DNA of 64,000 bases, from assembly GCA_036556025.1 (NCBI GenBank), contig DATBKD010000053.1, positions 20,326 through 84,325 of the forward strand, in the 5' to 3' direction. Below the pieces are notes generated by a model that made no database searches, was not told where the DNA came from, and was given only the letters and a program-made list of their open reading frames with translations. The DNA is from Gemmatimonadales bacterium (GTDB lineage: Bacteria; Gemmatimonadota; Gemmatimonadetes; Gemmatimonadales; GWC2-71-9). A program made the position numbers and the translations under genes. Below, piece after piece: positions 1 through 64,000 of this stretch; the first letter of the stretch is position 1, and the number at the start of each line of letters is the position of its first letter.

Positions 1-259
1 GCGCCGCACTGTCTCCCTGACCCAGCCACATGTGCCCGGCGCCGAGCCAGAGCTCCGCCTGCCACCAGCCGGCCGAGTCTCCGGCGTGCTTGAGGGAGTC
101 GCGAAGCCTGGCGTAGTGCGCCAGCGCGGCCGTGTGATTGCCCATGATGCGGAGGCTGTCGGCGACGGCGAACGGGGACGAAGCGTCCCGGCCGGTGGAC
201 GAAGGCTGGTGGCAGGCCGGGATGAGGCCGGCGAGCAGGAGCGCGAGTGGCGAACGCAT
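1..259 (-). CDS. Partial CDS (runs off window start): putative secreted protein or lipoprotein, N-terminus MRSPLALLLAGLIPAC...
   Basis: Hand translation of the minus strand from ATG (cat at 257-259) stays open to position 1. Signal-peptide-like N-terminus with Cys. Starts 1 nt after the anti-sigma stop (TAG at 261-263), so probably the same operon. Confidence 0.5.
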   Translation of the reverse strand, partial: MRSPLALLLAGLIPACHQPSSTGRDASSPFAVADSLRIMGNHTAALAHYARLRDSLKHAGDSAGWWQAELWLGAGHMWLGQGDSAA

Positions 260-260
260 C

Positions 261-869
261 CTAGGGAGAAGTGGGAGACAGCACCGCCTCGGCGAGCTGC
301 GAACGCCCGACCGGCTCGCGCACCCGATTGAGCGCCTCGACGTCCCAGTAGGCTTTCGCGCCCGGAGAGAGATGGGGAATCGAATCCAGCGGGACGTTCA
401 GGCTGGTGTCGGACACTTCCCTCTCCTTGAGCAAGGTGCCGTCCGAGCTGTAGAGCCGTACTCGATAGACGTCCGCGTCGGAGACGGGAGACCAGGCGAC
501 GGCGGCGCCGGCGGAGGTCGCCGAGGGCTGAAGCACGAGTGTGCCGCGACCGCGGACAGCTGTGACAGCGCTCTGCCCGGCCGGCGGAATGGTCCAGCGC
601 CAGAGGCCGATTCCGATGGCGGCGATGGCGGCGGCCGCGGCCAGGCCCCACCAGGCGCGGACTCTCGGCCGGGTTCGCTTCGCCTTCGCCTCGGAGACCA
701 GTCCGGCTCGCGCCGCGATTCCCTGCTGGACCAGGGCCCAGCACCGGTCGCAGCCGAAGTAATGCTCCTCGAATGCGCTGGCCTCTTCCTCGGACAGCGT
801 CCCCGCCAGATACCGGGTGTCGAGATCGCTCTCGTCCACCCGCTCGCAAGTCACCAGGTCCGCGCTCAT
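261..869 (-). CDS. Zinc-binding anti-sigma factor (HX3CX2C motif) with one transmembrane segment
   Basis: N-terminal EEHYFGCDRCW matches the H-x3-C-x2-C ZAS motif. Central hydrophobic WWGLAAAAAIAAIGIGLW. ATGA overlap with the upstream ECF sigma gene. Confidence 0.8.
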   Translation of the reverse strand: MSADLVTCERVDESDLDTRYLAGTLSEEEASAFEEHYFGCDRCWALVQQGIAARAGLVSEAKAKRTRPRVRAWWGLAAAAAIAAIGIGLWRWTIPPAGQSAVTAVRGRGTLVLQPSATSAGAAVAWSPVSDADVYRVRLYSSDGTLLKEREVSDTSLNVPLDSIPHLSPGAKAYWDVEALNRVREPVGRSQLAEAVLSPTSP

Positions 870-1573
870 CCTGAGGTATGTCCCCGATCGTGGTTCAGCG
901 TTTCGCGTAGCCTCTCGAGCACCCGGTGCTTGCGCACCCGGAGCGCGCCAACGGTGATCCCGAGACGGCGCGCTGCCTCTGCGGTATCGAGCTGCTCGTA
1001 GTACAGCATCCGCAAGAGCTGTTGGTCTCTCTCATCCATTTCCCCCATGGCGCGCCGGACCTCGGCGCGCTGCTCATCGCCGATCAACCCATGCAACGGA
1101 TCGCCCGCGGACGGCGGATCGCCGGTGGTGCGGTGCAGCCGGAGCAGAGCTCTGCCTTCCCGGCCGGCTGAACGGCTGTGGTGCTGGCACACGTGCAGCG
1201 CGGTCTGAAAGACAAATGAAGGAAGCGCGATGAGGTTCGCGACCCGGCCGCCGCGGAGGGCCTCTACTACCCGGCGCAGGGTCTCCTGGGCGACATCCTC
1301 CGCGGCCACCCGGTCGCCGGTGCGTCGCAGCGCGAAGAGGCGGACGCGCTCCCAGAACCGGGTGACGCACTCGTTCTCGTCAACCGGCGCGACGGAGCCA
1401 GCCACCGGCTGCGGCGGATTGGAAGGTGCCCCGGAGTAACGCTCGTCGGGGATCGGTGACATAGGAGATACGCGGTCGGCAGCGTCCTGCCGGCAGGCTT
1501 CTGGCCAACATATGCCCCGCTCAGGGAAGGGGCAAGCAGCAACTCGAGGGGGAGGATCAGCGATGAATCGCAC
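866..1573 (-). CDS. ECF-type RNA polymerase sigma-70 factor
   Basis: Region 2 (AEDVAQETLRRV) and region 4 HTH (LLRMLYYEQLDTAEAARRLGITVGALRVRKHRVLERLR). True start is probably the internal ATG at 1462 (MSPIPDE...). The 1573 start is the longest ORF. Confidence 0.9.
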   Translation of the reverse strand: MRFIADPPPRVAACPFPERGICWPEACRQDAADRVSPMSPIPDERYSGAPSNPPQPVAGSVAPVDENECVTRFWERVRLFALRRTGDRVAAEDVAQETLRRVVEALRGGRVANLIALPSFVFQTALHVCQHHSRSAGREGRALLRLHRTTGDPPSAGDPLHGLIGDEQRAEVRRAMGEMDERDQQLLRMLYYEQLDTAEAARRLGITVGALRVRKHRVLERLRETLNHDRGHTSG

Positions 1574-3239
1574 ACGTCGCCTGGGCGCGCTCTTGCTCGC
1601 GCTCGCGGGACTCTCGGGCGGGGCCGGCGCGCAGGCTCAGGAGCGCGCGGCGAGAGGGATCTGGGAACCTGCCAACTACTCGGAGGACCTCGCACTGCGC
1701 GACGTCTTCTTCGTGACCGCCGACATCGGATGGGCCTCGGGCGCCGCGGGCACCATCCTGCATACGAGCGACGGCGGCAAGAGCTGGACGCCGCAGCTCG
1801 GTGGCGACCCCGCCGGGGCCGACGATCCGATCGAACAACTTCGCTTCGTGGACGAGCGCCACGGATGGGCGGTGCAGGGGAAGAAGCTGCTGCGAACCGT
1901 CGATGGAGAAAGCTGGGAAGAGATCGGGGCGACTCCCAATGCGATGGCGAGCGATGGGGACTACGCCTTCGTGTCTCCCACCGTCGGATTCGCGCTCGGC
2001 ACGACCACCGACATCGGATATCCGGACCACGTCTTTCAGACTCGCGATGGCGGGCACACCTGGGAGCCGATCGCTCCCTGTGAGGTGAAAGCGACGATCG
2101 AAGGTCTGGCCAAACACTTCCAGTGCGTCCCCACCCGGCTGCACTTCCCGACGCCGACCGTGGGCTACGTCCTGGCCCGGGAGTGCATGGGACCGAGCTG
2201 CGGACTGCCCATTGTCGGCAAGACCGCCGACGGCGGCGCGACCTGGACCTTCAGCCTCGGCCCGGGCGAGCTCACAGATCACACGCTCAAAGAGCTGTTC
2301 TTCACCGATGAGCGAACCGGATTCATCCAGAGTCGACAGGGCATTTCGGACAAGCTTTACGCGACCACCGACGGCGGGGCGACCTGGCGAGGCGTCGTAG
2401 CCACCCCGGGGGACTGGCTCCGCTTTGCCGATCCGGAAGTGGGCTGGAGCGTTGACGAGCATCGCCTGAGCTACACCGCGAGCAGCGGGAGCCGCTGGAG
2501 CTCGCAGGCCCACCGATTTCCAGCGACTCCGCGGGCACTGAGCTTCCCACGCCGCGACCGCGCGTACCTGGTCGGCGATCACGGAATGATCTACCGGTAT
2601 CGTCTCGTCACGGGATCGGCGGCCACGACTCAGGGCGCCATGGCGGCGCCCGCGATGCCGGCGCTGGCCTCGCCGCTGTCCTCCCAGGCAGCCGACATCG
2701 AACGCACGGTGAGCGAGCTGCAACCGGCGCTCGAGAGCGCCCCTGACGGCGGCACAGCGGCACCGTCCGGCTCGGGCTTCGCCGAAGGCTGCTGCGGCAA
2801 ACCAGTGAACAAGCTCAACCTGATCCTCGAGCAGGTCGCCCAGTCGCTGCCCCAGTTCGTCGCCCGGTTCAAGAACACCAACCTGCTCCAGGCCGGTCTC
2901 CGGATGCTCACCATCCTGCCCGGTGGGCTCGGCGATCTGAAAGCGGCGTATCTCGAGTTCACCAAGGCGCCGGACAAGGCATCGGCTCAGGCTGCGCTGG
3001 CCAAGCTGGGTGCCGCCGCGGGCAGCCTGCGCCACTCGGTCAAGGTTGCGCTGCAGGAGGAACTGCCGTCGCCGGAGACTTCGGCTGCCGGCGACGACGC
3101 GAGTACGACCGCTGCGGTCACTCCGACCGCGGAGGCGGCCGAGCCATCCCAGCCATCCGAGGCCGCCGAGGCGCGGACCGAGAACGCTGCGGCGAAGACG
3201 GCGAAATCACTGATCAAGCGGAAACTGCGGGTTCCCTGA
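1563..3239 (+). CDS. Secreted BNR/Asp-box beta-propeller protein (Ycf48/HCF136-like) with a long helical, Ala/Glu-rich C-terminal extension
   Basis: Signal peptide MNRTRRLGALLLALAGLSGGAGAQA. Repeated Asp-box SxDxGxTW motifs (TSDGGKSWT, TRDGGHTWE, TADGGATWT, TTDGGATWR). GGAGG upstream of ATG 1563. Confidence 0.8.
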   Translation: MNRTRRLGALLLALAGLSGGAGAQAQERAARGIWEPANYSEDLALRDVFFVTADIGWASGAAGTILHTSDGGKSWTPQLGGDPAGADDPIEQLRFVDERHGWAVQGKKLLRTVDGESWEEIGATPNAMASDGDYAFVSPTVGFALGTTTDIGYPDHVFQTRDGGHTWEPIAPCEVKATIEGLAKHFQCVPTRLHFPTPTVGYVLARECMGPSCGLPIVGKTADGGATWTFSLGPGELTDHTLKELFFTDERTGFIQSRQGISDKLYATTDGGATWRGVVATPGDWLRFADPEVGWSVDEHRLSYTASSGSRWSSQAHRFPATPRALSFPRRDRAYLVGDHGMIYRYRLVTGSAATTQGAMAAPAMPALASPLSSQAADIERTVSELQPALESAPDGGTAAPSGSGFAEGCCGKPVNKLNLILEQVAQSLPQFVARFKNTNLLQAGLRMLTILPGGLGDLKAAYLEFTKAPDKASAQAALAKLGAAAGSLRHSVKVALQEELPSPETSAAGDDASTTAAVTPTAEAAEPSQPSEAAEARTENAAAKTAKSLIKRKLRVP

Positions 3240-3247
3240 CCGTCCCC

Positions 3248-4081
3248 ATGGAAGAGAGGCAGACTATGTACGCGCATCGGATGTCACCGATATACCTGAG
3301 CGCAGCGTTGGCAGCGCTCGCCACCATCCTGTGGCAGGACGAGTCCGCCGCACAGGTTACGGACCGGCGCACCAGCACCGCCAGCAATGTGTCCTCTGCG
3401 GCCGCGGCGCCGATCCTGCCAGGAGTGTTTCGTCCATTCGGCACCATTTCGGAAGTGAACGGATTGCAGGCCAAGGCGCGACCGGCGTCGCCGGGCGGTG
3501 AAATTCAGTTCACGTATCCCAGCGATCTCCAGGGTAACGTAGCGCCCAAACAGCCGGTGTCGATCAGCATGGACGGGACCAGGGTGCGATTCACCCGTTT
3601 CCCGTTGATCCTCGATGAGACCAAGAGCACCGAGGTGGGGCAGGGGTCGGTGTCCAAGGGGGCATTCCTGGTGAAGACGAAGAACGTCCGCGTGAGCCCC
3701 GGCGGAATGATCACCGGCGAGACCACGGTCAAGTCGGAGGACGAGCTCGAGGGATTCACCGGTGTGGTCTGGGTCGAGCTGCGAGACAAGGATGGCAATC
3801 CGGTGTATCACAAGCGGGCACTCTGCCGGGGAGTCAACCTCTCCCAGTCCCAGCATGAGTCCTGGTCCATCTCCGCGCCCCCTGATTCCGCGGCCAAGGC
3901 GCATCAGGTGGTAATCCATCACGGGCGCATGGGCTGCAGCCGGGATCGGTGGGACGAAGCGCTGGACAAGTTGAAGAAGGCGGGCGAAGTGGCCGGCACG
4001 TTTGCGGAGGCGTACGTGGCTTCGCAAGGAGGATCGGCCGGGGGCCAGACCGGAGGGTCGACTACCCAGCCGAGCCGGTAG
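3248..4081 (+). CDS. Hypothetical secreted protein
   Basis: ORF with coding-like GC3 and a hydrophobic N-terminus (SPIYLSAALAALATILW). No family recognised. Start could be 3248, 3266 or 3281. Confidence 0.6.
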   Translation: MEERQTMYAHRMSPIYLSAALAALATILWQDESAAQVTDRRTSTASNVSSAAAAPILPGVFRPFGTISEVNGLQAKARPASPGGEIQFTYPSDLQGNVAPKQPVSISMDGTRVRFTRFPLILDETKSTEVGQGSVSKGAFLVKTKNVRVSPGGMITGETTVKSEDELEGFTGVVWVELRDKDGNPVYHKRALCRGVNLSQSQHESWSISAPPDSAAKAHQVVIHHGRMGCSRDRWDEALDKLKKAGEVAGTFAEAYVASQGGSAGGQTGGSTTQPSR

Positions 4082-4083
4082 AG

Positions 4084-4209
4084 AGCTAGCAGCTAACAGC
4101 TATCAGCTAACAGCTAACAGTCTTGCAAGACAGCTCTCCCGAACTCACTCGAGGAGGGCTTAGCTGATAGCTGCTAGCTGCTAGCTGTTAGCTGATAGCT
4201 GTTAGCTGT
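4084..4209. repeat. Heptamer-word inverted repeat: 5 x AGCTANC (4084-4118), 7 x TAGCTGN (4161-4209)
   Basis: Read directly. 4091-4120 is complementary to 4178-4207 with 1 mismatch in 30. The central part contains the perfect palindrome TCTTGCAAGA (4121-4130). Lies between convergent genes and starts 3 nt after stop TAG 4079-4081. Confidence 0.9.
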
Positions 4210-4277
4210 CACACTCGGTGAGACCATGCCGCTGGCCGCGGGAGCTGCTCATGGCACTGCTTTCCGGGAGGGATTGA

Positions 4278-5780
4278 TCAGGGTGCTGGCGTACTCGTCC
4301 GCGCCGACGGGCCTGATCGCTTTCGGACTGATTTCTTGGGGTTTACGCCGGTAGCCATCATTTTCTGAGGCCCCAGCTCGATGCGAAGCGCGCCCTCGCC
4401 ATGCGCAACCGCACGCACCAGCATGGCGGAAGGTGCGGCCGTGATCCCCAGGACCCGCACATCCTTGATCTTGCTCTCCAGGCGTACACCTTCGGCCAAC
4501 TCCCGATTGAGATTCTTTTCGAGAAGGTCCCGGCCCTGGTCCAGCAGATGCCGCAGCTTGATCCGAGCCCTGGTGCGAAGCAGCCGCTCCAGGTCGTCCT
4601 GCTTGAGCGATGCAAGCGCGCTGGTCAAGGCGTCGCGGGTTCCGATATCGAGCTGCAGATCGGGCATGTAGAGCTCCGCCCTGGCGGTGTCGTAGGCTGG
4701 GTGACCCACGGCATACAGAACGCCCTTCACCGGACCGCTCACCGCCACGCCGACCGCCAGCCGCCCGTCACCCACCCCGATGAGTCGTAGACTGTCCAGG
4801 CGAAGCTTATGCCTCTTCACCCGGATGTCGGTTCCCCGAAGCTGGGCCGTCAGGACACTACTGCCTTCATCATAGGTCATCCGGCCCTCGGTCAGAAAGT
4901 GAAGTCCCGGCTTGCCTGAGGCGGTGTCGTTGGGTGGCGGCAAGGGATGCTTCGACGGAGGCGGCTTGGGGCCGGTAACCACACGAGGGTCCGCCGAGAG
5001 CGCCACCCGCGTGACCAGGGTGTCCTGACGCAACTCGAGCTGGCCTATGCGAATCGCGGTAGGATTGATGCGGGCCCATACGCTGTCCGTGAGCTTGATG
5101 GGAGCCGAGAGTGCGCCCCAGACCCGTCGAGCCTCACGCGGGAGATCGAAGGAGCGGAGCTGGGCGTCAAAGTCGGCCAACTGCTTTTGAATCGCGCTTT
5201 GTGCCGCCGCCATGACCTGATCGGTGACGTCGATGTTGTCCAGGTCCGGCACCACGCAGCGGTCCCGGCTGCCGGATGAGACCGGCCGCGCCGATGCCCG
5301 TGTCTGGGCTGCGAGCGACCAGTCATCCTCGAGCTGGATGGTCGTCGTGATCGTGAGTCGAGCTCTTGGAGCGGGCCGTTCGGTGCCGCAAGAGGCGCTG
5401 ATTTCCGGAAGGAGGGGCGGCTTGTACCAGACGCGTCCCTGATAGGCCACGTCGGCCTGGACCGAGGCGGTCCGGCCCCGAAGCCCTATCCGGAATGGAC
5501 TTCGCCTGATCGCGAAGGCGTAATGCAGGCCATGTTTGCCGGGCACAGGCTGACGCTGCCGAAGGTCTCCGAAATTGGGTGGCACCTGCGATTCGAGCCA
5601 CTGAATTGCCGGACGGAGGTCGTACCGCACCGGCACGTCCATGTACGAGTGCGGTACCGGGGGCAAGGTGTCCACCCATTTGCCTCGCGCGTGCGGAACC
5701 GGCGGGGCGACCTTGGTCTCACGACAACCCCAGAGGGCGAGGAAAACCGCCCCGAGCGTGGCCATGGTGACGTGAGACAT
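4278..5780 (-). CDS. Hypothetical lipoprotein
   Basis: Internal start MSHVTMATLGAVFLALWGC (cat at 5778-5780) gives a lipobox-like LALWGC. The longer 5894 start would translate repeat and intergenic sequence. Family not recognised with certainty. Confidence 0.7.
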   Translation of the reverse strand: MSHVTMATLGAVFLALWGCRETKVAPPVPHARGKWVDTLPPVPHSYMDVPVRYDLRPAIQWLESQVPPNFGDLRQRQPVPGKHGLHYAFAIRRSPFRIGLRGRTASVQADVAYQGRVWYKPPLLPEISASCGTERPAPRARLTITTTIQLEDDWSLAAQTRASARPVSSGSRDRCVVPDLDNIDVTDQVMAAAQSAIQKQLADFDAQLRSFDLPREARRVWGALSAPIKLTDSVWARINPTAIRIGQLELRQDTLVTRVALSADPRVVTGPKPPPSKHPLPPPNDTASGKPGLHFLTEGRMTYDEGSSVLTAQLRGTDIRVKRHKLRLDSLRLIGVGDGRLAVGVAVSGPVKGVLYAVGHPAYDTARAELYMPDLQLDIGTRDALTSALASLKQDDLERLLRTRARIKLRHLLDQGRDLLEKNLNRELAEGVRLESKIKDVRVLGITAAPSAMLVRAVAHGEGALRIELGPQKMMATGVNPKKSVRKRSGPSARTSTPAP

Positions 5781-5836
5781 GGCCCAAGGTGGCGGGCCGA
5801 TGCCGGGTGAGCCATGACGGCGATCACTCAGCCGTG

Positions 5837-5850
5837 AGCTGTCAGCTGTC
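5837..5850. repeat. Two tandem AGCTGTC heptamers (same word family as 4161-4209)
   Basis: gAGCTGTCAGCTGTCagc read directly, just upstream of the lipoprotein gene start. Confidence 0.4.
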
Positions 5851-6032
5851 AGCGGCCAGTCTCTCCGGCGGGCGTACGCCACCGGATCCGGCAACCTGCA
5901 CCAGCCACCAGGGCAAGAAGCACGCGAGCTGAATCACCCGGCCGCTGATCGCGATCGCCAGCGACGCCTCGGCCGGCACCCGCGCCAACAACAACAGCCC
6001 TACGAACACTGGCGCCCGGAGCGAAGACCCTG

Positions 6033-6935
6033 ATGATGTGGGGCAACAGCCACCCGGCTCTCGACTGGATCCGGAACTGCAAGGTCTACCTCACGACCGA
6101 GCTGACCCAGGCCCGATTGGAAGAAGCCGCCCACTACCTCATACAAGAGCGTCCCACGCTCTTTGTGGGACTGCCTTCTGCCGCCGCACGGCTGGCTCGA
6201 TTCGTTGGAGCGGCCTACCCCGATGTGCCCCGCCCCGTCGTTCCCTTCGTCAAGCTCGGCGGCGAACAGATCTATCCCTTCGAGCGAGATGAAGTCGAGC
6301 GACACCTGGGCGCCAAGGTGGTCGAGTTCTACGGGTCCACCGCGATGGGCGCCATCGCGGCACAGTGTCCGGAGAGGTCCCGGCATGTGTTCGCCGAGCA
6401 CGTGCACCTGGAGATTCACCGGGATGGCAACCCCGTTCCACCCGGTGAGTTCGGTGACATCGTGGTCACCTCGCTCGACAACCGGGCAATGCCGCTCGTG
6501 CGCTGCCGCATTGGCGACCGGGGCCGCATGTCGCCGGACCCCTGCCGCTGCGGTCGACCGCATCCCGTGCTCGCCGAGCTGGTGGGCCGAGCAGCGGAGC
6601 TGTTTCTGGCCGCCGACGGCAGCCTGGTGCACGGTTCCGTCCTGGGGCAGGGGCTGCAATCGTTCCTCTCCACCGCGCAGCCGGGTGCCATCGGGCAGGT
6701 GCTGTTTCAGCAGATGGACGACAAGAGCTGGAAGGTTCTGGTCGAGAGTCAAAACCGTCTCGACGGGGGCTTGTCCGCCGGGCTGTGCGAGGTGGTGCGG
6801 ACGGCGCTGGGACGGGAATGCCGAGTGGAGGTGGAGCGGGTCGCCGTGATTCCGCGAGAGGCTTCGGGGAAGTTTCGCTACTATCGATCGGCGACTAATC
6901 CGGTTGGGAGGCGGTTGCAAGGCGGGAAACTGTAA
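6033..6935 (+). pseudogene. N-terminally truncated adenylate-forming enzyme (phenylacetate-CoA ligase / CapK / F390-synthetase-like)
   Basis: Retains EFYGSTAMG (YGxTE-like) and GEFGDIVVTSLDNRAMPLVRCRIGDRG (hinge region) plus the C-terminal SGKFRYY. It lacks about 130 N-terminal residues, including the SSGTTG P-loop expected in PaaK-type enzymes. The in-frame region upstream is closed by TGA at 5946-5948. Confidence 0.5.
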
Positions 6936-7012
6936 ACGGGAAACGGGGAACAGGCGCCCCCCATTGACCGATCCGCGGCAGCCGTTCACCGTTTACCGTT
7001 ACCTGTTTACCG
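6924..7012. repeat. Heptamer-word inverted repeat: GGGAAAC TGTAAAC GGGAAAC GGGGAAC ... GTTCACC GTTTACC GTTACCT GTTTACC
   Basis: Read directly. The arms are imperfectly complementary (GGTAAAC versus GGGAAAC). Stop TAA 6933-6935 lies inside the left arm. The right arm ends 10 nt before ATG 7022. Confidence 0.85.
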
Positions 7013-7021
7013 AGAAGCAGC

Positions 7022-7993
7022 ATGCCCGAGCCCAAATCCGCCAAGAAACCCCGCCGCTCGAAAAAGAAGTCCCAGGCCGAGCCCCGCTCCCGTGGACTGG
7101 AGGCCGATCGCCTGGCCTCGGGACCGGTACCGCAGGCCGTGGCCAGTCTCCAGGAGCAGATCATGAAGGCCGGTGGCAGCGTCCTGGCCACGTATCGAGA
7201 ACCGTTGGGAGGCAACTGGCAACTGCTGGCGAGCCTGCCCATCGATTCGGTCGAACCCACTCCCTTCCAGCGCGATCTCTCCGAAACCCATGTGACCCGG
7301 CTTGCCTCTGCTATCGAACGGCTGGAGCGATACCTCGATCCGCTGATCGTCGTCCCGGCGGAGGACGGCCGTTACTGGACCCCGAATGGCAATCATCGCC
7401 TCGCCGCCCTGCGCCGGCTGGGCGCCAAGGCGGTGATCGCGCTGGTGGTGCCGGAGATGGAGGTCGCCCATCGGATTCTTCTGCTCAACACCGAGAAGGC
7501 GCACAACGTCCGCGAGCGCGCGCTGGAAGTCTCGCGGTTGGCGGCAGGGCTGGCCGAGCTGGACGACCGCCCCGAGCGGGAGTACGAGACGGAATTCGAG
7601 GAGCCGGCCCTGCTCACCCTGGGCTTCTGCTACCAGCAGAACGGCCGCTTTGCCGGCGGCGCCTACCACCCGGTGCTCCGCCGCATCGATCAGTTCCTCA
7701 GCTCGCGGCTTTCGGAGAGCTTGAAGGTGAGGCAAGAGCGCGCGGCTCGGCTGCTGGAGCTGGATGAGGCGGTGAACGAGGCAGTGAAAGCTCTCAAGGA
7801 CCGCGGGTTCGAGAGCCCCTACCTCAAGGCGTTCGTGGTCGCCCGGATCAATCCGCTCCGCTTCAAGCGGGGCGCCACTGCCGATTTCGACGAGACCCTG
7901 GAAAAAATGCTCACTTCGGCCCGCAAGTTCGACTCGGCCAAGATTCGCGCCGACCAGGTGGCCAAGGCCAGCGGAGCCCCGGAGGAGCAGTAG
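7022..7993 (+). CDS. ParB/Srx-superfamily (ParB-like nuclease domain) protein with a basic N-terminal tail
   Basis: PIDSVEPTPFQRDLSETHVTRLASAI and TPNGNHRLAALRRLG resemble the ParB N-terminal domain. Lys/Arg-rich N-terminus KKPRRSKKKS. Confidence 0.7.
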   Translation: MPEPKSAKKPRRSKKKSQAEPRSRGLEADRLASGPVPQAVASLQEQIMKAGGSVLATYREPLGGNWQLLASLPIDSVEPTPFQRDLSETHVTRLASAIERLERYLDPLIVVPAEDGRYWTPNGNHRLAALRRLGAKAVIALVVPEMEVAHRILLLNTEKAHNVRERALEVSRLAAGLAELDDRPEREYETEFEEPALLTLGFCYQQNGRFAGGAYHPVLRRIDQFLSSRLSESLKVRQERAARLLELDEAVNEAVKALKDRGFESPYLKAFVVARINPLRFKRGATADFDETLEKMLTSARKFDSAKIRADQVAKASGAPEEQ

Positions 7994-8033
7994 GCCGACG
8001 ACAGCATACTCACCATCGCTGGAGGAAAAGCTC

Positions 8034-9029
8034 ATGGATCGACTGGGACGTGCCTCGGTCACCGCCGGGATCGCCGCGGCGCTGGGGGTCTTTTCGGCGT
8101 GCGGCCGCGAGAGGCGCGAGACGGCGCTGGACCAGGCTGCCAAACCGGATAGCACCGCGCCCGCCGAGACGGTGGGCGCCAAGCCGACGCGCATCGGCGA
8201 GATAACGGACCTCAAGCATCCGGAGTCGGTGCGCTACGATCCCGGTCTGGATGTGTGGTTCGTCAGCAACGTGAACGGCGATCCCAGCAAGAAGGACAAC
8301 AACGGCTTCATCAGCCGGATTGCTTCCACCGGCAAGATGGACTCGCTCAAGTTCATCGAGGCCGGCCGCAAGGGAGTGACTCTGAACGGGCCCAAGGGGC
8401 TGGCGATCGTGGCCGATACGCTCTGGGTGGCGGACATCGATGCGGTGCGAGCCTTCGACAAACGGACCGGCGCTCCGATCACCAGCGTGAACCTGGCGGG
8501 GAAGGTCAAGTTTCTGAACGATGCGGCAGCCGGGCCTGATGGGGTGTACTTCACCGACTCAGGCCTCAAGGGAGATGCCAAGGGACAACTCAACTACGTC
8601 GGCCCCGACCAGGTCATTCGAATCGGGCCGGACCGAAAAGCGACCTTCGTGCTCAAGAGCGACAGCATCGGCGGCGCCAACGGCATCACCTGGGTCCCCT
8701 CGCAGAAGAAGTTCCTGATCAACTCCTTCGGCAACAAGAGCATCTTCAGTTGGGCGCCGGGGGACAAGACCGCGACGGCCATCGCGACGGGCCCCGGTTT
8801 GGCCGATGGCATGGAAGTGCTCTCCGATGGGCGGATTCTGATGTCGAGCTGGGCCGACTCGAGCCTGCTGGTGGTGGAGAACGGCAAAGCGGTTCCCCTG
8901 GCCACGGGCCTTGCGACGCCGGCCGACTTCGGTCTGGACACCAAGCGGAACCGGGTCGCCGTGCCAATGATGATGGAGGACAAGGTGGAGTTCTGGGACC
9001 TTCCCTCCGGCCCGTCCGCCAACCAGTGA
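8034..9029 (+). CDS. Hypothetical lipoprotein, probable beta-propeller fold (SMP-30/gluconolactonase/LRE-like or NHL-like)
   Basis: Signal peptide ending VFSAC. Repetitive beta-strand-rich sequence. Family call is tentative. Confidence 0.6.
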   Translation: MDRLGRASVTAGIAAALGVFSACGRERRETALDQAAKPDSTAPAETVGAKPTRIGEITDLKHPESVRYDPGLDVWFVSNVNGDPSKKDNNGFISRIASTGKMDSLKFIEAGRKGVTLNGPKGLAIVADTLWVADIDAVRAFDKRTGAPITSVNLAGKVKFLNDAAAGPDGVYFTDSGLKGDAKGQLNYVGPDQVIRIGPDRKATFVLKSDSIGGANGITWVPSQKKFLINSFGNKSIFSWAPGDKTATAIATGPGLADGMEVLSDGRILMSSWADSSLLVVENGKAVPLATGLATPADFGLDTKRNRVAVPMMMEDKVEFWDLPSGPSANQ

Positions 9030-9036
9030 GGCCTAG

Positions 9037-9849
9037 ATGACGGCCAACCCGCGCGCCTCTCTCCGAGGCGCCACGTCTCACGCGGCGGTTGCCGCCCTGG
9101 CGCTGATTATCGGGGCGGCCGGGGCCCATTCGTACCGGCGCATGCTGCCGCCCGCTCCTACCACGCACGGCGAATGGGTGCACATCAAGCGTGGAGCCGA
9201 CTCCATCCGGGCCTACGTCGCCTACCCGGAGCGCAAGACCAAGGCGCCGGCTGTGATCGTGATTCATGAAATCTTCGGCCTGACCAAATGGGAGCCGACC
9301 GTGGCCGACCGGCTGGCCAAGGAGGGCTACGTCGCCATCTTGCCTGATCTCCTCTCCTCGAAATACGGCATCACGCCGCCCGATCCTGATTCGGGGCGCA
9401 AGCTGATCGAGGCGCTCGAGCCCGACCGGATCACCGCCGATCTGAACGCGACCTACTCGTACGTGAATGGCCTGCCCGCTGTGCTCAAGGATCGGGTGGG
9501 GACCATCGGGTTCTGCTGGGGAGGAGGCCAGAGCTTCCGTTATGCCACCAACAACCCCAACCTCCGCGCGACCGTGGTGTGCTATGGGCCCCCGCCCGAC
9601 ACTGCGTCAATGCGGCGGATCAAGGCGCCGGTACTCGGCATCTATGGCGAGAACGACGCGCGTATCACCACCACCCTTCCCGAGGTGAGCGCCGCCATGG
9701 AAGCCGACGGCAAGACGTTCGCCCACGAGGTCTTCCCCGGCACGGGCCACGGGTTCCTCAAGCCGGGGCGCGAGGGCTCGGACGGGCCGCAGGTGGAGCG
9801 GGCGTGGAAGCGAATTCTGGAGTTTTACCGGGCCCGCCTGGGGAAGTGA
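9037..9849 (+). CDS. Dienelactone hydrolase family protein
   Basis: VIVIHEIFGL, nucleophile region GFCWGGG, C-terminal GTGHGF. Typical DLH layout with a signal peptide. Confidence 0.85.
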   Translation: MTANPRASLRGATSHAAVAALALIIGAAGAHSYRRMLPPAPTTHGEWVHIKRGADSIRAYVAYPERKTKAPAVIVIHEIFGLTKWEPTVADRLAKEGYVAILPDLLSSKYGITPPDPDSGRKLIEALEPDRITADLNATYSYVNGLPAVLKDRVGTIGFCWGGGQSFRYATNNPNLRATVVCYGPPPDTASMRRIKAPVLGIYGENDARITTTLPEVSAAMEADGKTFAHEVFPGTGHGFLKPGREGSDGPQVERAWKRILEFYRARLGK

Positions 9850-10622
9850 GTAGGTCGTCATCGACAGCTGCGCTCGGGATGGCGGTGGCGATCGGGCTGC
9901 TCTCGAGCTGCGAACCGACTCTCCCGCCGCTTCGCGGGGCCCTCACTATCGGTGGCGAGAGCTACGTCATCTTCGTGGCCGGCACGTCACCGGCCGGCGG
10001 TGATCTCTACGCGGTAGGAACAGATGGAGGACCCGCGGTGCAGGTCACCTTTACCACCGTGGGGGAGATGCAGCCGGAGCTCTCACCTGACGGACGCGCG
10101 GTCGCCTTCCTGCGAGGCGCCTCCCTGCGCGACTCCACCCCGGGCTCGGTCTGGGTGCTGGACCTGCTCACCGGCGCCGATCGCGAGCTGTCGCTCCCGA
10201 CAGGGTCGGCCACTCCCCGCCGGGTCGGATGGGCGCCAAACGGCGCTTCGGTGGTGGTGCGCACTGACAACGGACTCTATCGCCTCGGCGCCCCGCCAAG
10301 ACCGGCGAACCCGGCCGCCATTTCGGGCGCCGGCCGCGTGGCGGCGGAGTCGAGTCTGTCCGTGCTCCTGGGAAGCCCGGTTTTTGCGCGGGTCGTCCCC
10401 TGCGCCGAACCCGGAGCACTCTGCGTGGCCGGCGATACCGGCGCACCCGGCCCACTGGCACGGAGCGCACGCGACGCGCTGCGGTGGGGAACCGATTCGG
10501 TTGCTTTCCTGATCGGTGATCAGCTCGAGGTCCGGCCGCTCGGCCCGGGCCGGGCCCGGCGGTTGCTGTGGTCAGGCTTTCCCGGTCACCCTCGGCAGCC
10601 GACCGCGTTCATCACGCCTTGA
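9846..10622 (+). CDS. Lipoprotein with TolB-like (PD40/WD40-like) beta-propeller repeats
   Basis: GTGA overlap with the DLH stop. Signal VSRSSSTAALGMAVAIGLLSSC. The motif PELSPDGRAVAF is PD40-like. An alternative ATG is at 9879. The 9579 start in the track overlaps the DLH gene and is rejected. Confidence 0.65.
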   Translation: MSRSSSTAALGMAVAIGLLSSCEPTLPPLRGALTIGGESYVIFVAGTSPAGGDLYAVGTDGGPAVQVTFTTVGEMQPELSPDGRAVAFLRGASLRDSTPGSVWVLDLLTGADRELSLPTGSATPRRVGWAPNGASVVVRTDNGLYRLGAPPRPANPAAISGAGRVAAESSLSVLLGSPVFARVVPCAEPGALCVAGDTGAPGPLARSARDALRWGTDSVAFLIGDQLEVRPLGPGRARRLLWSGFPGHPRQPTAFITP

Positions 10623-11205
10623 TGGCATCCCAGGCGGCCTGGAGCGTCAGCGTCGCCTGAGCGCTGTCGGGCAACCATTCCCTGGCGCCGACCCGTTCGG
10701 TGGCAAAACTGACCAGCGCGAGCCACACCTCGGTCCACAGCTCCGCGGGCCCCTGACGGACCAGCGCGTCGGATTTTCCTCCCGCCACCACCTGCTGCAA
10801 CGCCGCTCGAAACTCGCGGGACGACTCCCGGCTCCGCTCATCAAGATGCTGCTCGTCCCGGGCGCGGAGCAGCATTCTCACCAGGGCCGGATCGTGGGCC
10901 GCGGCGTCCAGGAGCCGCCGCGCAATCCGCGACAGCCGCTCGGGCGCGCGCAGCCCGCGCTCGGCCTCGGGCTCGTTTACGGTCGCGGCCCCCCAGCGCT
11001 GCGCCTCGCGATAGACCTCGTTCAGGAGGTGTTCCTTGCCGCTGAAGTGGCGATAGATGGTGCCTTCGGCGACGCCGGCCCGGGCCGCAATCGCAGGAGT
11101 GGTGGTAGCCCGAAATCCGATCGTGGTATAGAGCTCGAGCGCCGAGCGGAGCAGCCGCTGGCGGGTGGCCTCACCGTCTCGCCGTGAAGGCGTCGGACCG
11201 GACAT
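10612..11205 (-). CDS. TetR family transcriptional regulator
   Basis: N-terminal HTH TRQRLLRSALELYTTIGFRATTTPAIAARAGVAEGTIYRHF. Start at internal ATG (cat 11203-11205). Divergent from the saccharopine dehydrogenase-like gene. Confidence 0.9.
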   Translation of the reverse strand: MSGPTPSRRDGEATRQRLLRSALELYTTIGFRATTTPAIAARAGVAEGTIYRHFSGKEHLLNEVYREAQRWGAATVNEPEAERGLRAPERLSRIARRLLDAAAHDPALVRMLLRARDEQHLDERSRESSREFRAALQQVVAGGKSDALVRQGPAELWTEVWLALVSFATERVGAREWLPDSAQATLTLQAAWDAIKA

Positions 11206-11291
11206 GGGTGAGAAACTAAACGGTTGAAGCCGCCCCTCCATCCCGGGTATCTTGCAAGGCTTTGTCTTTTCACTTTTTGACGGGGTCGGCA

Positions 11292-12434
11292 ATGAAAGTG
11301 GTGGTCCTCGGAGCGGGCCTGCAGGGCTGCGCGTGCGCCTACGATCTTCTCCAGAATCCGGCGGTAACCCAGGTGACTCTGGCCGATTTGCGGCCTGCAG
11401 CTCTGCCTCCGTTCCTGGCGGGAGATTGGGGAGGGCGCTTGCGACCGATCCAGCTGGACGTGACCGATGGCACCGCGGTACGCCAGACGCTGCGGGGCAA
11501 TGCCGCGGTGATGAGCGCGATCCCGTACTACTACAACGAGCCGATGGCCGCGGCAGCCGTGGACGTAGGTTGCCACTTTTCCGATCTCGGGGGCAACACC
11601 GAGATCGTGTTCGCCCAGAAGAAGCTGCACCAGGAGGCGCTCTCCAAGGGCATATCGGTGGTTCCGGACTGCGGCCTGGCGCCGGGGATGGTCAACATTC
11701 TGGCCGCGGAAGGCATCCGGCGGCTGGATCGAGCTTCGACGGTAAAGGTGTACGTCGGAGGACTGCCGCAGAATCCGGAGCCGCCGCTCAATTATCAGAT
11801 TGTCTACTCGCTGGAAGGCGCGCTCGACTACTACACGACGCCATCCTGGGTCCTTCGCGGCGGCAAGCCGGTGCAGGTGGACGCGCTCAGCGATCTCGAG
11901 TCGGTCGAATTCCCCCGCCCGGTCGGAACGCTCGAGGCATTCCACACCGGTGGGGGCATCAGCACCCTTCCGTTCGCGTACGAGGGGAAAGTGGACGTCA
12001 TGGAGTACAAGACGCTCCGCTACCCAGGCCACGCGTCGGTCATGCGTCCGATCCGGGAGCTCGGGCTGCTCGATCTCCAGCCGATCGAGGTCAAGGGACA
12101 GTCGGTGGTGCCGCGAGATTTCTTTATCGCCGCGGTGAGACCCAAGCTCTACAAACCCCAAGGGCGCGACCTGGTGGCGCTCCAGGTCCAGGTGACGGGA
12201 CAGCAGGACGGGAAGTCTGCCCGGGTCGGGTTCCGTCTGATCGATCGTTACGACGCGGAGCACGGCATCAGCGCGATGATGCGCACCACCGGCTATTCTC
12301 TCTCGATCACCGGCCAAATGCAGGCCGATGGCCGGGTGACGGCCAAGGGCGTGCACACCCCCGACGAGGCGATTCCGTTCCAGCCCTATATCTCCGAACT
12401 GGCCAAGCGCGGCATCCGGATCGAGGAACTTTAA
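11292..12434 (+). CDS. Saccharopine dehydrogenase family oxidoreductase
   Basis: Rossmann N-terminus MKVVVLGAGLQGCACAYDL. Conserved DCGLAPGMVN and the C-terminal Sacchrp_dh_C-like region. Confidence 0.8.
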   Translation: MKVVVLGAGLQGCACAYDLLQNPAVTQVTLADLRPAALPPFLAGDWGGRLRPIQLDVTDGTAVRQTLRGNAAVMSAIPYYYNEPMAAAAVDVGCHFSDLGGNTEIVFAQKKLHQEALSKGISVVPDCGLAPGMVNILAAEGIRRLDRASTVKVYVGGLPQNPEPPLNYQIVYSLEGALDYYTTPSWVLRGGKPVQVDALSDLESVEFPRPVGTLEAFHTGGGISTLPFAYEGKVDVMEYKTLRYPGHASVMRPIRELGLLDLQPIEVKGQSVVPRDFFIAAVRPKLYKPQGRDLVALQVQVTGQQDGKSARVGFRLIDRYDAEHGISAMMRTTGYSLSITGQMQADGRVTAKGVHTPDEAIPFQPYISELAKRGIRIEEL

Positions 12435-12437
12435 TGG

Positions 12438-12992
12438 ATGGAATCCGGTTCTGACGGCATGCTGGATTTCAAGACGCTTTGGGAGAAGGGGTACACCTTC
12501 GAGGAGTTCCTGGCCAACAGTACCAAGCACCGCGGTCTGTGGGAGGGGATTCACCAGCTGGCCCGGATTCCGGAATGGGCCATCAGCGCGGTGCAGGCCG
12601 GCCAACAGCGGAAATTGCTGGTCGTTGCGGAGGACTGGTGCGGCGACGCATCCAGCACCGTGCCGGTCCTCGCTCGACTGGCGGAAGTTCTTCCCGGACT
12701 CGAGCTGCGCATCATCCTGCGAGATCAGAACCCCGAGGTGATGAACCGCTATCTCACCAACGGCTCACGCTCTATCCCCATCGTCATCGCGTTGGACGAG
12801 CGGATGCAGGAGGTAGGGCATTGGGGGCCGCGCCCTTCGGCGCTCCAGGCGTGGGTCATGGCCAATCTGCACACCATGGCCAAGGCCGAGTTGTATCCCC
12901 AGGTGCGAAAGTGGTATGCCCGTGATCAGGGCGAGACGACGATCCGAGAGGTACTCACCGCGGCGGGGTGGCCGCCCGCGATGGCGGCCTAG
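12438..12992 (+). CDS. Thioredoxin-like family protein
   Basis: LLVVAEDWCGDASSTVPVL resembles thioredoxin-fold proteins with a WCGD motif. Size and layout fit. Confidence 0.7.
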   Translation: MESGSDGMLDFKTLWEKGYTFEEFLANSTKHRGLWEGIHQLARIPEWAISAVQAGQQRKLLVVAEDWCGDASSTVPVLARLAEVLPGLELRIILRDQNPEVMNRYLTNGSRSIPIVIALDERMQEVGHWGPRPSALQAWVMANLHTMAKAELYPQVRKWYARDQGETTIREVLTAAGWPPAMAA

Positions 12993-14170
12993 AACATCCA
13001 GCCACTTCCCACCGAATAATTGAACCCGTCGGTGCCGCCGGCAAGGTTGAAGGTAAAGATGGTAGAGCGGAGAATGCGAAGCCCGATGCCGCCTCCGCCA
13101 CCCACCTTCATGTCCTTGGTCGTCAGCCTGAAGTCTTCCTGCTCGAAGACCCTCCCCGCGTCCATGAAGCCGAGCAGGGTGATAGCGCCGAGGTCGCCGA
13201 AGGGAAGGAGGTCGTGGCGGACTTCGAGGTTGAAGAACAGGGTTCCCTTGCCGGCGAAGCGTCCGGTGTCCAGGCTGCGGTGGGAATACGGGCCGCCCAA
13301 CACCGGGAGATGCCCCTCCCAGGTGGGCAGATCGTAGCGGGAGTTGAGCGTGGGAGTGCCTCCCATGCCTGAGCCGGCCAGGCGCACTGCGACCGTGGTG
13401 CCTTCGCGCGGCATGAGGTAGCCGCGCAGGACGACGTACAACCGGCTGTAGCTCTTCCCGCCGCCGTTTCCCACCTGGGCTCCGCCTTCCAGCAGCAGTC
13501 CCTGATGGGTGTTGTACTCGTTGTCCCTGGTGTCGTACACCAGCGCGAGCCGTCCGCCGCCATCGTCCTGCTCCAGCTCTCCCGAGGGCACATCGGCCGC
13601 GAAGGTCGAAGGGCCGGGAAGCGAGGTGAACCGCGACTGCTCCAGGCTTCCCTGCAACGCCACCATCAGGGGCCCCCGAATCCGTCGGGTGATCTCGACC
13701 ACGCCCGCGTACCGGGTGCGGCGCACCCGGTAGAGGAACGGGTCGCTGTCGTCCACCAGATCCTTGTCGTAGACCGCGGAGTTCCCGAGCCCGAAATAGC
13801 CGAACCGAACCAGCCGCTCTGCCCCCGCGATGGCGAAGAAACGCCAATTCTTTCGGAGCTGAGGCGCGCGGAATTCGACACCAACGTATCGGCTGCCGCG
13901 GAAAGAAATGCCCACACCCGCGGTGAGCGCCGCGTCTGCGGTAGAGCGGGCCTCGTAGTCGGCCGGCCGCCAATAGCGCACCCGAGCCGAGAACACCGGT
14001 CCGTCGTTGACCCCGCCCGAGAGGTAAGGGAAGTAGCTGAGGCGCCAGCGAGCGGCTGCGACTTCGGCCGTGTCCGAAGCTTGCAAAGGCAGTGCGGTGG
14101 TATCCGGAGTCTGGGCGGCGAGCGCAGGACCGTAGACGGCGGCCAGGAAAAGCAGGCCGAGCTTCTTCAT
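12989..14170 (-). CDS. Outer-membrane beta-barrel protein (Omp85/surface-antigen-like)
   Basis: Start MKKLGLLFLAAVYGPALAAQ (cat 14168-14170). Alternating beta-strand pattern. C-terminal ...GSGWMF with terminal Phe. The longer 14710 start has no signal peptide. Confidence 0.7.
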   Translation of the reverse strand: MKKLGLLFLAAVYGPALAAQTPDTTALPLQASDTAEVAAARWRLSYFPYLSGGVNDGPVFSARVRYWRPADYEARSTADAALTAGVGISFRGSRYVGVEFRAPQLRKNWRFFAIAGAERLVRFGYFGLGNSAVYDKDLVDDSDPFLYRVRRTRYAGVVEITRRIRGPLMVALQGSLEQSRFTSLPGPSTFAADVPSGELEQDDGGGRLALVYDTRDNEYNTHQGLLLEGGAQVGNGGGKSYSRLYVVLRGYLMPREGTTVAVRLAGSGMGGTPTLNSRYDLPTWEGHLPVLGGPYSHRSLDTGRFAGKGTLFFNLEVRHDLLPFGDLGAITLLGFMDAGRVFEQEDFRLTTKDMKVGGGGGIGLRILRSTIFTFNLAGGTDGFNYSVGSGWMF

Positions 14171-14318
14171 CAGGCAACCGCCCCCAGAGCTCCCAGGAAC
14201 GTTCGACGGGACTGGTTCTCCACCATCTCGCACTCCTCGGGCAGTCGGAGCGGAAAAAGACTGCCGGGATTTAGGTTGGCCGGTTGCGGATGTCAACGCC
14301 ACCCCAGACCTTTGAAGC

Positions 14319-14981
14319 GTGCTACAACGCTGGTTCGATGCCGCCCTCGAGTGGGCCGGATTGGACCACTCGACCGAAGAGCCGCTTCGCCTGGTGCGAC
14401 TGACGGCCGCCGTTGTTGCGTTGGCTGGGACCTGCCTTTCTCTCGCTCTCGGATGCAGCGGCGCCGAGCCGCGGGCGTTTGCCCTCATCGGGCCGCTGTG
14501 GGCGGTATATGGCCTGGTCGCCGGGGTGGCGACGGGGGTACTCGAGCCGGCCCTCGATGCGCTCGTCGGCATTCTGGGCGACGTCGGCCTGCGTCGGGCC
14601 GGCGGCGGATACTCGGCGATCGAGGCCATGATCGCCCGGGGTGAACTGGACGCCGCAGCTGAGGGGTACCGGGAGCGGGCCCGCAATCCGCTGGAGCGGA
14701 CCGAAGCCACGATTCGCCACGCTGCCCTCCTCGCGGGACCGCTGGATCAGCCGGAAAGCGCGGTCACCGAGCTGGATAATCTTCGGCACGGCCCGCTCTC
14801 GCCCCGGGACGAGTTTCGTGTCGGTCTCGCGCTGGTCGAGCTGTACCGCAACCGGCTGAGGGAGCCCGGCCGTGCGATGGGGGAACTGCGCCGTCTGATC
14901 GACCGTTACCCCGGAGAACCGGCGACAGCGCGGCTGCGGTCGATGCTGGCGGAAATGAAAGCAGTGAGAAGTGAGGAGTGA
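14319..14981 (+). CDS. Hypothetical membrane protein with a C-terminal helical (TPR-like) region
   Basis: Two hydrophobic segments followed by a helical Arg/Leu-rich region. GTG start. No family recognised. Confidence 0.55.
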   Translation: MLQRWFDAALEWAGLDHSTEEPLRLVRLTAAVVALAGTCLSLALGCSGAEPRAFALIGPLWAVYGLVAGVATGVLEPALDALVGILGDVGLRRAGGGYSAIEAMIARGELDAAAEGYRERARNPLERTEATIRHAALLAGPLDQPESAVTELDNLRHGPLSPRDEFRVGLALVELYRNRLREPGRAMGELRRLIDRYPGEPATARLRSMLAEMKAVRSEE

Positions 14982-14991
14982 GGAGTGAGCG
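14964..14991. repeat. Orphan purine-rich heptamer array GTGAGAA GTGAGGA GTGAGGA GTGAGCG
   Basis: Read directly. Stop TGA 14979-14981 lies inside unit 3. No complementary arm within the next 100 nt. Shares GTGAGGAGTGAGGAGT with the array at 59416-59431. Confidence 0.8.
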
Positions 14992-15004
14992 GGAGGAGGG
15001 GCCG

Positions 15005-15676
15005 ATGAGATCTGCCCTGCTGTTCTGGGATGTCGATACCCTCAACGACTTCATCTGGCCGGACGGTAAGCTCTACGTGCCCGGCAGCGAAGAGATCGTC
15101 CCGATCCTCGCCAGACTGACCGAGTTCGCCCACCAGCACCGGATTCCGATTCTGGCTTCGGCCGACAACCATGACCTCTCGGACCCGGAGATCAGCAGTA
15201 CGCCCGACTGGAAAACGACCTTCCCGCCACACTGCATGCGGGGAACGCGAGGCCAACTCAAGATCGCGGAAACGACCCTTCAGGACCCGATGGTGATCGA
15301 TCCGGAGCCGCGGGAGAAGAAGGCTTTCACCCGCGAGGTCCTGGCTCACCCGGGAGACTTTCTGGTCCGGAAACATTCCCTGGACGTCTTCAGCAACCCC
15401 AACACGGTCACCCTGGTCGAGGCGCTCGACCCGGACGCGATCGTGGTGTACGGCGTCGCCACTGATTTCTGCGTGAAGTGGGCGATCGAAGGCCTGCTTG
15501 CGCGCCTCCCGGGGAAGCGGATCTACCTCGTTACCGATTCGATACGTTCGATCTATCCGGACGAGGGGGATCAGCTGCTGGCGGGTTGGCAGAAGGCGGG
15601 TGCTCAGCTGATTTCCTCCTATCGGATTCTCAACCAGCACGCCCTCGATTCCTACTTGAGCACCCGGACGGTGTGA
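15005..15676 (+). CDS. Isochorismatase-family cysteine hydrolase (nicotinamidase-like)
   Basis: MRSALLFWDVDTLNDF (the D of the catalytic triad region), VVYGVATDFCV (catalytic Cys). The 14978 GTG start would translate the repeat array. Confidence 0.8.
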   Translation: MRSALLFWDVDTLNDFIWPDGKLYVPGSEEIVPILARLTEFAHQHRIPILASADNHDLSDPEISSTPDWKTTFPPHCMRGTRGQLKIAETTLQDPMVIDPEPREKKAFTREVLAHPGDFLVRKHSLDVFSNPNTVTLVEALDPDAIVVYGVATDFCVKWAIEGLLARLPGKRIYLVTDSIRSIYPDEGDQLLAGWQKAGAQLISSYRILNQHALDSYLSTRTV

Positions 15677-16097
15677 TCTATCGCACAGCGGCGCTGGTAC
15701 GTGGTTCTATCTTGCGCAACAGTGGAGGTGTGGGGAGCGGCGACTTGCGAGACGTCCGAACCAGCCCTGAGTCCCCTGCTCTGCGGCCGGATGAGCCGAA
15801 CCCAGAAATGCTTCCGCTGTGTGTCCCTTCAAATCCCCTCTTCTATTCTATCTCGCGGGAACGGGCCTTAGCGCCCGTTCCACCCACCTTTGGGTTCAGC
15901 AGGCAGCGATCTTCGAACGACATCGACTTTCTAATTGTAACCTGCAGCTAGAGTTACCCCCCGGGTGACGGGCTTCACAGGATCTCCTCCCACGGCTCAC
16001 AGCGGCTCGCGGCGGCTATTCGCATGCTGCAACATCGGGGTTGCACCCGATCCCGCGCTCGGCTCTGGCGGGACTTCCGTTCAACAGGGGGTGTGGA

Positions 16098-16718
16098 ATG
16101 TCGATCCTGAAGCTCGCCACGAGAGCCCCGGCGATTCTTGCCGCGGCCACACTGGTCAGCGCGATACCTCGACTGGCCGTGGCACAGGGGGGTCTCGAGC
16201 TGACTCCGTGGGCCGGCGCCTATATACCCACCCGGAACTCGTTCTCCCGTTTGGGAGGCGACGTGTTCAATCGGGACGTGAGTGTCATCGGAGGCGCAAG
16301 GCTGACGTTCTGGGGCAACAACTGGCTCGGCTTCGAGGCGACGGGGGGATACGCCCCGGCGAAGATCGGGGGCGAGACCATCAATGAGACTCGAACCGAT
16401 CTGCTCGCTGCCAGCGGTCGGTTGCTGCTTGGTGTCAGCCCAGCAACCAACCGCGTGGGCGTGTTCCTCGCGGCGGGCCCGGCACTTCTCACCCGGGGCA
16501 GCAATCCCTTCGATGACGATCGGAGCCGGACGGACTTCGGCGGCAACGCCGGCATCGGGTTCCGCTTTGCCCTGAATGATCGCGGATCCAGCGCGCTGAG
16601 GTTGGACTTCGAGGACTACCTGTATAACGGAGACTTCGGCGGCGGCGACAAGTTCCAGAACGATCTGGTCGCCTCCCTGGGCCTGTCGATCGGCCTTTCG
16701 GGACCGGGCCAGAGGTAG
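16098..16718 (+). CDS. Small outer-membrane beta-barrel (OmpW/OmpA-like porin family) protein
   Basis: Signal peptide MSILKLATRAPAILAAATLVSAIPRLAVAQ. Alternating Gly/aromatic beta-strand pattern. Confidence 0.7.
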   Translation: MSILKLATRAPAILAAATLVSAIPRLAVAQGGLELTPWAGAYIPTRNSFSRLGGDVFNRDVSVIGGARLTFWGNNWLGFEATGGYAPAKIGGETINETRTDLLAASGRLLLGVSPATNRVGVFLAAGPALLTRGSNPFDDDRSRTDFGGNAGIGFRFALNDRGSSALRLDFEDYLYNGDFGGGDKFQNDLVASLGLSIGLSGPGQR

Positions 16719-16761
16719 CTCCAAAGCAGGATGGCAATCCGAAGCTGAACCCGGGGCCGGA

Positions 16762-17766
16762 CTATCCCTCCCGTCGCACCTCGGTCGCCGCCTTGTCGTC
16801 GCGGAGGCCGAGGAAGCGAGGATGGCGAAGGAGGCCCGCGGAGGTCCATTCAGCAAAACCCACCTGGGCCACCAGGCGGGGCGATACCCATTGCACCGCA
16901 CCCGCCGGCCTGGGCCCTGGTGCGAAGGGGGAGGTTTGGCGGTGCAGGGGAGCGAGCCGCCGGTGGAGCTGCTCGAGCGTGATGCGATTGTAGCCGGTTC
17001 CGACTTTTCCCGCGTAGCGCAGAACGCCATTCTCGTAATACCCGACCAGCAGGGCGCCCAGCCACTCGCGGGATCCCTGAGGCGCGGTGTAGCCGCCGAT
17101 CACGAATTCCTGCTCATGGACGCACTTGATCTTGAGCCAGTCGGTGGACCGGGTGCTCAGGTAGCGACTGTCCGCCCGCTTGGCGATGATCCCTTCGGCC
17201 CCGCGAGCGCACGCGTCGCGGAACATCGCCGCGGACCCGCTGGTGCGGTACGGCGTGAACTTGATCGGGCCGTCGAACCAGACGACGTCGCGCAACACTG
17301 CCTTCCGGTCGATCAGCGGCAAGCCGGTGAGATCCACTCCCTCGTAGAACAGGCAGTCGAACAGGTACAGCTCGACGGGTACGCCGCTGCGCATGGCCCG
17401 GGCCGCGTCCCGCAGCTGCATGCGCTGTTGCAGCAAGGCAAAGCTGGAGATCTTCCGCTTCGGGTCGATGGCCACGATCTCGCCGTCGAGCACGGCGTTA
17501 CCTCGGACAGCACTTGCCAGGGCGCTTACCAGCTCGGGATAGGCCGCATTCAGGGGCTTCCGATTCCGGGACAAGAGCTGAACCTGGGACTCGTGGACGT
17601 GCACCTGAGCCCGCACCCCGTCGAGCTTGGGCTCGAACAGCCAATGCCCCGATGTCGGCCGGTGTTCCGTCAAGGTGGCGAGCATCGGGCCGACCCAAGC
17701 CGGCGCGGGCCGGTAACGCAGCCGGGACCGTGCGGTCTTGTCCAACCCTTTGAGCGAGCGGTTCAT
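16762..17766 (-). CDS. ligD: ATP-dependent DNA ligase (stand-alone LigD ligase domain)
   Basis: Adenylation motif FEPKLDGVR (KxDG). OB-fold C-terminal region. ATGA overlap with the upstream LigD polymerase-domain gene. Confidence 0.9.
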   Translation of the reverse strand: MNRSLKGLDKTARSRLRYRPAPAWVGPMLATLTEHRPTSGHWLFEPKLDGVRAQVHVHESQVQLLSRNRKPLNAAYPELVSALASAVRGNAVLDGEIVAIDPKRKISSFALLQQRMQLRDAARAMRSGVPVELYLFDCLFYEGVDLTGLPLIDRKAVLRDVVWFDGPIKFTPYRTSGSAAMFRDACARGAEGIIAKRADSRYLSTRSTDWLKIKCVHEQEFVIGGYTAPQGSREWLGALLVGYYENGVLRYAGKVGTGYNRITLEQLHRRLAPLHRQTSPFAPGPRPAGAVQWVSPRLVAQVGFAEWTSAGLLRHPRFLGLRDDKAATEVRREG

Positions 17767-18866
17767 CCCACCTCCTGCGCTTCCAATACCTCATCCAGGC
17801 TTTGTTTGGCCTGGAGGATGTCGCTCCAGGGGTCGCCCCGCTTCTCCAGTCGATCGGGAACCGTTCGCAGGGTGAAATCGGTGGGATAGACCTTCTCCAA
17901 CTCCTCCCACCTAAGCGGGGTTGCGACCGTGCCACCGGCATGGCGCCGGGGGGAATAGGGCGCCGCCAGGGACTTTCCCCGGCTGTTCTGGTTGAAGTCG
18001 AAAAAGATCTTGCCCCGGCGGCGCGGAACCGACCACTCCAGGGTTACCTCCTTGGGATGGGCCTGCAGCGCCGCGCGACCGATGGTCTCGGCGACGTGGC
18101 GCACGGCGTCATAATCCAACGTGCGCACGATCGGAAGGTACAGATGCAGGCCGGTTCGGCCCGAGGTCTTGATGTAGGTGGAGAGGCCCAGCCCCTCGAG
18201 CAGCTCGCGAAGCTGCAGCGCGAGGGTGCGGGTCCGGTTGAACGCTTTGCGATGCAGCTCGGGCTCGGCGCCTCGGCTTTCCCGGCCGGAGTAGAGGTAC
18301 GGGTCCAGATCGAAGACGATGAAGTCGGGATAGTTGAGAACCGAGCGCTTCAGGGTGGCCTCGGAGCCATGAAACCTGCGGCCCAGCTTTCGAGCGTCCG
18401 GCTCCGGATCGGTGCGCGAAAACCAGGTGTGCAGCTCGAGGCCTGCCATCTGGCCGAGCCAGAGCAGGGTCACGGTGTTCTCGCAGAGCAGGTACTCCGT
18501 GTCGCGCCGGGTGCTGCTGGAATGAATCTTCACCACCTTGGCGAATGGCGGTACCGAGTCCCAGTGTTTCTGGAAGAAGCTCTTGCCGGTGACGCCGTTG
18601 GGGAATCGGGTAACGAACACCGGCCGCGCCGCCAGATGCGGCAGCATCCACTCGGCAACCCTGGCGAGGTACCGCAGCAGGTCGCGCTTGGTGAGCGGCT
18701 TGAGCTTACTTTCGCCCGGCCAGAGGACTTTGTCGAGGTTGGTGACGGGGAGCTCGTGGCCATCCACCGAGAGCTTGGTGCTCTGGTCGGGGGTGTCGAG
18801 TTGCTGCAGCAGGTCACGGACGGCGGCTTTCATACGTTTCCTCCCACCCGACCACCCTTTCGCCAC
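17763..18866 (-). CDS. NHEJ DNA polymerase/primase (stand-alone LigD Pol domain)
   Basis: Archaeo-eukaryotic primase motifs DFIVFDLDP and KTSGRTGLHLYLPI. Confidence 0.9.
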   Translation of the reverse strand: MAKGWSGGRKRMKAAVRDLLQQLDTPDQSTKLSVDGHELPVTNLDKVLWPGESKLKPLTKRDLLRYLARVAEWMLPHLAARPVFVTRFPNGVTGKSFFQKHWDSVPPFAKVVKIHSSSTRRDTEYLLCENTVTLLWLGQMAGLELHTWFSRTDPEPDARKLGRRFHGSEATLKRSVLNYPDFIVFDLDPYLYSGRESRGAEPELHRKAFNRTRTLALQLRELLEGLGLSTYIKTSGRTGLHLYLPIVRTLDYDAVRHVAETIGRAALQAHPKEVTLEWSVPRRRGKIFFDFNQNSRGKSLAAPYSPRRHAGGTVATPLRWEELEKVYPTDFTLRTVPDRLEKRGDPWSDILQAKQSLDEVLEAQEVG

Positions 18867-18868
18867 TT

Positions 18869-18895
18869 AGGCACGGAGGTGTGACCTCCGTGCCT
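18869..18895 (-). other. Perfect 12-bp intercistronic stem-loop between ku and the LigD-Pol gene
   Basis: AGGCACGGAGGT gtg ACCTCCGTGCCT read directly. No U-tract follows on the minus strand. GGGAGG RBS for the downstream gene follows. Confidence 0.7.
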
Positions 18896-18905
18896 CTGTG
18901 GTGAA

Positions 18906-19745
18906 TCAACTGACCTTCCGGGTGCGCCGGCGCGCGGCCGGGCGGGCCCGCTGGCGCGCGGCCGCCTTGGGCTTGGCGCCTTTGCGCGCGGCCTCGACGC
19001 TCTTCCGGAGAGCGTCGGCCAGATCGATGACCCTGGTCTCCTTCACCTGCGGCGCCTTCACGACCTCCTTGCCTTCCAGCTTGGCCTCGATCAGCTCCGC
19101 CAGCGCCTCGCGGTAGTGATCGTGGTATTCCGAGGGCTCGAACGGCTTCCGCAACAGCTCGATGAGGGCGAAGGCCATATCCAGCTCACGGTCGGTCACT
19201 CGGGTTCCCTTCAGGTCCACCTCGGGCGACTCCCGCACCTCGTCGGGGTAGTACAGCGTCTCCAGCATGATGGCGCCTTCCCGGGGACGCAGGGCGCAAA
19301 GCTGTTCCTTCTTCCGCAAGGTGATGGTCGCGATGGCCGTGAGGTTCTTCTTCTCCAGTGCCCGCAGCAGCAGGGCGTAGGGCTTTTCCGCCCGTTCTCC
19401 CGGCTCGAGATAGTAGCTGCGCTCGTAGAAGACCGGGTCGATCTCCTTTTCTTCCACAAACGCCGAAAGGTCGATGATGTGCTTGCTGGGCAACGGGAGC
19501 CGGTCGAAGTCCTGCTCGGTGAGCGTTACGTACTGATCTTTGGCGTATTCGTACCCGCGCACCGTCTCGTTCCAGGGGACCTCTACCTCGTCGGTGGGAC
19601 ACCAGCGCACCTGTTTCAGCCGGGTGCCGCACGTCGCGTGGAGCAGATGGAATGCGATGTCCTTGCTCTCAGTCGCACCGAAGAGCCGAACCGGTATGCT
19701 CACCATCCCGAAGCTGATTGAGCCGCTCCAGATCGCCCTCGCCAT
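18906..19745 (-). CDS. ku: Ku DNA end-binding protein
   Basis: MARAIWSGSISFGMVSIPVRLF is the canonical bacterial Ku N-terminus. Basic C-terminal tail. Start at internal ATG (cat 19743-19745). Confidence 0.92.
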   Translation of the reverse strand: MARAIWSGSISFGMVSIPVRLFGATESKDIAFHLLHATCGTRLKQVRWCPTDEVEVPWNETVRGYEYAKDQYVTLTEQDFDRLPLPSKHIIDLSAFVEEKEIDPVFYERSYYLEPGERAEKPYALLLRALEKKNLTAIATITLRKKEQLCALRPREGAIMLETLYYPDEVRESPEVDLKGTRVTDRELDMAFALIELLRKPFEPSEYHDHYREALAELIEAKLEGKEVVKAPQVKETRVIDLADALRKSVEAARKGAKPKAAARQRARPAARRRTRKVS

Positions 19746-19870
19746 TGAAGTCTCCTGGCGGGCCGGCATCGGGCCGGGCCCGGCTCGCCGCGTGAAGGAC
19801 GCATGTGGCCCGGGAGGCGGATCTTGCAGCGCTTTTCCACACCCCAAGCACACGATATCCACAGCGTTTT

Positions 19871-19899
19871 CAACATAAGTTGTTGACAACTAACAACTT
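19871..19899. promoter_or_regulatory. AT-rich cluster of GTTG/CAAC inverted repeats upstream of ku (candidate operator)
   Basis: CAACataaGTTGTTgACAACtaACAACTT. AAGTTGTT (19877-19884) is the exact reverse complement of AACAACTT (19892-19899). Nested GTTGT-tg-ACAAC. Confidence 0.4.
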
Positions 19900-19957
19900 A
19901 CGCCGCTGGATTATGCCCGGGGCAGTAGGGCCCTGCTGTGGGTTGAGTCACACGGGG

Positions 19958-21052
19958 TTACTGCGAAGCTGCCTTGATCGGTGCGGGTTTAGCGCTGGTC
20001 ACGGCGCGCAGGATCCGCCCGATGGCGCCGGAGTCGGCGGTCGTCACCGCAGGAGTGAGTGAATCGCCGGCCGGAACTGCGGGAAGGGCGATTTCGAGCG
20101 TGGCCGGCGCGGGGTCGATGGCCTGAATGGAGTCTGTCGTGGACGCTGTGGGACGTTTCGCCGTCGCTGATGCCGGCATGGTTGCGGGCGCGGGCGACGT
20201 GGACTTCGCGGCTTCCGCCGAGGTTACGATGGCGGGGGAGAACGCGGGACCCGCCGTCATCACAGTTCCGGGCGCGGTCGTCTGGCTGACCGATGCGGGA
20301 GCCGCCGGAGTGGTCTGCGCGAGCGTCGGACGAGGCGCGGTCTCCGCCAGCGACTTGGCTTCGGCGCCTGGAGCAACTGCCGAGACCGCCATCCGGGTGC
20401 AGACGATCGCGATGATTCCGATGATTGTCAGCTGGATCGGACGCCGAATCCAGGACCGCGATGGTTGAGGCACCGAAGGGGCGGACTCCTCCGCCCGCGC
20501 CGGTGGCTCCTCTTCCACCACTACCGCGGCTTCCCGGGCCATGTAGCTCGGCGGGCTGAACGCAGACCGGGTAAGCTCGAGCACCGGCGACGGAACTGGT
20601 GCTGGAATCGGAACCGGGGCGAGGTGGTACTGGATCGGTGCAGGGCGGTTCGGCTGCGGCGCCGGGGGCTGCATCGGAGCGGGGTGGCGCTGCACCGGAG
20701 CAGGGTGGTGGTGGACCGGAGTCGGGTGGTGCTGGACCGGAGTCGGGTGGTGCTGGACCGGAGCAGGATGCGGTGCCGGCGCCGACTGGGGCGCCGGCGA
20801 TTGGGGTCGCGGGCCACTCGACTTGAGAGCGGGCGTACGGGGCGGCGTCGGCTCGGCCGGGTGCAATGAGCTCGGGGGAAGCTCCAACGCCTTCTTATAG
20901 TGTGGATGAAACTCGATAGGCAGCCACTTCTGGGAAGCGGTATGGTAGATCCGGGCGCGGTTGGTGACCACGCCGTTGCGGATCGCGGTCGCCAACTCCT
21001 CGATCGTGCGGAAGACGGTTTCCTCGCCGCGTCCGACCTCGATCCGGTACAT
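19958..21052 (-). CDS. Membrane-anchored Pro/His/Ala-rich protein with a small N-terminal globular domain (GYF_2/DUF4339-like, tentative)
   Basis: Start MYRIEVGRGEE (cat 21050-21052). Low-complexity HHPxPVQ repeats, one TM (IQLTIIGIIAIVC), Ala/Thr/Pro-rich tail. Confidence 0.6.
   Translation of the reverse strand: MYRIEVGRGEETVFRTIEELATAIRNGVVTNRARIYHTASQKWLPIEFHPHYKKALELPPSSLHPAEPTPPRTPALKSSGPRPQSPAPQSAPAPHPAPVQHHPTPVQHHPTPVHHHPAPVQRHPAPMQPPAPQPNRPAPIQYHLAPVPIPAPVPSPVLELTRSAFSPPSYMAREAAVVVEEEPPARAEESAPSVPQPSRSWIRRPIQLTIIGIIAIVCTRMAVSAVAPGAEAKSLAETAPRPTLAQTTPAAPASVSQTTAPGTVMTAGPAFSPAIVTSAEAAKSTSPAPATMPASATAKRPTASTTDSIQAIDPAPATLEIALPAVPAGDSLTPAVTTADSGAIGRILRAVTSAKPAPIKAASQ
20690..20775. repeat. 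In-frame 21-bp tandem repeat encoding an HHP(A/T)PVQ heptapeptide (approximate bounds)
   Basis: GGACCGGAGTCGGGTGGTGCT occurs twice in tandem with degenerate flanking copies. The protein reads HPAPVQHHPTPVQHHPTPVHHHPAPVQRHPAPMQ. Confidence 0.7.
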
Positions 21053-21398
21053 GGATGCTGCCTCGAAAATTGTCTGTGGGAGCCTCCCCAACACGCCAAT
21101 TTCATGCTCGCGTCGAGTGCACCTTCCTTCATGACGCCGTGGCAGCGCCGCAAGATCGTGCACTCGCTCTCGAGTGCGCTCAACTCTCCGAGCGATCATC
21201 AGAAACTCCGCCGCGGAATCAGCTTATCTGATCGGCAACGGCCAGAACGAGCGTAGGCGAGATTCTGCACCCGCGGAGCCACCTGTCTGAGGGCTCTGCC
21301 AGACCGGTAAACCGGAGCAGCACGGTCTGGTACTCTGCACGACCCTTCGCTGGGTGCGCTCTGTCTGTCGGTGAAGCGCTCGGATAAGTTCAGCCCGA

Positions 21399-22142
21399 AT
21401 GGCACACGAATCCGCTGTCCTCCGGGCCGAACGGGTATCGAAGCGCTTCGGTGCGGTCCAGGCGCTCGACGGGATATCGCTGGAGGTGGGACGCGGAGAA
21501 TGCGTCGCGCTGATCGGCGAAAGTGGCTCAGGCAAGAGCACCCTGCTCCGCTGCTTCAATCGCCTCACGGATCCGGATGGTGGACGGGTGTTCGTCGATG
21601 GGGCCGACGCCGCTGGTCTCGATCCGATCGGGTTGCGCCGCCGGATTGGGTATGTGCCACAGGAAGGTGGCCTTCTGCCCCACTGGAAGGTGCGCCGGAA
21701 CGTCGGCTTGGTGCCCTGGCTTCAATCGCGGCCGGATGCGGCTGAGCGCGCCGAACGGGCGCTTGGCCTGGTGGGTCTCGATACCGCTCTCCTGGGAGAC
21801 CGCTGGCCCGCCGATCTCTCCGGTGGCCAGCGGCAACGCGTGGCGGTAGCCCGGGCGCTGGCCGCCGAGCCGAGCGTGATCCTGCTGGATGAGCCGTTCG
21901 GGGCACTCGATGCGATCACCCGCGCCGATCTGCAAACCACCTTTCGAGGGCTGCGTGAGACCCTGGGAGTTACCGCGTTACTGGTCACCCACGATCTGCC
22001 GGAGGCCCTGCTGCTGGCCGACCGGATCGCCGTGCTGCGGGAGGGTCGCCTGGAACAGGTGGCTCCGCCAAATCAACTGCTCCAATCTCCCGGGACGGAC
22101 TACGTCCGAGAGCTCCTACGCCGTGCCCGGGTCGTGGAGTGA
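21399..22142 (+). CDS. ABC transporter ATP-binding protein (osmoprotectant/glycine-betaine-type)
   Basis: Walker A GESGSGKST, signature LSGGQRQRV, Walker B ILLDEPFGALD. Confidence 0.9.
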   Translation: MAHESAVLRAERVSKRFGAVQALDGISLEVGRGECVALIGESGSGKSTLLRCFNRLTDPDGGRVFVDGADAAGLDPIGLRRRIGYVPQEGGLLPHWKVRRNVGLVPWLQSRPDAAERAERALGLVGLDTALLGDRWPADLSGGQRQRVAVARALAAEPSVILLDEPFGALDAITRADLQTTFRGLRETLGVTALLVTHDLPEALLLADRIAVLREGRLEQVAPPNQLLQSPGTDYVRELLRRARVVE

Positions 22143-23734
22143 GCATGCCGGCGTTGGGGGGCGGTTGGCATTGGCTGGTCGTTCCGGCGCTTTTCGCCGC
22201 TGACCTTCCGCTTCCCGCCCAGACTGCCCAGTCGCCCCCCATCGTCGTGGCGTCGAAGCCCTTCGGTGAGTCGTACCTCCTGGCTGAGATGTTTGCCCAG
22301 CTGCTGGAGGCGCGGGGATTTTCCGTGGACCGGCGGCCCGGGCTCGGCGCGACCGAGATCGCGTTCGGCGCGCTCCAGAGTGGCGCCATCGACGTCTATC
22401 CCGAATACACCGGGACCGGACTGCTTGCGATTCTGCATCAGCGCCCCAGCGCGGACCCGGCGGAGGTTTACGCCAAGGTCGCGCGTGAGTTCCGCGACCG
22501 CTACGGGGTACGCTGGCTCCCACCACTCGGCTTCCAGAACACCTATGCCATCGCCGTGCGCCGGGAAACAGCTCAACGTCTCAAGCTCACCACGCTGAGC
22601 GATCTTGCGAGGGCCGGCCCGACGCTGCGGGCAGGTTTGACTCCCGACTTCATCGGTCGCCCCGACGGCCTGCCCGGTTTGGCGGGGGCCTACGGTCTTC
22701 GGTTCTCCTCGGTGCGCGCCCTGCTGCCGGCGATCAAGTACCAGGCCCTGGCTGCCGGCGAGGTGGATGTCATCGACGGGTACTCCACCGATGGGCTCAT
22801 CGCCCGTTATGATCTCGTGGTCTTGCGGGACGACCGGGGCTTTTTCCCACCGTACGAAGCTGCGGCGCTGGTCAGCCGGCGATTGGCTCAGGAGAGGCCC
22901 GCTGCGCTGGCCGCCTTGGGCGAGCTGAGCGGCCGGCTGAGTGAAGTCGCAATGCGCCAGCTCAACCAGCGCCTTGAGGTTGAGCATGAACCCGTGGCGC
23001 GCGTGGCTGCCGGCGCGCTACGGGACCTCGGCCTCATTGGTCAGGCCGGCGGCAGGGAAACCGGTTCCCGAGTGCGGAGCGGGTTGTTCGCCTATCTCTG
23101 GGACCAGCGGCTTACGATCGCGCGCCTCACCTGGCGCCACCTGTTCCTGGTTGCGGTGTCTCTTGCCATCGCCATCGCCCTGGCTCTGCCGCTGGGGCTT
23201 GCCTTGGAGCGCCACCCCCGCGCCGCCGAGTCGGTCATTCGAGCCGTTGGGCTGCTCCAGACCATTCCCAGCATTGCCCTGCTGGCACTTATGATCCCGC
23301 TGCTCGGCATCGGGGTGATTCCAGCGTTGGTGGCGCTCTTCCTGTATTCGCTATTCCCCATCCTGCGCAACACCTACACCGGCGTACGGGAGGCCGCGCC
23401 GGACGCGGTGGGCGCCGCCCGGGCGCTGGGGATGACGCCGGGTCAGGTTCTCCGGTACGTGCGACTGCCACTGGCCGCCCCGATCATCATGGCCGGGATC
23501 CGGACCGCCGCGGTGATCAACGTGGGGACGGCCACACTCGCGGCGTTCATCGGCGCCGGCGGCCTGGGCGACCCGATCGCCTCCGGACTGGCACTGTCGG
23601 ACACCCACATGATCCTCTCTGGGGCTCTGCCCGCCGCCCTTCTGGCCCTGGCGGTAGACGGGCTGTTGGGGCTCTGCGAGGCGATGGTGAGGCCCACGTT
23701 CGGTGGCTTGACGCCCCGTCAGCGCTCGGAGTAG
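22139..23734 (+). CDS. Fused ABC transporter substrate-binding domain (OpuBC/OpuAC-like) plus permease domain
   Basis: N-terminal half resembles glycine-betaine-type SBPs (YPEYTGTGLL, GFQNTYA). C-terminal half has 5-6 TM segments with a BPD_transp-like loop. GTGA overlap with the ATPase gene. Confidence 0.8.
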   Translation: MSMPALGGGWHWLVVPALFAADLPLPAQTAQSPPIVVASKPFGESYLLAEMFAQLLEARGFSVDRRPGLGATEIAFGALQSGAIDVYPEYTGTGLLAILHQRPSADPAEVYAKVAREFRDRYGVRWLPPLGFQNTYAIAVRRETAQRLKLTTLSDLARAGPTLRAGLTPDFIGRPDGLPGLAGAYGLRFSSVRALLPAIKYQALAAGEVDVIDGYSTDGLIARYDLVVLRDDRGFFPPYEAAALVSRRLAQERPAALAALGELSGRLSEVAMRQLNQRLEVEHEPVARVAAGALRDLGLIGQAGGRETGSRVRSGLFAYLWDQRLTIARLTWRHLFLVAVSLAIAIALALPLGLALERHPRAAESVIRAVGLLQTIPSIALLALMIPLLGIGVIPALVALFLYSLFPILRNTYTGVREAAPDAVGAARALGMTPGQVLRYVRLPLAAPIIMAGIRTAAVINVGTATLAAFIGAGGLGDPIASGLALSDTHMILSGALPAALLALAVDGLLGLCEAMVRPTFGGLTPRQRSE

Positions 23735-23776
23735 GATGCCACCGGGCATGCGTCCCCCTTCCCCAGTCTGAGTCTC

Positions 23777-25003
23777 ATGCGCCTGCACCCATTCCGTGCT
23801 ATCCGTCCAGTTCCCGAGCTCGCCGAGCGAGTCGCGTCGGTTCCCTATGACGTGGTGACCCGCTCCGAGGCTATCACCCTGGCTCAGGGTAATCCCTACA
23901 GCTTCCTTCACATCGGTCGCTCGGACATCGATCTCCCGCAGGATGTGGACCCGTACGACCCGCGGGTCTATGCCCAGGCGAGACGGACCCTGGATCAGTT
24001 TCTGTCCGGCGGGACGCTGCTGCGGGAGCCGGTGCCTTCGCTCTATCTGTATCGCCAGGTGATGGATGGACGGGCACAGGTCGGGGTCGTGGGGTGCGTC
24101 CATATCGACGACTACGAGGCAGACGTCATTCGGAAGCACGAGAAGACCCGGCCGGACAAGGAGGACGACCGGACCCGGCACGTGCTGATGCTCAACGCGA
24201 ATGCCGAGCCGGTGTTTCTCACCTATCGGGAGAACTCCGGGATCGAAGCCCTGATCGAGCCGATTCTGCGGACCCCGCCACTATACGATTTCACCGCGGC
24301 CGATGACGTGCGCCACACCGTCTGGCGGGTCCCGGACCCGGCTCCGCTCATCGACGCGTTCAGAAACGTCCCCCACGCCTACGTCGCCGACGGTCATCAT
24401 CGCTCGGCCAGCGCCTGGCGAGCGGGCAAGGAAATCCGGGCGCGTCCGCCGCAGCACCGGGGGGATGGAGAGTACAACTGGTTTCTCGCCGTGCTCTTTC
24501 CCGCCGACCAGCTTCGGATCCTTCCGTATAACCGCCTGGTCCGGGATCTGAATGGACTCAGCGGGACAGAGATCCTGGCCCGGTTGGCGCGGGTGGGCCG
24601 GGTGTGGCCCACGGAGGACGCCCAGCCGCCCAGACCAGGCAGCTTCTGTGTCTATGTGGCGGGCGGGTGGTATCTGCTGGAGCTGGACCAGGGCAGCATC
24701 GACCGCAGCGATCCGATCGGCTCGCTGGACGTTGCCCTGCTGCAGGAACGGGTACTCGGTCCCATCTTTGGGATCCAGGATCCGCGCACCGACAAGCGGA
24801 TCGATTTCGTGGGGGGAATCAGGGGAACGAAGGAGCTGGAGCGGCGGGTGGATTCGGGAGACATGGCGATCGCCTTCTCGCTCTATCCGACGACGCTGGA
24901 GCAGCTCATGACGGTGGCCGATGCGGGCAAGGTCATGCCACCCAAGAGTACCTGGTTCGAGCCGAAGCTGTGCAGCGGACTATTCGTGCATGAGCTGGGG
25001 TGA
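23777..25003 (+). CDS. DUF1015 family protein
   Basis: MRLHPFRAIRP...VASVPYDVV N-terminus and ADGHHRSASA motif are typical of DUF1015. Confidence 0.75.
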   Translation: MRLHPFRAIRPVPELAERVASVPYDVVTRSEAITLAQGNPYSFLHIGRSDIDLPQDVDPYDPRVYAQARRTLDQFLSGGTLLREPVPSLYLYRQVMDGRAQVGVVGCVHIDDYEADVIRKHEKTRPDKEDDRTRHVLMLNANAEPVFLTYRENSGIEALIEPILRTPPLYDFTAADDVRHTVWRVPDPAPLIDAFRNVPHAYVADGHHRSASAWRAGKEIRARPPQHRGDGEYNWFLAVLFPADQLRILPYNRLVRDLNGLSGTEILARLARVGRVWPTEDAQPPRPGSFCVYVAGGWYLLELDQGSIDRSDPIGSLDVALLQERVLGPIFGIQDPRTDKRIDFVGGIRGTKELERRVDSGDMAIAFSLYPTTLEQLMTVADAGKVMPPKSTWFEPKLCSGLFVHELG

Positions 25004-25026
25004 AAGTCGCGAACGAAGGGAGTGCA

Positions 25027-26241
25027 ATGAAGGTCCTCATCGCCGACAAATTCGAGAAAGTCGGCACCGATGGTCTGATGGAGCTCGGCTGCAAGGTGGT
25101 CTCGCAGCCGCAGGTTCAGGCCGACGAGCTTCCCATGGCGATCCGGCAGGTCGACCCGCACATCCTGATCGTGCGCGGCAAGAAGGTGAACGCCGACGCG
25201 CTCAAGGCCGGCACCGCGCTCACGCTGGTGATCCGGGCCGGCGCCGGGATCGATACGATCGACGTTGAGACCGCCTCGAGCCGCGGCATTTTCGTCTCCA
25301 ACTGTCCCGGGAAGAACTCCATCGCGGTCGCGGAGCTCGTTCTGGGATTGCTGCTGTCCTGTGACCGCCGCATTCCCGATCAGGTGGCGGACCTGCGCAA
25401 AGGGCGGTGGAACAAGGCGGAGTATTCCAAAGCCCGAGGACTATTCGGGCGCAGGCTCGGCATCGTCGGGCTGGGGCAGATCGGCCGGGAGGTGGCGAGC
25501 CGGGCCCAGTCATTCGGCATGCGGGTCATCGCCTGGTCTCGCAGCCTCACCCACGAAGAAGCCGATCGTCTCGGCCTGGCCTATGCCCAAACACCGCTGG
25601 ATGTGGCCCGCCTTGCCGATGCCGTGACCATCAACGTCGCCGCCAATGCCTCGACCAAGCATCTGGTCAATGCCGAGTTCCTGGCGGCGATGCGTCCCGG
25701 TGCCTACCTCATCAACACCTCGCGCGGATCGGTGGTGGATGAGGCTGCATTGCAGCAGGCGATCCGGGAAAAGGGACTTCGCGCTGGGCTGGATGTGTTT
25801 CAGGGCGAGCCGGCCGGGGGAACCGCGGAATTCTCCTCGGCGATCGCCCAGGATGCCGCGGTCTACGGCACGCACCATGTGGGCGCATCCACGGAGCAGG
25901 CCCAGGTGGCGATTGCCCACGAGGTGATTCGGATCGTCCAGGCCTTCCGGGACACCGGTGAGGTGCCCAACGTGGTCAACCGGCTGGCGCGCAGCTCGGC
26001 CACCCATGTGCTTTCGATCCGACATCGCAACCGCCCGGGTGTGCTGGCCCACGTGTTTGGGGTGCTGGCCGGCGCGGCGATTAACGTCGAAGAGGTGGAG
26101 AACATCATCTATCACGGCGCGCAGGCCACGCTGGCGCGGATCCATCTGGACGGCGAGCCCAACCACGGCGCGCTGGAAAAGATCCGGAGCGGAAATGCGG
26201 ATATAATTAGCGTCGAACTGACGGAGATTGACGGAAAGTAG
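25027..26241 (+). CDS. serA: D-3-phosphoglycerate dehydrogenase with C-terminal ACT domain
   Basis: 2-hydroxyacid dehydrogenase fold (GIVGLGQIGREVA; RGSVVDEAAL). ACT-like tail. GAAGGGAG RBS before ATG 25027. Confidence 0.88.
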   Translation: MKVLIADKFEKVGTDGLMELGCKVVSQPQVQADELPMAIRQVDPHILIVRGKKVNADALKAGTALTLVIRAGAGIDTIDVETASSRGIFVSNCPGKNSIAVAELVLGLLLSCDRRIPDQVADLRKGRWNKAEYSKARGLFGRRLGIVGLGQIGREVASRAQSFGMRVIAWSRSLTHEEADRLGLAYAQTPLDVARLADAVTINVAANASTKHLVNAEFLAAMRPGAYLINTSRGSVVDEAALQQAIREKGLRAGLDVFQGEPAGGTAEFSSAIAQDAAVYGTHHVGASTEQAQVAIAHEVIRIVQAFRDTGEVPNVVNRLARSSATHVLSIRHRNRPGVLAHVFGVLAGAAINVEEVENIIYHGAQATLARIHLDGEPNHGALEKIRSGNADIISVELTEIDGK

Positions 26242-26280
26242 TCGCGACCCGCGACTATTACCCATACCAGGATCCCCCCA

Positions 26281-27393
26281 ATGCCCACCGACCGCATCTT
26301 CAACTTTTCCGCCGGCCCGGCCGTTCTCCCAGAACCCGTTCTCAAGCGAGCCCAGGAGGCGATCTGGAATGTCGCAGGGAGCGGCATCGGGATCATGGAG
26401 CACAGCCACCGCGGGAAAGTCTTCGACAAGATCATCGAGGACGCCGAGCAGGCCTGCCGGCAGCTAGGCGGCATCCCGGACAACTATCGAGTCTTGTTCC
26501 TCCAGGGCGGTGCGTCCCTCCAGTTCTCGATGGTGCCGATGAACTTGCTGCCGCCCGACCGCACCGCGGACTACCTCCTCACCGGCGTATGGTCGCAGAA
26601 AGCGGTGAAGGAAGCCAAGATCCTGGGCGGCAAAGTGCATCTCGCGGCCAGCAGTGAGGCCACCAACTTCGACCGGATTCCCAAACCCGATGAGATCCGC
26701 TACTCCGCCAATCCGGTGTACGTGCACCTCACGACCAACAACACCATCTACGGAACCCAGTGGCGGAGCGAGCCGGCCGTGCCCGCGGGGGCCCCTCTGA
26801 TCGCCGACGCCTCGAGCGACATCTACAGCCGGCCGATCGACATCGGAAAGTATGGTCTGATCTACGCGGGCGCCCAGAAGAATCTGGGTCCATCAGGGGT
26901 GGTCCTGGTTATCATCCGCGACGATCTGGTCGAGGCCGGCGCCAAGACGCTGCCCACCATGCTGCAGTATCGCACTCACGCGGCCGAGAAGTCGCTCTAC
27001 AATACCCCACCCACCTTCGGCATCTACGTGATGGGCGAGGTGTTCAAGTGGATTCAGGCCGAGGGCGGGCTCAAGGCCATGGAGGAGAAGAACGAGGCCA
27101 AAGCGAAGCTGCTCTACGACTACATCGATGAGAGCGACTTCTTCCGCGGCACCGTTCAGCCCGATAGCCGCTCGCGCATGAACCTCTGCTTCCGGGCTCC
27201 CACCGAGGAGCTGGAGACCAAGTTCATCAGCGAGGCGACCAAGAAGGGCCTCGACGGTCTCAAGGGACACCGCTCGGTGGGCGGGATGCGGGCCAGCATC
27301 TACAATGCCTGTCCCCGCGCCGCGGTCGAGGCGCTGGTGTCGTTCATGAAGGAGTTCGAGCGGGCCAATCGGGCCGCGGCGGCGCGGACCTGA
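26281..27393 (+). CDS. serC: Phosphoserine aminotransferase
   Basis: [17 protein letters not shown]-terminus, [11 protein letters not shown] (PLP-Lys region), [15 protein letters not shown]. Confidence 0.92.
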
Positions 27394-27405
27394 CCGCCGC
27401 CGAGC

Positions 27406-28524
27406 TCAAGCGGCGGCAAAGGCGCGGATCAACTCGTCGTTCGACCTGGTGCGACGCAGATCGGTGATCAGGTCGGTCATGGCATTAATGGGCGACATGC
27501 CCGCAATGCGCTGACGCAGGAGACGCGAAACGGCAAGCGCATCCTCGGGCAGCAGAAGCTCTTCCCTCCGTGTCGCGCTGGCCACCAGATCTATCGCGGG
27601 GAAGATCCGGCGCTCGGCCAGCTCCCGGCTCAAGACCAGCTCGCTATTGCCGGTGCCCTTGAACTCCTCGAAGATCACCTGATCCATACGGCTCCCGGTG
27701 TCGACCAGGGCGGTGGCAATGATGGTGAGTGAGCCGCCGTGTGCGGGATCCACCTTGCGCGCGCTTCCCAGAAAGCGCTTGGGCCGCTCCAGCGACTGGG
27801 CATCCAGGCCACCGGAGAGCGTTCTCCCGGTTCCCTTTTCGACCGTGTTGTAGGCCCGCGCCAGCCGAGTCAGCGAGTCCACGATCAGCACCACGTCCCC
27901 TCCCAGCTCGACCCGGCGCCTGGCCCGCTCCAGCGTGAGCTCGGCCAGCGCGACGTGCTGGGTGGCGGGATTATCGAAGCTCGAAGCCACGACCTCGCCT
28001 ACGCCTGCCGTCTCCATCTCGAAGACTTCCTCCGGCCGCTCGTCCACCAGCAGGATGAGGAGCTCGGCGTCGGGGTAGTTGGCGCTCACTCCTTGAGCGA
28101 TGGCCTGGAGCACCATTGTCTTCCCAGCCTTGGCCGGAGCGACGATCAGAGCTCGTTGTCCCTTACCCAGGGGGCACAGCAGATCGATGACCCGGTTGGT
28201 GTAGTCCGGCTGTCCCTGGCGGACCAGCCCGAACTCCAGGCGGAGCTGCTCGTTCGGATGGATGGCGCTGAGACGATTGAATTCCGGGCGATGGCGGAGC
28301 TGATCGGGAGGCAGCCGGTTGATCGTACTGATCCCCTGGAGCGAAGGACCCCGTCCTTTCCCGGACGCTCGGGTCTCGCCCTCGATCTCGTCGCCGGGCC
28401 TGAGGCCGTACTGCCGAATCAGTTTTTCAGCGACATGGACGTCGCCGTTCGCAGGGAGATACCCTGCCTCACGACGCCGGAGAAAGCCGCTGCCTTTTCC
28501 GGCGATCTCCAAGACACCGAGCAT
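27406..28524 (-). CDS. rho: Transcription termination factor Rho (short form lacking the N-terminal helical Rho_N domain)
   Basis: The residues GVLEIAGKGSGFLRR align to E. coli Rho residues about 50 onward. Walker A APAKAGKT, Walker B LLVDERPEEV, ATALVDTGS, FKGTGNSELVLSR. The start codon overlaps the sufE stop (TGATG). Confidence 0.9.
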   Translation of the reverse strand: MLGVLEIAGKGSGFLRRREAGYLPANGDVHVAEKLIRQYGLRPGDEIEGETRASGKGRGPSLQGISTINRLPPDQLRHRPEFNRLSAIHPNEQLRLEFGLVRQGQPDYTNRVIDLLCPLGKGQRALIVAPAKAGKTMVLQAIAQGVSANYPDAELLILLVDERPEEVFEMETAGVGEVVASSFDNPATQHVALAELTLERARRRVELGGDVVLIVDSLTRLARAYNTVEKGTGRTLSGGLDAQSLERPKRFLGSARKVDPAHGGSLTIIATALVDTGSRMDQVIFEEFKGTGNSELVLSRELAERRIFPAIDLVASATRREELLLPEDALAVSRLLRQRIAGMSPINAMTDLITDLRRTRSNDELIRAFAAA

Positions 28525-28940
28525 CAGGCGGCCGATGCCACGGAGCGTTTGATCCGGTGCAGAATGGCGCTAAGACCCAGGGTTCGAGTCATCCCCAGCG
28601 TCTCGCTGAGCCCGAGCTGATCGAGCAGGTCGTCAGGTATTCTGGCGACTTCATCCGGAGCCGCGCCATCGAGGTTCCGGGCCAGCAGCGAAATGAATCC
28701 GCGCACCGTGGGAGATTCCCGCGGAACATCGGCATGGATGTGAACCTGCCCGTTTTCCACTTCCACCCAAAGGAAGACCGGGGTCTGGCATTCAGGCACC
28801 CGATGCTCGTCGTTGTTCTTCTCTTGTTCCAGCCGGTCGGGCAGGGGAGGGAGCTTGCGGGAATAGTCCAGCAAGGTCTCCAACCGGGTGGTCCGGTCGG
28901 CCGATTTGAACCGGGGAATCAGGCTCTCGAGCGTGGGCAT
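28524..28940 (-). CDS. sufE: SufE-family sulfur acceptor protein
   Basis: Full-length match in layout to SufE, including the EHRVPECQTPVFLWVE catalytic-Cys region. Confidence 0.85.
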   Translation of the reverse strand: MPTLESLIPRFKSADRTTRLETLLDYSRKLPPLPDRLEQEKNNDEHRVPECQTPVFLWVEVENGQVHIHADVPRESPTVRGFISLLARNLDGAAPDEVARIPDDLLDQLGLSETLGMTRTLGLSAILHRIKRSVASAA

Positions 28941-28985
28941 ACTGGTAAGCTAAGCCATCGATGCTGGCGGGTGAACTATGGGAGA

Positions 28986-29879
28986 TCATCGTGTCCGCGA
29001 CCGGTGGAGGCGTACCTCGTGGGCCGCGATCACCGGCCCATAGAAGATCACATCGGCGGCGACCTTACCCACCAGAATGCCGAGCTGGGGCCCCAGCCAC
29101 ACGGTGGCCAGCCCGAAGCACAGGGGGCGGGTGACCCCGGTGTCGATCAGCTCGGCCGGCCCGAACTCCACGAACAGGGTGCGAAGGCTGCGAAACATTT
29201 GCCGCGGTCCATACACCGCTCGATGGGCGCCGGCCGCATAGGCGTCTCGGATCAGCTCCCGGAGCAAAAGCGTAAGATAGAAGCCGGTTCCCTCCGCCAG
29301 GGCGGCGGCGTAGGCAGCGACGACTCGACTCTCCGTGGCCGACTGCACCAGCCAAAAGGCGCCGAACGCGGCGGCCGCGCCCACGATTTCTGCGATGCCG
29401 TACCGGACGATCCACTCGCGGGCACGGCCTCTGTTGGGTGGGATCGCCCGCAGCAGCCCGATCTTGCCGGTTCCCGGCCAGCGCCGGACCGGGGGCTCCC
29501 CATGGGTTGGCGAGGCGGCGTCCGGATCCGGTGGCGGGGGGAGGGTCGCAAAATCGAAGCGGAAGGCGCGGTTGCCGACCTGGATGACGTCGCCCGACTG
29601 GAGCAGGTGCTGCGCCTGGATCCGCTCACAGTTCACGTAGGTTCCGTGGCTGCTGCTGTCCACCACCACGTAGCCGGTCGGGGTCCGAATCACGCAGGCG
29701 TGCTGGCGGGAGACGCTGGGATCCTCCACCAGCAGGTCGCATTCGACAGCGCGGCCGATCACCAGCGGCTGACTTCCGATCAGATGGCTGGTGCCATCCT
29801 GGAGGCACACCAACCGTCCTCCGACCGGCAGGGACGATGCGGCGGAGTCGCGAACGAGGGGTGACGGAGGAACCGCCAC
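28986..29879 (-). CDS. FHA-domain protein fused to a C-terminal multi-helix membrane domain
   Basis: FHA core LVIGRAVECDLLVEDPSVSRQHACV...GTYVN...GDVIQVGN. The C-terminal half has several hydrophobic helices. Confidence 0.75.
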   Translation of the reverse strand: MAVPPSPLVRDSAASSLPVGGRLVCLQDGTSHLIGSQPLVIGRAVECDLLVEDPSVSRQHACVIRTPTGYVVVDSSSHGTYVNCERIQAQHLLQSGDVIQVGNRAFRFDFATLPPPPDPDAASPTHGEPPVRRWPGTGKIGLLRAIPPNRGRAREWIVRYGIAEIVGAAAAFGAFWLVQSATESRVVAAYAAALAEGTGFYLTLLLRELIRDAYAAGAHRAVYGPRQMFRSLRTLFVEFGPAELIDTGVTRPLCFGLATVWLGPQLGILVGKVAADVIFYGPVIAAHEVRLHRSRTR

Positions 29880-29974
29880 GGGTACCTCAGGCTGCTGGTG
29901 TGGCGCGGGGGAGCTACCTCAAGATTTCCCGGATCTCCCGAGTCTCGCAATGTCCCGGCAATTGTGAGGCCTGC

Positions 29975-30004
29975 TTGACGAGGCGCCGGGCCTCAGTGTA
30001 TAGA
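29975..30004 (+). promoter_or_regulatory. Candidate sigma-70-type promoter TTGACG-N18-TATAGA for the cimA leader
   Basis: TTGACG at 29975-29980 and TATAGA at 29999-30004 read directly. The spacer is 1 nt longer than optimal. Confidence 0.35.
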
Positions 30005-30009
30005 TATTC

Positions 30010-30093
30010 ATGCTCCTGACCGCCCATCTGTTCCGCCGCAACATTATTCCGCCCTCACTCTCGGCGAGAGGCGGCGCGACAGCACTGGGGTAG
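30010..30093 (+). CDS. Candidate 27-aa leader peptide MLLTAHLFRRNIIPPSLSARGGATALG
   Basis: Small ORF inside the terminator-containing leader. Tandem Ile codons ATT ATT at 30043-30048 lie immediately before a segment that can pair with GAGAGGC 30066-30072. No clear RBS. Confidence 0.25.
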   Translation: MLLTAHLFRRNIIPPSLSARGGATALG

Positions 30094-30120
30094 AGCAGAA
30101 CCCGAGCCAAGCAGCCAGAG

Positions 30121-30154
30121 ACGGCCTCTCACGACGAGAGGCCGTTTCGTTTTC
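30121..30154 (+). terminator. Rho-independent terminator within the 5' leader of cimA (attenuator)
   Basis: Perfect 10-bp stem ACGGCCTCTC / GAGAGGCCGT with loop ACGAC, followed by TTCGTTTTC. Ends 28 nt before ATG 30183. Confidence 0.8.
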
Positions 30155-30182
30155 ATCCCGGACACCGGATCCCGAGCCACCT

Positions 30183-31739
30183 ATGACTCTCCGCCTGTAC
30201 GACACCACCCTCCGCGACGGAACCCAGCGGGAAGGTCTCTCGCTCTCCGTGGAGGACAAGGTCAAGATCGCGCGGGCGCTGGACCGGCTCGGCGTGCGCT
30301 ACATCGAAGGGGGATGGCCGGGCTCCAATCCCAAGGATGCGGAGTTCTTTCGCCGGATGCAGGATGAGCCGCCGGCGCAGGCGCGCATCGCCGCCTTCGG
30401 CAGTACCCGTCGAGCCAACACCCGCTGTGAGGACGATGCCAACCTGCTCGCGCTGGTCGATGCGGGCACCCCGGTCGTCACCCTGGTCGGCAAGAGCTCG
30501 GTGCTGCATGTCGACCGGGTGCTGGAGACCAGCCGGGAGGAAAACCTGCGGATGATCGCCGAGAGCGTGGCATTCATGAAGCAGGCCGGCAAGGAGGTGA
30601 TCTACGACGCTGAGCACTTCTTCGATGGCTATCGGCTGGATCGGGACTACGCGCTGGCCACCCTCACCGCAGCGTCCGAGGCGGGGGCCGATTGTCTCGT
30701 GCTGTGCGACACCAACGGCGGCGAGCTCCCCGACGTGATCCGGTATCGGGTGTGCGAGATCCGTGAGGTGCTGGCCACGCCGCTCGGCATCCACCCTCAT
30801 GACGACGCGGGGCTCGCGCTGGCCAACGGACTGGCTGCGGTTCAGGCCGGCTGCGCCCAGGTGCAGGGCACCATCAACGGCTACGGCGAGCGCTGCGGGA
30901 ATCTCGATCTCGTCCCTCTCATCGCCACGCTGCAGCTCAAGCTCGGCCTCCCGGTCGTGTCACCCGAGGCGCTCGGCCGGCTCACCGAGGTTTCCCAGTT
31001 CGTGGCCGCAGTGGCCAATCAGCATCCCGATCCTCACGCCCCCTACGTCGGGCGGAGCGCCTTCGCGCATAAGGGCGGGATCCACGTGGCCGCCATTGCC
31101 AAAGTGCCGGAGAGCTACCAGCACATCGATCCGGCGGCCGTAGGCAACGAGATGCGGGTCGTCGTGAGCGAGGTTGCCGGACGGCGCAATGTCCGGCTTC
31201 GCGCCGAGGCGCTAGGTATCGCGCCCGGCGCGACCGAAGCGAGCGTGCTCCAGCGGATCAAGGAGTTAGAGCACCGCGGCTTTCAGTTCGAGGCGGCGGA
31301 GGGCTCATTCGAGATGCTGCTGCGTCGAGCGGCGTCCGGCTATAGACCGCCCTTCGAGCTGGAGGACTTCACGGTGATCGTGGAACGACGCGGTGGGGAC
31401 GGGGTCCGGGCCCAGGCGACGGTGAAGCTGCGAGTGGGACAGGAGCTCATGCACACCGCAGCGGAAGGGCAGGGGCCGGTCAATGCGCTGGACCGCGCGG
31501 TCAGGAAGGCACTCCTGCCGCACTATCCCGAGCTGGCCCAGGTCCATCTGGTGGACTACAAGGTGCGCATCGTAGACGAGCACCTCGGCACCGGCGCCCG
31601 CCCGCGAGTGATCATCGAGTCAGCCCGGGGCACCGAGCGCTGGAGCACCGTGGGCTGTTCGGAGAACATTATAGAGGCGAGCTGGCAGGCGCTGTGCGAC
31701 GGGCTGGAGCTGGGGATCCTGAGGAGCGGTGAGAAGTGA
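30183..31739 (+). CDS. cimA: (R)-citramalate synthase (LeuA/CimA family, about 520-aa CimA type)
   Basis: MTLRLYDTTLRDGTQREGLSLSVEDKVKIARALDRLGVRYIEGGWPGSNPKD is the characteristic N-terminus. C-terminal LeuA-dimer regulatory domain present. Confidence 0.8.
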   Translation: MTLRLYDTTLRDGTQREGLSLSVEDKVKIARALDRLGVRYIEGGWPGSNPKDAEFFRRMQDEPPAQARIAAFGSTRRANTRCEDDANLLALVDAGTPVVTLVGKSSVLHVDRVLETSREENLRMIAESVAFMKQAGKEVIYDAEHFFDGYRLDRDYALATLTAASEAGADCLVLCDTNGGELPDVIRYRVCEIREVLATPLGIHPHDDAGLALANGLAAVQAGCAQVQGTINGYGERCGNLDLVPLIATLQLKLGLPVVSPEALGRLTEVSQFVAAVANQHPDPHAPYVGRSAFAHKGGIHVAAIAKVPESYQHIDPAAVGNEMRVVVSEVAGRRNVRLRAEALGIAPGATEASVLQRIKELEHRGFQFEAAEGSFEMLLRRAASGYRPPFELEDFTVIVERRGGDGVRAQATVKLRVGQELMHTAAEGQGPVNALDRAVRKALLPHYPELAQVHLVDYKVRIVDEHLGTGARPRVIIESARGTERWSTVGCSENIIEASWQALCDGLELGILRSGEK

Positions 31740-31809
31740 GCAGTGAGACGTAAGAAGCGGCCGGCTCCCCCCGCTCACTTCTTACTCCTTATTCCTTGCT
31801 CCCCACTAC
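31729..31809. repeat. Heptamer-word inverted repeat: GTGAGAA GTGAGCA GTGAGAC GTAAGAA ... TCACTTC TTACTCC TTATTCC TTGCTCC CCACTAC
   Basis: Read directly. The cimA stop TGA 31737-31739 lies inside unit 2. The arms are imperfectly complementary around the loop CCGGCTCCCC. Confidence 0.85.
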
Positions 31810-31912
31810 GTTACGTCCCGTTAACCGACCATCGGCGGTCGAGCGGGGAACCTCGCCTCCTCTCCCGTCGTTACTCTTGGTCCGCTTCACCTCCCCTGAC
31901 CCGACGGTTTCG

Positions 31913-33307
31913 ATGGCTGCTCCTGAGAAATACGACGCCATAGTCATCGGTGCAGGCCAGGCCGGCGGACCACTCTCCGGTGCCATGGCCAGAGCCGGAC
32001 GCCGCACGGCGCTCATCGAGCGGGAGCACGTCGGCGGCACCTGCATCAACGAGGGCTGCACTCCTACCAAGACGATGGTGGCGAGTGCCCGGATCGCGTA
32101 TCTGGCCCGCCGGGCCCACGATTACGGCGTTGTCACCGGCCCGGTCTCGGTCGACCTCATCCGGGTCCGGCAACGCAAACGTGCCATTGTCGAGAGCTTC
32201 CGGAGCGGAAGTCAACGGCGAATCGAGGAGGCCGGCGTCGATCTGATCATGGGGGAGGCAAGGTTCACCGGTCCCAGGAGGGTCAGCGTCGGTTCGCGAC
32301 TCCTCCAGGCGGACACCGTCTTCCTCAATACCGGCTGCCGTCCGGCCGTTCCCGACATCGAAGGACTCGAGCGGATCAACCGGAGGCTGAACTCGACTTC
32401 GATCATGGAGCTCGATGCTCTGCCCGAACATCTGCTGGTGCTGGGAGGCGGGTACGTCGGACTGGAGTTCGCCCAGATGTTCCGGCGCTTCGGCAGCCGA
32501 GTGAGCCTTATCCAGCGGGGACCTCAGCTGTTGCCCCAAGAGGACCAGGATATCGCGACCATGGTGTTCGACATTCTCCGGGCAGACGGCATCGAGGTCC
32601 TGCTGGAGACGCAACCGCGCTGTGCGGCTTGGTTGCCTGAGGGCGTAAAGCTTGTGGTGCAGGGTCCCGCCGGCGAGCGCACGCTCGAGGGATCCCACCT
32701 TCTCGTCGCAACCGGGCGGGTGCCGAATACCGAGGGACTGGATCTCCCCGCGGCGGGGGTGGAGACCGATCGGCAGGGCTTCATCCGGGTCAACGAGCGC
32801 CTCGAGACCAGTGCACCGGGGGTCTACGCCCTGGGCGACGTCAAGGGCGGCCCGGCCTTTACCCATATCTCCTATGACGACTTCCGGATCATCCGCACCA
32901 ATCTGTTACAAAGCGGTAACGCTACGACCATGGCCCGTCCGATACCCTACACCGTATTCATCGACCCCCAGTTGGGACGCATTGGACTGACCGAGCGGGA
33001 GGCCCGCAAAGAGGGACGCAGCTTCAGGATAGCTCAACTGCCGATGAGTCAGGTGGCCCGGGCCCTGGAGCTGAGCGAATCCCGCGGTGTGATAAAAGTC
33101 CTTGTGGATGCCGAAACCGGGTGCCTCCTTGGGGCCACCGTACTCGGGATTGAAGGCGGGGAGCTCATGGCGACCCTCCAGGTCGCCATGATGGGAAACG
33201 TGCCGTATCATAAGCTCCGGGATGCGATCTTCGCCCACCCGACCCTGGCGGAGTCGCTCAACAATCTCTTCTCTAACCTCGAGGCCCATCCGGATCGGGT
33301 GAGGTAA
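31913..33307 (+). CDS. FAD-dependent pyridine nucleotide-disulfide oxidoreductase (class I, redox-active CxxxxC)
   Basis: [16 protein letters not shown] site. [13 protein letters not shown] redox disulfide. C-terminal dimerisation domain with HPTLAE. Start at ATG 31913; the 31796 start would translate the repeat. Confidence 0.85.
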
Positions 33308-33312
33308 GCTCC

Positions 33313-34638
33313 ATGACGACTGTCGCGGCCCCCTCGCACGTCGACCCTCAGGCCATCGCCGGGCAGCTGCTCGAAGCCCGAGCGCGGACCATGCTCTTGA
33401 TCGCTCCTCTGAGCGATGAGGACCTGCGGCGCCAGCACGACCCTCTGATGAGCCCCATCCTGTGGGACCTGGGACACATCACCCACTTCGAAGAGCTCTG
33501 GCTCACCCGCAACCTCGAGGGACCCATCGAGTTCGTCGAGATGCCGGGCATGTTCAATCCATTCGAGCACCCCCGAAGCAAACGGGGCGCGCTGCCGCTC
33601 CCCAACTTGCGGGACTGCCGCGGGATCATGGACGAGATCCGGGGAAGGGTCCTGGCGCGACTCGCCGGCACGAACTTCTCCGGAAGCCACCCTCTGCTGC
33701 GCGAAGGCTATGTCTACCAGATGGTCTTGCAGCACGAATACCAGCACAACGAGACCATCCTGCAGACTCTCCAGCTCAAGCTGGGCCATCCGTACTCGCC
33801 CGTCGTGCGCTATGACCTGCCCCCGGTATCGGCGGATCCCCGCGCAGGAATTCGCGGGGAGATGGTGACTTTTCCAGGGGGAACGGTCGAGATCGGGACC
33901 GATGACCGAAGTGCCGCGTATGACAACGAGCGGCCCCGCCACCAGGTGGAGGTCGCGCCCTTCCGCATCGACGTCAATCCAGTCACCAACGGCGACTTCC
34001 TGATCTTCATCGCCGCCGGAGGCTATGCCACACCCGAGTACTGGTCCGAAGCTGGATGGCATTGGCTGACCGACTCGGGGGTGAACGCGCCGAAGTACTG
34101 GGAATTGGTGGATGGGGAATGGACCAACCGCTCCATGGATCGGATAGCCCCGGTTGACCCGCGCCATCCGGTTTGCCACATCTGCTTTCACGAGGCCGAA
34201 GCGTTTGCCCGTTTCGTCGGCAAGCGCCTGCCCACAGAGATTGAGTGGGAGGTGGCGGCCTCCTGGGAGCCCGACGGGGGCAAGCGGACTTATCCCTGGG
34301 GAGAGCAGCAGGCCGATCGTCACCTCGCCAACGTCGATCAGCTGGCCTTCGGCACCGCCGCAGTGGGCTCCTATCCCCAGAATGTCTCGCCACTCGGGTG
34401 CTACGGGATGATCGGGGACGTCTGGGAGTGGACCTCGACCGATTTCGGTCCCTGGCCCGGCTTCGAGAGCTTCCCCTACAAGGAGTACTCCGAAGTCTTC
34501 TTCGGCGCCGACTACAAGGTCCTGCGCGGGGGGTCGTGGGCGACTCGCCCTGGAGCGATTCGCAACACTTTCAGGAACTGGGACTACCCCATCCGCCGGC
34601 AGATTTTCAGCGGCGTGAGGTGCGCCCAAGATGCCTAG
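33313..34638 (+). CDS. egtB: Ergothioneine biosynthesis sulfoxide synthase (hercynine oxygenase) EgtB
   Basis: DinB_2-like N-domain (WDLGHITHFEELW) plus FGE-sulfatase-like C-domain (GDVWEWT, RGGSWA). Confidence 0.85.
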   Translation: MTTVAAPSHVDPQAIAGQLLEARARTMLLIAPLSDEDLRRQHDPLMSPILWDLGHITHFEELWLTRNLEGPIEFVEMPGMFNPFEHPRSKRGALPLPNLRDCRGIMDEIRGRVLARLAGTNFSGSHPLLREGYVYQMVLQHEYQHNETILQTLQLKLGHPYSPVVRYDLPPVSADPRAGIRGEMVTFPGGTVEIGTDDRSAAYDNERPRHQVEVAPFRIDVNPVTNGDFLIFIAAGGYATPEYWSEAGWHWLTDSGVNAPKYWELVDGEWTNRSMDRIAPVDPRHPVCHICFHEAEAFARFVGKRLPTEIEWEVAASWEPDGGKRTYPWGEQQADRHLANVDQLAFGTAAVGSYPQNVSPLGCYGMIGDVWEWTSTDFGPWPGFESFPYKEYSEVFFGADYKVLRGGSWATRPGAIRNTFRNWDYPIRRQIFSGVRCAQDA

Positions 34639-35617
34639 AATCTCTTCGCCCGCCGTCCGAGCGGCCCTGCGGCCCGACGGCAAGCCAGCCAACCTGCGGA
34701 TGCTCGCGGAAGTGGCTGAAGGTCTTTCCGCTCCTCAGAAGGAGCTGTCACCCAAGTACTTCTACGATCAGCGCGGGTCGGAGCTGTTCGAGGCCATCAC
34801 CCGGCTGCCGGAGTATTATCCTACCCGCACCGAGCGCGCGCTGCTCGAGGGTTGGATGCCCGAGCTGATGATCCAGCTCGGCACCCGGACGCTGATCGAG
34901 CTGGGCGCAGGGAACGCGGAGAAGAGCCGCATCATCCTCGACGCCATGCGCGCCGCCGGCTCCGCCGAGCTCTATGTGCCTATCGACGTCAGCGCCACCT
35001 TCCTGAGCCAGACCGCGGCTCGACTTCGGCTGGAGTATCCCGGTCTCCGGGTCGAGCCTGCGGTGGCCGACATCTCGGAGGAGCTCAACCTGCCTGGCCG
35101 GATGCCGCGGCCGGCTCTCTTCGCCTTCTTGGGGAGCACGATCGGCAACTTCTACCCTCCCGCTGCCATCCGTCTCCTCGGAAGAGTCCGTGCCGCTATG
35201 GCGCCGGAAGACCGGTTCCTGATGGGGGTAGATCTGCGCAAGGACATAGCCCGGCTCGAGGCGGCGTACAACGACAGCCAAGGCGTCACCGCCGAATTCA
35301 ACCGCAACATGCTGCGGGTGCTGAACCACGAGCTGGGCGCGGATTTCGATCCCTCGGCCTTCGAGCATCGGGCTTTCTATGAGCCGGTGGCTCACCGAAT
35401 CGAGATGCATCTGGTCTCCACCCGCGACCAACGCGTCACGATTCCGGGGCTGGGCCAGGTCGCGCTGGCTCGAGGCGAAACGATCCGCACGGAGATCAGC
35501 AGCAAGTACGATCGAGCCAGCGTCGCGGAGCTCTTCGATGCCGCCGGCTTGCGCATCGAAGCGTGGCCCACCGACCCGCACACCCCGTTCGGACTGGTGG
35601 TGGGAGCGCCCGTATGA
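34631..35617 (+). CDS. egtD: L-histidine N-alpha-methyltransferase EgtD
   Basis: PKYFYDQRGSELFEAITRLPEYYPTRTE, ELGAGNAEKS, FLGSTIGNF are hallmark EgtD motifs. Overlaps the egtB 3' end by 8 nt. Confidence 0.88.
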   Translation: MPRISSPAVRAALRPDGKPANLRMLAEVAEGLSAPQKELSPKYFYDQRGSELFEAITRLPEYYPTRTERALLEGWMPELMIQLGTRTLIELGAGNAEKSRIILDAMRAAGSAELYVPIDVSATFLSQTAARLRLEYPGLRVEPAVADISEELNLPGRMPRPALFAFLGSTIGNFYPPAAIRLLGRVRAAMAPEDRFLMGVDLRKDIARLEAAYNDSQGVTAEFNRNMLRVLNHELGADFDPSAFEHRAFYEPVAHRIEMHLVSTRDQRVTIPGLGQVALARGETIRTEISSKYDRASVAELFDAAGLRIEAWPTDPHTPFGLVVGAPV

Positions 35618-36870
35618 TTGCCGGAGGTCGTGCGGCGCTGCTGGCTCATCTGACGGAGCACGTCTTCGCCCCCCCGGTCAGCGCGTCCCTGACCCCGCGC
35701 CGGCTGGGCGCCGAGGTGGAGTTCATCCCGGTGGAGACCTCGACCGGGCGTCGGTGTCCCATCGAGACGGAAACGGGCCTCGGCACGCTTACCTTTCTTC
35801 GCCGCTTCGGCGGCAGGCAGGGATGGCGAGAGACTCGAACGTCCAAGGGAACCCCCTGCTTCCAGGTTGCCACAGGCGGGAACCTGACCTACGAGCCCGG
35901 CGGCCAGCTGGAGTACAGCTCGCCTCCATGTCACTCCGCGAGCAGTTTGCTTGCGGATTTGCGATCGGTGGTTCTGCCGCTCCGATCGGCCGCCGCGGGC
36001 GAGGGGATCACCCTGCTCGATGTCGGCATCGATCCGTTCAATACGATTTCGGGCGCTCCGCTCCTGGTGCATAGCGAGCGATACGACCGCATGGCGGAGT
36101 ATCTGGCACGGCGCAGTCCGGCTGGCGCCCGAATGATGCGTCAGACCGCGGCCTTCCAGATCAGCATCGATTTCGACGATGAGCCCTGGCTCCGCTGGCG
36201 AGTGCTCAACGCGGCGGCGCCCTATGTGGTCGCGATCTTTGCCAACTCAGCCGTCTACGCGGGAGAGCCCACCGGCTTGCAGAGCACCCGCGCCGATGTC
36301 TGGCGAACGCTGGACCCGACCCACACCGGCCTGCCCTATGACGCACGCTGTCCGGTGGAGGCGTATCTAGAGTTTGCATTGGCGGCCCCCGCCATGCTGC
36401 TGCCGACGGTGGATGGCGAATATCGTCCTTTCGGCGACTGGCTCGCCTGCGCCCGGCCGACCGCGGCGGAGTGGCACGATCATCTGAGCACGCTGTTCCC
36501 CGAGGTGCGGCCGCGGGGACATCTCGAGCTCCGCTCGGCGGACGCGGTTGCGCCGCAGTGGTACGCGGCCCCACTCGCCCTGGCAGTCGGCATTACCTAC
36601 GAGCCGGGAGCGCTACGCGCGGCAGCCGACCTGCTGGGACACGCCGATCTGGGCTTGCTGGAGCGGGCCGGCCGGCTGGGACTCCACGATCGGGCCATAG
36701 CGAGCACGGCCAGCCAGCTCGCGGAGATCGCCATCGCCGGGTGCGAGGGCCTGGGGCCCGGCTATTTCCACCCGAGCGACCTGGAGCAGGCGCGCGGGTT
36801 CTTTGAGCAGTACACCCGGAATGGCCGCGCGCCGGCGGATGACGTTGGGGGAGCGGAGAGGGCGGCGTAG
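35614..36870 (+). CDS. egtA: Glutamate-cysteine ligase family protein (EgtA-like, GCS2 family)
   Basis: LGAEVEFIPV, LTYEPGGQLEYSSPP. ATGA overlap with the egtD stop. Confidence 0.75.
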   Translation: MIAGGRAALLAHLTEHVFAPPVSASLTPRRLGAEVEFIPVETSTGRRCPIETETGLGTLTFLRRFGGRQGWRETRTSKGTPCFQVATGGNLTYEPGGQLEYSSPPCHSASSLLADLRSVVLPLRSAAAGEGITLLDVGIDPFNTISGAPLLVHSERYDRMAEYLARRSPAGARMMRQTAAFQISIDFDDEPWLRWRVLNAAAPYVVAIFANSAVYAGEPTGLQSTRADVWRTLDPTHTGLPYDARCPVEAYLEFALAAPAMLLPTVDGEYRPFGDWLACARPTAAEWHDHLSTLFPEVRPRGHLELRSADAVAPQWYAAPLALAVGITYEPGALRAAADLLGHADLGLLERAGRLGLHDRAIASTASQLAEIAIAGCEGLGPGYFHPSDLEQARGFFEQYTRNGRAPADDVGGAERAA

Positions 36871-36917
36871 GGCGGGAAGGACGGTAAGGGCGGCCTTGAC
36901 CGCCCTTACCGCCCTTA
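36867..36917. repeat. Nonamer-word inverted repeat: GTAGGGCGG GAAGGACGG TAAGGGCGG ccttga CCGCCCTTA CCGCCCTTA
   Basis: Read directly. The inner 9 bp are perfect. The egtA stop TAG (36868-36870) lies in the left arm and the stop of the convergent lipoprotein gene (36915-36917) lies in the right arm. Confidence 0.9.
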
Positions 36918-37820
36918 GGCCGCTGGCACAAAGCTCCGAATCGGATCCTCGCCGCACCCGGTCCAGACCGTCTTGATGTAGCTGCCGTCCGCCAGGGTCC
37001 AGTGAACCTCACCCGAAACGATCTTGCGGTCGGTCGTGCAGCTCGCATCCCACACGAGCGGCTCCGCCGTGGTCACCGTGAAGGTCCGGCTCCGCCCGTT
37101 CCGGCTCCAGATGAGCGTCCCGCTCTTGACGAACGTGCCGTCGGGAAGCGGCTGGCCTTCCGCCAGGCTCTCACCCTCCGCGGGGGTGAACGTGAGCAGC
37201 GTGTTGTGGCTCACCGTCGCATCGGCGCGGCCGGTGACGCTCCGCACCACGGTGATGTTGTTGGTGAGTGATGCCGAGGCTGCGTTCCCGGTGAGCGTAC
37301 GGGTTCCGTTCCGGACCGCGGTGAAGCTGCGCCGCTCATTGGGGCTCGTGAACCTGAACTGGAAGTCCGTCAGAGTCGCCTGATACGCAAAGTCGGGGCT
37401 GCTCGGAGTCGGATCGCTGAGCTCGATCGTTCCGGTGATCTCCAGCGTGCCGCCGCGGAAGCCGGTAAAGCTGCAGGCGGGGAGCGCAAAGGTAAGCGTT
37501 GCATGGTCCGGAGAGCCGTCTCCATCGCTGTCGGTGGTGTTGTCCACCGTCGCGCACGAGGCTCCCCGAGGGGGAAACCCCATGACCGACTCAGCTGCAG
37601 AACTCTGCACCGCCGCCCCGGCCTCCGCGCCGGAGATCGTCAGGGCATTGACCGACTGGTCGACCTCGTCAGCCGCGGCATCCCCGATATCCTCCACCTC
37701 GGCGGTGGGAATGGAGCCGTTGGAGCCGGGGTTCGTGGAATCGCTGCAGCCCGCGATCCCCAGGACCAGCAAGCTGCAGGCGAAGAGGGAGGCCGTGGAG
37801 GCCCATCGGGTTCGGCGCAT
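36915..37820 (-). CDS. Hypothetical lipoprotein
   Basis: Start MRRTRWASTASLFACSLLVLGIAGCSD (cat 37818-37820) with AAGGAG RBS. Lipobox IAGC. Confidence 0.7.
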   Translation of the reverse strand: MRRTRWASTASLFACSLLVLGIAGCSDSTNPGSNGSIPTAEVEDIGDAAADEVDQSVNALTISGAEAGAAVQSSAAESVMGFPPRGASCATVDNTTDSDGDGSPDHATLTFALPACSFTGFRGGTLEITGTIELSDPTPSSPDFAYQATLTDFQFRFTSPNERRSFTAVRNGTRTLTGNAASASLTNNITVVRSVTGRADATVSHNTLLTFTPAEGESLAEGQPLPDGTFVKSGTLIWSRNGRSRTFTVTTAEPLVWDASCTTDRKIVSGEVHWTLADGSYIKTVWTGCGEDPIRSFVPAA

Positions 37821-38074
37821 GGGTCGAGACTCCTTCTTGGGCAGAACGATTGGCTTGCGTGTGGGCTGCTGGGAAACTGGGCTGGTGGACGAGCCCGGCT
37901 TCGCTTCGTTAATCATGCCTCTGTGACCCGGCTCACCCCGATACTGCAGTTCTTCGTGTACCTTGCCTCGCCCATGAGGCAACAGGTGCCCCTCTCCGCG
38001 ATCGCTTAGCCATAAGTGATCCTCATGCCGGGCCGAGCTGGAGAGCCGGGCTATTCATATGAAGGAGATCGCCG

Positions 38075-38716
38075 ATGTCTCTTCCCAACGAACCGGATAC
38101 CACCGGCCGCACCGTGGTCGGGCTGTTCAACGACCGCAGGCATGCGGAGGCCGCCATTCGGGATCTGAAGGCAGCCGGGTTCACCGATGAGCAGATCGGG
38201 GTTGCGCTGCAGTCGACCGAGGGCGAAGCGCAGATCGTGGACCCGCAGGTTGGAGATGAAGGGCAGACCCATTCGGGCGAGTTTGCCGCCAAAGGCGCCG
38301 TGAGCGGCGGCGTGTTGGGAGGCCTGGTCGGGCTGCTCGGGTCGCTGCTCATTCCTGGATTCGGGCCAGTCGTCGTAGGAGGCGTACTCGCTTCGACCCT
38401 CACCGGAGCGGGACTGGGCGCGGCCGCCGGCGGGATTATCGGTGCCCTCACCGGCATGGGCGTTTCCGAGCAGGACGCGCAACACTTCGACTTGGGGCTG
38501 CGCGCCGGCGGCACGCTGCTCGCGGTCGGGGCCGGCAATCGAACCGATGAGGCGCTTGCCATTCTTCAGGGGCACGGCATCGACTTCGGCCCAAGCTGGC
38601 AGGGCGGGTTGGAACGTCGCGAGGTCCCCAGCCGAAAGCCCTACAGCGGCCCCGAGAGGCGTCTGCGACAGAGCACCGGCTATAGCGGCCCCGAGCGTCG
38701 CCTCATCGGCGTCTGA
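38075..38716 (+). CDS. General-stress-type protein with Gly-rich membrane-associating core and C-terminal YSGPERRL repeats
   Basis: N-terminal VVGLFNDRRHAEAAIRDLKAAGF (GSP17M-like). Gly-zipper middle. Duplicated YSGPERRL tail. GAAGGAGA RBS. Confidence 0.7.
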   Translation: MSLPNEPDTTGRTVVGLFNDRRHAEAAIRDLKAAGFTDEQIGVALQSTEGEAQIVDPQVGDEGQTHSGEFAAKGAVSGGVLGGLVGLLGSLLIPGFGPVVVGGVLASTLTGAGLGAAAGGIIGALTGMGVSEQDAQHFDLGLRAGGTLLAVGAGNRTDEALAILQGHGIDFGPSWQGGLERREVPSRKPYSGPERRLRQSTGYSGPERRLIGV

Positions 38717-38739
38717 TCTGAGAAGTCCTGTATCGCGAA

Positions 38740-38773
38740 GGGGAGGGCGCGTGGCGCTCTCCCCCTTTTTGTT
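38740..38773 (+). terminator. Rho-independent terminator
   Basis: GGGGAGGGCGC gtg GCGCTCTCCCC (11 bp with one G-U) followed by CTTTTTGTTG. Confidence 0.75.
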
Positions 38774-38808
38774 GGCAGATTACTAGAGCACACCACCAAG
38801 AGGTTTGA

Positions 38809-39777
38809 GTGAAGGCGATCCGAGTTGAGCAGCCGGGCGGGGCTGAGGTCTTGCGGCTCGAAGACGTCCCGATTCCCACGCCGGGTCCGGGCCAGGCCCT
38901 GATCAAGGTCGAAGCTGCCGGAGTGAATTTCATCGATATCTATCGCCGATCCGGAGCCTACCCGGTCACCTATCCGATTACTCCGGGCAGCGAGGCGGGT
39001 GGTACGGTCGAGGCCGTCGGCACCGGCGTCACCGTCGTGCGGCCGGGTGACCGGGTCGCCTCCTCCGACATGATCGGCGCCTATGCCGAGTATGCATTGG
39101 CCCCCGCCGACCGATTGGTGCCGCTTCCCGAGCGGGTGAGCGCGCGCGACGGCGCGGCCGCGATCCTCCAGGGCATTACCGCCCACTATCTCACGGCGTC
39201 CACTCACCGACTCAAACGGGGGGACACCTGCCTCGTGCATGCCGCCGCCGGCGGCGTTGGGCTCTTGATCTGCCAGATGGCCCGGCAACGCGGCGCTCGC
39301 GTGATCGGCACCGTGTCGACCGAGGAGAAGGCAACCCTGGCGCGCGAGGCGGGCGCAACCGACGTCATCCTCTACACCGAAGTCGATTTCGAAGTCGAGA
39401 CGAAACGACTGACCGACGGCGCCGGAGTGGAAGTGGTCTACGATTCGGTCGGCCGCACGACGTTCGCCAAGAGCCTCAACTGCCTTGCACGTCGGGGCGT
39501 CATGGTGCTCTTCGGTCAATCGAGCGGCCCGGTCGAGCCGTTCGACCCTCAGGTGCTGAACCGGAAGGGCTCGCTCTTTCTGACCCGCCCGACCATCGGC
39601 CACTACACCGCCACCCGGCGGGAGCTGCTGCAGCGCGCGTCCGCCGTGCTTCACGGTATCGCGGACGGCAACCTGTCGGTCCGCATCGGAGGCGAATTCC
39701 CTCTCGCCCAAGCCTCCGAGGCACACCGCCGGCTCGAGTCCCGCCGCACCACCGGCAAATTGCTCTTGCTGCCGTGA
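38809..39777 (+). CDS. NADPH:quinone oxidoreductase (zinc-type ADH superfamily)
   Basis: MKAIRVEQPGGAEVLRLEDVPIPTPGPGQALIKVEAAGVNFID, AAAGGVG cofactor site. GTG start. Confidence 0.85.
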   Translation: MKAIRVEQPGGAEVLRLEDVPIPTPGPGQALIKVEAAGVNFIDIYRRSGAYPVTYPITPGSEAGGTVEAVGTGVTVVRPGDRVASSDMIGAYAEYALAPADRLVPLPERVSARDGAAAILQGITAHYLTASTHRLKRGDTCLVHAAAGGVGLLICQMARQRGARVIGTVSTEEKATLAREAGATDVILYTEVDFEVETKRLTDGAGVEVVYDSVGRTTFAKSLNCLARRGVMVLFGQSSGPVEPFDPQVLNRKGSLFLTRPTIGHYTATRRELLQRASAVLHGIADGNLSVRIGGEFPLAQASEAHRRLESRRTTGKLLLLP

Positions 39778-40634
39778 GCCAGAACTTCCCGGCCCTGGTC
39801 TCGACCGAGTGGCTGGCGGCGCGGCTGAACCAGCCTGGGCTCAGGGTGCTGGACGGCTCCTGGTACTTGCCCAATAGTGGACGGGACCCCCGGGCCGAGT
39901 ATGCCGGAAGCCACATCCCGGGCGCGGTCTTCTTCGATCTGGACGCGACCAGCGACCAAACGACGTCGCTGCCTCACATGCTGCCGACTGAGGCGGACTT
40001 CGCCGAAGCAATGAGCCGGCTCGGGCTGCACGATAGCGACGCGCTCGTGGTATACGACGGATCGGGGGTGAACCTGAGCGCTCCCCGGGTGTGGTGGACC
40101 TTCCGCGTCTTCGGACATGAGGAGATTGCAGTCCTGGACGGAGGGTTCGGCAAGTGGGAGCGTGAGGGGCGCACCGTCGAATCCGGTCAGGTGCGACTGC
40201 CTCGAGGCCGCTTCTCCGCGCGGCTCGATCCGGCCAGGGTCCGGGATCTCGCCAGTATCCTGGGGAACATCGAGACCGGAGCCGAGCAGGTTCTGGATCT
40301 TCGCTCGCCGGGCCGGTTCGAGGGGACCGAGCCGGAGCCCCGGACCGGGCTTCGCGGCGGGCACATTCCCGGAAGCCGGAACCTGCCGTTTACCGAGCTG
40401 GTGACTTCGGAGGGCACCCTGCTCCCACGTGCTCGGCTGCGGGAGAAAATTGTGGCGTCTGGGACCGACCTCAGCCGGCCGATCGTGGCGACCTGCGGCT
40501 CAGGCACGAGTGCCTGCGCCCTGCTTCACGCACTTCATCTTCTCGGGCACCGCAACACCGCACTTTACGATGGCGCCTGGACCGAATGGGGAGGCCGGGA
40601 GGACACGCCGGTCGAGCGAGGGCCCGCCCGGTGA
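39774..40634 (+). CDS. 3-mercaptopyruvate/thiosulfate sulfurtransferase (tandem rhodanese)
   Basis: Two rhodanese domains. Active-site loop ATCGSGTSA. Confidence 0.85.
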   Translation: MSQNFPALVSTEWLAARLNQPGLRVLDGSWYLPNSGRDPRAEYAGSHIPGAVFFDLDATSDQTTSLPHMLPTEADFAEAMSRLGLHDSDALVVYDGSGVNLSAPRVWWTFRVFGHEEIAVLDGGFGKWEREGRTVESGQVRLPRGRFSARLDPARVRDLASILGNIETGAEQVLDLRSPGRFEGTEPEPRTGLRGGHIPGSRNLPFTELVTSEGTLLPRARLREKIVASGTDLSRPIVATCGSGTSACALLHALHLLGHRNTALYDGAWTEWGGREDTPVERGPAR

Positions 40635-42064
40635 AGCGCTCCGCCGTCGGCTTCGGCTGTATGGTCGCGTTCCTCCTGCCCTTCGCCGCGGTCGGCATAT
40701 TCACCGCGGTGCAGTGTGTTCGGTTCGCATCACAAAACAACTGGAGTCAGGCAGGCTTCTTCGCCATCTTCGCGCTGACGTTCGGCGGGGTGGGCGTAGG
40801 CGGAATCGCGGCCGCGTTCGCCGGGCGCCGCAAACTGGCCGACATCGAGGCGCTGGAGCAGAAGAATCCGGCGGCACCGTGGCTCTGGCGCCCGGACTGG
40901 GCGGCGGGGCGGGTGGACGATTCCACCCGAGCCACGATGTGGTTTGCCTGGAGCTTTGCCACCCTCTGGAATCTGATCGGCTTTCCCCTCGGCATTCTGG
41001 CTGCCCGGGCGGCCTTGCGTGAGAACAAGCCCGGTGGCTACGTCGCCCTGATCTTTCCGCTCGTGGGCATCGGGCTACTGGTGTGGGCGCTGCGCGCGAC
41101 CATCCGCTGCCGCCGGTTCGGCGTCTCCCGGCTGGAGCTCACGACTCGCCCCGGGGTCATAGGGCACAGCCTGGCCGGAACCGTGCGGACCACCACCACG
41201 CTGCGGCCGGCCGAAGGATTTCAGGTCTGCCTGCGCTGCATTCGACGGGTCACCAGTGGAACCGGCGACAATCGGTCCACGTCGGAGTCCACCCTGTGGC
41301 AGGAGGAAGCCACGGTCCAGGGCCAGGTGAGCCGTGACGCGAGTGGTATGGGCACCGCGATTCCGGTGGCCTTCGCCATTCCGACGGACGCCATTCCCTG
41401 TGACGACCGGGATTCGAACAACAGAGTCCTCTGGCGGCTCGAGCTGGCCGCTGGTGTTCCCGGGGTGGATTACGCCGCCAGCTTTGAGGTGCCGGTCTTC
41501 CGCACGGAGTTGAGCGGTCAGCCGCCGACGGCGGCCGAGGCTGCTCTCAAGGTGAGTGTGGATGTCGAGACCTACCATCAACCAGTCGGCTCCCGCATCG
41601 AGGTCCGCACCACCCGGCGGGGAACCGACATTGTGTTTCCAGCCGCGAGGAACCCTGGTGCCGCACTGGGTCTGACCGCCTTCGTGATGATCTGGAGCGT
41701 GGCAGTGTGGTTTCTGGTTCACTTCCGCGCGCCGGTCATTTTCCCCATCGTCTTCGGCGTGTTCGAGCTGCTGCTGCTCTGGTTCGTGCTGGAGCTCTGG
41801 CTTCGGGTATCTCGGGTATCCGTGGGAGATGGCAGACTGACGGTTGCGAGCGGTTACCTCTTTCCGGGAAGGGAGCAAAGCTGGGCGGCGTCGGAAATCG
41901 ACGATGTCACGACCAAGATTTCGATGCAGGCTGGAGGGACGCCCTACTACGACGTCGTAGCAATCACCAAGAGCGGCAGCAAATTGACCGCCGGCCACTC
42001 GGTCCGCGACAAGCACGAAGCCGAGTGGCTGGCTGCCAGCATCAAACGCGCCTTGCACCCCTAG
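40631..42064 (+). CDS. Hypothetical polytopic membrane protein with a soluble C-terminal (PH-like?) domain
   Basis: GTGA overlap start. At least 6 hydrophobic segments. No family confidently recognised. Confidence 0.6.
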   Translation: MKRSAVGFGCMVAFLLPFAAVGIFTAVQCVRFASQNNWSQAGFFAIFALTFGGVGVGGIAAAFAGRRKLADIEALEQKNPAAPWLWRPDWAAGRVDDSTRATMWFAWSFATLWNLIGFPLGILAARAALRENKPGGYVALIFPLVGIGLLVWALRATIRCRRFGVSRLELTTRPGVIGHSLAGTVRTTTTLRPAEGFQVCLRCIRRVTSGTGDNRSTSESTLWQEEATVQGQVSRDASGMGTAIPVAFAIPTDAIPCDDRDSNNRVLWRLELAAGVPGVDYAASFEVPVFRTELSGQPPTAAEAALKVSVDVETYHQPVGSRIEVRTTRRGTDIVFPAARNPGAALGLTAFVMIWSVAVWFLVHFRAPVIFPIVFGVFELLLLWFVLELWLRVSRVSVGDGRLTVASGYLFPGREQSWAASEIDDVTTKISMQAGGTPYYDVVAITKSGSKLTAGHSVRDKHEAEWLAASIKRALHP

Positions 42065-42534
42065 TGCGCTGGAGGGGCAAGGTTTCCGCAGGCGACAATG
42101 GTGCCCATGTTGGTCGATGAGGCATGCACGTTGACGAAGTACTGCCCGTTTTTCGGCTCCGGCAAGGGCAATTTTGCCTCCGACTCGGCGTCACCGCCGC
42201 GACCCACCTTCAGAATACCATAGGCGTCCGGCGGGCCGAGGATACCACCGTCCTGACCGCACTGGCCCCGATGGACATGCCACGGATGGGCTCCACCGGG
42301 CGCGGCATTGGAAATGGCCACGTGGACGACCGTCTGACTCGTGTCCTTCATGTCCGGCTCCATCCAGGCGGTACCCTTGACCTGAACCGCGCCGGCAAGG
42401 CCCGTCGGGGTGGCCAGAGTGGCATTCCATCGCTCCGGCGCGGGCATGGCCGCCGGGCTGATCTCCACAGCTTTATGGCAACCGGCCAGGGTAAGGCCGC
42501 ATAGGACGAGCCCTACTGTGCCAGGCAGTTTCAT
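42061..42534 (-). CDS. Lipoprotein with Cu/Zn-superoxide-dismutase-like motif (tentative)
   Basis: Signal plus lipobox LTLAGC. HPWHVHRGQCG resembles the HxHxH...C region of SodC-like proteins. Confidence 0.55.
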   Translation of the reverse strand: MKLPGTVGLVLCGLTLAGCHKAVEISPAAMPAPERWNATLATPTGLAGAVQVKGTAWMEPDMKDTSQTVVHVAISNAAPGGAHPWHVHRGQCGQDGGILGPPDAYGILKVGRGGDAESEAKLPLPEPKNGQYFVNVHASSTNMGTIVACGNLAPPAH

Positions 42535-42620
42535 ATATCCTCCACTGAGCGAAGTGACGCGTCGCTATATGGCGGGATATCAGCCCCCGCTGCGGTGACG
42601 AACGACACAGGGCAGCGAGA

Positions 42621-44288
42621 CTATTTCGGTTTGCGGACCCCGCACGCCCGCAGGACCTGACGGGGGGCGGGATAGTTGGGAAAGAGTGCTTCGGCGGCCT
42701 CGGCGTGGGGGCGGGCGCGGTCGCACCGGCCGGACGCTCGCCAGCTCTGGGCCAGCAACATGTGGATCCGGTAGCTCCCGGGGTCGACCCGGGAGGCTCG
42801 TTCCATGGCCGTGCGCTCGCCTCTGCTGAAGAGGCTCATCGCCACCACCTGCGCGCTGCTTCGCCAGAGAAAGAGGGCGCCCAGCGCGGCCGCTGCCAGG
42901 ATCAGATACCGCCGCGAGTCGCGGGTGAGTCGGATCTCCCGAATCGGGCGGGCGGACGACGCGAGCGTACCCACGATGACCCAACCGAAGAGGGTATTCA
43001 CCGGCAGCAGCAGCACCGCGTCGAACAGTCCAACCGTACCGATCGCAATCAGGGTGGCGACGATGGCAAGGTCGGCCAGCGCTGGACTTTCCCGCGGGCC
43101 GCGGCGCACTCTGGCCCAGGCACCCAGCGCCAACGAGCCACCGACCAGGATGAGGAGAATCGGTGCGAGAAAGCCACGCTCGCCCAGCATGGCCATCCAG
43201 TCACTGCTGGGCCAGGGATTGGTGGGGATGATGTCGCGGAGGTGGAACGAAGGGTCATTCGGGGACATGAACCGGGGGTAGGCGACCGGCCAGTTGCCCG
43301 GACCGACCCCCAGGACGGGATGCCGCAGCGCCATCGCCAGCGTGTTGCGGTACTGGATCATGCGACCCCGGCCACTCCCCTCGCGGTAGTTGGCGACCCC
43401 GGTCAGCGAGTCGAGGTAGGGCGAAGCCGATCGCCAGCTGAGACGGTTGGGCAGGATCAGGGAAAGCACCAACCCAGCCGCGGCTGCCGTGGTCAACCGC
43501 AGCACCCGTTTCCGCAGGCGCTCATCCGCCCAGAGCCGGCCGACCCACAGACCCTCCACGGCCAGAAACGCACCGCACACCCCCGCGCCTACCCAGGCGG
43601 CACGGGAGCGGGAAAGAATCAGGGCGGCCGCCGCGAGCATGACGCCCATGGATCCAAGCGCGAAGCCCGCCCGACTTCGAGCTTCCAGCGAGACCAGCAG
43701 GAGGACAGGCAGGCCAATGGTGACCAGATGAGCCATGAAGTTCCGGTTCCCGAAGGTGCCCCCGGGAGCGCGACTCAGGCTGGCGAAGCTGGTCGTGATC
43801 AAGCCGTAGGCCTGAGCCAGCGCCGTGAGCGAGCCCAGCACGACGGCCACCGCAAGCCCAACGAGGAGGGCCTGACTCCGGCCGGCGCGAGCAAGCGTTC
43901 GGCCGCACCAGAACAGCACCGCACCCGAGAGGCTCACTCCCAGAGCTCGGAACCCGAGCCATCGGTTGTCCGCCAACAGGGTCGATAGGAGAGACAGAGC
44001 CAGAAAGGCGATCAGGGGAGCGTCCACCATGAAGACCGTCAGCCGGCGGGCAAAGGCGAGGCAGAGCAGGGCGGTGGTAAGAGCGGCAAGGTGCAGCACC
44101 AGCTCCTTTACCACGGTGAAGCGATCCAACTCGAAGAGCTGATAGGGGAGGACCGCGAGCACGATCAGAACGGCGGCCACCTGGAGCACCAGGACGGCGG
44201 TGCCGCTCAGGGTGGTCGCATCGGTGAGGATCGGCGAGGTGACCCTGAAGGAGACGGTTTGCTCCCGCGCGGCGGGCTTCCCGGACAC
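42621..44288 (-). CDS. O-antigen ligase/polymerase family membrane protein (Wzy_C-like) with C-terminal TPR-like tail
   Basis: About 10 TM segments. The GTFGNRNFMAH loop is typical of the family. Preferred start is GTG 44288 (GAGGAG RBS, just after the upstream stop). The longest ORF reaches 44378. Confidence 0.75.
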   Translation of the reverse strand: MSGKPAAREQTVSFRVTSPILTDATTLSGTAVLVLQVAAVLIVLAVLPYQLFELDRFTVVKELVLHLAALTTALLCLAFARRLTVFMVDAPLIAFLALSLLSTLLADNRWLGFRALGVSLSGAVLFWCGRTLARAGRSQALLVGLAVAVVLGSLTALAQAYGLITTSFASLSRAPGGTFGNRNFMAHLVTIGLPVLLLVSLEARSRAGFALGSMGVMLAAAALILSRSRAAWVGAGVCGAFLAVEGLWVGRLWADERLRKRVLRLTTAAAAGLVLSLILPNRLSWRSASPYLDSLTGVANYREGSGRGRMIQYRNTLAMALRHPVLGVGPGNWPVAYPRFMSPNDPSFHLRDIIPTNPWPSSDWMAMLGERGFLAPILLILVGGSLALGAWARVRRGPRESPALADLAIVATLIAIGTVGLFDAVLLLPVNTLFGWVIVGTLASSARPIREIRLTRDSRRYLILAAAALGALFLWRSSAQVVAMSLFSRGERTAMERASRVDPGSYRIHMLLAQSWRASGRCDRARPHAEAAEALFPNYPAPRQVLRACGVRKPK

Positions 44289-44298
44289 GTCGCTCTCC

Positions 44299-45552
44299 TC
44301 AGGGGCTGGCGGCGGAATGAAACATCTGCGCGTAGCGCAGCCGGCCCCCGGTAGCCCAGGGCCGATACCGGTTGGCAAACTCGATCCGCTGGGCCAGCGA
44401 TGGGTGGCTCCCGCGCCAGAGTCGGTGGAGGAGCCCAGGTCGAGGCACGTCGAGGTTCTCCTCTTGCAGCCGGACGAAGGTCAGGGCAGCAGCCCGGTTG
44501 TCACGGGTGAGCTCGAGTCCGAATCGGTCGGCCTCGTGCTCCATGTAGCGGGAGCCGGCCAGCGCGAACGGAGTCACCGCGAAGGAGACCAGGCTGCTCA
44601 GCAGCAGGAGCAGCGGCAACGATGCCACGTCGTCCAGCCGGGCGAAGCCAAACCGTCCGGCGTGCCGTTGGATCAGCCGAGCCGCGAGTCGATGGACCGT
44701 GTAGAGCGAGAGAGTCGCCAGGAGCGTGGCCCCAAGTATAACAGCCAGCGTGTGGTGGAGGACGAAGTGACCCATTTCGTGCCCCACGACGAAGAGAATT
44801 TCACGCGGGGTGAGCCGTGCGAGGATGGTGTCCCACAGCACGATTCGCTTGCTGGCCCCAAAGCCGGTGACGTACGCGTTCACCGTTTTGGTATCGACGC
44901 TCTTCTTGACCTCGTAGACCCGGCTGCGCTCGATCCCCGCTCGGGAGGCTAGCGCCAGGATCCTCATCTCGAGCGCCTTGTTCTCGAGGGGGCCGAACTG
45001 GTTGAAGAGGGGCTCCACCCAGAGCGGGGTGATGACGAGGGCGAGGACGGAGAGCGGGATCGCGGCCAGGCCGGTCCATAGCCACCAGCGGCGCGGACTC
45101 TTTCTCAGTAACCAGTAGGGAATCCAAAGCAGCAACGGCGCCACGATACAGCCCAGGCCGAGCGCCTTGATCCAATCTCCTAGCCACCGGCCCAAGGTTT
45201 GATTGGAGAGGCCGTAGGCGTGTTCCCGTACGAACCCCTGGTACCACGAGAGTGGCAGATTCAACAGGGTCATGAGCACGGTAAACAGCACGCTGTAGAC
45301 GGCGATGCTTCGAAACCAGCGGGCTCCGGCCGCCCGTGCCGCCCAGTCCCGCATTCGGGCGGACAAGCCGGACCATAGCAGCAGCGCCGGGATGAGAAAC
45401 CCCAATGCAGTGTCCGCTACCCAGAGCAGGTCGCCGCTCCGCTGATACTGCCGCGCGAGCGCACTGGGCTCCGGGACCGGTACCTCGGCGGTGGCCGACG
45501 TGTCGGGCTGCTGGATGGTGTCGAGCCGCACGGCGCCGGGTTGATAGGGCAT
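44299..45552 (-). CDS. M48 family zinc metalloprotease (Ste24/HtpX-like)
   Basis: HEMGH zinc motif (VVGHEMGHFVLHH). Multiple N-terminal TM segments. Confidence 0.88.
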   Translation of the reverse strand: MPYQPGAVRLDTIQQPDTSATAEVPVPEPSALARQYQRSGDLLWVADTALGFLIPALLLWSGLSARMRDWAARAAGARWFRSIAVYSVLFTVLMTLLNLPLSWYQGFVREHAYGLSNQTLGRWLGDWIKALGLGCIVAPLLLWIPYWLLRKSPRRWWLWTGLAAIPLSVLALVITPLWVEPLFNQFGPLENKALEMRILALASRAGIERSRVYEVKKSVDTKTVNAYVTGFGASKRIVLWDTILARLTPREILFVVGHEMGHFVLHHTLAVILGATLLATLSLYTVHRLAARLIQRHAGRFGFARLDDVASLPLLLLLSSLVSFAVTPFALAGSRYMEHEADRFGLELTRDNRAAALTFVRLQEENLDVPRPGLLHRLWRGSHPSLAQRIEFANRYRPWATGGRLRYAQMFHSAASP

Positions 45553-45715
45553 GCTAGAAAAGGGAGGAGATGAGTGGAGAGTAATCGAGGGCGGGCGGAC
45601 GATGGAGGTCCGGGTCTGGTCCGTCTTCCCGATTCACTGCAGATTGGTTTCAGCGGCGGACCCGGAATTCGCGGGTCAGGTGATCAACCGCATTGGTCGG
45701 CAACGGAGGTGAGCG

Positions 45716-45925
45716 ATGTTACAGGTGCAAGAGGGACAATGTGGTCTCTGCAGCCACTTTGGAGAGCCCCACGGAAGCGACCAGCAGTTGCTGCAAATTC
45801 GCCACAAGCATGAGGCGCCGGAGACCCTGGTGGACGAGTGCGGTCACCCTCGTCATGCGTCGCTCCACTTGAAGGTCACTCCGATCAGCGGATGTGACGG
45901 GTTCGAGCCTGCCCCATTGATGTGA
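45716..45925 (+). CDS. Small Cys/His-rich protein (69 aa)
   Basis: GGAGGTGAGCG RBS before ATG. CGLC...C...C plus seven His. Family not recognised. Confidence 0.5.
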   Translation: MLQVQEGQCGLCSHFGEPHGSDQQLLQIRHKHEAPETLVDECGHPRHASLHLKVTPISGCDGFEPAPLM

Positions 45926-45941
45926 CCGAGGTCGGCCGGAT

Positions 45942-46118
45942 ATGCAACTGACACTGACGGAGCAGGAAGCAGAGATCCTGAGGGATCTGCTGCACGACTA
46001 CCTGCCCGAGCTGAAAATGGAAGTGGCGCGGACCGATCAGCGGGATCTGCGGCGCCGTCTCGCCCAACGCGAGGATCTTGCCGAGCGGCTCCTGGTGGAC
46101 CTCGCCCGCCCGACGTAG
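45942..46118 (+). CDS. Small helical protein (58 aa), not in the supplied ORF track
   Basis: Hand translation: MQLTLTEQEAEILRDLLHDYLPELKMEVARTDQRDLRRRLAQREDLAERLLVDLARPT. High GC3. Starts 16 nt after the previous small ORF. Confidence 0.45.
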   Translation: MQLTLTEQEAEILRDLLHDYLPELKMEVARTDQRDLRRRLAQREDLAERLLVDLARPT

Positions 46119-46128
46119 CGCCGCACGG

Positions 46129-48081
46129 TCAGGAGATTCGACTCTCGCTGCTGTCGAGTACCTCCCGAACCTTGCGAGCCAGGACCGCCGCACTGAAGGG
46201 CTTCTGGAGAAATGCCGTTCCTCGCTCCAGGATGCCATGGTGTACCACCGCGTCATCAGTGTACCCCGACATGAACAGCACGCTTGCCTCCGGATGGAGG
46301 GCGAGTAGCCTCTCGACCAGCTCCCGTCCGCCGAGTCCGGGCATGATGACGTCAGTGGCGATCAAATCGATGGCCCCGGGATGCGATCGCGCCAGCCTCA
46401 ACGCCTCCTCTCCGCCGCTCGAAGCCAGCACCAGGTAGCCCTGCCGGGTCAGAATCTGATGCACCACCTTCCGCAGCGGGGCCTCGTCCTCCACCAATAG
46501 GATGGTCTCCACTCCGCGAGCCGGTGCGGAAGCCGGGGGGCTGGGCGGGACCACGTCGAGCGCCTCGTACACCCGCGGCAGATAGACCTTGAACGTGGCC
46601 CCCTGGTTCGGCTCGCTGTACACCCAGATGAATCCCCCACTCTGCTTCACGATCCCGTAGACCGTCGAGAGCCCTAACCCGGTGCCTTTCCCCGGCTCCT
46701 TAGTCGTGTAGAACGGCTCGAAGATCCGGCTCTGCTCTTCCCGGTCCATGCCGCAGCCGGTATCACTCACTGCCAGCATGACGTAGTCTCCCGGCGTGAC
46801 CATCTCATGCACCGCCCGATACTGCTCGTCAAACACGGCGTTCCCGGTCTCGATAGTAAGGCGGCCACCACCCGGCATCGCGTCGCGGGCATTGACCGCG
46901 AGATTCATGATCACTTGCTCCACCTGACCGGGATCGGCCCTGACGTGGCCCAGCTCGGGAGCCAGCCTGGTCTCCAGCGTAATGTCCTCACCGATGATCC
47001 GGCGGAGCATCTTGTCGGTGCCCGCGACGATCTCGTTGAGATCGAGCACCTTGAGCGCCAGCATCTGGGAGCGACTGAAGGCGAGCAGTTGACGGGTCAG
47101 GCCCGCGGCGCGGTGCGCGGCGCGACTGATCTCCTGGGCGTCGACCCGCCTGGGATCCTTGGGCGACAAGTCCTCGGCCAACAGATCGGCATAGCTGAGG
47201 ATGGCCGAAAGGACGTTGTTGAAGTCGTGAGCGATGCCGCCGGCCAGGCGTCCTACCGCTTCCATCTTCTGGGCCTGACGCAGCTGCATCTCGAGCTGCT
47301 TGGCCTCGGTCACGTCGCGGGAGATGCCGAAGATCCCGGCGACTTTCCCTCTGGGGTCGCGGTAGATTCCCTTGGAGCTGAGAAATCTCCGGGTCTTCCC
47401 CTTGACCGAGAGCGACTCCTCATAGGTCCTGGTCTTCTCCTCGGCGATCACCTCCAGCTCCGCCCGCCGAATCGCCTCCGCCGCCTTGCCCGGAAAGAGG
47501 TCCTGGTCAGTGTGCCCGATGATCTCATCGGCCGGTTTGCCGATCAGAGCCGCATCGGCCGAGTTCACCATCAGGTAGCGACCCTCGAGGTCCTTGACGA
47601 AGACCAGGTCGGTGGTGCCTTCGATGACCGAGCGCATCATCGCCAGGCTGTGGCGCAGCGCTTCCTCTGCGCGTCGCTGCTCGGTGAGGCGCGCTTCCAG
47701 ATCAGCGGCTTGCCGGTGGTACCTCGCCTGGGTCACGTCTCGAAGGCACAAGACGAGGTACGGTCTCCCTTCACTTTCCTGCGGCACCTTGAGGGAGACA
47801 TCCACGTAGACGGGAGAACCATTGGCGTGGCGGCAATCGCACTCGAAGCTGGCTTGACCGGCCTGGGTCGCTTCCCGAATGCTTACGAGCACGTCATTCG
47901 CCTGGTCGGGAGCGACGATGAGGTCGATCAGGTTTCGTCCTAGCGCGTCTTCCGGGGCGATGCCGAAGATGGCCTCGGCGGCCCGGTTCCAGAACAGGAC
48001 GTCGTACGTCGGCGTGAGGGCGATGAGCGCCTCGGGTAAGGCGTCGAAGGAGGGCGAAAAGGTAGGACGCGGGTCGGCCAC
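46129..48081 (-). CDS. Hybrid sensor histidine kinase/response regulator with N-terminal PAS domains
   Basis: PAS modules, H-box AHDFNNVLSAI, HATPase (GTGLGLS), C-terminal receiver domain (LVEDE...DVIMPG). Confidence 0.9.
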   Translation of the reverse strand: MADPRPTFSPSFDALPEALIALTPTYDVLFWNRAAEAIFGIAPEDALGRNLIDLIVAPDQANDVLVSIREATQAGQASFECDCRHANGSPVYVDVSLKVPQESEGRPYLVLCLRDVTQARYHRQAADLEARLTEQRRAEEALRHSLAMMRSVIEGTTDLVFVKDLEGRYLMVNSADAALIGKPADEIIGHTDQDLFPGKAAEAIRRAELEVIAEEKTRTYEESLSVKGKTRRFLSSKGIYRDPRGKVAGIFGISRDVTEAKQLEMQLRQAQKMEAVGRLAGGIAHDFNNVLSAILSYADLLAEDLSPKDPRRVDAQEISRAAHRAAGLTRQLLAFSRSQMLALKVLDLNEIVAGTDKMLRRIIGEDITLETRLAPELGHVRADPGQVEQVIMNLAVNARDAMPGGGRLTIETGNAVFDEQYRAVHEMVTPGDYVMLAVSDTGCGMDREEQSRIFEPFYTTKEPGKGTGLGLSTVYGIVKQSGGFIWVYSEPNQGATFKVYLPRVYEALDVVPPSPPASAPARGVETILLVEDEAPLRKVVHQILTRQGYLVLASSGGEEALRLARSHPGAIDLIATDVIMPGLGGRELVERLLALHPEASVLFMSGYTDDAVVHHGILERGTAFLQKPFSAAVLARKVREVLDSSESRIS

Positions 48082-48262
48082 GGACTTCTCCGGACAGGCT
48101 GCGCCTGGTCGGTCCTCTGGTCGTTCGGGCGAGTCTTTTGTGAGGAGGAAATGAAAGATTGGAACGGGCAGCCCAACCCGGTATCAGCCGGTGCCGAACC
48201 GCAGCCTCCGAGGCGAGCCGACACGGTATCGGCGCCCGTCCTACACACCGGAGAGGAGCGGG

Positions 48263-48919
48263 CTAGGCCAGGCCGTGCGTCATGGCGTAACGCACCAGAT
48301 CGGCGTTGGTCTTGAAGTGCATCTTGGACAGCAGGCGAACCCGGTGAGTGCTCACCGTCTTGACGCTCACCTTGAGCTCCGCGGCGATTTCCTTGACCGA
48401 GCGGCCTCGCGCGAGCAGGCGAAACACTTCGTATTCGCGCTCGGACAGCCGCTCGTGGGGCTCCCGAAAGCCACCCGGGCGAAGCCGGGAGCCAAGGGAT
48501 TCGGCGAGAGTGGCGCTCACGTAGGTCCGTCCTGAGTTCACCCGGCGAATGGCCTCGACCAGTTCATCCGGGGTTCGCTCCTTGGTGAGATACCCCGACG
48601 CGCCCGCCTTGAGCGCGCGCATGGCGTAGAGATCCTCTCCATACATGCTCAGAACCAACACCGCCAGCCGCGGATGGCGCCGCCTCACCTGAGAGAGCAC
48701 CTCCAGCAACCCCGGGCCCGGCATGGCCACGTCGAGCAGGAGGACATCGGCGTCGGACCGGGCCAACCGCTCGAGCACTTCTTCTCCGGTGGCGGCCTCC
48801 CCCACGACGTGGAATTCCGCCCCCAGCGACACAATCCGGCGCAATCCCTCGCGCACGATCGGATGATCGTCCGCGATGAACACCTTGATCGTGCGCGACG
48901 CCGTCTCCAGTGCATTCAT
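48263..48919 (-). CDS. NarL/LuxR-family response regulator
   Basis: Receiver (VFIADDHPIVREGL, LLLDVAMPG) plus LuxR HTH (LSEREYEVFRLLARGRSVKEIAAEL). Confidence 0.92.
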   Translation of the reverse strand: MNALETASRTIKVFIADDHPIVREGLRRIVSLGAEFHVVGEAATGEEVLERLARSDADVLLLDVAMPGPGLLEVLSQVRRRHPRLAVLVLSMYGEDLYAMRALKAGASGYLTKERTPDELVEAIRRVNSGRTYVSATLAESLGSRLRPGGFREPHERLSEREYEVFRLLARGRSVKEIAAELKVSVKTVSTHRVRLLSKMHFKTNADLVRYAMTHGLA

Positions 48920-51066
48920 AGGGACGGACCCTTCTGTTCACGTGGGCGAAGCGGGATGCGGACGACGATTCTGGTCCCACGTTTCGGTACTCCCCAGACT
49001 GTGAAGCTGCCGCCACAGCCGCCGGCCCGTTCCCGCATGCCCAGCAGTCCCAAGGAGCGCTCCCCGCTGATATCGGCGTCGGCAATGCCGGCCCCGTTGT
49101 CGCTGAGCTGCAGCGTCAGCCGGGCTCCCCTCGCGGTCAGCTTGATGCGGACCCGGGTCGCGCCGGCGTGGCGGGCCACATTGGTGAGCGCCTCCTGGAT
49201 GATCCGGAACAAGGCGGTGGCCGCCTCGGCGCCGGCCCGAGGCAAGCGGACGGGAAGCCGCAAATCGCAATGGATGCCGGTGCGCCGCTCGAACCGGCGG
49301 ACGTACGAGTCGACCGCATCGAGCAACCCCAGCTCGTCCAGGAGATCGGGCCTCAGCTCGGAGGCAATATCTCGGACGCTGACGGTGATCGCATCGATGG
49401 TGCGCAGCATGGAGCGCGCCGGATCCTGCAACTCGCTGCCCGCCAGCGGCGGCTGAGCGACGAGCCAGGCCAGGTCCATCTTGAGCCCTGTGAGCGACTG
49501 CCCCAGCTCGTCGTGCAGCTCACGGGATATCCGGGCCTGCTCCTCCTCTCGCGCGGCATCCAGCCGGGTCGCGAGCAGCCGAAGCTCTTCGTGCATCACC
49601 CGGACCTCGCGCTCCAGGCGGTGGCGCTCCGACGCATCAGTTCCACGCGCCGGATCCGGCGCACCCCTGCAGAGGACGAGCAGCTCCCTCCCGCGATCAG
49701 TGGGACCCTCCAGGGTCTGGATTGAGAGGTCGACGCTGACCAGGGTGCCGTCCTTGCGCGCCTGGGGCAATCGTGCCCGGAACGGGCCGCTCAGGCCAAC
49801 CATCTGGTGAAGGTGAGCCCAGGAGCCCAGCGCGCTGCCCAGCCGCAGCAGATCATCGCCGGCGCGACCCAGGGCCTCCTCAGTGGTCCAGCCAAAGAGG
49901 GTTTCCGCCGCGCGATTCCAAGTCACAATCCGGAATCGTTCATCCAGTGCGATGATCGCATCCTGCACGCTATCCAGCATCCGGCTCTGGCGCGCAGCGG
50001 TCTCCTCGGCTCGCTTTTGGCCGGTGACATCCTGAAGCGTCGAGAGCACCGCTTGGGGCTGGCCCGCTGGATTTCGAATGAGGGATGCGGAGTGGCGTAG
50101 CAGAATGGGAGAGGAGTCCGGCCGAGTGTACTGGAGCTCGAGCTCCCAGCCCGGCCCGCCCGCCGCCAGGCCCTGCATGAGATCCATCGCCCGAGGCAGG
50201 TCAGGTGGGTGGACGAAGCTCAGGAAGGTCCGGCCCAGCAGCTGCGACATGGACCGGCCAAGGAGGTTGCAACATCCCTGATTCACCGAAAGGATGCGCC
50301 CGGTCAGATCGCTATCGCAGATGCCGAGCGATTCCTCCTGCAGAATGGCCTGGAGCCGGTTCTCGGTCTCCCGCCGAAGCTCTTCCGCCCGCCGGCGCCG
50401 GGTGATGTCGGCACTCACCAGCATGACCTCGGTGACCGCACCAGCCCGGCTCACCGGTATGACCCGATTGTCCAGCCAGAATCGCTCCGAGCCGCGCTGA
50501 CCCACGGTTTCGTACTGGTCCGCGACGCCAGTCTCGAATACCCGTTCGACCGCCGCCTGGAGCACGCCCCGGTGCTCGCCGGTCAGCACGTCGTAAAGCC
50601 GCTCGCCCGGTTGAATGTCGAGATGGGAATCGGCCAACCGATGATTGAGGTACTTGATCCTGCCTTGGCGGTCGAGCAGGGCAACGAATTCCAAAGCGTG
50701 CTCCGCCCACGACCGCCAGCGGGCGTCTCCTAGGAATCCACTGTTGTTGAGGTCATGCTCCAGCGAGCTCGCCCGGCTGGCAGTCCCCTGACCCCGGCGT
50801 TCGCGCTTCGGCTGACTCACGCTCAGGCTCCGACCGACAACTGGACGAGTACGGGGATAGTTTGGGCCAACCCGGGGAGACGCCGGATCAATCCGTGGGC
50901 AAGAAACCAGTTCCAGCCGCGGAGGGGGATGAAGGCATGCCCTGCGGGGACCGTAACGCTCATCGTTAGTTGTAGAGGTCCACAGAGCCGGCCTCGAGGG
51001 GCGGCCCTGGCATGCAGGACGGGAGTACCTCGGCCCCGAGTCTTCGAGTCCGAAGTATACTGTCAA
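48916..51066 (-). CDS. Multi-PAS sensor histidine kinase (HisKA_3 / NarX-type)
   Basis: Several PAS domains. H-box ISRELHDELGQSLTGL. HATPase_c tail. ATGA-type overlap with the response regulator. The true start is uncertain and probably lies downstream of 51066. Confidence 0.85.
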   Translation of the reverse strand: MTVYFGLEDSGPRYSRPACQGRPSRPALWTSTTNDERYGPRRACLHPPPRLELVSCPRIDPASPRVGPNYPRTRPVVGRSLSVSQPKRERRGQGTASRASSLEHDLNNSGFLGDARWRSWAEHALEFVALLDRQGRIKYLNHRLADSHLDIQPGERLYDVLTGEHRGVLQAAVERVFETGVADQYETVGQRGSERFWLDNRVIPVSRAGAVTEVMLVSADITRRRRAEELRRETENRLQAILQEESLGICDSDLTGRILSVNQGCCNLLGRSMSQLLGRTFLSFVHPPDLPRAMDLMQGLAAGGPGWELELQYTRPDSSPILLRHSASLIRNPAGQPQAVLSTLQDVTGQKRAEETAARQSRMLDSVQDAIIALDERFRIVTWNRAAETLFGWTTEEALGRAGDDLLRLGSALGSWAHLHQMVGLSGPFRARLPQARKDGTLVSVDLSIQTLEGPTDRGRELLVLCRGAPDPARGTDASERHRLEREVRVMHEELRLLATRLDAAREEEQARISRELHDELGQSLTGLKMDLAWLVAQPPLAGSELQDPARSMLRTIDAITVSVRDIASELRPDLLDELGLLDAVDSYVRRFERRTGIHCDLRLPVRLPRAGAEAATALFRIIQEALTNVARHAGATRVRIKLTARGARLTLQLSDNGAGIADADISGERSLGLLGMRERAGGCGGSFTVWGVPKRGTRIVVRIPLRPREQKGPSL

Positions 51067-51237
51067 TATGGTGGCCCCATGCTGATTCGTCTAGAAGAAT
51101 CGTTACAGCCAGCTGGTTCAACCCGCTCGCGATCGGGGAGTTACGACTGACAAGAAACGGTTCAGCGAAACGTTTTCATTTTCTCGTTCTCCAACCAGCG
51201 CGGCTGCGGGCTCGGCCCTTCCCTGATAGCTTGGGGG

Positions 51238-51552
51238 ATGGCTTTCTACCTCGTATCAGCGACGCCCCGCCCCTCGCTGATGGACGAACTGTCTCACCGT
51301 CTCACCCAGGGAGAGTTCACTCGGCTCAGGCCGTTTGGCCCCTCCCTCACCCAAGCGCTGCGTGAAGCGAGACGCCTTCCCAATGGACGTGCCATGTGGG
51401 AAGAAGAGGACTACTGTGAGCCACCCCTCGCGCAGGAACGGGCAGCCGTGCTCGACCACTACTTCGACGGGCTGACGACAGAACCCGTCATCCAGGGTAC
51501 CGGATGGGCCCTGATCCAGGACTTTCCTCCCCTGTTCCCCGACCTCGCCTGA
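51238..51552 (+). CDS. Hypothetical protein (104 aa)
   Basis: ORF with coding-like composition. No family recognised. Confidence 0.45.
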   Translation: MAFYLVSATPRPSLMDELSHRLTQGEFTRLRPFGPSLTQALREARRLPNGRAMWEEEDYCEPPLAQERAAVLDHYFDGLTTEPVIQGTGWALIQDFPPLFPDLA

Positions 51553-51568
51553 CTATTCCGAGGCTCCG

Positions 51569-53041
51569 ATGCGTTCAGCTGTGCTGCTTCTCCTCTCCTG
51601 CGTTGGCTTTTCCGCTCAAGCTCAAATTCCGAGCCGCGAATACGCTCAACGGCGTCAGGCTCTCATGCAACAGATCGACAGCGGCTTCGTGTTCTCGGCG
51701 GGAGGTCGTGACCCGGTCAACCACTTTCCGGACTTCTATCAGATTCCGGCTTTTCGCTATCTCACCGGATACCTGGAGCCCGACGCGTCGCTGGTCCTGC
51801 TCAAGCGGGCCCGCGGTGCAGCCGGCATTCTCTTTGTGCCTCCGACCAATCTCAGAGCGGCGCTCTACAATGGGCGCTTCACGGATTCCGCCGCGCTGGG
51901 GCGGGAGAACGGGCTGCAGGTGCGCTACGCCGCTGGACTGCTTCCCCTCCTCGACTCCCTGTCGCAAACCGGGCTTCCACTTTACGTGGTGGGCGACTTC
52001 CAGTCCAACGAGTTCGCCCGCAGCGACACCCTGTCCTTTTCTCGAACCCTGGTCCGACAGCTTCAGGAGAGACATGCCTCGCTCCAGGTGCGGGACGCCA
52101 CCCCTATGGTGGATCGACTGCGCGCTCATCGGAGCCCGGCGGAGCTGGCCTTACTTCGGAAAGCCATCGAGATCAGCGACAAGGGCCATCTCGCGGCTAT
52201 GGAGATGATCGCGCCCGGCCGAAGTGAAAACGAGGTGCAGGCGACGATGGAGTACACCTTTCGCCGGCTGGGTGGTGACCGACCCGCCTATACCTCGATC
52301 GTCGGATCAGGCCCCAACTCCACGGTACTCCACTATCCTGCCGGGCGAAGAGTGCTCCAGGCGGGCGAGGTCGTACTGATGGATGTGGCCACCGGCTACG
52401 AGGGGTATGCCGCCGACATTACGCGCACGGTTCCCGTCGGCGGCAGCTTCACCCCGGGCCAGCGGGCGATCTATCAGATCGTGCTGGACGCGCAGAAGAC
52501 GGCCGAACGACTGGTGAAGCCGGGCGCCTCCAGGGACACGGCGTATGGCTCGGCCCGGGTCGTCGTCAAGCAGGGTCTTGCCAAATTGGGGCTGATCGAA
52601 TCACCTGACGCGGTCTTCGATGCCCCGGAAGGTCTCTGCCCCGTCCGCCCGGGACTGCGCAAAGAAGGTGAACTTTGCCCCCAATGGTATCTCTACAGCT
52701 ACCACGGGTACGGTCATGGGATTGGTCTGGATGTCCACGATCCCGCCCAGTACAGCGATGTACCGCCGTTCACCTTCCAGGTGGGCGACGCGTTCACCAT
52801 CGAACCGGGACTCTACGTCCGCGCTTCGGCTCTGGACGGCTTGCCGGATACGCCCCGGAACCGCGTCATGATCAACAAGGTGAGACCGGCCGTTGGGCGA
52901 TACCAGAACATCGGGGTGCGCATCGAAGACGATTACTTCGTGACGCCGACGGGGGTGGAGCGAGTGTCTCAGGCGCCGCGCGAAATCTCCGAGGTGGAGG
53001 CGGCCATGACTCGCCCCCGGGCCGCTCGGACGACACGATAG
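51569..53041 (+). CDS. Xaa-Pro aminopeptidase (M24B), secreted
   Basis: Signal peptide. AMP_N-like N-domain. M24 metal ligands region HGYGHGIGLDVHD, and EPG, RIED. Confidence 0.88.
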   Translation: MRSAVLLLLSCVGFSAQAQIPSREYAQRRQALMQQIDSGFVFSAGGRDPVNHFPDFYQIPAFRYLTGYLEPDASLVLLKRARGAAGILFVPPTNLRAALYNGRFTDSAALGRENGLQVRYAAGLLPLLDSLSQTGLPLYVVGDFQSNEFARSDTLSFSRTLVRQLQERHASLQVRDATPMVDRLRAHRSPAELALLRKAIEISDKGHLAAMEMIAPGRSENEVQATMEYTFRRLGGDRPAYTSIVGSGPNSTVLHYPAGRRVLQAGEVVLMDVATGYEGYAADITRTVPVGGSFTPGQRAIYQIVLDAQKTAERLVKPGASRDTAYGSARVVVKQGLAKLGLIESPDAVFDAPEGLCPVRPGLRKEGELCPQWYLYSYHGYGHGIGLDVHDPAQYSDVPPFTFQVGDAFTIEPGLYVRASALDGLPDTPRNRVMINKVRPAVGRYQNIGVRIEDDYFVTPTGVERVSQAPREISEVEAAMTRPRAARTTR

Positions 53042-53067
53042 CGTGCTCGTAACGGAGGCTCGCTGAT

Positions 53068-53862
53068 ATGGACCTCGAGCTGAGAGGCCGCAGGGCACTG
53101 GTTACCGGCTCGACCGCCGGCATCGGGTTCGCCACGGCCCAGGCGCTCGCGGCCGAGGGCGCTGCCGTCATGGTGAATGGCCGGGGCGAGGATCGAGTCG
53201 CCAGTGCCATTCGTGCCATCAAGGCCGCGGTTCCTGGGGCCCATGTGGGAGGCGTCGCCGCCGACCTCGGTACCGCAGCAGGTTGTGAGCTGGTGACCCG
53301 AGAGGTGCCCTGGGTTGATATCCTGGTCAACAATGTCGGTATCTTCGAGCCTAAACAGTTCCAGGACATTTCCGACGCCGACTGGCTTCGCTTCTTCGAG
53401 ACCAACGTGCTCAGTGGAGTGCGCCTCAGCCGGTTCTATCTGCCCGAGATGCTGGCTCGGAACTGGGGGCGCATCGTATTCGTCTCCAGCGAATCGGCGC
53501 TGCAGATTCCCGTCGAAATGATTCACTACGGCATGACCAAGACGGCGCAGCTGGCGGTGGCACGAGGGCTCGCGGAGACGACAGTTGGCACTGGCGTGAC
53601 GGTGAACAGTGTGCTGCCGGGCCCCACGGCGTCCGAGGGCGTCGGCGATTTCGTCCAGCGTCTCGCGCAGAGCCGGGGCACCGATTTCGAGACCATGGAG
53701 CGCGAGTTCTTCGCCACCGCGCGGCCCAGCTCGCTGCTCCGCCGGTTTGCCAAGCCGGAAGAAGTGGCAGCCATGATCGTCTACATCTGCAGTGCCCGAG
53801 CTTCGGCCACCAACGGCGCGGCGCTGCGAGTGGATGGGGGAGTGGTGAGGGCAGTGGTATAG
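53068..53862 (+). CDS. SDR-family oxidoreductase
   Basis: TGSTAGIGFA cofactor motif, NNVG, YGMTK catalytic YxxxK. Confidence 0.9.
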   Translation: MDLELRGRRALVTGSTAGIGFATAQALAAEGAAVMVNGRGEDRVASAIRAIKAAVPGAHVGGVAADLGTAAGCELVTREVPWVDILVNNVGIFEPKQFQDISDADWLRFFETNVLSGVRLSRFYLPEMLARNWGRIVFVSSESALQIPVEMIHYGMTKTAQLAVARGLAETTVGTGVTVNSVLPGPTASEGVGDFVQRLAQSRGTDFETMEREFFATARPSSLLRRFAKPEEVAAMIVYICSARASATNGAALRVDGGVVRAVV

Positions 53863-53870
53863 GGAACTGC

Positions 53871-54015
53871 GGTGAAGCGCGAAACGTGCAAAGTGAAGAG
53901 CGAGGGCGAGGGATGAGGAGGCCACCCCGCTGCTCCCCTTCACTCTTCACTCTCCACCCTCCAACCTCCACCCTTCACTCTTCACTTTTCACGTTTTCAC
54001 CTTCACCTTCACCCC
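53871..54015. repeat. Heptamer-word inverted repeat: purine arm (GGTGAAG...GTGAAGA GCGAGG GCGAGG...) and 11-unit pyrimidine arm (CCCTTCA CTCTTCA CTCTCCA CCCTCCA ACCTCCA CCCTTCA CTCTTCA CTTTTCA ...)
   Basis: Read directly. Outer arms: GTGAAGcgcGAAACGTGcAAAGTGAAGAG versus the reverse complement of CTCTTCACTTTTCACGTTTTCACCTTCAC. Fills the whole spacer from 9 nt after the SDR stop up to ATG 54016. Confidence 0.9.
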
Positions 54016-54231
54016 ATGAAACCCTCACTCCTCATCGGTATCGTGCTCATGCTGTTGGGTGGGTATGTGCTGGTACGCGGACTCAGCTACACCTCTGACC
54101 GTCACGAACTCAAGGTTGGAGGTCTCGAGGCCTCGGTGGAAGAGAAGCGCTCGGTACCGACTTGGGTCGGCGCTCTCGCCATCGTCGGCGGACTCGCCCT
54201 CGTGATCGCAGGCAGCCGTCGGAAGAGCTGA
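54016..54231 (+). CDS. Small two-TM membrane protein (DUF3185-like)
   Basis: Two hydrophobic helices flanking a charged loop. 71 aa. Confidence 0.6.
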   Translation: MKPSLLIGIVLMLLGGYVLVRGLSYTSDRHELKVGGLEASVEEKRSVPTWVGALAIVGGLALVIAGSRRKS

Positions 54232-54235
54232 GATC

Positions 54236-54565
54236 TTGACGTCCCGCAGTCCGGACAGCTACACCGCCATCTACCGCATCGTTCGCCGAATCCCCCGCGG
54301 CCGGGTGGCGACCTACGGACAGGTTGCTGAACTCGCCGGCCTGGCTGGCCATGCCCGCCAGGTGGGATACGCCCTTCACGCGTTGCCTTCGGGCACCACC
54401 GTTCCATGGCACCGGGTGGTGAATGCGGCGGGAGGGATCAGTCTGCGAACCTCGCCCGGGGCGGAGCTCACTCAACGCATGCTGCTCCAGCGCGAAGGCA
54501 TCCGATTCGACGCCCGTGGGCGGCTGTCGCTGGCCCGGCTGCGCTGGCGCCCTCGGGGTGCGTGA
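54236..54565 (+). CDS. Alkyltransferase-like (ATL) protein: MGMT DNA-binding domain with Trp replacing the acceptor Cys
   Basis: RIPRGRVATYGQVA and VPWHRVVN. The canonical PCHRV is PWHRV here, as in the E. coli and S. pombe ATL proteins. Confidence 0.8.
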   Translation: MTSRSPDSYTAIYRIVRRIPRGRVATYGQVAELAGLAGHARQVGYALHALPSGTTVPWHRVVNAAGGISLRTSPGAELTQRMLLQREGIRFDARGRLSLARLRWRPRGA

Positions 54566-55471
54566 GTGATCGTCCACGTGCTGGGTGTCCCCATGGACCT
54601 CGGCTCCGGCCGGCGCGGAGTGGACATGGGTCCATCCGCGATCCGAATTGCCGGCCTTTCGGACCGGCTGCGCGAGCTGGGGCACAAGGTGGTGGACGAA
54701 GGCGATTTCTCCATCAAGAACCTGGAAGAGCTCAGGGTCGGCGATGAGCACGCCAGATATCTCGCCGAGATCGCCCGGGCGTCTCGGTTAGTCTGCCGCA
54801 AGATCGAGCGGGTCATGGACCGGGGCGATTTCCCCTTGGTCCTGGGCGGCGACCACTCTATCGCGGTCGGCACTGTTTCCGGAGTCGCCGCCCATGCCCA
54901 TCGCCAACGGAAGAAGGTCGGCGTCCTCTGGATCGATGCCCATGGCGACATCAACACGCCCCAAACCTCGCCGACCGGCAACATCCACGGCATGCCGCTG
55001 GCGTCCCTCTTGGGTGACGGACCCGAGGAGCTGACGGGTGTGGGCGGTGATTTCCGCAAAGTCGACCCGGCCAACGTCGCCCTGGTCGGGATCCGCAGCC
55101 TGGACGAAGGGGAGAAAGTCCGGCTCAAGCGCTACGGCGTGCAGGTGCACACCATGTCGGACATCGACCGCCACGGCATCCACCGGGTGATGAAGAAGGC
55201 GATGGCCCGGGTAACCGACGGCACCGCGTATCTGCACGTGAGCTTCGATCTGGACGCGGTCGACCCCACGGTGGCGCCGGGGGTCGGCACCCCGGTCAAG
55301 GGCGGCCTGGACTACCGGGAGGCCCACCTGATCATGGAGCTGTTGTCCGACTCGGGCCGGATGACCTCACTGGAGATGGTGGAGGTGAATCCGATCCTGG
55401 ACGATCGGAACGCGTCCGCCACCTTTGCGGTCGAGCTGGTGCAGTCTGCCTTCGGAAAGAAGATCCTCTAG
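54566..55471 (+). CDS. rocF: Arginase
   Basis: GGDHSIAVG, DAHGDINT, SFDLDAVDP manganese-ligand motifs. Confidence 0.9.
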   Translation: MIVHVLGVPMDLGSGRRGVDMGPSAIRIAGLSDRLRELGHKVVDEGDFSIKNLEELRVGDEHARYLAEIARASRLVCRKIERVMDRGDFPLVLGGDHSIAVGTVSGVAAHAHRQRKKVGVLWIDAHGDINTPQTSPTGNIHGMPLASLLGDGPEELTGVGGDFRKVDPANVALVGIRSLDEGEKVRLKRYGVQVHTMSDIDRHGIHRVMKKAMARVTDGTAYLHVSFDLDAVDPTVAPGVGTPVKGGLDYREAHLIMELLSDSGRMTSLEMVEVNPILDDRNASATFAVELVQSAFGKKIL

Positions 55472-55731
55472 GGTACCCCTCGAAGGGCCTTGATGAACCG
55501 CAACATGTCCGCGGTGCGATCGAACACCCGCACGGCGGGATCGGCCAGTGCCCGGGCGCGTGGCTCGAGCTTGAGGTCGAGGTGCGGCCAACGCCGGTTG
55601 CCGAGCTGCAGCGCCTGCGGCGGAGCGCCGATCCGCTCCCGGAAGGTCTCCAGCTCGACCAGATCGTTGGTGGTGGAGAGGACGTGGGACCAGCCGGGCG
55701 CCCAGAGGTTCTCCCGGTCCATCACGATCAC
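55468..55731 (-). CDS. DUF4031 family protein
   Basis: WSHVLSTTNDLVELETFRERIG ... PHLDLKLEPRARAL resembles the DUF4031 pattern (WxHLxSD...LHxFA...PHYDL). Confidence 0.6.
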   Translation of the reverse strand: MIVMDRENLWAPGWSHVLSTTNDLVELETFRERIGAPPQALQLGNRRWPHLDLKLEPRARALADPAVRVFDRTADMLRFIKALRGVP

Positions 55732-55803
55732 GGGGCAGACTGGCCGCGGAGAGGATACAACTGGGTCGGGTGCATGGCGCAGGAGTATGGCACCACCCCG
55801 AGC

Positions 55804-56394
55804 CTAGGTGCAAACCAACCCCCTCTCCTCGGCCACTTGCCAGAGCGACCGCTGCAGCATCCGCCTTCCCCGGTGCAGCCGTGATCGAACCGTGCCGACG
55901 GGGCAACCCACCACATCGGCGATCTGTTGATACGAGAAATCCTCGATGAAATAGAGACTGGCAACGACGCGATACTCCCCGGGGAGCCGATCCAACGCCT
56001 CCGCCACCTGCTCTGAGTCGAGCCGGTCCAACAAGGCCGAGGCTGGATCAGGCTCCCGGCTGTGCAGGCCAGCCTCACCGGTCCGGTTGTAGAGATACAG
56101 CGGCTCCAGATCCTCGGTGCTGACGTTGGCCCGCTCGTGCTTCTCTCTGCGATGCCGGCTGTAGAACGCGTTGGTCAGAATCCGAAAGAACCAGGCCTTG
56201 AAGTTGGTCCCCTGCTCGAAGGAGGCGAATCCTCGGAAAGCCAGCAGCGCCGCGTCCTGCACCAGGTCCTCCGCCTCGGTTCGGTCGCGAGTGAGTCGGA
56301 CCGCGGTGCCATAGGCCATCGGGAGAACCGGCGCGAGCAGGGCCTCGAATTCGCCCTGGGTCCTGGTGGGTTCGACAATACCAGCCGCAATCAT
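55804..56394 (-). CDS. ECF-type RNA polymerase sigma factor
   Basis: Region 2 EAEDLVQDAALLAFRGF...FKAWFFRILTNAF. Region 4 SYQQIADVVGCPVGTVRSRLHRGR. Start ATG 56394 overlaps the STAS gene stop (ATGA). Confidence 0.9.
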   Translation of the reverse strand: MIAAGIVEPTRTQGEFEALLAPVLPMAYGTAVRLTRDRTEAEDLVQDAALLAFRGFASFEQGTNFKAWFFRILTNAFYSRHRREKHERANVSTEDLEPLYLYNRTGEAGLHSREPDPASALLDRLDSEQVAEALDRLPGEYRVVASLYFIEDFSYQQIADVVGCPVGTVRSRLHRGRRMLQRSLWQVAEERGLVCT

Positions 56395-56657
56395 GGGGCA
56401 TCCTCCCGCAGCAGCTCCGCGACCAAGGGCGAGCAATTGACGATGGAGACCGGCATCCCAGCGAGAGCGTGGAGCACCTCGACCGCCCGCTGGTCGAGAT
56501 AGCTCACCCGTCCTAGATCGAGCGACACTCGGTTCTGGGTCTCCAGGAGTGCGCGACACTCCTCTTCCAGCAGCGCGGCCCATTCCGCCACGATTTGGCC
56601 TTCAGCCTGAAGCGTGACCTCATGGGGCCGGGCGTTTATTCGGGTCAACCGGAGCAT
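56391..56657 (-). CDS. STAS-domain protein (anti-sigma-factor-antagonist-like)
   Basis: 88 aa. VSLDLGRVSYLDQRAVEVLHAL is STAS-like. Translationally coupled to the ECF sigma gene. Confidence 0.7.
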   Translation of the reverse strand: MLRLTRINARPHEVTLQAEGQIVAEWAALLEEECRALLETQNRVSLDLGRVSYLDQRAVEVLHALAGMPVSIVNCSPLVAELLREDAP

Positions 56658-56802
56658 CGATCCTCACATCGAGCGGCTATCGCCGGGGATGGCAGCCTCT
56701 TAGGCAGTGGACGTGCCAGGTCCTTCCCGGGCCAGGAGCGATCTGTTAAGTATTTGACGTTGAAATAGTTACTGCTTTCCGCCAAGCAGACTTGGGGGGC
56801 CG

Positions 56803-56839
56803 ATTGGGAGATTCCCTCACAGCCAATTGGGAATTTCCC
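56803..56839. promoter_or_regulatory. Two tandem ATTGGGAnnTTCCC palindromic boxes (candidate operator pair)
   Basis: ATTGGGAGATTCCC (56803-56816) and ATTGGGAATTTCCC (56826-56839), 23 bp start to start. The second contains the perfect palindrome GGGAAtTTCCC. Lies in the divergent region between the STAS-ECF operon and the gene at 56945. Confidence 0.45.
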
Positions 56840-56944
56840 AAGTCCTGGGAACGGCGCTGTGAACTGGATCCTCGATCCTCCAGGATTCCGGCTACATTTT
56901 TTCTTTTCGTCCGCACGCTTGGGATCAGCTATGGGGGTACTGCG

Positions 56945-57310
56945 ATGACATCACCGGAGAGTCCTGATCGCGACATCCCACCCGCGTCGAACTGGGTGGC
57001 TTCGTGGGAGACAGAAGACAATTACTGGCATGAGAACTTCAGCAGCCTGCCCTATGCCCCTGGGCCGGACTACTATGACCGGTTCCGCCCCGCGTTTCGG
57101 TACGGCGTCGAGTCGGCTTCTCACAGCCTGGGGCGAAGCTTTAACGAGGCCGAGTCCGACCTCGCGCAAGGGTGGGAGCGCTACCAGCATCGGGGTGAGC
57201 AGCCGGCGGCATGGGAGGAAATCAAGGAGGCGGTTCGGGACGCGTGGAATCGAATAACCGGTGCCCGAACGGCCGAGGCCGAAGGGCGAAAACCCCAGAT
57301 CCGCGAATAA
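56945..57310 (+). CDS. Hypothetical small soluble protein (121 aa), Trp/Tyr-rich
   Basis: ATG 56945. Motifs YWHENF...PYAPGPDYYDRFRPAFRYG...WEEIKEAVRDAWNR. The upstream TTG-start extension covers T-rich non-coding sequence. Confidence 0.6.
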   Translation: MTSPESPDRDIPPASNWVASWETEDNYWHENFSSLPYAPGPDYYDRFRPAFRYGVESASHSLGRSFNEAESDLAQGWERYQHRGEQPAAWEEIKEAVRDAWNRITGARTAEAEGRKPQIRE

Positions 57311-57347
57311 GGGCAGCACACCGCAGCCAACGTGACATATTTCGAGC

Positions 57348-58481
57348 ATGGCTGACGCCATCCGCGATCTGTTCTTCGGGCTTCCCACGCGGGAGCTGGT
57401 CGAGGCGATTACACCTCGCCGCTCCTTCGAGGACGTGGTGCTTCCGACCACGACCATGCGATCGCTCAACCACGCGCTCGCTCTGGTCCGCAAGCACGAC
57501 CTGATCTTCCATCAGTGGGGACTCGCGGAACGACACTCGACCGGCCTGGGCCTGGCGTTTCATTTCGCGGGGCCGCCCGGGACCGGCAAGACTATCTGCG
57601 CCGAGGCCCTTGCCTATGCGCTCAACCGCAAGCTCCTGGTGGTGCGCTACGCCGAAATGGAGTCCCGCTGGGTAGGGCAGACGGGCCGGCACGTAGCGAC
57701 AGTCTTCCGTGCCGCTGCCCAGCAGGATGCGGTGCTCTTCTTCGATGAGGCGGACGCCATCGCCGGGCGGCGGTTTACCTCGGTAAGCGCGGGCTACGAG
57801 CGGGAGGCGAACTCGATCGTGGACGTGCTGCTGCACGAGCTCGAAGCTTTCCCGGGCGTGGTCATCTTCGCCACCAATCTCGCCGCCAACATCGACCCCG
57901 CGTTCGAGCGCCGGATTCGCACCCACATCCTGTTCGAGATGCCCAACGAGGAGGAGCGGGAGTTGATCTGGCGGGTGCAGCTCCACTCCCGCAAGACTCC
58001 CCTGGCCGCGGATGTGGACTTTCGGGCCCTGGCCGAGGCTTATCCGCGGAGCGGCGGCGACATCAAGAACGCGGTCCTCAAAGCCGCGCAGATCGCCACG
58101 ACCGAGCCGGGCCCCGACTCGGAGAAGCAGATTCACCAGCGTCACTTCGTCCAGGGCATGGAGGAGGTCATCGCGGCCGAATCGGTGATGGCTCAATCGC
58201 TCTTCGATACGGCGCCCAGCGGTCCCGCGGCGGCGATGGGCGTGCTGGAACAGCTGGCCGAGGGGCAGGAGCAGCTGCGGGCTGAAACCGGGCTGCTGGC
58301 TGAACGACTCGAGGGCCTGAACCGGGCTCACTCCAGCCTGGAACGCACTCACGCCGAGCTGAAGGCAAGGGAAGCCGTCCAGACCCTGGCCTGGAAGGGC
58401 CGGCTGCAGGTTTATCTCGGCGTCGCGCTGCTCCTCTCGGCCGTCGCCCTCATGCTCTCCCTGCTGCGCTGGGTTCTGTGA
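57348..58481 (+). CDS. AAA+ ATPase with C-terminal coiled coil and transmembrane anchor
   Basis: Walker A GPPGTGKT, Walker B VLFFDEAD, sensor/Arg-finger region NLAANIDPAFERRI. C-terminal heptad-like region then LQVYLGVALLLSAVALMLSLL. Confidence 0.85.
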   Translation: MADAIRDLFFGLPTRELVEAITPRRSFEDVVLPTTTMRSLNHALALVRKHDLIFHQWGLAERHSTGLGLAFHFAGPPGTGKTICAEALAYALNRKLLVVRYAEMESRWVGQTGRHVATVFRAAAQQDAVLFFDEADAIAGRRFTSVSAGYEREANSIVDVLLHELEAFPGVVIFATNLAANIDPAFERRIRTHILFEMPNEEERELIWRVQLHSRKTPLAADVDFRALAEAYPRSGGDIKNAVLKAAQIATTEPGPDSEKQIHQRHFVQGMEEVIAAESVMAQSLFDTAPSGPAAAMGVLEQLAEGQEQLRAETGLLAERLEGLNRAHSSLERTHAELKAREAVQTLAWKGRLQVYLGVALLLSAVALMLSLLRWVL

Positions 58482-58488
58482 CGGTGGA

Positions 58489-59352
58489 TCAGCGCTTTCG
58501 CAGCAGCACGTCTTCGCTCCTGATGTTCGGCCCCACCAACAGTACCATCAGCCGCGATTCGTAGCCCGGGGCGCTCACCCGCACGTACTGAGTCCGGCAA
58601 TTGTCTACCAGAGACAGATCGAACCGGAAGTGATATTCGCCCTGCTCGTCGGTGAAGGTCACGTAGGGTGTGCCCAGCATCTGGAGATGTGCGCCGGCCA
58701 GCGGTCGGCCGTCATTCTGCCGGAAGATCTTTCCTTGCACCACCCCGAACTGGATGGGGCCTGCGGAATCCCGGGGTGCGACCGGGTGGGGGATGCAGCG
58801 CTCCGGGTTATCCGGGAGATAGGCTTCCATCGGACGTGAGGCCTGAGGACCTGCACCCGGGCGGGGGCCCAAACGCGGCCGGCCGAAGATTCGGCGAGCC
58901 TCCGACTCCATCGTCGCCTCGGGCTCAGGGGATGGCGCCGGCGCTGGTGCACTGGGCGTAGCGGTGCCGGTCGGGCTGCCGCCGATGGGCTGCTTGGGCG
59001 CCTCCTCACCTTCGCTGCGCTTGGCCTCCGGTGGTGCGTTCGCCTCCGGCTCGGGCCGGGGCTGAGCCTTTTTCGGTGGCGGGGCCATCAAGCGGGGAGG
59101 CGGCTTGGGTGACTCCAGCCTTGGCGGCGGCGGAACCACCCGGGGCCGCGGTTGGGGAGGGGGTAGAGGTACGTAGATCATCTCGACCTGCCGGTTTGGC
59201 CGGGCCGCCCGGTTCTCCTCGTCCGCAGGCAGAACCTCCCCCTGCCGGGAGTGCTGAATGACGAGCAACAGGATCAGCACGTGCACCCCGCTGCTGACGG
59301 CGAGGGAGAACCAGGGTCGCTTTTTGGCGAGGGGGTCCGGCGATTTGAGCAA
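58489..59352 (-). CDS. Membrane-anchored Pro-rich protein with C-terminal carboxypeptidase-regulatory-like (CarboxypepD_reg) domain
   Basis: TM (VHVLILLLVI), PPPQPRPRVVPPPPRLESPKPPP linker, C-terminal VQGKIFRQNDGRPLAGAHLQ...DEQGEYHF. Proposed TTG start at 59352. The ATG at 59463 would translate the repeat arm. Confidence 0.65.
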   Translation of the reverse strand: MLKSPDPLAKKRPWFSLAVSSGVHVLILLLVIQHSRQGEVLPADEENRAARPNRQVEMIYVPLPPPQPRPRVVPPPPRLESPKPPPRLMAPPPKKAQPRPEPEANAPPEAKRSEGEEAPKQPIGGSPTGTATPSAPAPAPSPEPEATMESEARRIFGRPRLGPRPGAGPQASRPMEAYLPDNPERCIPHPVAPRDSAGPIQFGVVQGKIFRQNDGRPLAGAHLQMLGTPYVTFTDEQGEYHFRFDLSLVDNCRTQYVRVSAPGYESRLMVLLVGPNIRSEDVLLRKR

Positions 59353-59360
59353 AGAAGTAT

Positions 59361-59515
59361 GCAGTAAGTGGTTAGCAGTAAGGAGAAAGCAGTGACCAGT
59401 TTCTAAAAGTAAGGAGTGAGGAGTGAGGAGTAAGGAGGAGCAGTGTGAAACGCGGGAGCACACCTTACTCCTTACTCCTCACTCCTTACTTTAGACTGCT
59501 CACTGCTTACTGTCC
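59361..59515. repeat. Long heptamer-word hairpin: ...GTAAGGA GTGAGGA GTGAGGA GTAAGGA... loop ...CCTTAC TCCTTAC TCCTCAC TCCTTAC...
   Basis: Read directly. 59409-59435 pairs with 59463-59489 (27 positions, 1 G-T). Outer segments GCAGTGACCAGTTTCTAAAA / TTTAGACTGCTCACTGC extend the stem. Occupies the entire divergent spacer and ends 2 nt before ATG 59518. Confidence 0.9.
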
Positions 59516-59517
59516 TT

Positions 59518-60246
59518 ATGGAATTGGCTGCCTGGACCCCATACGTCGCGGCGATGCTGGCCTACCACAATGGTGCGCGGGACGCCACCATCGTGGTCTA
59601 CGATGATTACGAACGAGACGAAGCTCCCATTGGGTACTTCTACCGGGAGCCGGCCGATTTCCCACTTCTGGAATGCCGGGCCCTGGAGCTCTGCCGGGGA
59701 CGCGTGCTCGATATCGGCGCCGGGTCCGGCTGTCACGCCCTCGCGTTGCAGCAGCGGGGGCTCGCGGTAACCGCGATCGAGGTGGCGCCTGAGCTGGTCG
59801 AGATCCTCCGCGCGCGCGGCGTCCGAGATGCCCGGCTCGCGACCTGGATGGATTTCGAGGCCGAGCCCTACGACACGGTCTTCATCATGATGAACGGCGT
59901 AGGTCTGGCGGAGACTCTTCCCGGGCTGCGGCCTTTTCTCCGGCGGCTGCGCACGCTGATTCGCAGTGACGGGCAGGTGCTGGCTGATTCGACCGATGTC
60001 GGGGTGTACCTGGACCCCGAGGCCGGCCGAACCGGCAGGCTGGAGCGCCCCGACGGCCGTTACCTCGGCGAGCTGCATTTTCAGTTGGAGTTCGAGGGGA
60101 GAAAGGGAGCGCCGTTCTCGCAGCTCTATGTCGATCCCGGCACGCTCAGCCGGCACGCCGCGGCCGAGGGGTGGGACTGCGAGATTCTCCTGCCTCCGGA
60201 TGAGTACGGCCACTACCTGGTGCGACTGGCGCCCAAAACGCCGTGA
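59518..60246 (+). CDS. Class I SAM-dependent methyltransferase
   Basis: Motif I VLDIGAGSGCHALAL. Post-I acidic residue (AIE). Confidence 0.8.
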   Translation: MELAAWTPYVAAMLAYHNGARDATIVVYDDYERDEAPIGYFYREPADFPLLECRALELCRGRVLDIGAGSGCHALALQQRGLAVTAIEVAPELVEILRARGVRDARLATWMDFEAEPYDTVFIMMNGVGLAETLPGLRPFLRRLRTLIRSDGQVLADSTDVGVYLDPEAGRTGRLERPDGRYLGELHFQLEFEGRKGAPFSQLYVDPGTLSRHAAAEGWDCEILLPPDEYGHYLVRLAPKTP

Positions 60247-60313
60247 GCAATGAGCAGTGACAGGTACGAGGCGGCGCTCCTCCTTACTTCTCACTGCTCA
60301 CTGCTTACTGAGG
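60243..60313. repeat. Heptamer-word inverted repeat: GTGAGCA ATGAGCA GTGACAG GTACGAG ... TCCTTAC TTCTCAC TGCTCAC TGCTTAC
   Basis: Read directly. The methyltransferase stop TGA (60244-60246) is in unit 1. The stop of the convergent cphA-like gene (60298-60300) is in the right arm. Confidence 0.88.
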
Positions 60314-62019
60314 TCTTCTCCCGCCTTCCACCCCGATCCCTGCAGCCGCTCGATCAAACGCATCACCTGTGCCCGATCCTGGTGGATGGGCAGCACCAGC
60401 AGATCACCCGGTCGTGCCCACTCGAGCGCATGGTGTACTGCCGCCACCTCCGACCCTGGAAAGCTCACTGCCTCGGGAGGCAGCCCCAGCCGCTGCAACT
60501 CGTCCATCAACAAGGCAGGCACCTCGCCAGGACTTCGCCCTCGCAGATACTGCTCCAGCTCCTTGACGATGGCGTAGTCGGGATGGAGTCTCATCGCTTC
60601 CTGAGCCAGCTCGCGAATGGCGCTGTCGCTGCGATCCCCGGCCTGGCCGAGCATCACCAGCCGCCGTCCGGAGCCGAGCGTCGAAGCGGTGGCGGCCAGC
60701 GCCCCCATGCCGTGGGGATTGTGGGCGAAGTCGATCAGCAGCCGGACCCCACCCAGTTCGATCAGGTTGGCCCGCCCAGGATTGTCGGCGACACTGCGGC
60801 CGAAGTTCTGGAGCGTCGCCCGGATGACATCGGTCGGGAGGTGCAGTCGTTGCGCGGCGGCGATGGCGGCAAGCGCATTGGCGACGTTGTGGGTCGCGAT
60901 GCCGCCGAGCGTGATAGTGACCTCGTCCACCCTCGCTACCGGCACACGCTTGGCACCGGTTGCCAGCACCAGCGCGTCGCCTTCCAGGAGCGCCGCCTGG
61001 CCTCCCGTGGCAAGATGATCGCGGATTTCGGCGCGTTCGGGATGCAAAGAGAACCAGATCACCGGCGCGGATAGCTGTGGCCGGGCGCCAACCAGGGTGG
61101 GATCGTCGGCGTTCATCACCACCCGCCCGTCCGGCCGCACCGCGCGGGCGGTGACCAGTTTGGTCGCGGCCAGATCGGCCAGGCTCTGGACCCCAAATTC
61201 ACCCAGGTGGTCATCGGCGATGTTGGTGATGACCGCGACATCCGCCTGCTCCACCGGCAAGCCGCGGCGGAGTATGCCACCCCGCGCGGTCTCCAGGACC
61301 GCGGCTTCGACCCCGGGATCGCGCAGGACCATTCGGGCGCCGCTCGGGCCTGAGTAGTCGCCCTCCGCCAGCCAGCGGTCTCCGACCTTGACTCCGTCGG
61401 TGGAGGTGCTGCCCGGGGTGCGGCCCGCCCGGGCCAGCATCGCCGCGAGCAGCCGCACGATGGTCGTCTTGCCGTTGGAGCCGGTCACCAGTGCCAGCGG
61501 AACGTCGTGCACTCGCGACCAGTCTACCGCCTGGGGTGCCGGAAGCTCGTTCTCTGGCCAGACCGTGACCCCGGCACCGGTCCCCACCGATACCTGGTCC
61601 TCGCCGGTCAGAAAGGTGACGCCACGGCGCCGTGCCATGCTCCTGAGCGCCAGGAGCGGTGGATTGCTCTCCGCCTGGATGGCCTCCCGGAGACGTGCCG
61701 CGTCGGGTTCCAGCGTGGAGGGGCGCGCCCCGCCCATCTCGGCCTCGGCGCTGGCCCAGGCCCACTCGTTGAGCTCCGTCGCAGCGTACAGGGCATCGGG
61801 CGGAGCACTCAGCGCCAGGCTTGCGCCTCCGGTGAAGGCACGGGTACTGAGTGTTTCATTCCCCCAGCCGACGGCTTCAAGCATTCGCGCGGCATTCCGC
61901 CGCCAGGCTGCGATGGTCTGGGCCCGGTGTGTGTCGTCCATCGCCACGTCCACTACCGCGCCCGGCCGGTCGAGCAGAAGTCCGGGTCCAGTCAGCCGGC
62001 GGGAATCGAGCAGAGGCAT
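60298..62019 (-). CDS. Cyanophycin-synthetase-like protein lacking the ATP-grasp domain (CphA N-domain-like start plus Mur-ligase-type domain)
   Basis: VTGSNGKTT P-loop. GPSGARMVLRDPGVEAAVLETARGGILRRG and ITNIADDHLG parallel the M domain of the adjacent CphA. The N-terminus SRRLTGPG resembles the CphA N-terminus. Confidence 0.75.
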   Translation of the reverse strand: MPLLDSRRLTGPGLLLDRPGAVVDVAMDDTHRAQTIAAWRRNAARMLEAVGWGNETLSTRAFTGGASLALSAPPDALYAATELNEWAWASAEAEMGGARPSTLEPDAARLREAIQAESNPPLLALRSMARRRGVTFLTGEDQVSVGTGAGVTVWPENELPAPQAVDWSRVHDVPLALVTGSNGKTTIVRLLAAMLARAGRTPGSTSTDGVKVGDRWLAEGDYSGPSGARMVLRDPGVEAAVLETARGGILRRGLPVEQADVAVITNIADDHLGEFGVQSLADLAATKLVTARAVRPDGRVVMNADDPTLVGARPQLSAPVIWFSLHPERAEIRDHLATGGQAALLEGDALVLATGAKRVPVARVDEVTITLGGIATHNVANALAAIAAAQRLHLPTDVIRATLQNFGRSVADNPGRANLIELGGVRLLIDFAHNPHGMGALAATASTLGSGRRLVMLGQAGDRSDSAIRELAQEAMRLHPDYAIVKELEQYLRGRSPGEVPALLMDELQRLGLPPEAVSFPGSEVAAVHHALEWARPGDLLVLPIHQDRAQVMRLIERLQGSGWKAGEDLSKQ

Positions 62020-62033
62020 CTAGGCCCGCCGGC

Positions 62034-64000
62034 TCAGTCGTCCGCTTCTCGCGGTAGCCACACCCCGCGGACGTCTCTGACGAATTCGCGCCGGCTGTCC
62101 TCCACCAGTAACGGTGGTGGCGGTGCCGGCACGGCCACCGGCTCGCGCGGCGTGCGGCGCCGCTCCGCGGCTCTTGGCGGCGCCTCCGGACGGAAATGGA
62201 TGACCTGCTTCCACGAGCGGGTGATGGCATCTCCGAAGATCAGCACCAGGTCGCTCGGTTGAGCCTCGCGTAGCGCGGCGTCCACCGCGGCCTGCTCGTC
62301 CGGGATCACCAGGATCTGGTCCGCCGAGACGCCATTGGCGAGCAGGGCGTCGCGCAGCAGGTGAGGCACCTCGTCCGGCTTGCGGCCCCGCAGCTGGTCG
62401 TCCCGGCGGCAGATGTACCGGTCGAACGACCCCGCCGCGATCTTTCCGATCTCGGCGATGTCTTCATCTCTTCGATCTCCCGGGGCGGCCAGGACGCAGA
62501 GTCGCCGGCCGGTCACCTCCATGCGCTCCACCAGCTGGCACATGGCCTGGACCGCGGCCGAATTGTGGCCGTAGTCGAGGATCACCTTGAAGGGGTGCTC
62601 GTCGTAGATGTTCATCCGGCCAGGCGCCTGGAAGAACGTGGTGTCGAACGTGCGGAGTCCGTGGCGCACGTCTTCCAGCTTGAGCCCCATGCTGAAGGCC
62701 ATGGCAGCGGCGAACATCGCGTTCTGCACGTTGTGCATCGCCCGGCCTTCCAACGTCGCTGGAATCAGATGGGTCCAGAGCAGCGGTATGTGGGCTCCGC
62801 GATCGTAGATCGTGATCATCTGCCCCTTGATGCCCGACTCCAGCACCACGCCGCGACCACCGGCCTTGATGTGCTCGCCCACCAGTTCGTGAGTGGGATC
62901 CATGGTCACGTAGCACAGGTGCTTGGCCTCGGTATAGTCGGCCATCTTGAGGCAGAGCGGGTCCTCGGCATTGAGGATGGCGGTGTCGCGCGCGACCTCT
63001 ACCACGATCCGCTTGACCTGCGCCAGCTGTTCCAGGGTGCCGACGCCGCGGAGGCCCAGATGGTCGGACTTGATGTTCAGGACCGCCCCGACATCGCAAT
63101 GACGCACCCCCATTCCTGCGCGCAACAGCCCTCCGCGGGCGATCTCCAGCACGGCCACGTCTACGTGCGGGTCGCTCAGGACCATTCGGGTGGCCACCGG
63201 CCCGGTCATATCGCCGGCCACCGTGCGCTGGCCGTCGATATACACGCCGTCGGTCGAGGTGAGTCCCACATGGTGGCCGGCGAGCTTGTGGATGTGCGCC
63301 AGCATCCGGGCGGTCGTCGTCTTCCCGTTGGTTCCGGTGACCGCCGCGATGGGGATTCGGCTGGGCGACCCGGGCGGGAACAGCATGTCCATCACCGGGC
63401 CGGCGACGTCGCGCGCCCGCCCTTCGCTCGGCGCCATGTGCATGCGAAAGCCCGGGGCGGCGTTCACCTCGCAGATTGCGCCGCCGACCTCCTTGTACGA
63501 CTCGGTGATGTCGGTGCTCAGGAAATCCACTCCTCCCACGTCCAGCCCGATGGCCTTTACCGCCCGCACGGCCATGCTGACGTTGTCGGGATGCACCACA
63601 TCGGTCATGTCGGTGGCCGTCCCGCCGGTTGAGAGATTGCCGGTGGACCGGAGGAACACCCGCTCGCCGGACGCCGGGACCGTCTCCCGGGTGTAGCCCT
63701 TCCGAGCCAGCAGGGTCTCCGCTTGCGTATCGAATACCAGCCGGGTGAGCACTTTCTCATGTCCGATGCCGCGGCGGGGATCGCTGTTGACCTCCTCTAC
63801 CAGCTGCTCCACCGTGTGCACCCCATCTCCAACGACGTGCCCCGGCACCCGGCGCGCGACGGCGATCAACTCGCCGTTGATCACCAGCATGCGGTGGTCG
63901 TCGCCGGTGATAAAGGTTTCGACGATGACGCTGCGGCTGTGCTCCCGGGCGATCTCGAACGCGGAGCGAACCTGGTCAGCGGTGCTCAGATGAATCGAGA
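62034..64000 (-). CDS. cphA: Cyanophycin synthetase CphA (partial; the N-terminus lies beyond the window end)
   Basis: ATP-grasp segment (the frame stays open upstream of the track's Met: ...VIVETFITGDDHRMLVINGELIAVARR), NAAPGFRMH, then a Mur-ligase domain (VTGTNGKTT, NIKSDHLG). Pro-rich C-terminal tail. Confidence 0.9.
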   Translation of the reverse strand, partial: SIHLSTADQVRSAFEIAREHSRSVIVETFITGDDHRMLVINGELIAVARRVPGHVVGDGVHTVEQLVEEVNSDPRRGIGHEKVLTRLVFDTQAETLLARKGYTRETVPASGERVFLRSTGNLSTGGTATDMTDVVHPDNVSMAVRAVKAIGLDVGGVDFLSTDITESYKEVGGAICEVNAAPGFRMHMAPSEGRARDVAGPVMDMLFPPGSPSRIPIAAVTGTNGKTTTARMLAHIHKLAGHHVGLTSTDGVYIDGQRTVAGDMTGPVATRMVLSDPHVDVAVLEIARGGLLRAGMGVRHCDVGAVLNIKSDHLGLRGVGTLEQLAQVKRIVVEVARDTAILNAEDPLCLKMADYTEAKHLCYVTMDPTHELVGEHIKAGGRGVVLESGIKGQMITIYDRGAHIPLLWTHLIPATLEGRAMHNVQNAMFAAAMAFSMGLKLEDVRHGLRTFDTTFFQAPGRMNIYDEHPFKVILDYGHNSAAVQAMCQLVERMEVTGRRLCVLAAPGDRRDEDIAEIGKIAAGSFDRYICRRDDQLRGRKPDEVPHLLRDALLANGVSADQILVIPDEQAAVDAALREAQPSDLVLIFGDAITRSWKQVIHFRPEAPPRAAERRRTPREPVAVPAPPPPLLVEDSRREFVRDVRGVWLPREADD

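Follow-up and report, generated by a model that had tools for sequence, protein, structure and literature searches.

Hairpins built from tandem arrays of short words are a lineage-wide feature of the Gemmatimonadales. Each element consists of two long simple-sequence repeats in inverted orientation, with units of 7, 8 or occasionally 9 nt: a G/purine-rich array on, or a few nucleotides from, a stop codon is followed by a loop and then by a C/pyrimidine-rich complementary array. Because of this inverted layout, a long imperfect stem-loop can form in each of the two DNA strands as well as in RNA transcribed in either direction. We propose, with moderate confidence, that the elements arose by slippage and sequence exchange and that they act as direction-independent stem-loops at the 3' ends of genes. 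There is one earlier description of the design of these repeat-array hairpins, from Xanthomonas, where approximately 70 convergent inverted pairs of GGGAATC arrays per genome have the potential to form stem-loops and adjoin stop codons (Rehm et al. 2015, PMC4692102). The Gemmatimonadales hairpins share the placement, pairing and architecture of those arrays, and the suggestion in the original prediction that they do not belong to a described family is therefore not supported.

The window, by which we mean the whole 64,000-nucleotide stretch that was analyzed, comes from a soil bacterium of this order and contains the arrays listed in Table 1. Period 7 was the sole enriched period, with 6 arrays compared to 0-1 at other non-multiple periods (the 2 arrays at period 14 reflect the double of 7), and each of 20 Markov-1 simulations of the window yielded 0 period-7 arrays. 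Stems of 31 nt (97% complementarity), 30 nt (97%) and 27 nt (96%) were recovered by the inverted-repeat finder, in agreement with the long, near-perfect stems that had been predicted, and seven loci folded far better than dinucleotide shuffles. Nine hairpin loci of shared architecture had been proposed; seven are long hairpins, and the remaining two are arrays only. No complementary arm was found for 5828-5853 (fold z +0.55; complement score 6, as expected by chance) or for 14963-14989 (fold z +1.02; complement score at chance). The proposal of one different word per locus was overstated, as the loci at 14963, 31724, 53871, 59353 and 60243 all have an RGTRAGN core (GTRAG), and the word of the 5828 array is that of the 4160-4209 arm. 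The expected association of arms with codons was confirmed: six stop codons lie inside arms, three start codons lie 0-9 nt past a 3' arm, and the 36867-36917 hairpin takes up an entire spacer of 44 nt. As predicted, a T-tract after the stem was found at none of the nine loci. Canonical hairpin-plus-T-tract terminators occurred in the window only at chance level, so that no strong structures other than the tandem hairpins were found at its gene ends.

Table 1. Repeat arrays, hairpin arms and predicted folds in the window. TRF intervals in brackets are the extents of the detected array where these differ from the arm; TRF arrays have period 7 unless noted.
Feature	Positions	Detection or fold	Adjoining genes and codons
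5' arm, (AGCTAAC)x5.3	4084-4120	TRF, inverted-repeat finder	Starts 3 nt past TAG stop (4079-4081) of + strand gene 3248-4081
3' arm, (TTAGCTG)x7.1, complement of 4084-4120	4160-4209	TRF, inverted repeats	Convergent DUF4403 gene (minus strand; Pfam match), stop at 4278
Fold	4078-4215	z -7.7; MFE -77.6 kcal/mol	
Weak lone array, (TCAGCTG)x3.7, without complementary arm	5828-5853	TRF score 38	Divergent spacer or 5' end of DUF4403 gene
5' arm, GGGAAAC/TGTAAAC units	6923-6951	TRF, inverted repeats	TAA stop (6933-6935) of gene 6033-6935 is a variant unit
3' arm, CCGTTTA/CCGTTCA units	6982-7012	TRF; JGI gene calls	ATG (7022) of next + strand gene 9 nt past arm end
Fold	6918-7016	z -2.2	
Lone array, (AGTGAGG)x3.9, without complementary arm	14963-14989	TRF	Isochorismatase-family gene ATG (15006) 17 nt downstream; includes TGA (14979-14981) of doubtful ORF 14319-14981, which conflicts with Omp85 gene
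5' arm, GTGAGNN/GTAAGNN units	31724-31752	TRF (31724-31747)	TGA stop (31737-31739) of LeuA-like gene inside second unit
3' arm, degenerate CTCACTT/CTTACTC units	31772-31809	TRF (31777-31802)	Co-directional pyridine-nucleotide-disulphide oxidoreductase gene downstream
Fold	31722-31812	z -2.7	
5' arm, 9-nt words TAGGGCGGG/AAGGACGG/TAAGGGCGG	36867-36893	Inverted repeats	TAG stop (36868-36870) of GCS2 gene inside arm
3' arm, 9-nt word (ACCGCCCTT)x2.6	36899-36917	TRF (36894-36917, period 9)	TAA stop (36915-36917, minus strand) of convergent gene 36915-37982 inside arm
Fold	36860-36922	z -3.7 (+ strand), z -5.9 (- strand)	
5' arm, degenerate GTGAAGN/GCGAGGG units	53871-53910	Inverted repeats	9 nt beyond stop of SDR gene 53068-53862
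3' arm, (CTTCACT)x10.9 plus CTCCACC variants	53933-54015	TRF (53938-54012)	Runs up to ATG (54016) of 71-aa membrane protein gene
Fold	53866-54015	z -6.5	
5' arm, two-tier: outer CAGTAAG/CAGTGAC, inner (AGTRAGG)x4	59353-59437	Inverted repeats; TRF (59408-59445)	Adjoins conserved candidate TTG start (59352) of minus-strand CarboxypepD_reg gene, making the spacer divergent
3' arm, (CCTYACT)x4 then CTCACTG/CTTACTG	59459-59511	TRF (59463-59490)	Methyltransferase gene ATG (59518) 6 nt beyond arm
Fold	59360-59509	z -9.5; MFE -79.3 kcal/mol	
5' arm, GTGAGCA/ATGAGCA/GTGACAG units	60243-60266	Inverted repeats	TGA stop (60244-60246) of methyltransferase gene in first unit
3' arm, (ACTGCTC)x3.6	60285-60313	TRF (60286-60310)	TGA stop (60298-60300, minus strand) of convergent Mur-ligase gene inside arm
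Fold	60238-60316	z -4.6	

A survey of 1.07 Mb of related genomes (68 sources, 88% coding) revealed strong over-representation of periods 7 (39 arrays) and 8 (57 arrays). There were 0-9 arrays at periods 4-6 and 9-11, and 8, 2 and 13 arrays at periods 12, 13 and 15, respectively, while the 25 arrays at period 14 were re-detections of period 7. Heptamers are also the commonest long simple-sequence repeats in large bacterial genomes, according to the summary of Mrazek (2007) given in PMC4679880. The 12% of the DNA that is non-coding held 40 of 53 period-7 and 41 of 65 period-8 arrays; the anticipated intergenic location was thus upheld, with about 75% of period-7/8 arrays being intergenic, and period-6 and period-9 arrays were mostly within genes. 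A complementary partner within 220 nt (score of at least 12, with 11 as the 99th percentile of the null) accompanied 56 of 97 non-coding arrays versus 5 of 46 coding arrays. Genes in the relatives were called by our own codon-usage caller, so that distances to start codons are approximate; the distance from stop codon to array had a median of 3 nt and was within 15 nt in 42 of 50 cases, consistent with the predicted bias toward stop codons. Intergenic, stop-adjoining, U-tract-free and frequently spacer-filling hairpins with the purine/G-rich arm first extend clade-wide. At least one array was present in 33 of the 68 sources, and about half of the related loci had none.

Convergent, co-directional and divergent contexts all occurred, as originally described, but the distribution was skewed: tandem hairpins were present in 6 of 64 convergent (9.4%), 20 of 319 co-directional (6.3%) and 2 of 111 divergent spacers (1.8%). 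This skew indicates that the hairpins are tied to spacers containing a gene 3' end. Of the four convergent spacers in the window that are 30 nt or longer, three hold a tandem hairpin. Tolerance alone would also predict depletion in divergent spacers, and it is possible, if rather unlikely, that the arrays have no function and are microsatellite-like DNA, neutral or mildly selfish, which slippage with a lineage-specific bias toward 7-8 nt units produces and which is tolerated wherever no gene or promoter is broken. The many related loci without arrays fit such a by-product; the sharp pile-up 0-5 nt from stop codons is not predicted by it.

The purine-rich arm had been reported as always 5' on the + strand. 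The G-rich arm does always come first, but this is not a strand bias: A-loop-rc(A) reverse-complements to A-rc(loop)-rc(A), and the purine-arm-first rule therefore holds on both strands and is a handedness of the element. Among array pairs in the relatives, 21 were G-rich then C-rich and 0 were C-rich then G-rich, and lone arrays followed the same rule 11 to 1, neither of which a neutral process predicts. The G-rich arm was also the 5' one in most ordinary intergenic hairpins (42 to 8; 19 to 7 when the GTCAYCC family is left out), and hairpins inside genes showed no such preference (78 to 85). Neither slippage nor recombination explains this handedness. In co-directional spacers we found no RNA-strand signature, with 37 stem mismatches G.U-compatible on the sense and 35 on the antisense strand, and the antisense RNA was the better folded one at each of the three co-directional loci of the window (antisense -39.3, -37.9 and -68.7 kcal/mol; sense -36.5, -33.0 and -56.7 kcal/mol, respectively); both observations speak against a 3'-end role. 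A mirrored order of unit variants between arms was significant in 0 of 18 cases, which gives no indication that one exact pairing register is selected for. The lack of a strand-specific signature and the unmirrored unit order are both in keeping with neutral repeats.

Copy number and words turn over among relatives. Arrays show blocks of variant units, such as nine copies of TAGGCGGG followed by six of TAAGCGGG. In no orthologous array did L073 and L075, two genomes of 92% identity, have the same number of units; unit number also differed between the window and L090/L091, and the 60243-60313 spacer measured 58 nt in sample 3300043331 versus 51 nt (+7 nt). Within the sampled population the arrays were length-stable, and are therefore not hypermutable on short time scales; in eight other metagenome contigs that cover it, the 53871-54015 locus was as in the window, except that two of the contigs differed by one SNP. 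Polymorphisms among strains (SNPs and a 3-nt indel) are clustered in the 31724 hairpin, which would be expected of a by-product, as would rapid presence/absence and word turnover between relatives approximately 84-92% identical. In the relative L009, for example, the 53871-54015 hairpin is absent, with (ACCAACG)x3 in its place. At least 56 distinct words occur in the clade. They recur within one genome, the same word being found at window loci up to 45 kb apart, and they change in concert at orthologous spacers: four such spacers have 8-mers (CGGGGAAA) in L066 and 7-mers (CGGGAAR) in L073/L075, and both arginase-flanking spacers of L073 have changed from GGCGATTR to GGCGGCTC. In six species (L066, L069, L070, L073, L074 and L075) a hairpin of some kind spans the spacer upstream of arginase from stop to start, the designs comprising four different tandem words and an unrelated palindrome, and the 59353-59511 hairpin is kept in L090 and L091 with other copy numbers, its two-tier design being maintained in three lineages. 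Such retention argues against functionless repeats. This hairpin, the strongest in the window, lies between divergent genes, yet is conserved in those two relatives, an observation that counts against a 3'-end role.

Genome-specific word repertoires, and the replacement of words at orthologous spacers of 92%-identical genomes, could also reflect mobile elements of the REP/REPIN or MITE kind; a genome-encoded transposase (e.g. RAYT-like) would spread hairpin cassettes into spacers, and the word families would represent waves of elements that arrived one after another. Tandem hairpins tend to be scarce in genomes with many members of the unrelated GTCAYCC palindrome family, and vice versa, and in both L090 and L091 the loop of the heptamer hairpin contains a GTCAYCC element, indicating that mobile palindromes exist in the clade and target the same sites. 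However, loops and flanks are unrelated among loci with a common word, each locus has its own copy number and unit variants, and the arrays had no conserved termini, target-site duplication or GTAG/CGTC tag. Lone arrays and mixed-word pairs also occur, including five G-then-C pairs of non-complementary words in the relatives that fold no better than shuffles, and hairpin formation is therefore not the sole organizing principle. The gradient from GGCGGTTG to GGCGGTTA to GGCGATTA within one array indicates change in place, and the resemblance of the first unit to the gene's own 3' end in L075 and L066 (GGTGGATTAG vs GGCGATTAG) suggests local seeding. We consider a mobile origin of the tandem hairpins improbable.

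A role of the arrays at the DNA level, as G-quadruplex/i-motif elements of the type proposed for Xanthomonas or as arrays bound by nucleoid or regulatory proteins, appears very improbable. Many clade words have GGG tracts at 7-8 nt spacing (GGGAAGC, CGGGGAAA, TAGGCGGG), Xanthomonas oligonucleotides form G4 in vitro (PMC4692102), and strand-neutral complementarity fits a DNA-level role. However, G-tracts are absent from most window words (AGCTAAC, AGTGAGG, GTGAAGN) and from many clade words (CGGAACT, GGCTATT, GACGGTC), so that G4 cannot be the common denominator, and the number of distinct words argues against a single sequence-specific protein.

It was also suggested at the outset that the words are selected for TGA, TAA or TAG, such that ribosomes in any frame of either strand would be halted by three units. 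A stop is present in most window words, six flanking genes terminate within an arm, and all three frames are closed by 8 of 14 'entering' arms, the other 6 failing to do so, compared with 2 of 14 'exiting' arms. This asymmetry is automatic from purine- versus pyrimidine-rich composition, however, and the 9-nt word holds its stop in one frame only. Among 93 non-coding period-7/8 arrays, scored on the G/R-rich strand, 24 words (just 26%) carried a stop, a marginal excess over the 18.6 +/- 3.1 that letter shuffles predict (P=0.055), and 20 arrays closed all three frames. The commonest words in the relatives (GGGAAGC, CGGGGAAA, CGGAACT and GCCGAGCC) contain no stop. Stop triplets are thus not conserved in the words across loci, and such a translation barrier is scarcely credible.

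In the explanation that we prefer, replication slippage would lengthen and shorten the arrays and alter their words, and recombination or template switching would keep words alike between arms and between loci, resulting in concerted evolution. Selection against frameshifts could restrict the arrays to spacers, where deletion pressure would remove most other DNA, leaving the arrays to abut the boundaries of open reading frames. Persistence mainly in spacers with a gene 3' end may then reflect service as direction-independent, U-tract-free 3' stem-loops that function in the formation or protection of transcript ends. According to Liang (2015), as cited in PMC12306157, a REP causes ribosome stalling if it is no more than 15 nt away from a stop codon. 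Because the Gemmatimonadales hairpins keep to the same 15-nt range, it is conceivable that they interfere in a REP-like manner with the terminating ribosome.

The window has a G+C content of 64–69%. Tandem Repeats Finder detected period-7 arrays wherever a heptamer locus had been named, and one array of period 9 at 36894-36917; an inverted-repeat finder revealed stems of up to 42 nt that pair the arrays, among them stems of 31, 30 and 27 nt with 97%, 97% and 96% complementarity. A period scan recovered six strong period-7 arrays, none or one at other non-multiple periods and two at period 14; in each of 20 Markov-1 simulations the number of period-7 arrays was zero. The original prediction described nine loci with a single hairpin architecture, which we found at seven of them, the two lone arrays in the table having no partner arm. 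Seven loci folded far better than dinucleotide shuffles (z from -2.2 to -10.5; MFE to -79 kcal/mol), and the strongest hairpin of the window was the one at 59353-59511. Each locus had also been assigned a word of its own, but an RGTRAGN core is common to 14963, 31724, 53871, 59353 and 60243. The words in the window are AGCTAAC, RGTRAGN, GTGAAGN, GGGAAAC and TAAGGGCGG; the arms begin with AGCTAG, GGGAAAC, GTGAGAA, TAGGGCGG, GGTGAAG, CAGTAAG or GTGAGCA, with no tag in common, and loops and unit orders are different at each locus.

Tandem-word hairpins and lone arrays in the window, with the orientation of the neighboring genes
Position	Gene orientation	Placement or structure
4084-4209	convergent	begins 3 nt past TAG stop
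5828-5853		weak lone array; word as in the 4160-4209 arm
6923-7012	co-directional	upstream stop within 5' arm; 3' arm finishes 9 nt ahead of next ATG
14963-14989		clear (AGTGAGG)x3.9 array; no complementary partner
31724-31809	co-directional	upstream gene's stop within 5' arm
36867-36917	convergent	makes up whole 44-nt spacer; stop codons of both neighbors within the two arms
53871-54015	co-directional	begins 9 nt past upstream stop; 3' arm reaches next ATG
59353-59511	divergent	occupies spacer between minus-strand CarboxypepD_reg gene and methyltransferase gene (ATG 59518)
60243-60313	convergent	stop codons of both neighbors within the two arms

Gene context in the window was established from Pfam and NCBIfam matches, JGI gene calls on identical contigs and a self-trained codon-usage caller. 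Four convergent spacers in the window are 30 nt or longer, and three contain such a hairpin. The CarboxypepD_reg gene has a candidate TTG start at 59352 that is conserved in two relatives, and on contig L089 the JGI call starts the minus-strand gene at a GTG (59463) that lies within the 3' arm of the 59353-59511 hairpin. That ORF callers translate the hairpins was borne out by a 70-aa ORF at 53886-54098, which reads the hairpin at 53871 as ...FTLHPPTSTLHSSLFTF.... Two overlapping ORFs on opposite strands, 14319-14981 (plus, no family match) and 12989-14710 (minus, with an Omp85 C-terminal domain), both score as coding, and the choice between them settles the setting of the array at 14963, which is either downstream of a stop codon or within a divergent promoter region. 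Two minus-strand genes, with a stop at 18906 and a start near 18866, are separated by a 39-nt spacer that a non-repetitive hairpin of 22 bp (18859-18905; loop of 3 nt) fills as the tandem hairpins fill theirs. A 21-nt tandem repeat, GCTGGACCGGAGCCGGGTGGT x4.6, at 20668-20764 lies within the long minus-strand ORF 19958-21199 and is probably a coding repeat.

A survey took in the window and 67 related high-G+C loci, together 1.07 Mb of DNA that is 88% coding, with genes from the self-trained codon-usage caller. The survey yielded 39 arrays of period 7 and 57 of period 8, and between 0 and 9 at periods 4–6 and 9–11; the 25 arrays of period 14 re-detect period 7. Although the DNA is 88% coding, 40 of 53 period-7 arrays (75%) and 41 of 65 period-8 arrays (63%) were non-coding; arrays of period 6 and 9 were mainly within genes. 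A complementary partner lay no more than 220 nt away for 56 of 97 non-coding arrays, exceeding the 99th percentile of the null. Arrays facing a stop codon began at a median distance of 3 nt (within 15 nt in 42 of 50, within 50 nt in 44), and those facing a start codon finished at a median of 21 nt from it. The positional claims of the original prediction therefore hold clade-wide, with a median stop distance of 3 nt and mostly non-coding arrays. All three gene orientations were represented, as had been claimed, but unevenly: tandem hairpins occupied 9.4% of the spacers between convergent genes, 6.3% between co-directional genes and 1.8% between divergent genes (2 of 111 divergent spacers versus 26 of 383 for the rest). 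The elements are thus tied to spacers containing a gene 3' end. At least 56 distinct words, with periods of 7, 8 and 9 nt, were present in the survey, only some of them with GGG tracts. At L087:401-488, in a Terriglobales MAG (Acidobacteriota), a heptamer hairpin has TTGGGAT/GGGATTT units followed by AAATCCC in the order G-then-C, indicating that the architecture extends beyond Gemmatimonadota.

The purine-rich arm had been described as always 5' on the plus strand. The order of the arms holds, but there is no strand bias, and the order is equally true on both strands: reverse-complementing A-loop-rc(A) gives A-rc(loop)-rc(A), so that "purine arm first" is a handedness. Among adjacent array pairs in the survey, 21 ran from G-rich to C-rich and none in the opposite order. 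Complementary words were found in 16 of these 21 pairs; the other five had non-complementary words, and mixed-word G/C pairs folded no better than shuffles. Lone arrays followed the same geometry by 11 to 1, the G-rich array adjoining the gene on its 5' side and the C-rich array the gene on its 3' side. Non-repetitive intergenic hairpins likewise had a G-rich 5' arm in 42 cases versus 8 (19 versus 7 without one palindrome family), and hairpins within genes had no G-rich-first preference (78 versus 85). With the arrays masked, the regions after stops or before starts contained no G-to-C switch, so the handedness is not due to general spacer composition. The handedness is a clean regularity that holds for lone arrays, for ordinary hairpins and also for Xanthomonas.

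A search of the whole window against Rfam at the gathering threshold gave no matches, and the number of tRNAs was also zero. The elements had been thought not to belong to a described family, but the GGGAATC heptamers of Xanthomonas campestris and X. axonopodis share their architecture. Those heptamers occur in 2–26 tandem copies, approximately 90% of them intergenic, with about 70 convergent array pairs per genome that have stem-loop or cruciform potential (Rehm et al. 2015, PLoS One, PMC4692102). The G-rich array lies 0–50 nt from or over a stop codon and the C-rich array just ahead of starts; arrays are rarer between divergent genes, their length and sequence vary among close species while location is kept, and their function is unknown (PMC4692102). 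The elements of the window and clade have all of the architectural features of this type: tandem 7-nt units that are longer and more frequent than chance, a strong non-coding bias, close convergent array pairs (G-rich on the plus strand, then on the minus strand) into which seven window loci fit, stop-codon proximity, and depletion between divergent genes. The differences are in the words. Xanthomonas has essentially one G-tract word (GGGAATC/GGGANTN) with G-quadruplex potential and a preference for four units, a feature lacking here. Unlike in Xanthomonas, a single genome here has several words, mostly without G-tracts; the clade words number at least 56, have periods of 7, 8 or 9 nt and change in concert between species; neighbors' stop codons regularly fall inside the arrays; and the handedness extends to non-repetitive hairpins. 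What is new here is the many words, the periods of 7–9 nt, the concerted word turnover and a handedness common to ordinary hairpins. The hairpins constitute a genuine class of intergenic repeat, both abundant and structured, of a kind that is known from Xanthomonas but poorly understood.

Other repeat types are more distant. The heptameric STRR repeats of heterocystous cyanobacteria (CCCCAGT, TTGGTCA and CAACAGT) form direct tandem arrays in intergenic DNA. STRR elements were rejected as a match, their words being different and the arrays here lying in inverted pairs in a Gemmatimonadales host. The TAACTGA repeats of Beggiatoaceae and cyanobacteria are intergenic heptamers with two stop codons in the word that adjoin ORF boundaries, mostly just upstream of starts (MacGregor 2015, PMC4679880). 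Both are direct repeats of a fixed word, with one inverted set among 170 in BOGUAY and no predicted secondary structure, and they belong to other phyla of other base composition, whereas the arrays here are paired and inverted. The LSSR(5-11) class comprises tandem units of 5–11 nt that are longer than chance, heptamers being commonest, in the large genomes of non-pathogens, with slippage proposed as the origin; the summary through which we cite it makes no mention of inverted pairing, stop-codon placement or handedness (Mrazek, Guo & Shah 2007, via PMC4679880).

The REP, BIME and REPIN elements of Enterobacteria and Pseudomonas resemble the elements here in being extragenic imperfect palindromes, mostly past gene 3' ends, rare between divergent genes and in many cases 1–20 nt from a stop codon. 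A REP reportedly stabilizes the upstream mRNA, a result attributed to Newbury in 1987. REPs no more than 15 nt from a stop codon are described as stalling the terminating ribosome (cited via PMC12306157). REPs are copies of one conserved 20–40 nt sequence spread by RAYT transposases, whereas no conserved sequence, tag or loop is present here, and the arms, unlike those of REPs, are internally repetitive with variable unit number. The sequences argue against a REP/REPIN identity, neither near-identical palindrome copies including the loop nor the GTAG/CGTC tag at the hairpin foot being found at the window loci. They argue likewise against a MITE identity, which entails fixed terminal inverted repeats and target-site duplications; the loci show neither shared termini nor flanking direct repeats.

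Orthologous spacers were compared among relatives, and both presence/absence differences and word turnover were seen. Within arrays, unit variants are grouped in blocks. Between L073 and L075, which are 92% identical, unit number differs at every array in common, and two relatives (approximately 85% protein identity) have the hairpin at 59353 with the same two-tier plan but different copy numbers. A relative with 84% identity is without the 53871 hairpin and has (ACCAACG)x3 in its place. The arginase of the window (54593-55471) shares 95% identity with one Gemmatimonadales MAG and approximately 80% with dozens more, which places the window in Gemmatimonadales. In six species (L066, L069, L070, L073, L074 and L075) a hairpin fills the spacer that runs up to the arginase start from the stop codon before it; L070 has an unrelated palindrome there, and the tandem words number four. 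Words recur at several loci within one genome, and four orthologous spacers have 8-mers (CGGGGAAA) in L066 and 7-mers (CGGGAAR) in L073 and L075, both spacers flanking arginase having switched word in L073. Such concerted word change implies exchange between arms and loci, or repeated replacement, local slippage not being enough.

Contigs identical to the window are present in several soil metagenomes, and in the population so sampled unit number showed no length change at 6923, 53871 or 59353; at 31724 the only length change was a 3-nt indel. In the 31724 hairpin (31749-31773, in L117 and L119) the strain differences comprise two SNPs, C31749A and one in the loop, and the loss of 3 nt from the 5' arm, a cluster that compares with 0–2 strain differences in the 2.3 kb flanking it. 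The spacer from the methyltransferase stop to the Mur-ligase stop (60247-60297) measures 58 nt in sample 3300043331 versus 51 nt in the window and L089; the additional 7 nt at the 60243 locus is the length of exactly one heptamer, and there was no other length change there. The arrays break or collapse short-read assemblies, and contig L005 stops inside the 53871 hairpin. A perfect inverted repeat of 174 bp at the end of one contig (L019:1-473) most likely arose in short-read assembly, as an artefact without biological meaning. The closest MAG (L009) is without approximately 324 nt of an SDR gene (window 53326-53649) at L009:1840-1841, by deletion or mis-assembly.

A second dispersed palindrome family (GTCAYCC; GTCAYCCYGAGCGNAGCGAAGG...CCTTCGCTNCGCTCRGGRTGAC) occurs, for example, at L090:997-1087, L091:122-219 and L070:9876-9948, with many sites in L011, L026 and L028; its half-sites number 47 in 20 related sources and zero in the window, and a literature search for it gave no match. 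The heptamer hairpin orthologous to 59353-59511 carries an insertion of this palindrome in its loop in L090 and L091, and in L070 the palindrome fills a spacer where other species have tandem hairpins. Tandem arrays tend to be few where a genome is rich in this palindrome.

The reading that we favor, and to which we would give an even chance, is that slippage generates the arrays, recombination homogenizes them, and the hairpins persist as 3'-end stem-loops without a U-tract. Intrinsic (Rho-independent, including bidirectional) terminators are similar in having a stable stem-loop right after genes, often common to convergent genes. Their stems are 5–15 bp, with loops of 3–8 nt and a U-tract, whereas the stems here are 20–45 bp with loops of 6–77 nt; unlike terminators, the hairpins are also seen ahead of start codons and, in rare cases, in divergent spacers. 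As had been noted from the sequence, a T-run was absent after all seven stems, which speaks against the intrinsic terminator, with its U-tract after a G+C-rich stem. Hairpin-plus-T-tract sites occurred at chance level in the window, away from these stems.

A further proposal, that the words stop translation in every frame, does not hold in general: a stop was present in 24 of 93 words, against an expected 18.6 ± 3.1, and only 20 arrays closed all frames. In the window, all frames were closed by 8 of 14 entering arms and by 2 of 14 exiting arms, a contrast that follows from their purine-rich composition. Stem mismatches, G.U-type compared with A.C-type, gave no signal of RNA-level selection relative to gene direction (G.U-type, 37 sense versus 35 antisense), nor did folding favor the sense strand, the antisense RNA being better at all three co-directional window loci. 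In none of 18 hairpins were the unit variants of one arm significantly mirrored in the other. The lack of both an RNA-strand signature and a mirrored unit order favors an origin of the complementarity at the DNA level. The main rival explanation, which we think unlikely, is that the hairpins are tolerated by-products without function. Around the genes themselves, an SD-like 4-mer preceded 33% of predicted starts versus 17% in the control, the genes starting directly after a pyrimidine arm (7022, 54016 and 59518) had no SD, and sigma-70 consensus promoters numbered zero in window positions 1-20000 and 44001-64000, where approximately two were expected by chance.

Hybrids of purine RNA with pyrimidine DNA are said to be much more stable than the converse, as attributed to Roberts and Crothers in 1992 and to Lesnik and Freier in 1995. 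From these established thermodynamics we infer that, with the arms in the order G-then-C, the hybrid under the polymerase during synthesis of the 3' arm is of the weakest class, which would favor hairpin-driven release without a U-tract in either direction. A bolder reading, which we consider more improbable still than the by-product explanation, is that Gemmatimonadales, and perhaps other high-G+C lineages without U-tract terminators, possess a sequence-free, handed gene-end design, a hybrid-based bidirectional terminator and active word-writing. Any short tandem word would serve, with the G- or purine-rich arm first and its complement after it. A transcript entering from either side would begin with a purine-rich 5' arm and continue into a pyrimidine-rich 3' arm with the weakest class of RNA:DNA hybrid, so that the hairpin could pull the RNA out of the polymerase with no need of a U-tract. 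The concerted genome-wide change of word, and at four orthologous loci even of period (7 to 8 nt), would then indicate active homogenizing or writing, not independent slippage.

Word and period shifting together at dispersed loci offer a tractable case of concerted evolution in bacterial non-coding DNA, and the handedness is testable with reporter constructs. If functional, the hairpins would provide an annotation rule, since they now yield false peptides and shift start-codon calls, as with the JGI start at 59463. They would also, in a window with no canonical terminators, define the ends of transcripts or of translation in a major, little-studied soil phylum.

Follow-up and report, generated by a model that had tools for sequence, protein, structure and literature searches.

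Heptamer-array palindromes bracketing a Gemmatimonadales methyltransferase gene are probably independent members of an intergenic class of the STRR-hairpin kind

The window analyzed here is a 64-kb stretch (64,000 nucleotides) of a Gemmatimonadales genome in which a methyltransferase gene lies between two palindromes built of tandem 7-nt units. A second assembly (JGI 3300036837) carries the same sequence at 100% identity. The genes and elements of the locus, with the basis of each assignment in brackets, are listed below together with the Rho gene, encoded in the same genome.

27406–28524, strand not given: Rho gene
58489–59352, minus strand: membrane-anchored CarboxypepD_reg-domain protein, start codon TTG 59352 (domain search and N-terminus comparison)
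59361–59515, no strand assigned: upstream heptamer-array palindrome (inverted repeats, fold, period-7 arrays, orthologous palindromes)
59518–60246, plus strand: class I SAM-dependent methyltransferase, 242 aa (Pfam Methyltransf_25/11, synteny)
60243–60313, no strand assigned: downstream heptamer-array palindrome (inverted repeats, fold, filled/empty site comparison)
60298–62019, minus strand: cphA', the Mur-ligase-type half of cyanophycin synthetase (domain search, junction comparison)

The upstream palindrome takes up almost the whole of the 165-nt divergent spacer (59353–59517) between TTG 59352 of the minus-strand gene and ATG 59518 of the methyltransferase gene. Its principal arms (59406–59435 and 59463–59492) are 30 nt long with 97% complementarity, and outer extensions run to approximately 59361 and 59515. 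The left arm (59361–59441) is purine-rich and contains the units GCAGTAA, GGAGAAA, AGTAAGG, and AGTGAGG; a loop (59442–59462) separates it from the pyrimidine-rich right arm (59463–59515), composed of CCTTACT, CCTCACT, and GCTCACT. TRF called a period of 7 at 59408–59445 and again at 59463–59490. The RNA fold of 59345–59530 reached −91.7 kcal/mol, as compared to −51.2 ± 3.8 for shuffled sequences (z −10.7), and none of 200 shuffles equaled it.

In the downstream palindrome, 24-nt arms (60243–60266 and 60285–60308; 83% complementary) enclose a loop at 60267–60284, and the fold has an energy of −38.1 kcal/mol (z −4.2). GTGAGCA, ATGAGCA, and GTGACAG make up the left arm, while the right arm (60285–60313) reads TACTTCT, CACTGCT, CACTGCT, and TACTG, with period 7 called by TRF at 60286–60310. 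The stem begins at G60243, one base ahead of the methyltransferase stop codon (TGA 60244–60246). The cphA' stop codon (TCA 60298–60300 on the plus strand) lies within the right arm, and the last four cphA' codons together with the stop consist of element sequence. The first-pass annotation, which had this element touching both convergent stop codons, was correct as to the overlap but not in placing its end on the cphA' stop, which is located some 10 nt inside the stem end.

Both hairpins are far beyond chance, and the earlier description of them as real structures sharing one word family, filling intergenic spacers and overlapping stop codons, is borne out by the fold statistics and by the arm and codon coordinates. 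Each consists of two tandem 7-nt arrays in inverted orientation, with the words AGTGAGG, AGTAAGG, and GCAGTGA and their complements. The left arm of the upstream element and the right arm of the downstream one are 91% complementary over 34 nt, a stretch that includes the non-periodic sequence GGAGGAGC.

Comparison with relatives also bears on where the minus-strand CarboxypepD_reg gene begins. The N-terminus LLK(S/P)P..(K/R)RPW of the CarboxypepD_reg protein is kept in 14 relatives, in-frame stops lie 5' of the equivalent of the TTG start in L106 and L013, and the translation of the hairpin upstream of TTG 59352 shows no conservation among relatives, all of which supports the initial preference for TTG 59352. 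The alternative codon at 59463, previously given as ATG, is GTG; the JGI gene call on L001 adopts this in-hairpin start. The methyltransferase has 711 homologues, the named ones coming from Gemmatimonadales, and the order AAA-ATPase / CarboxypepD_reg / methyltransferase / cphA' / cphA is kept in most Gemmatimonadales loci examined, most of them without a hairpin. Judged by homology and synteny, the methyltransferase appears to be an ordinary, vertically inherited gene that forms no part of the repeat element.

Across approximately 60 gene junctions, the window holds eight 7-nt arrays or hairpins, against 0.1 expected in shuffled sequence. Besides the two described above, they are the following, none with an assigned strand.

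4084–4209: AGCTAAC / TTAGCTG heptamer palindrome at a convergent junction
5830–5853: short single-arm AGCTGTC heptamer array, found by tandem-repeat detection
6923–7012: ACGGGAA / CCGTTTA heptamer palindrome between co-directional genes, ending 10 nt before ATG 7022
14963–14989: single-arm AGTGAGG array of the same word family as the methyltransferase hairpins, immediately 5' of a start codon within a divergent spacer
31724–31802: member of the GTGAG/GTAAG word family between co-directional genes
53828–54012: GTGAAGA / CTTCACT heptamer palindrome between co-directional genes, ending 4 nt before ATG 54016

These heptamer elements head the long inverted repeats of the window in both length and complementarity. 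Of the 61 short-unit arrays in 392 kb of related loci, 42 have a period of 7. The heptamer palindromes are an abundant class in this Gemmatimonadales lineage, and the class is also present in loci from Acidobacteriota and Bacteroidota. At least four unrelated words occur within one genome. Words are also shared between phyla, with 2 exact and 17 near matches as opposed to 5.75 expected (P ~0.0005 against a simple random expectation); AGCTGTC and GTGAAGA are among those common to Gemmatimonadota and Bacteroidota loci.

The arrays have a consistent polarity and placement. In 15 of 16 compositionally asymmetric hairpins the purine-rich arm is 5', on either strand. This arm carries stops in all three frames, while the pyrimidine-rich arm, which lies against the start codon that follows, is nearly free of stops and lacks ATG, GTG, and TTG; arrays typically stop 2–10 nt short of start codons. 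A Shine-Dalgarno/anti-Shine-Dalgarno pairing was considered as a general explanation, TAAGGAG being the Shine-Dalgarno consensus and CTCCTTA a mimic of the 16S 3' end. It was set aside because the AGCTAAC, ACGGGAA, GTGAAGA, and GCGGGTAA word families do not resemble such sequences. As a separate observation, GGAAGATAAGG in element-free spacers resembles GAAGTAAGG, and GGTAGCGGGT in cphA' 3' ends likewise resembles GCGGGTAA 8-mers, both suggestive of local seeding of words. Local seeding is insufficient, since it leaves the occurrence of the same family at unrelated loci unexplained.

The two palindromes at the methyltransferase locus have different phylogenetic distributions. The upstream palindrome is present, in the same word family, in seven of seven close relatives (L002, L082, L083, L106, L107/L108, L109), whose methyltransferase genes diverge by 12–21% at the nucleotide level. 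These orthologues form long, near-perfect stems (−146 to −209 kcal/mol) with different loops and unit counts, although unit numbers are open to misreporting since the assemblies are short-read metagenomes. In more distant relatives only ~18–35 nt separate the divergent start codons where the palindrome sits. The downstream palindrome, in contrast, which occupies exactly the interval from the methyltransferase stop to the 3' end of cphA', is found only in the window and in L106, and is absent from L106's sister L107 (L107/L108), where the empty site reads TGA|TCTTCTC; filled and empty sites share the junction TGA|...|TCTTCTC. Since relatives manage without both, neither hairpin is essential.

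Comparison of orthologous spacers points to rapid remodeling. The methyltransferase genes of L082 and L083 are 1.3% apart, yet their elements align at just 76% identity and the inner cores differ. Between L001, which represents the window, and L106, an array or hairpin is present in both at five of six orthologous spacers, two of which use different words; the L106 spacer orthologous to 53828–54012 contains a hairpin of the GTCGTTG word instead. At the iadA–MCP spacer whole units have changed in compensation, GTGAAAC/GTTTCAC in one genome corresponding to GTGAAGG/CCTTCAC in the other, and the MCP–PAS junction displays a clean 128-nt presence/absence. These comparisons show that sequence turnover in the elements greatly outpaces that of the flanking genes without loss of arm complementarity, and that orthologous spacers tend to keep a hairpin even with a different word. 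The arms are often unequal in length (as in the downstream element of L106 and in L014), indicating that hairpin structure is not strictly maintained over the whole array. Loops in relatives hold CGTC-tagged REP-like dimers that differ between near-identical strains. A literature search with the relatives' inner-core sequence returned only unrelated matches, to the shortest string.

The closest known system is that of the short tandemly repeated repetitive (STRR) hairpins, including one upstream of hoxW, which likewise consist of intergenic, hairpin-capable tandem 7-nt units. As in that system, the elements described here have at least three tandem 7-nt units in non-coding DNA, are arranged as inverted arrays, and are hypervariable with structure retained. 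The likeness is confined to architecture: the words here are AGTGAGG, AGTAAGG, AGCTAAC, and GTGAAGA, whereas STRR units, such as CCCCAGT, TTGGTCA, and CAACAGT, differ from them. The host also differs, the present elements being found in high-GC Gemmatimonadota and in loci from Acidobacteriota and Bacteroidota; the palindromic form is the prevailing one here and has a consistent purine-5'/pyrimidine-3' polarity, elements overlap stop codons, and REP-like dimers nest in loops. The cyanobacterial 7-bp STRR hairpins are located both in promoter regions and in the hupS–hupL interval, with a proposed influence on the stability of transcripts or on translational coupling (PMC2670836). Placement in promoter regions or between co-transcribed genes, and sequence that varies between strains while structure is kept, are thus features common to both systems (PMC2670836).

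A second comparison is provided by the TAACTGA heptamer direct repeats of Beggiatoaceae, Cyanobacteria, and Bacteroidetes, which are intergenic and end beside start codons (MacGregor 2015, PMC4679880). They share with the elements described here a forward orientation containing stops, an open reverse orientation, and a patchy distribution across phyla, but they are almost all direct, with one inverted set in 170 (PMC4679880), whereas here long hairpins from inverted pairs predominate and one genome can hold many different words. REP, BIME, and REPIN elements are also intergenic, plausibly transcribed palindromes at 3' ends or between genes, variable in presence between strains and with proposed roles in termination and mRNA stabilization. 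The inner cores in relatives, where CGTCATCCCGAGCGGAGCGAGGGA is paired head to head, resemble REP dimers of the CGTC type, and nesting of REP dimers within longer palindromes has been described (PMC3733652). The window hairpins, however, have arms of tandem heptamers rather than a fixed 8–13-bp stem with a tagged end, and they lack a conserved tetranucleotide tag, a fixed size, and a nearby RAYT gene. No GTAG/CGTC-tagged REP core was found in the window elements, and GTCATCCCGAGCG-like matches occurred at chance level.

Taken together, we consider it likely that the two hairpins are independent members of an intergenic class of 7-nt-array palindromes of the STRR-hairpin kind, that they are not recombination sites, and that the methyltransferase is an ordinary gene. 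In such a model, arrays would grow through replication slippage of 7-nt units, and arm complementarity would be kept by intrastrand template switching, arm-to-arm conversion, or selection. The CGTC-tagged REP-like dimers may nest secondarily in the loops of relatives; they are absent from the two copies in the window.

The first-pass annotation had likened the bracketed gene to a cassette, and a single gene delimited within a few bases by two palindromes of the same family, with a 3' side at which some relatives have undergone rearrangement and lost the cphA cluster, does invite that reading. It resembles integron cassettes with attC, in which an imperfect palindrome of 60–150 nt follows right behind a single promoter-less ORF. 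This locus differs in having a second, upstream palindrome of different history and no cassette array, and neither attC core, R'' (RYYYAAC) or R' (GTTRRRY), matched within 59340–59530 or 60230–60330. As had been stated at the outset, the window contains no recombinase: no integrase, transposase, or recombinase Pfam domain was present among its 57 predicted proteins, a few short gaps being outside the scan. In simulations, bracketing of one gene by any two elements arose with p = 0.42–0.87 and by a same-family pair with p = 0.10–0.32, so that bracketing by one word family, offered as a signal, occurs at about the chance rate. Nor does the methyltransferase come and go: all Gemmatimonadales loci examined have it, hairpins or not, and in most it is syntenic. 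Both checks that the first-pass annotation had proposed thus go against the cassette. The variable parts are its neighbors (the cphA cluster and the CarboxypepD_reg gene), and the separate histories of the two hairpins are not those of a unit. That the methyltransferase is a gene cassette with the hairpins as attC-like or similar recombination boundaries is accordingly highly improbable.

It is more conceivable, if still unlikely, that each hairpin is a copy of a MITE or REPIN-like non-autonomous mobile element, with multi-unit heptamer arrays as terminal inverted repeats and a transposase encoded elsewhere in the genome. The sharp filled/empty polymorphisms would suit such an element, as would the occurrence of the GTGAG/GTAAG family at four window loci and in the distant genomes L030 (HR33) and L031 (Acidobacteria); the 34-nt match across GGAGGAGC could mean copy-and-paste, and REP-like dimers do vary between near-identical strains (PMC3733652). 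Yet no target-site duplication accompanies the filled sites at the methyltransferase/cphA' and MCP/PAS junctions, copies sampled from the 64 kb and related loci have no common fixed length, end, or interior, the window copies are entirely without a REP-like core, and none of the 57 window ORFs has a transposase domain. The several unrelated words per genome, the different words at orthologous spacers, and the unequal arms, as independent slippage predicts, also speak against it. We regard as somewhat less probable a process in which the palindromes are self-renewing, phylum-spanning elements made by a specific mechanism, such as synthesis in 7-nt steps by hairpin templating or template switching, with a preferred set of words, rather than by generic slippage, and retained at fixed junctions, where they would punctuate transcripts even as their sequence kept being replaced. 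The hints that prompt it are kept positions with swapped words, covariation of whole units between arms, the polarity rule, and word sharing across phyla. Less favored again are arrays serving as binding sites for a sequence-specific DNA or RNA protein, with the palindromic arrangement secondary; candidates would be a single-strand binder of the Csp/S1 type, each monomer of which reads one heptamer, or else a regulatory or nucleoid protein. The strict 7-nt period, the limited word repertoire common to phyla, the single-arm arrays (14963, 5830), and the ends 2–10 nt before start codons, as in the TAACTGA repeats, proposed targets of Csp, S1, or CsrA (PMC4679880), are compatible with binding. 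However, the loci offer no linked candidate protein, and at least four unrelated words per genome, exchanged at orthologous spacers, make a single specific binder unlikely. Arms that remain complementary through rapid turnover indicate that a duplex or hairpin is what is maintained.

In the favored reading, the elements would be transcribed and act as RNA stem-loops that punctuate or stabilize transcripts. The downstream element could serve the convergent pair as a two-way transcript-end or 3'-stabilizing hairpin. Being a stable stem-loop that directly follows a stop codon where two genes converge (60243–60313), it is akin to intrinsic terminators, but its stem is far longer than the canonical 5–20 bp GC-rich one, there is no U-tract, and it was missed by the consensus scan; scans of 59100–60500 for sigma-70 promoters and intrinsic terminators returned none. 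The upstream element may be a 5'-leader structure, because the ancestral short spacer would have put each promoter in or beyond the partner gene. By eye, TACTGT (59508–59513) and TAGACT (59492–59497) are TAnnnT-like; a promoter reading was dropped because neither is conserved in six orthologous elements. Used to probe for selection at the RNA level, G·U strand asymmetry and sense-versus-antisense fold energies revealed no consistent sense-strand preference in six co-directional elements; a better fold on the methyltransferase-sense strand was confined to the upstream element, where six of seven orthologues, which are not independent, show it. The Rfam 15 covariance models gave no match in the window at the gathering threshold, and in six related loci (E ≤ 1) only sub-threshold matches to miRNA precursors, as expected of any long hairpin.

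Heptamer palindromes have practical consequences for annotation. With nearly all frames open through the pyrimidine arm, ORFs are extended into it and gene callers are misled, as in the JGI call at GTG 59463 and at the cphA' and methyltransferase ends; the palindromes can also pass for cassette or mobile-element boundaries. The lineage offers material for a question dating from about 1990, namely why heptanucleotides dominate among the long simple-sequence repeats of bacteria and what role STRR hairpins have. Its useful features are the same junctions filled and empty in close relatives, near-identical strains with remodeled elements, the polarity rule, and the REP-like guests in loops, and these make the slippage/template-switch and transcript-punctuation models directly testable.

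In the window, high-GC DNA (about 66%) of an uncultured Gemmatimonadales bacterium, the methyltransferase gene lies between a divergent and a convergent neighbour and with a palindrome on either side:

58489-59352 (-), CarboxypepD_reg-domain membrane protein, upstream of the methyltransferase and divergent from it
59361-59515, upstream element
59518-60246 (+), class I SAM methyltransferase, 242 aa
60243-60313, downstream element
60298-62019 (-), cphA' (Mur-ligase-type half of cyanophycin synthetase), downstream and convergent, followed by full-length cphA

The methyltransferase protein recurs unchanged (100% identity) on a contig of a JGI metagenome, and its named homologues are from Gemmatimonadales. 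Beside it stands a complete cyanophycin cluster (window 60298-63890, and 1473-11421 of the JGI contig L001) in the order cphA', cphA, Peptidase_S51 cyanophycinase and isoaspartyl-dipeptidase-like amidohydrolase, then MCP and PAS-GGDEF-EAL genes.

The two hairpins placed here by the first-pass annotation are borne out by complementarity, by fold energies and by a second assembly in which both elements are identical base for base. The upstream arms (59406-59435 / 59463-59492; 30 nt) are 97% complementary, and the fold energy of the full element is -91.7 kcal/mol (z -10.7); the downstream arms (60243-60266 / 60285-60308) are 83% complementary and that element folds at -38.1 kcal/mol (z -4.2). All arms are tandem arrays of 7-nt units. 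The downstream element overlaps the methyltransferase stop codon and now provides that of cphA', which sits within the right arm, not at its end as had been thought. In the inner upstream arms (59408-59437 and 59463-59490) the unit TAAGGAG matches the Shine-Dalgarno consensus and its complement CTCCTTA mimics the 16S rRNA 3' end; the methyltransferase ATG is without a Shine-Dalgarno sequence in all seven element-bearing genomes.

The methyltransferase, delimited by hairpins of one family, had been noted as reminiscent of a cassette. Under simulated random placement of elements over about 60 window junctions, the chance of finding a gene with an element on each side was 0.42-0.87 for any family and 0.10-0.32 for the same family, so the bracketing matches random placement, the outcome that the annotation itself had named as refuting its meaning. 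In a comparison set of 32 Gemmatimonadota loci from GTDB genomes, 24 metagenome contigs and contigs from exact protein look-up, the order AAA-ATPase, CarboxypepD_reg gene, methyltransferase, cphA', cphA recurs in relatives at 66-87% protein identity, and most relatives with this order have no hairpin at the locus. In these hairpin-free genomes a spacer of only about 18-35 nt (cat-tcctcggaagataaggcc-ATG) separates the two divergent start codons, and the methyltransferase stop either overlaps that of cphA' or lies 10-20 nt from it. What varies is the neighbourhood: the CarboxypepD_reg gene is missing from some genomes, and the cphA cluster has been lost in L002, L082, L083 and L109, although 30 nt of the cphA' 3' end survive in L002 (L002:2636-2700). 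No attC core sites or target-site duplication were found, and the reported absence of a recombinase is borne out by the domains of 57 predicted window proteins. The cassette reading is therefore judged wrong.

The two elements instead belong to a class of heptamer palindromes. Heptamer arrays or hairpins number eight in the window, where shuffles predict 0.1: two stand at convergent, three at co-directional and three at divergent junctions, and they are the longest and most complementary of its long inverted repeats. At least four words are used (AGCTAAC, ACGGGAA, GTGAAGA and the GTGAG/GTAAG family, the last at four loci). The class obeys a rule of polarity: of 16 hairpins with compositional asymmetry, 15 have their purine-rich arm on the 5' side and their pyrimidine-rich arm on the 3' side, an arrangement that in a palindrome reads alike on both strands. 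The purine arm carries stop codons in all three frames, so that a gene entering an element is halted at once; in the pyrimidine arm stops are nearly absent and ATG, GTG and TTG are missing, so that start-codon-free sequence precedes a gene beginning after it.

As a consequence, ORFs and gene callers extend into the arms. The proposed minus-strand start at TTG 59352 is supported by an N-terminus, LLK(S/P)P...(K/R)RPW plus a hydrophobic anchor, kept in 14 relatives, by in-frame stops just upstream in L106 and L013, and by the 37 residues encoded by the upstream hairpin, which show no conservation among relatives. The rejected "ATG 59463" is in fact GTG; the public gene call in L001 (L001:3-638, window 58826-59463) begins there, within the hairpin, an artefact that comes of the pyrimidine arm being open and of an AAGGAG unit upstream. 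Gene callers also split or truncated the CarboxypepD_reg gene in L106 and L107. Automated annotation is systematically disturbed by such palindromes.

Several other features were recorded. A non-homologous end-joining operon (16762-19889, -) encodes an ATP-dependent DNA ligase (LigD ligase domains), a LigD primase-polymerase and Ku; a simple 22-bp hairpin (18859-18905) separates the Prim-Pol gene from that for Ku. Three adjacent genes (33313-36870, +) carry an ergothioneine-biosynthesis domain set: FGE-sulfatase+DinB_2 (EgtB-like), Methyltransf_33 (EgtD-like) and GCS2 (EgtA-like). The 21-nt tandem repeat GCTGGACCGGAGCCGGGTGGT (20668-20764; 4.6 copies, 88% matches) is an in-frame 7-residue protein repeat within a small ORF (20465-20869) that has no Pfam match. 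The first ~80 nt of contig JBIOUY010000157 (L002:4-83 against window 57946-57867) are a 91% inverted copy of sequence slightly further in, probably a contig-end artefact of fold-back assembly; it produces a long artificial hairpin with sub-threshold Rfam miRNA matches.

Comparison of relatives shows that elements were inserted, or grew, in very small spacers in particular lineages. A same-family palindrome (230-290 nt, -146 to -209 kcal/mol) lies upstream of the methyltransferase ATG in 7/7 close relatives (L002, L082, L083, L106, L107/L108, L109), whose methyltransferase genes diverge by 12-21% at the nucleotide level; the upstream element therefore had a single origin, in the subclade ancestor, within what was then a very short spacer between the divergent genes. 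The downstream element occurs in the window and L106 only, at the same junction (TGA / element / TCTTCTC), whereas in L107/L108, which the methyltransferase tree places as sister to L106, this site is empty (TGA|TCTTCTC); that implies exact loss or repeated gain at one spot. Other Gemmatimonadales carry palindromes of 8-nt units (GCGGGTAA / GCGGGTAG / CAGCGGGA) at the methyltransferase/cphA' junction (L004:2604-2800, L014:4715-4960, L017:4722-4783, L033:4740-4900), with arms of 14 and 3 units in L014. GGTAGCGGGT, in the cphA' 3' end of element-free relatives, could be a local seed for the 8-nt word.

Turnover is rapid, with complementarity kept and positions conserved. Between L082 and L083 the methyltransferase genes are 1.3% divergent and the downstream DNA is identical, yet the upstream elements share only 76% identity, differ in unit counts and have wholly dissimilar inner cores, so the remodelling is very recent. 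In the palindromes at L082:900-1162 and L083:10-312 the loops hold REP-like cores, GTCACCCTGAGGGAGCC... and CGTCATCCCGAGCGGAGCGAGGGA... respectively, and the relatives' inner cores look like head-to-head CGTC-tagged REP dimers; nesting of REP dimers within longer palindromes is on record (PMC3733652). The window's copies lack such a core and thus look like an empty host palindrome or a reduced form. Six orthologous spacers of the window lineage (window and L001) were set against those of L106: five have an array or hairpin in both lineages, two of these with unrelated words (GTGAAGA vs GTCGTTG; GGCGGTAA vs ACTTCTC); one spacer shows a unit-level compensatory change (GTGAAAC/GTTTCAC vs GTGAAGG/CCTTCAC) and one a clean 128-nt presence/absence. 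Pairing and position are kept while sequence is replaced.

These data have led us to propose that arrays lengthen through slippage of 7-nt units. Slippage on each arm separately would fit the unequal arms of the L106 downstream element and of L014, and complementarity would be restored via template switching or arm conversion, or held by selection. The elements are presumably transcribed: the downstream one may serve the convergent pair as a two-way transcript end or 3'-protective stem-loop, and the upstream one may be carried within 5' leaders, as the ancestral 18-35-nt spacer would have put each promoter in or beyond the partner gene. The upstream element folds better on the methyltransferase-sense strand in six of seven orthologues, which are not independent, and a G.U strand test across co-directional elements was inconsistent. 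No canonical promoter or terminator was found at the hairpins. The window encodes the Rho transcription termination factor (Rho_RNA_bind + ATP-synt_ab; 27406-28524, -), so the genome has factor-dependent termination and does not have to depend on U-tract terminators. Neither hairpin is essential, given the relatives without them.

The closest known match is the cyanobacterial STRR, 7-bp repeats able to form hairpins, found in promoter regions and in the hupS-hupL spacer, with proposed roles in transcript stability or translational coupling (PMC2670836). TAACTGA heptamer arrays are likewise intergenic, next to start codons and share the stop-codon property, but are direct repeats (PMC4679880). 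The window elements lack at least one tested defining feature each of REP/REPIN, MITE, attC and intrinsic terminator, match no Rfam family, and are not described for Gemmatimonadota in the literature searched.

Heptamer arrays or hairpins also occur in unrelated Bacteroidota loci (L034-L081) at 7 per 100 kb (for example L055:823-925 and L071:6816-6873; window counterparts 4161-4209, 5830-5853 and 53938-53996). AGCTGTC and GTGAAGA are common to both, identical or nearly so, and 2 exact plus 17 one-mismatch word matches against 5.75 expected (P ~0.0005, on a crude null) make the word repertoire appear shared. The elements are an instance, in a new phylum, of a known kind, and what is most novel in them is that words are replaced at conserved positions, taken together with the polarity and with a word repertoire apparently common to Bacteroidota loci.
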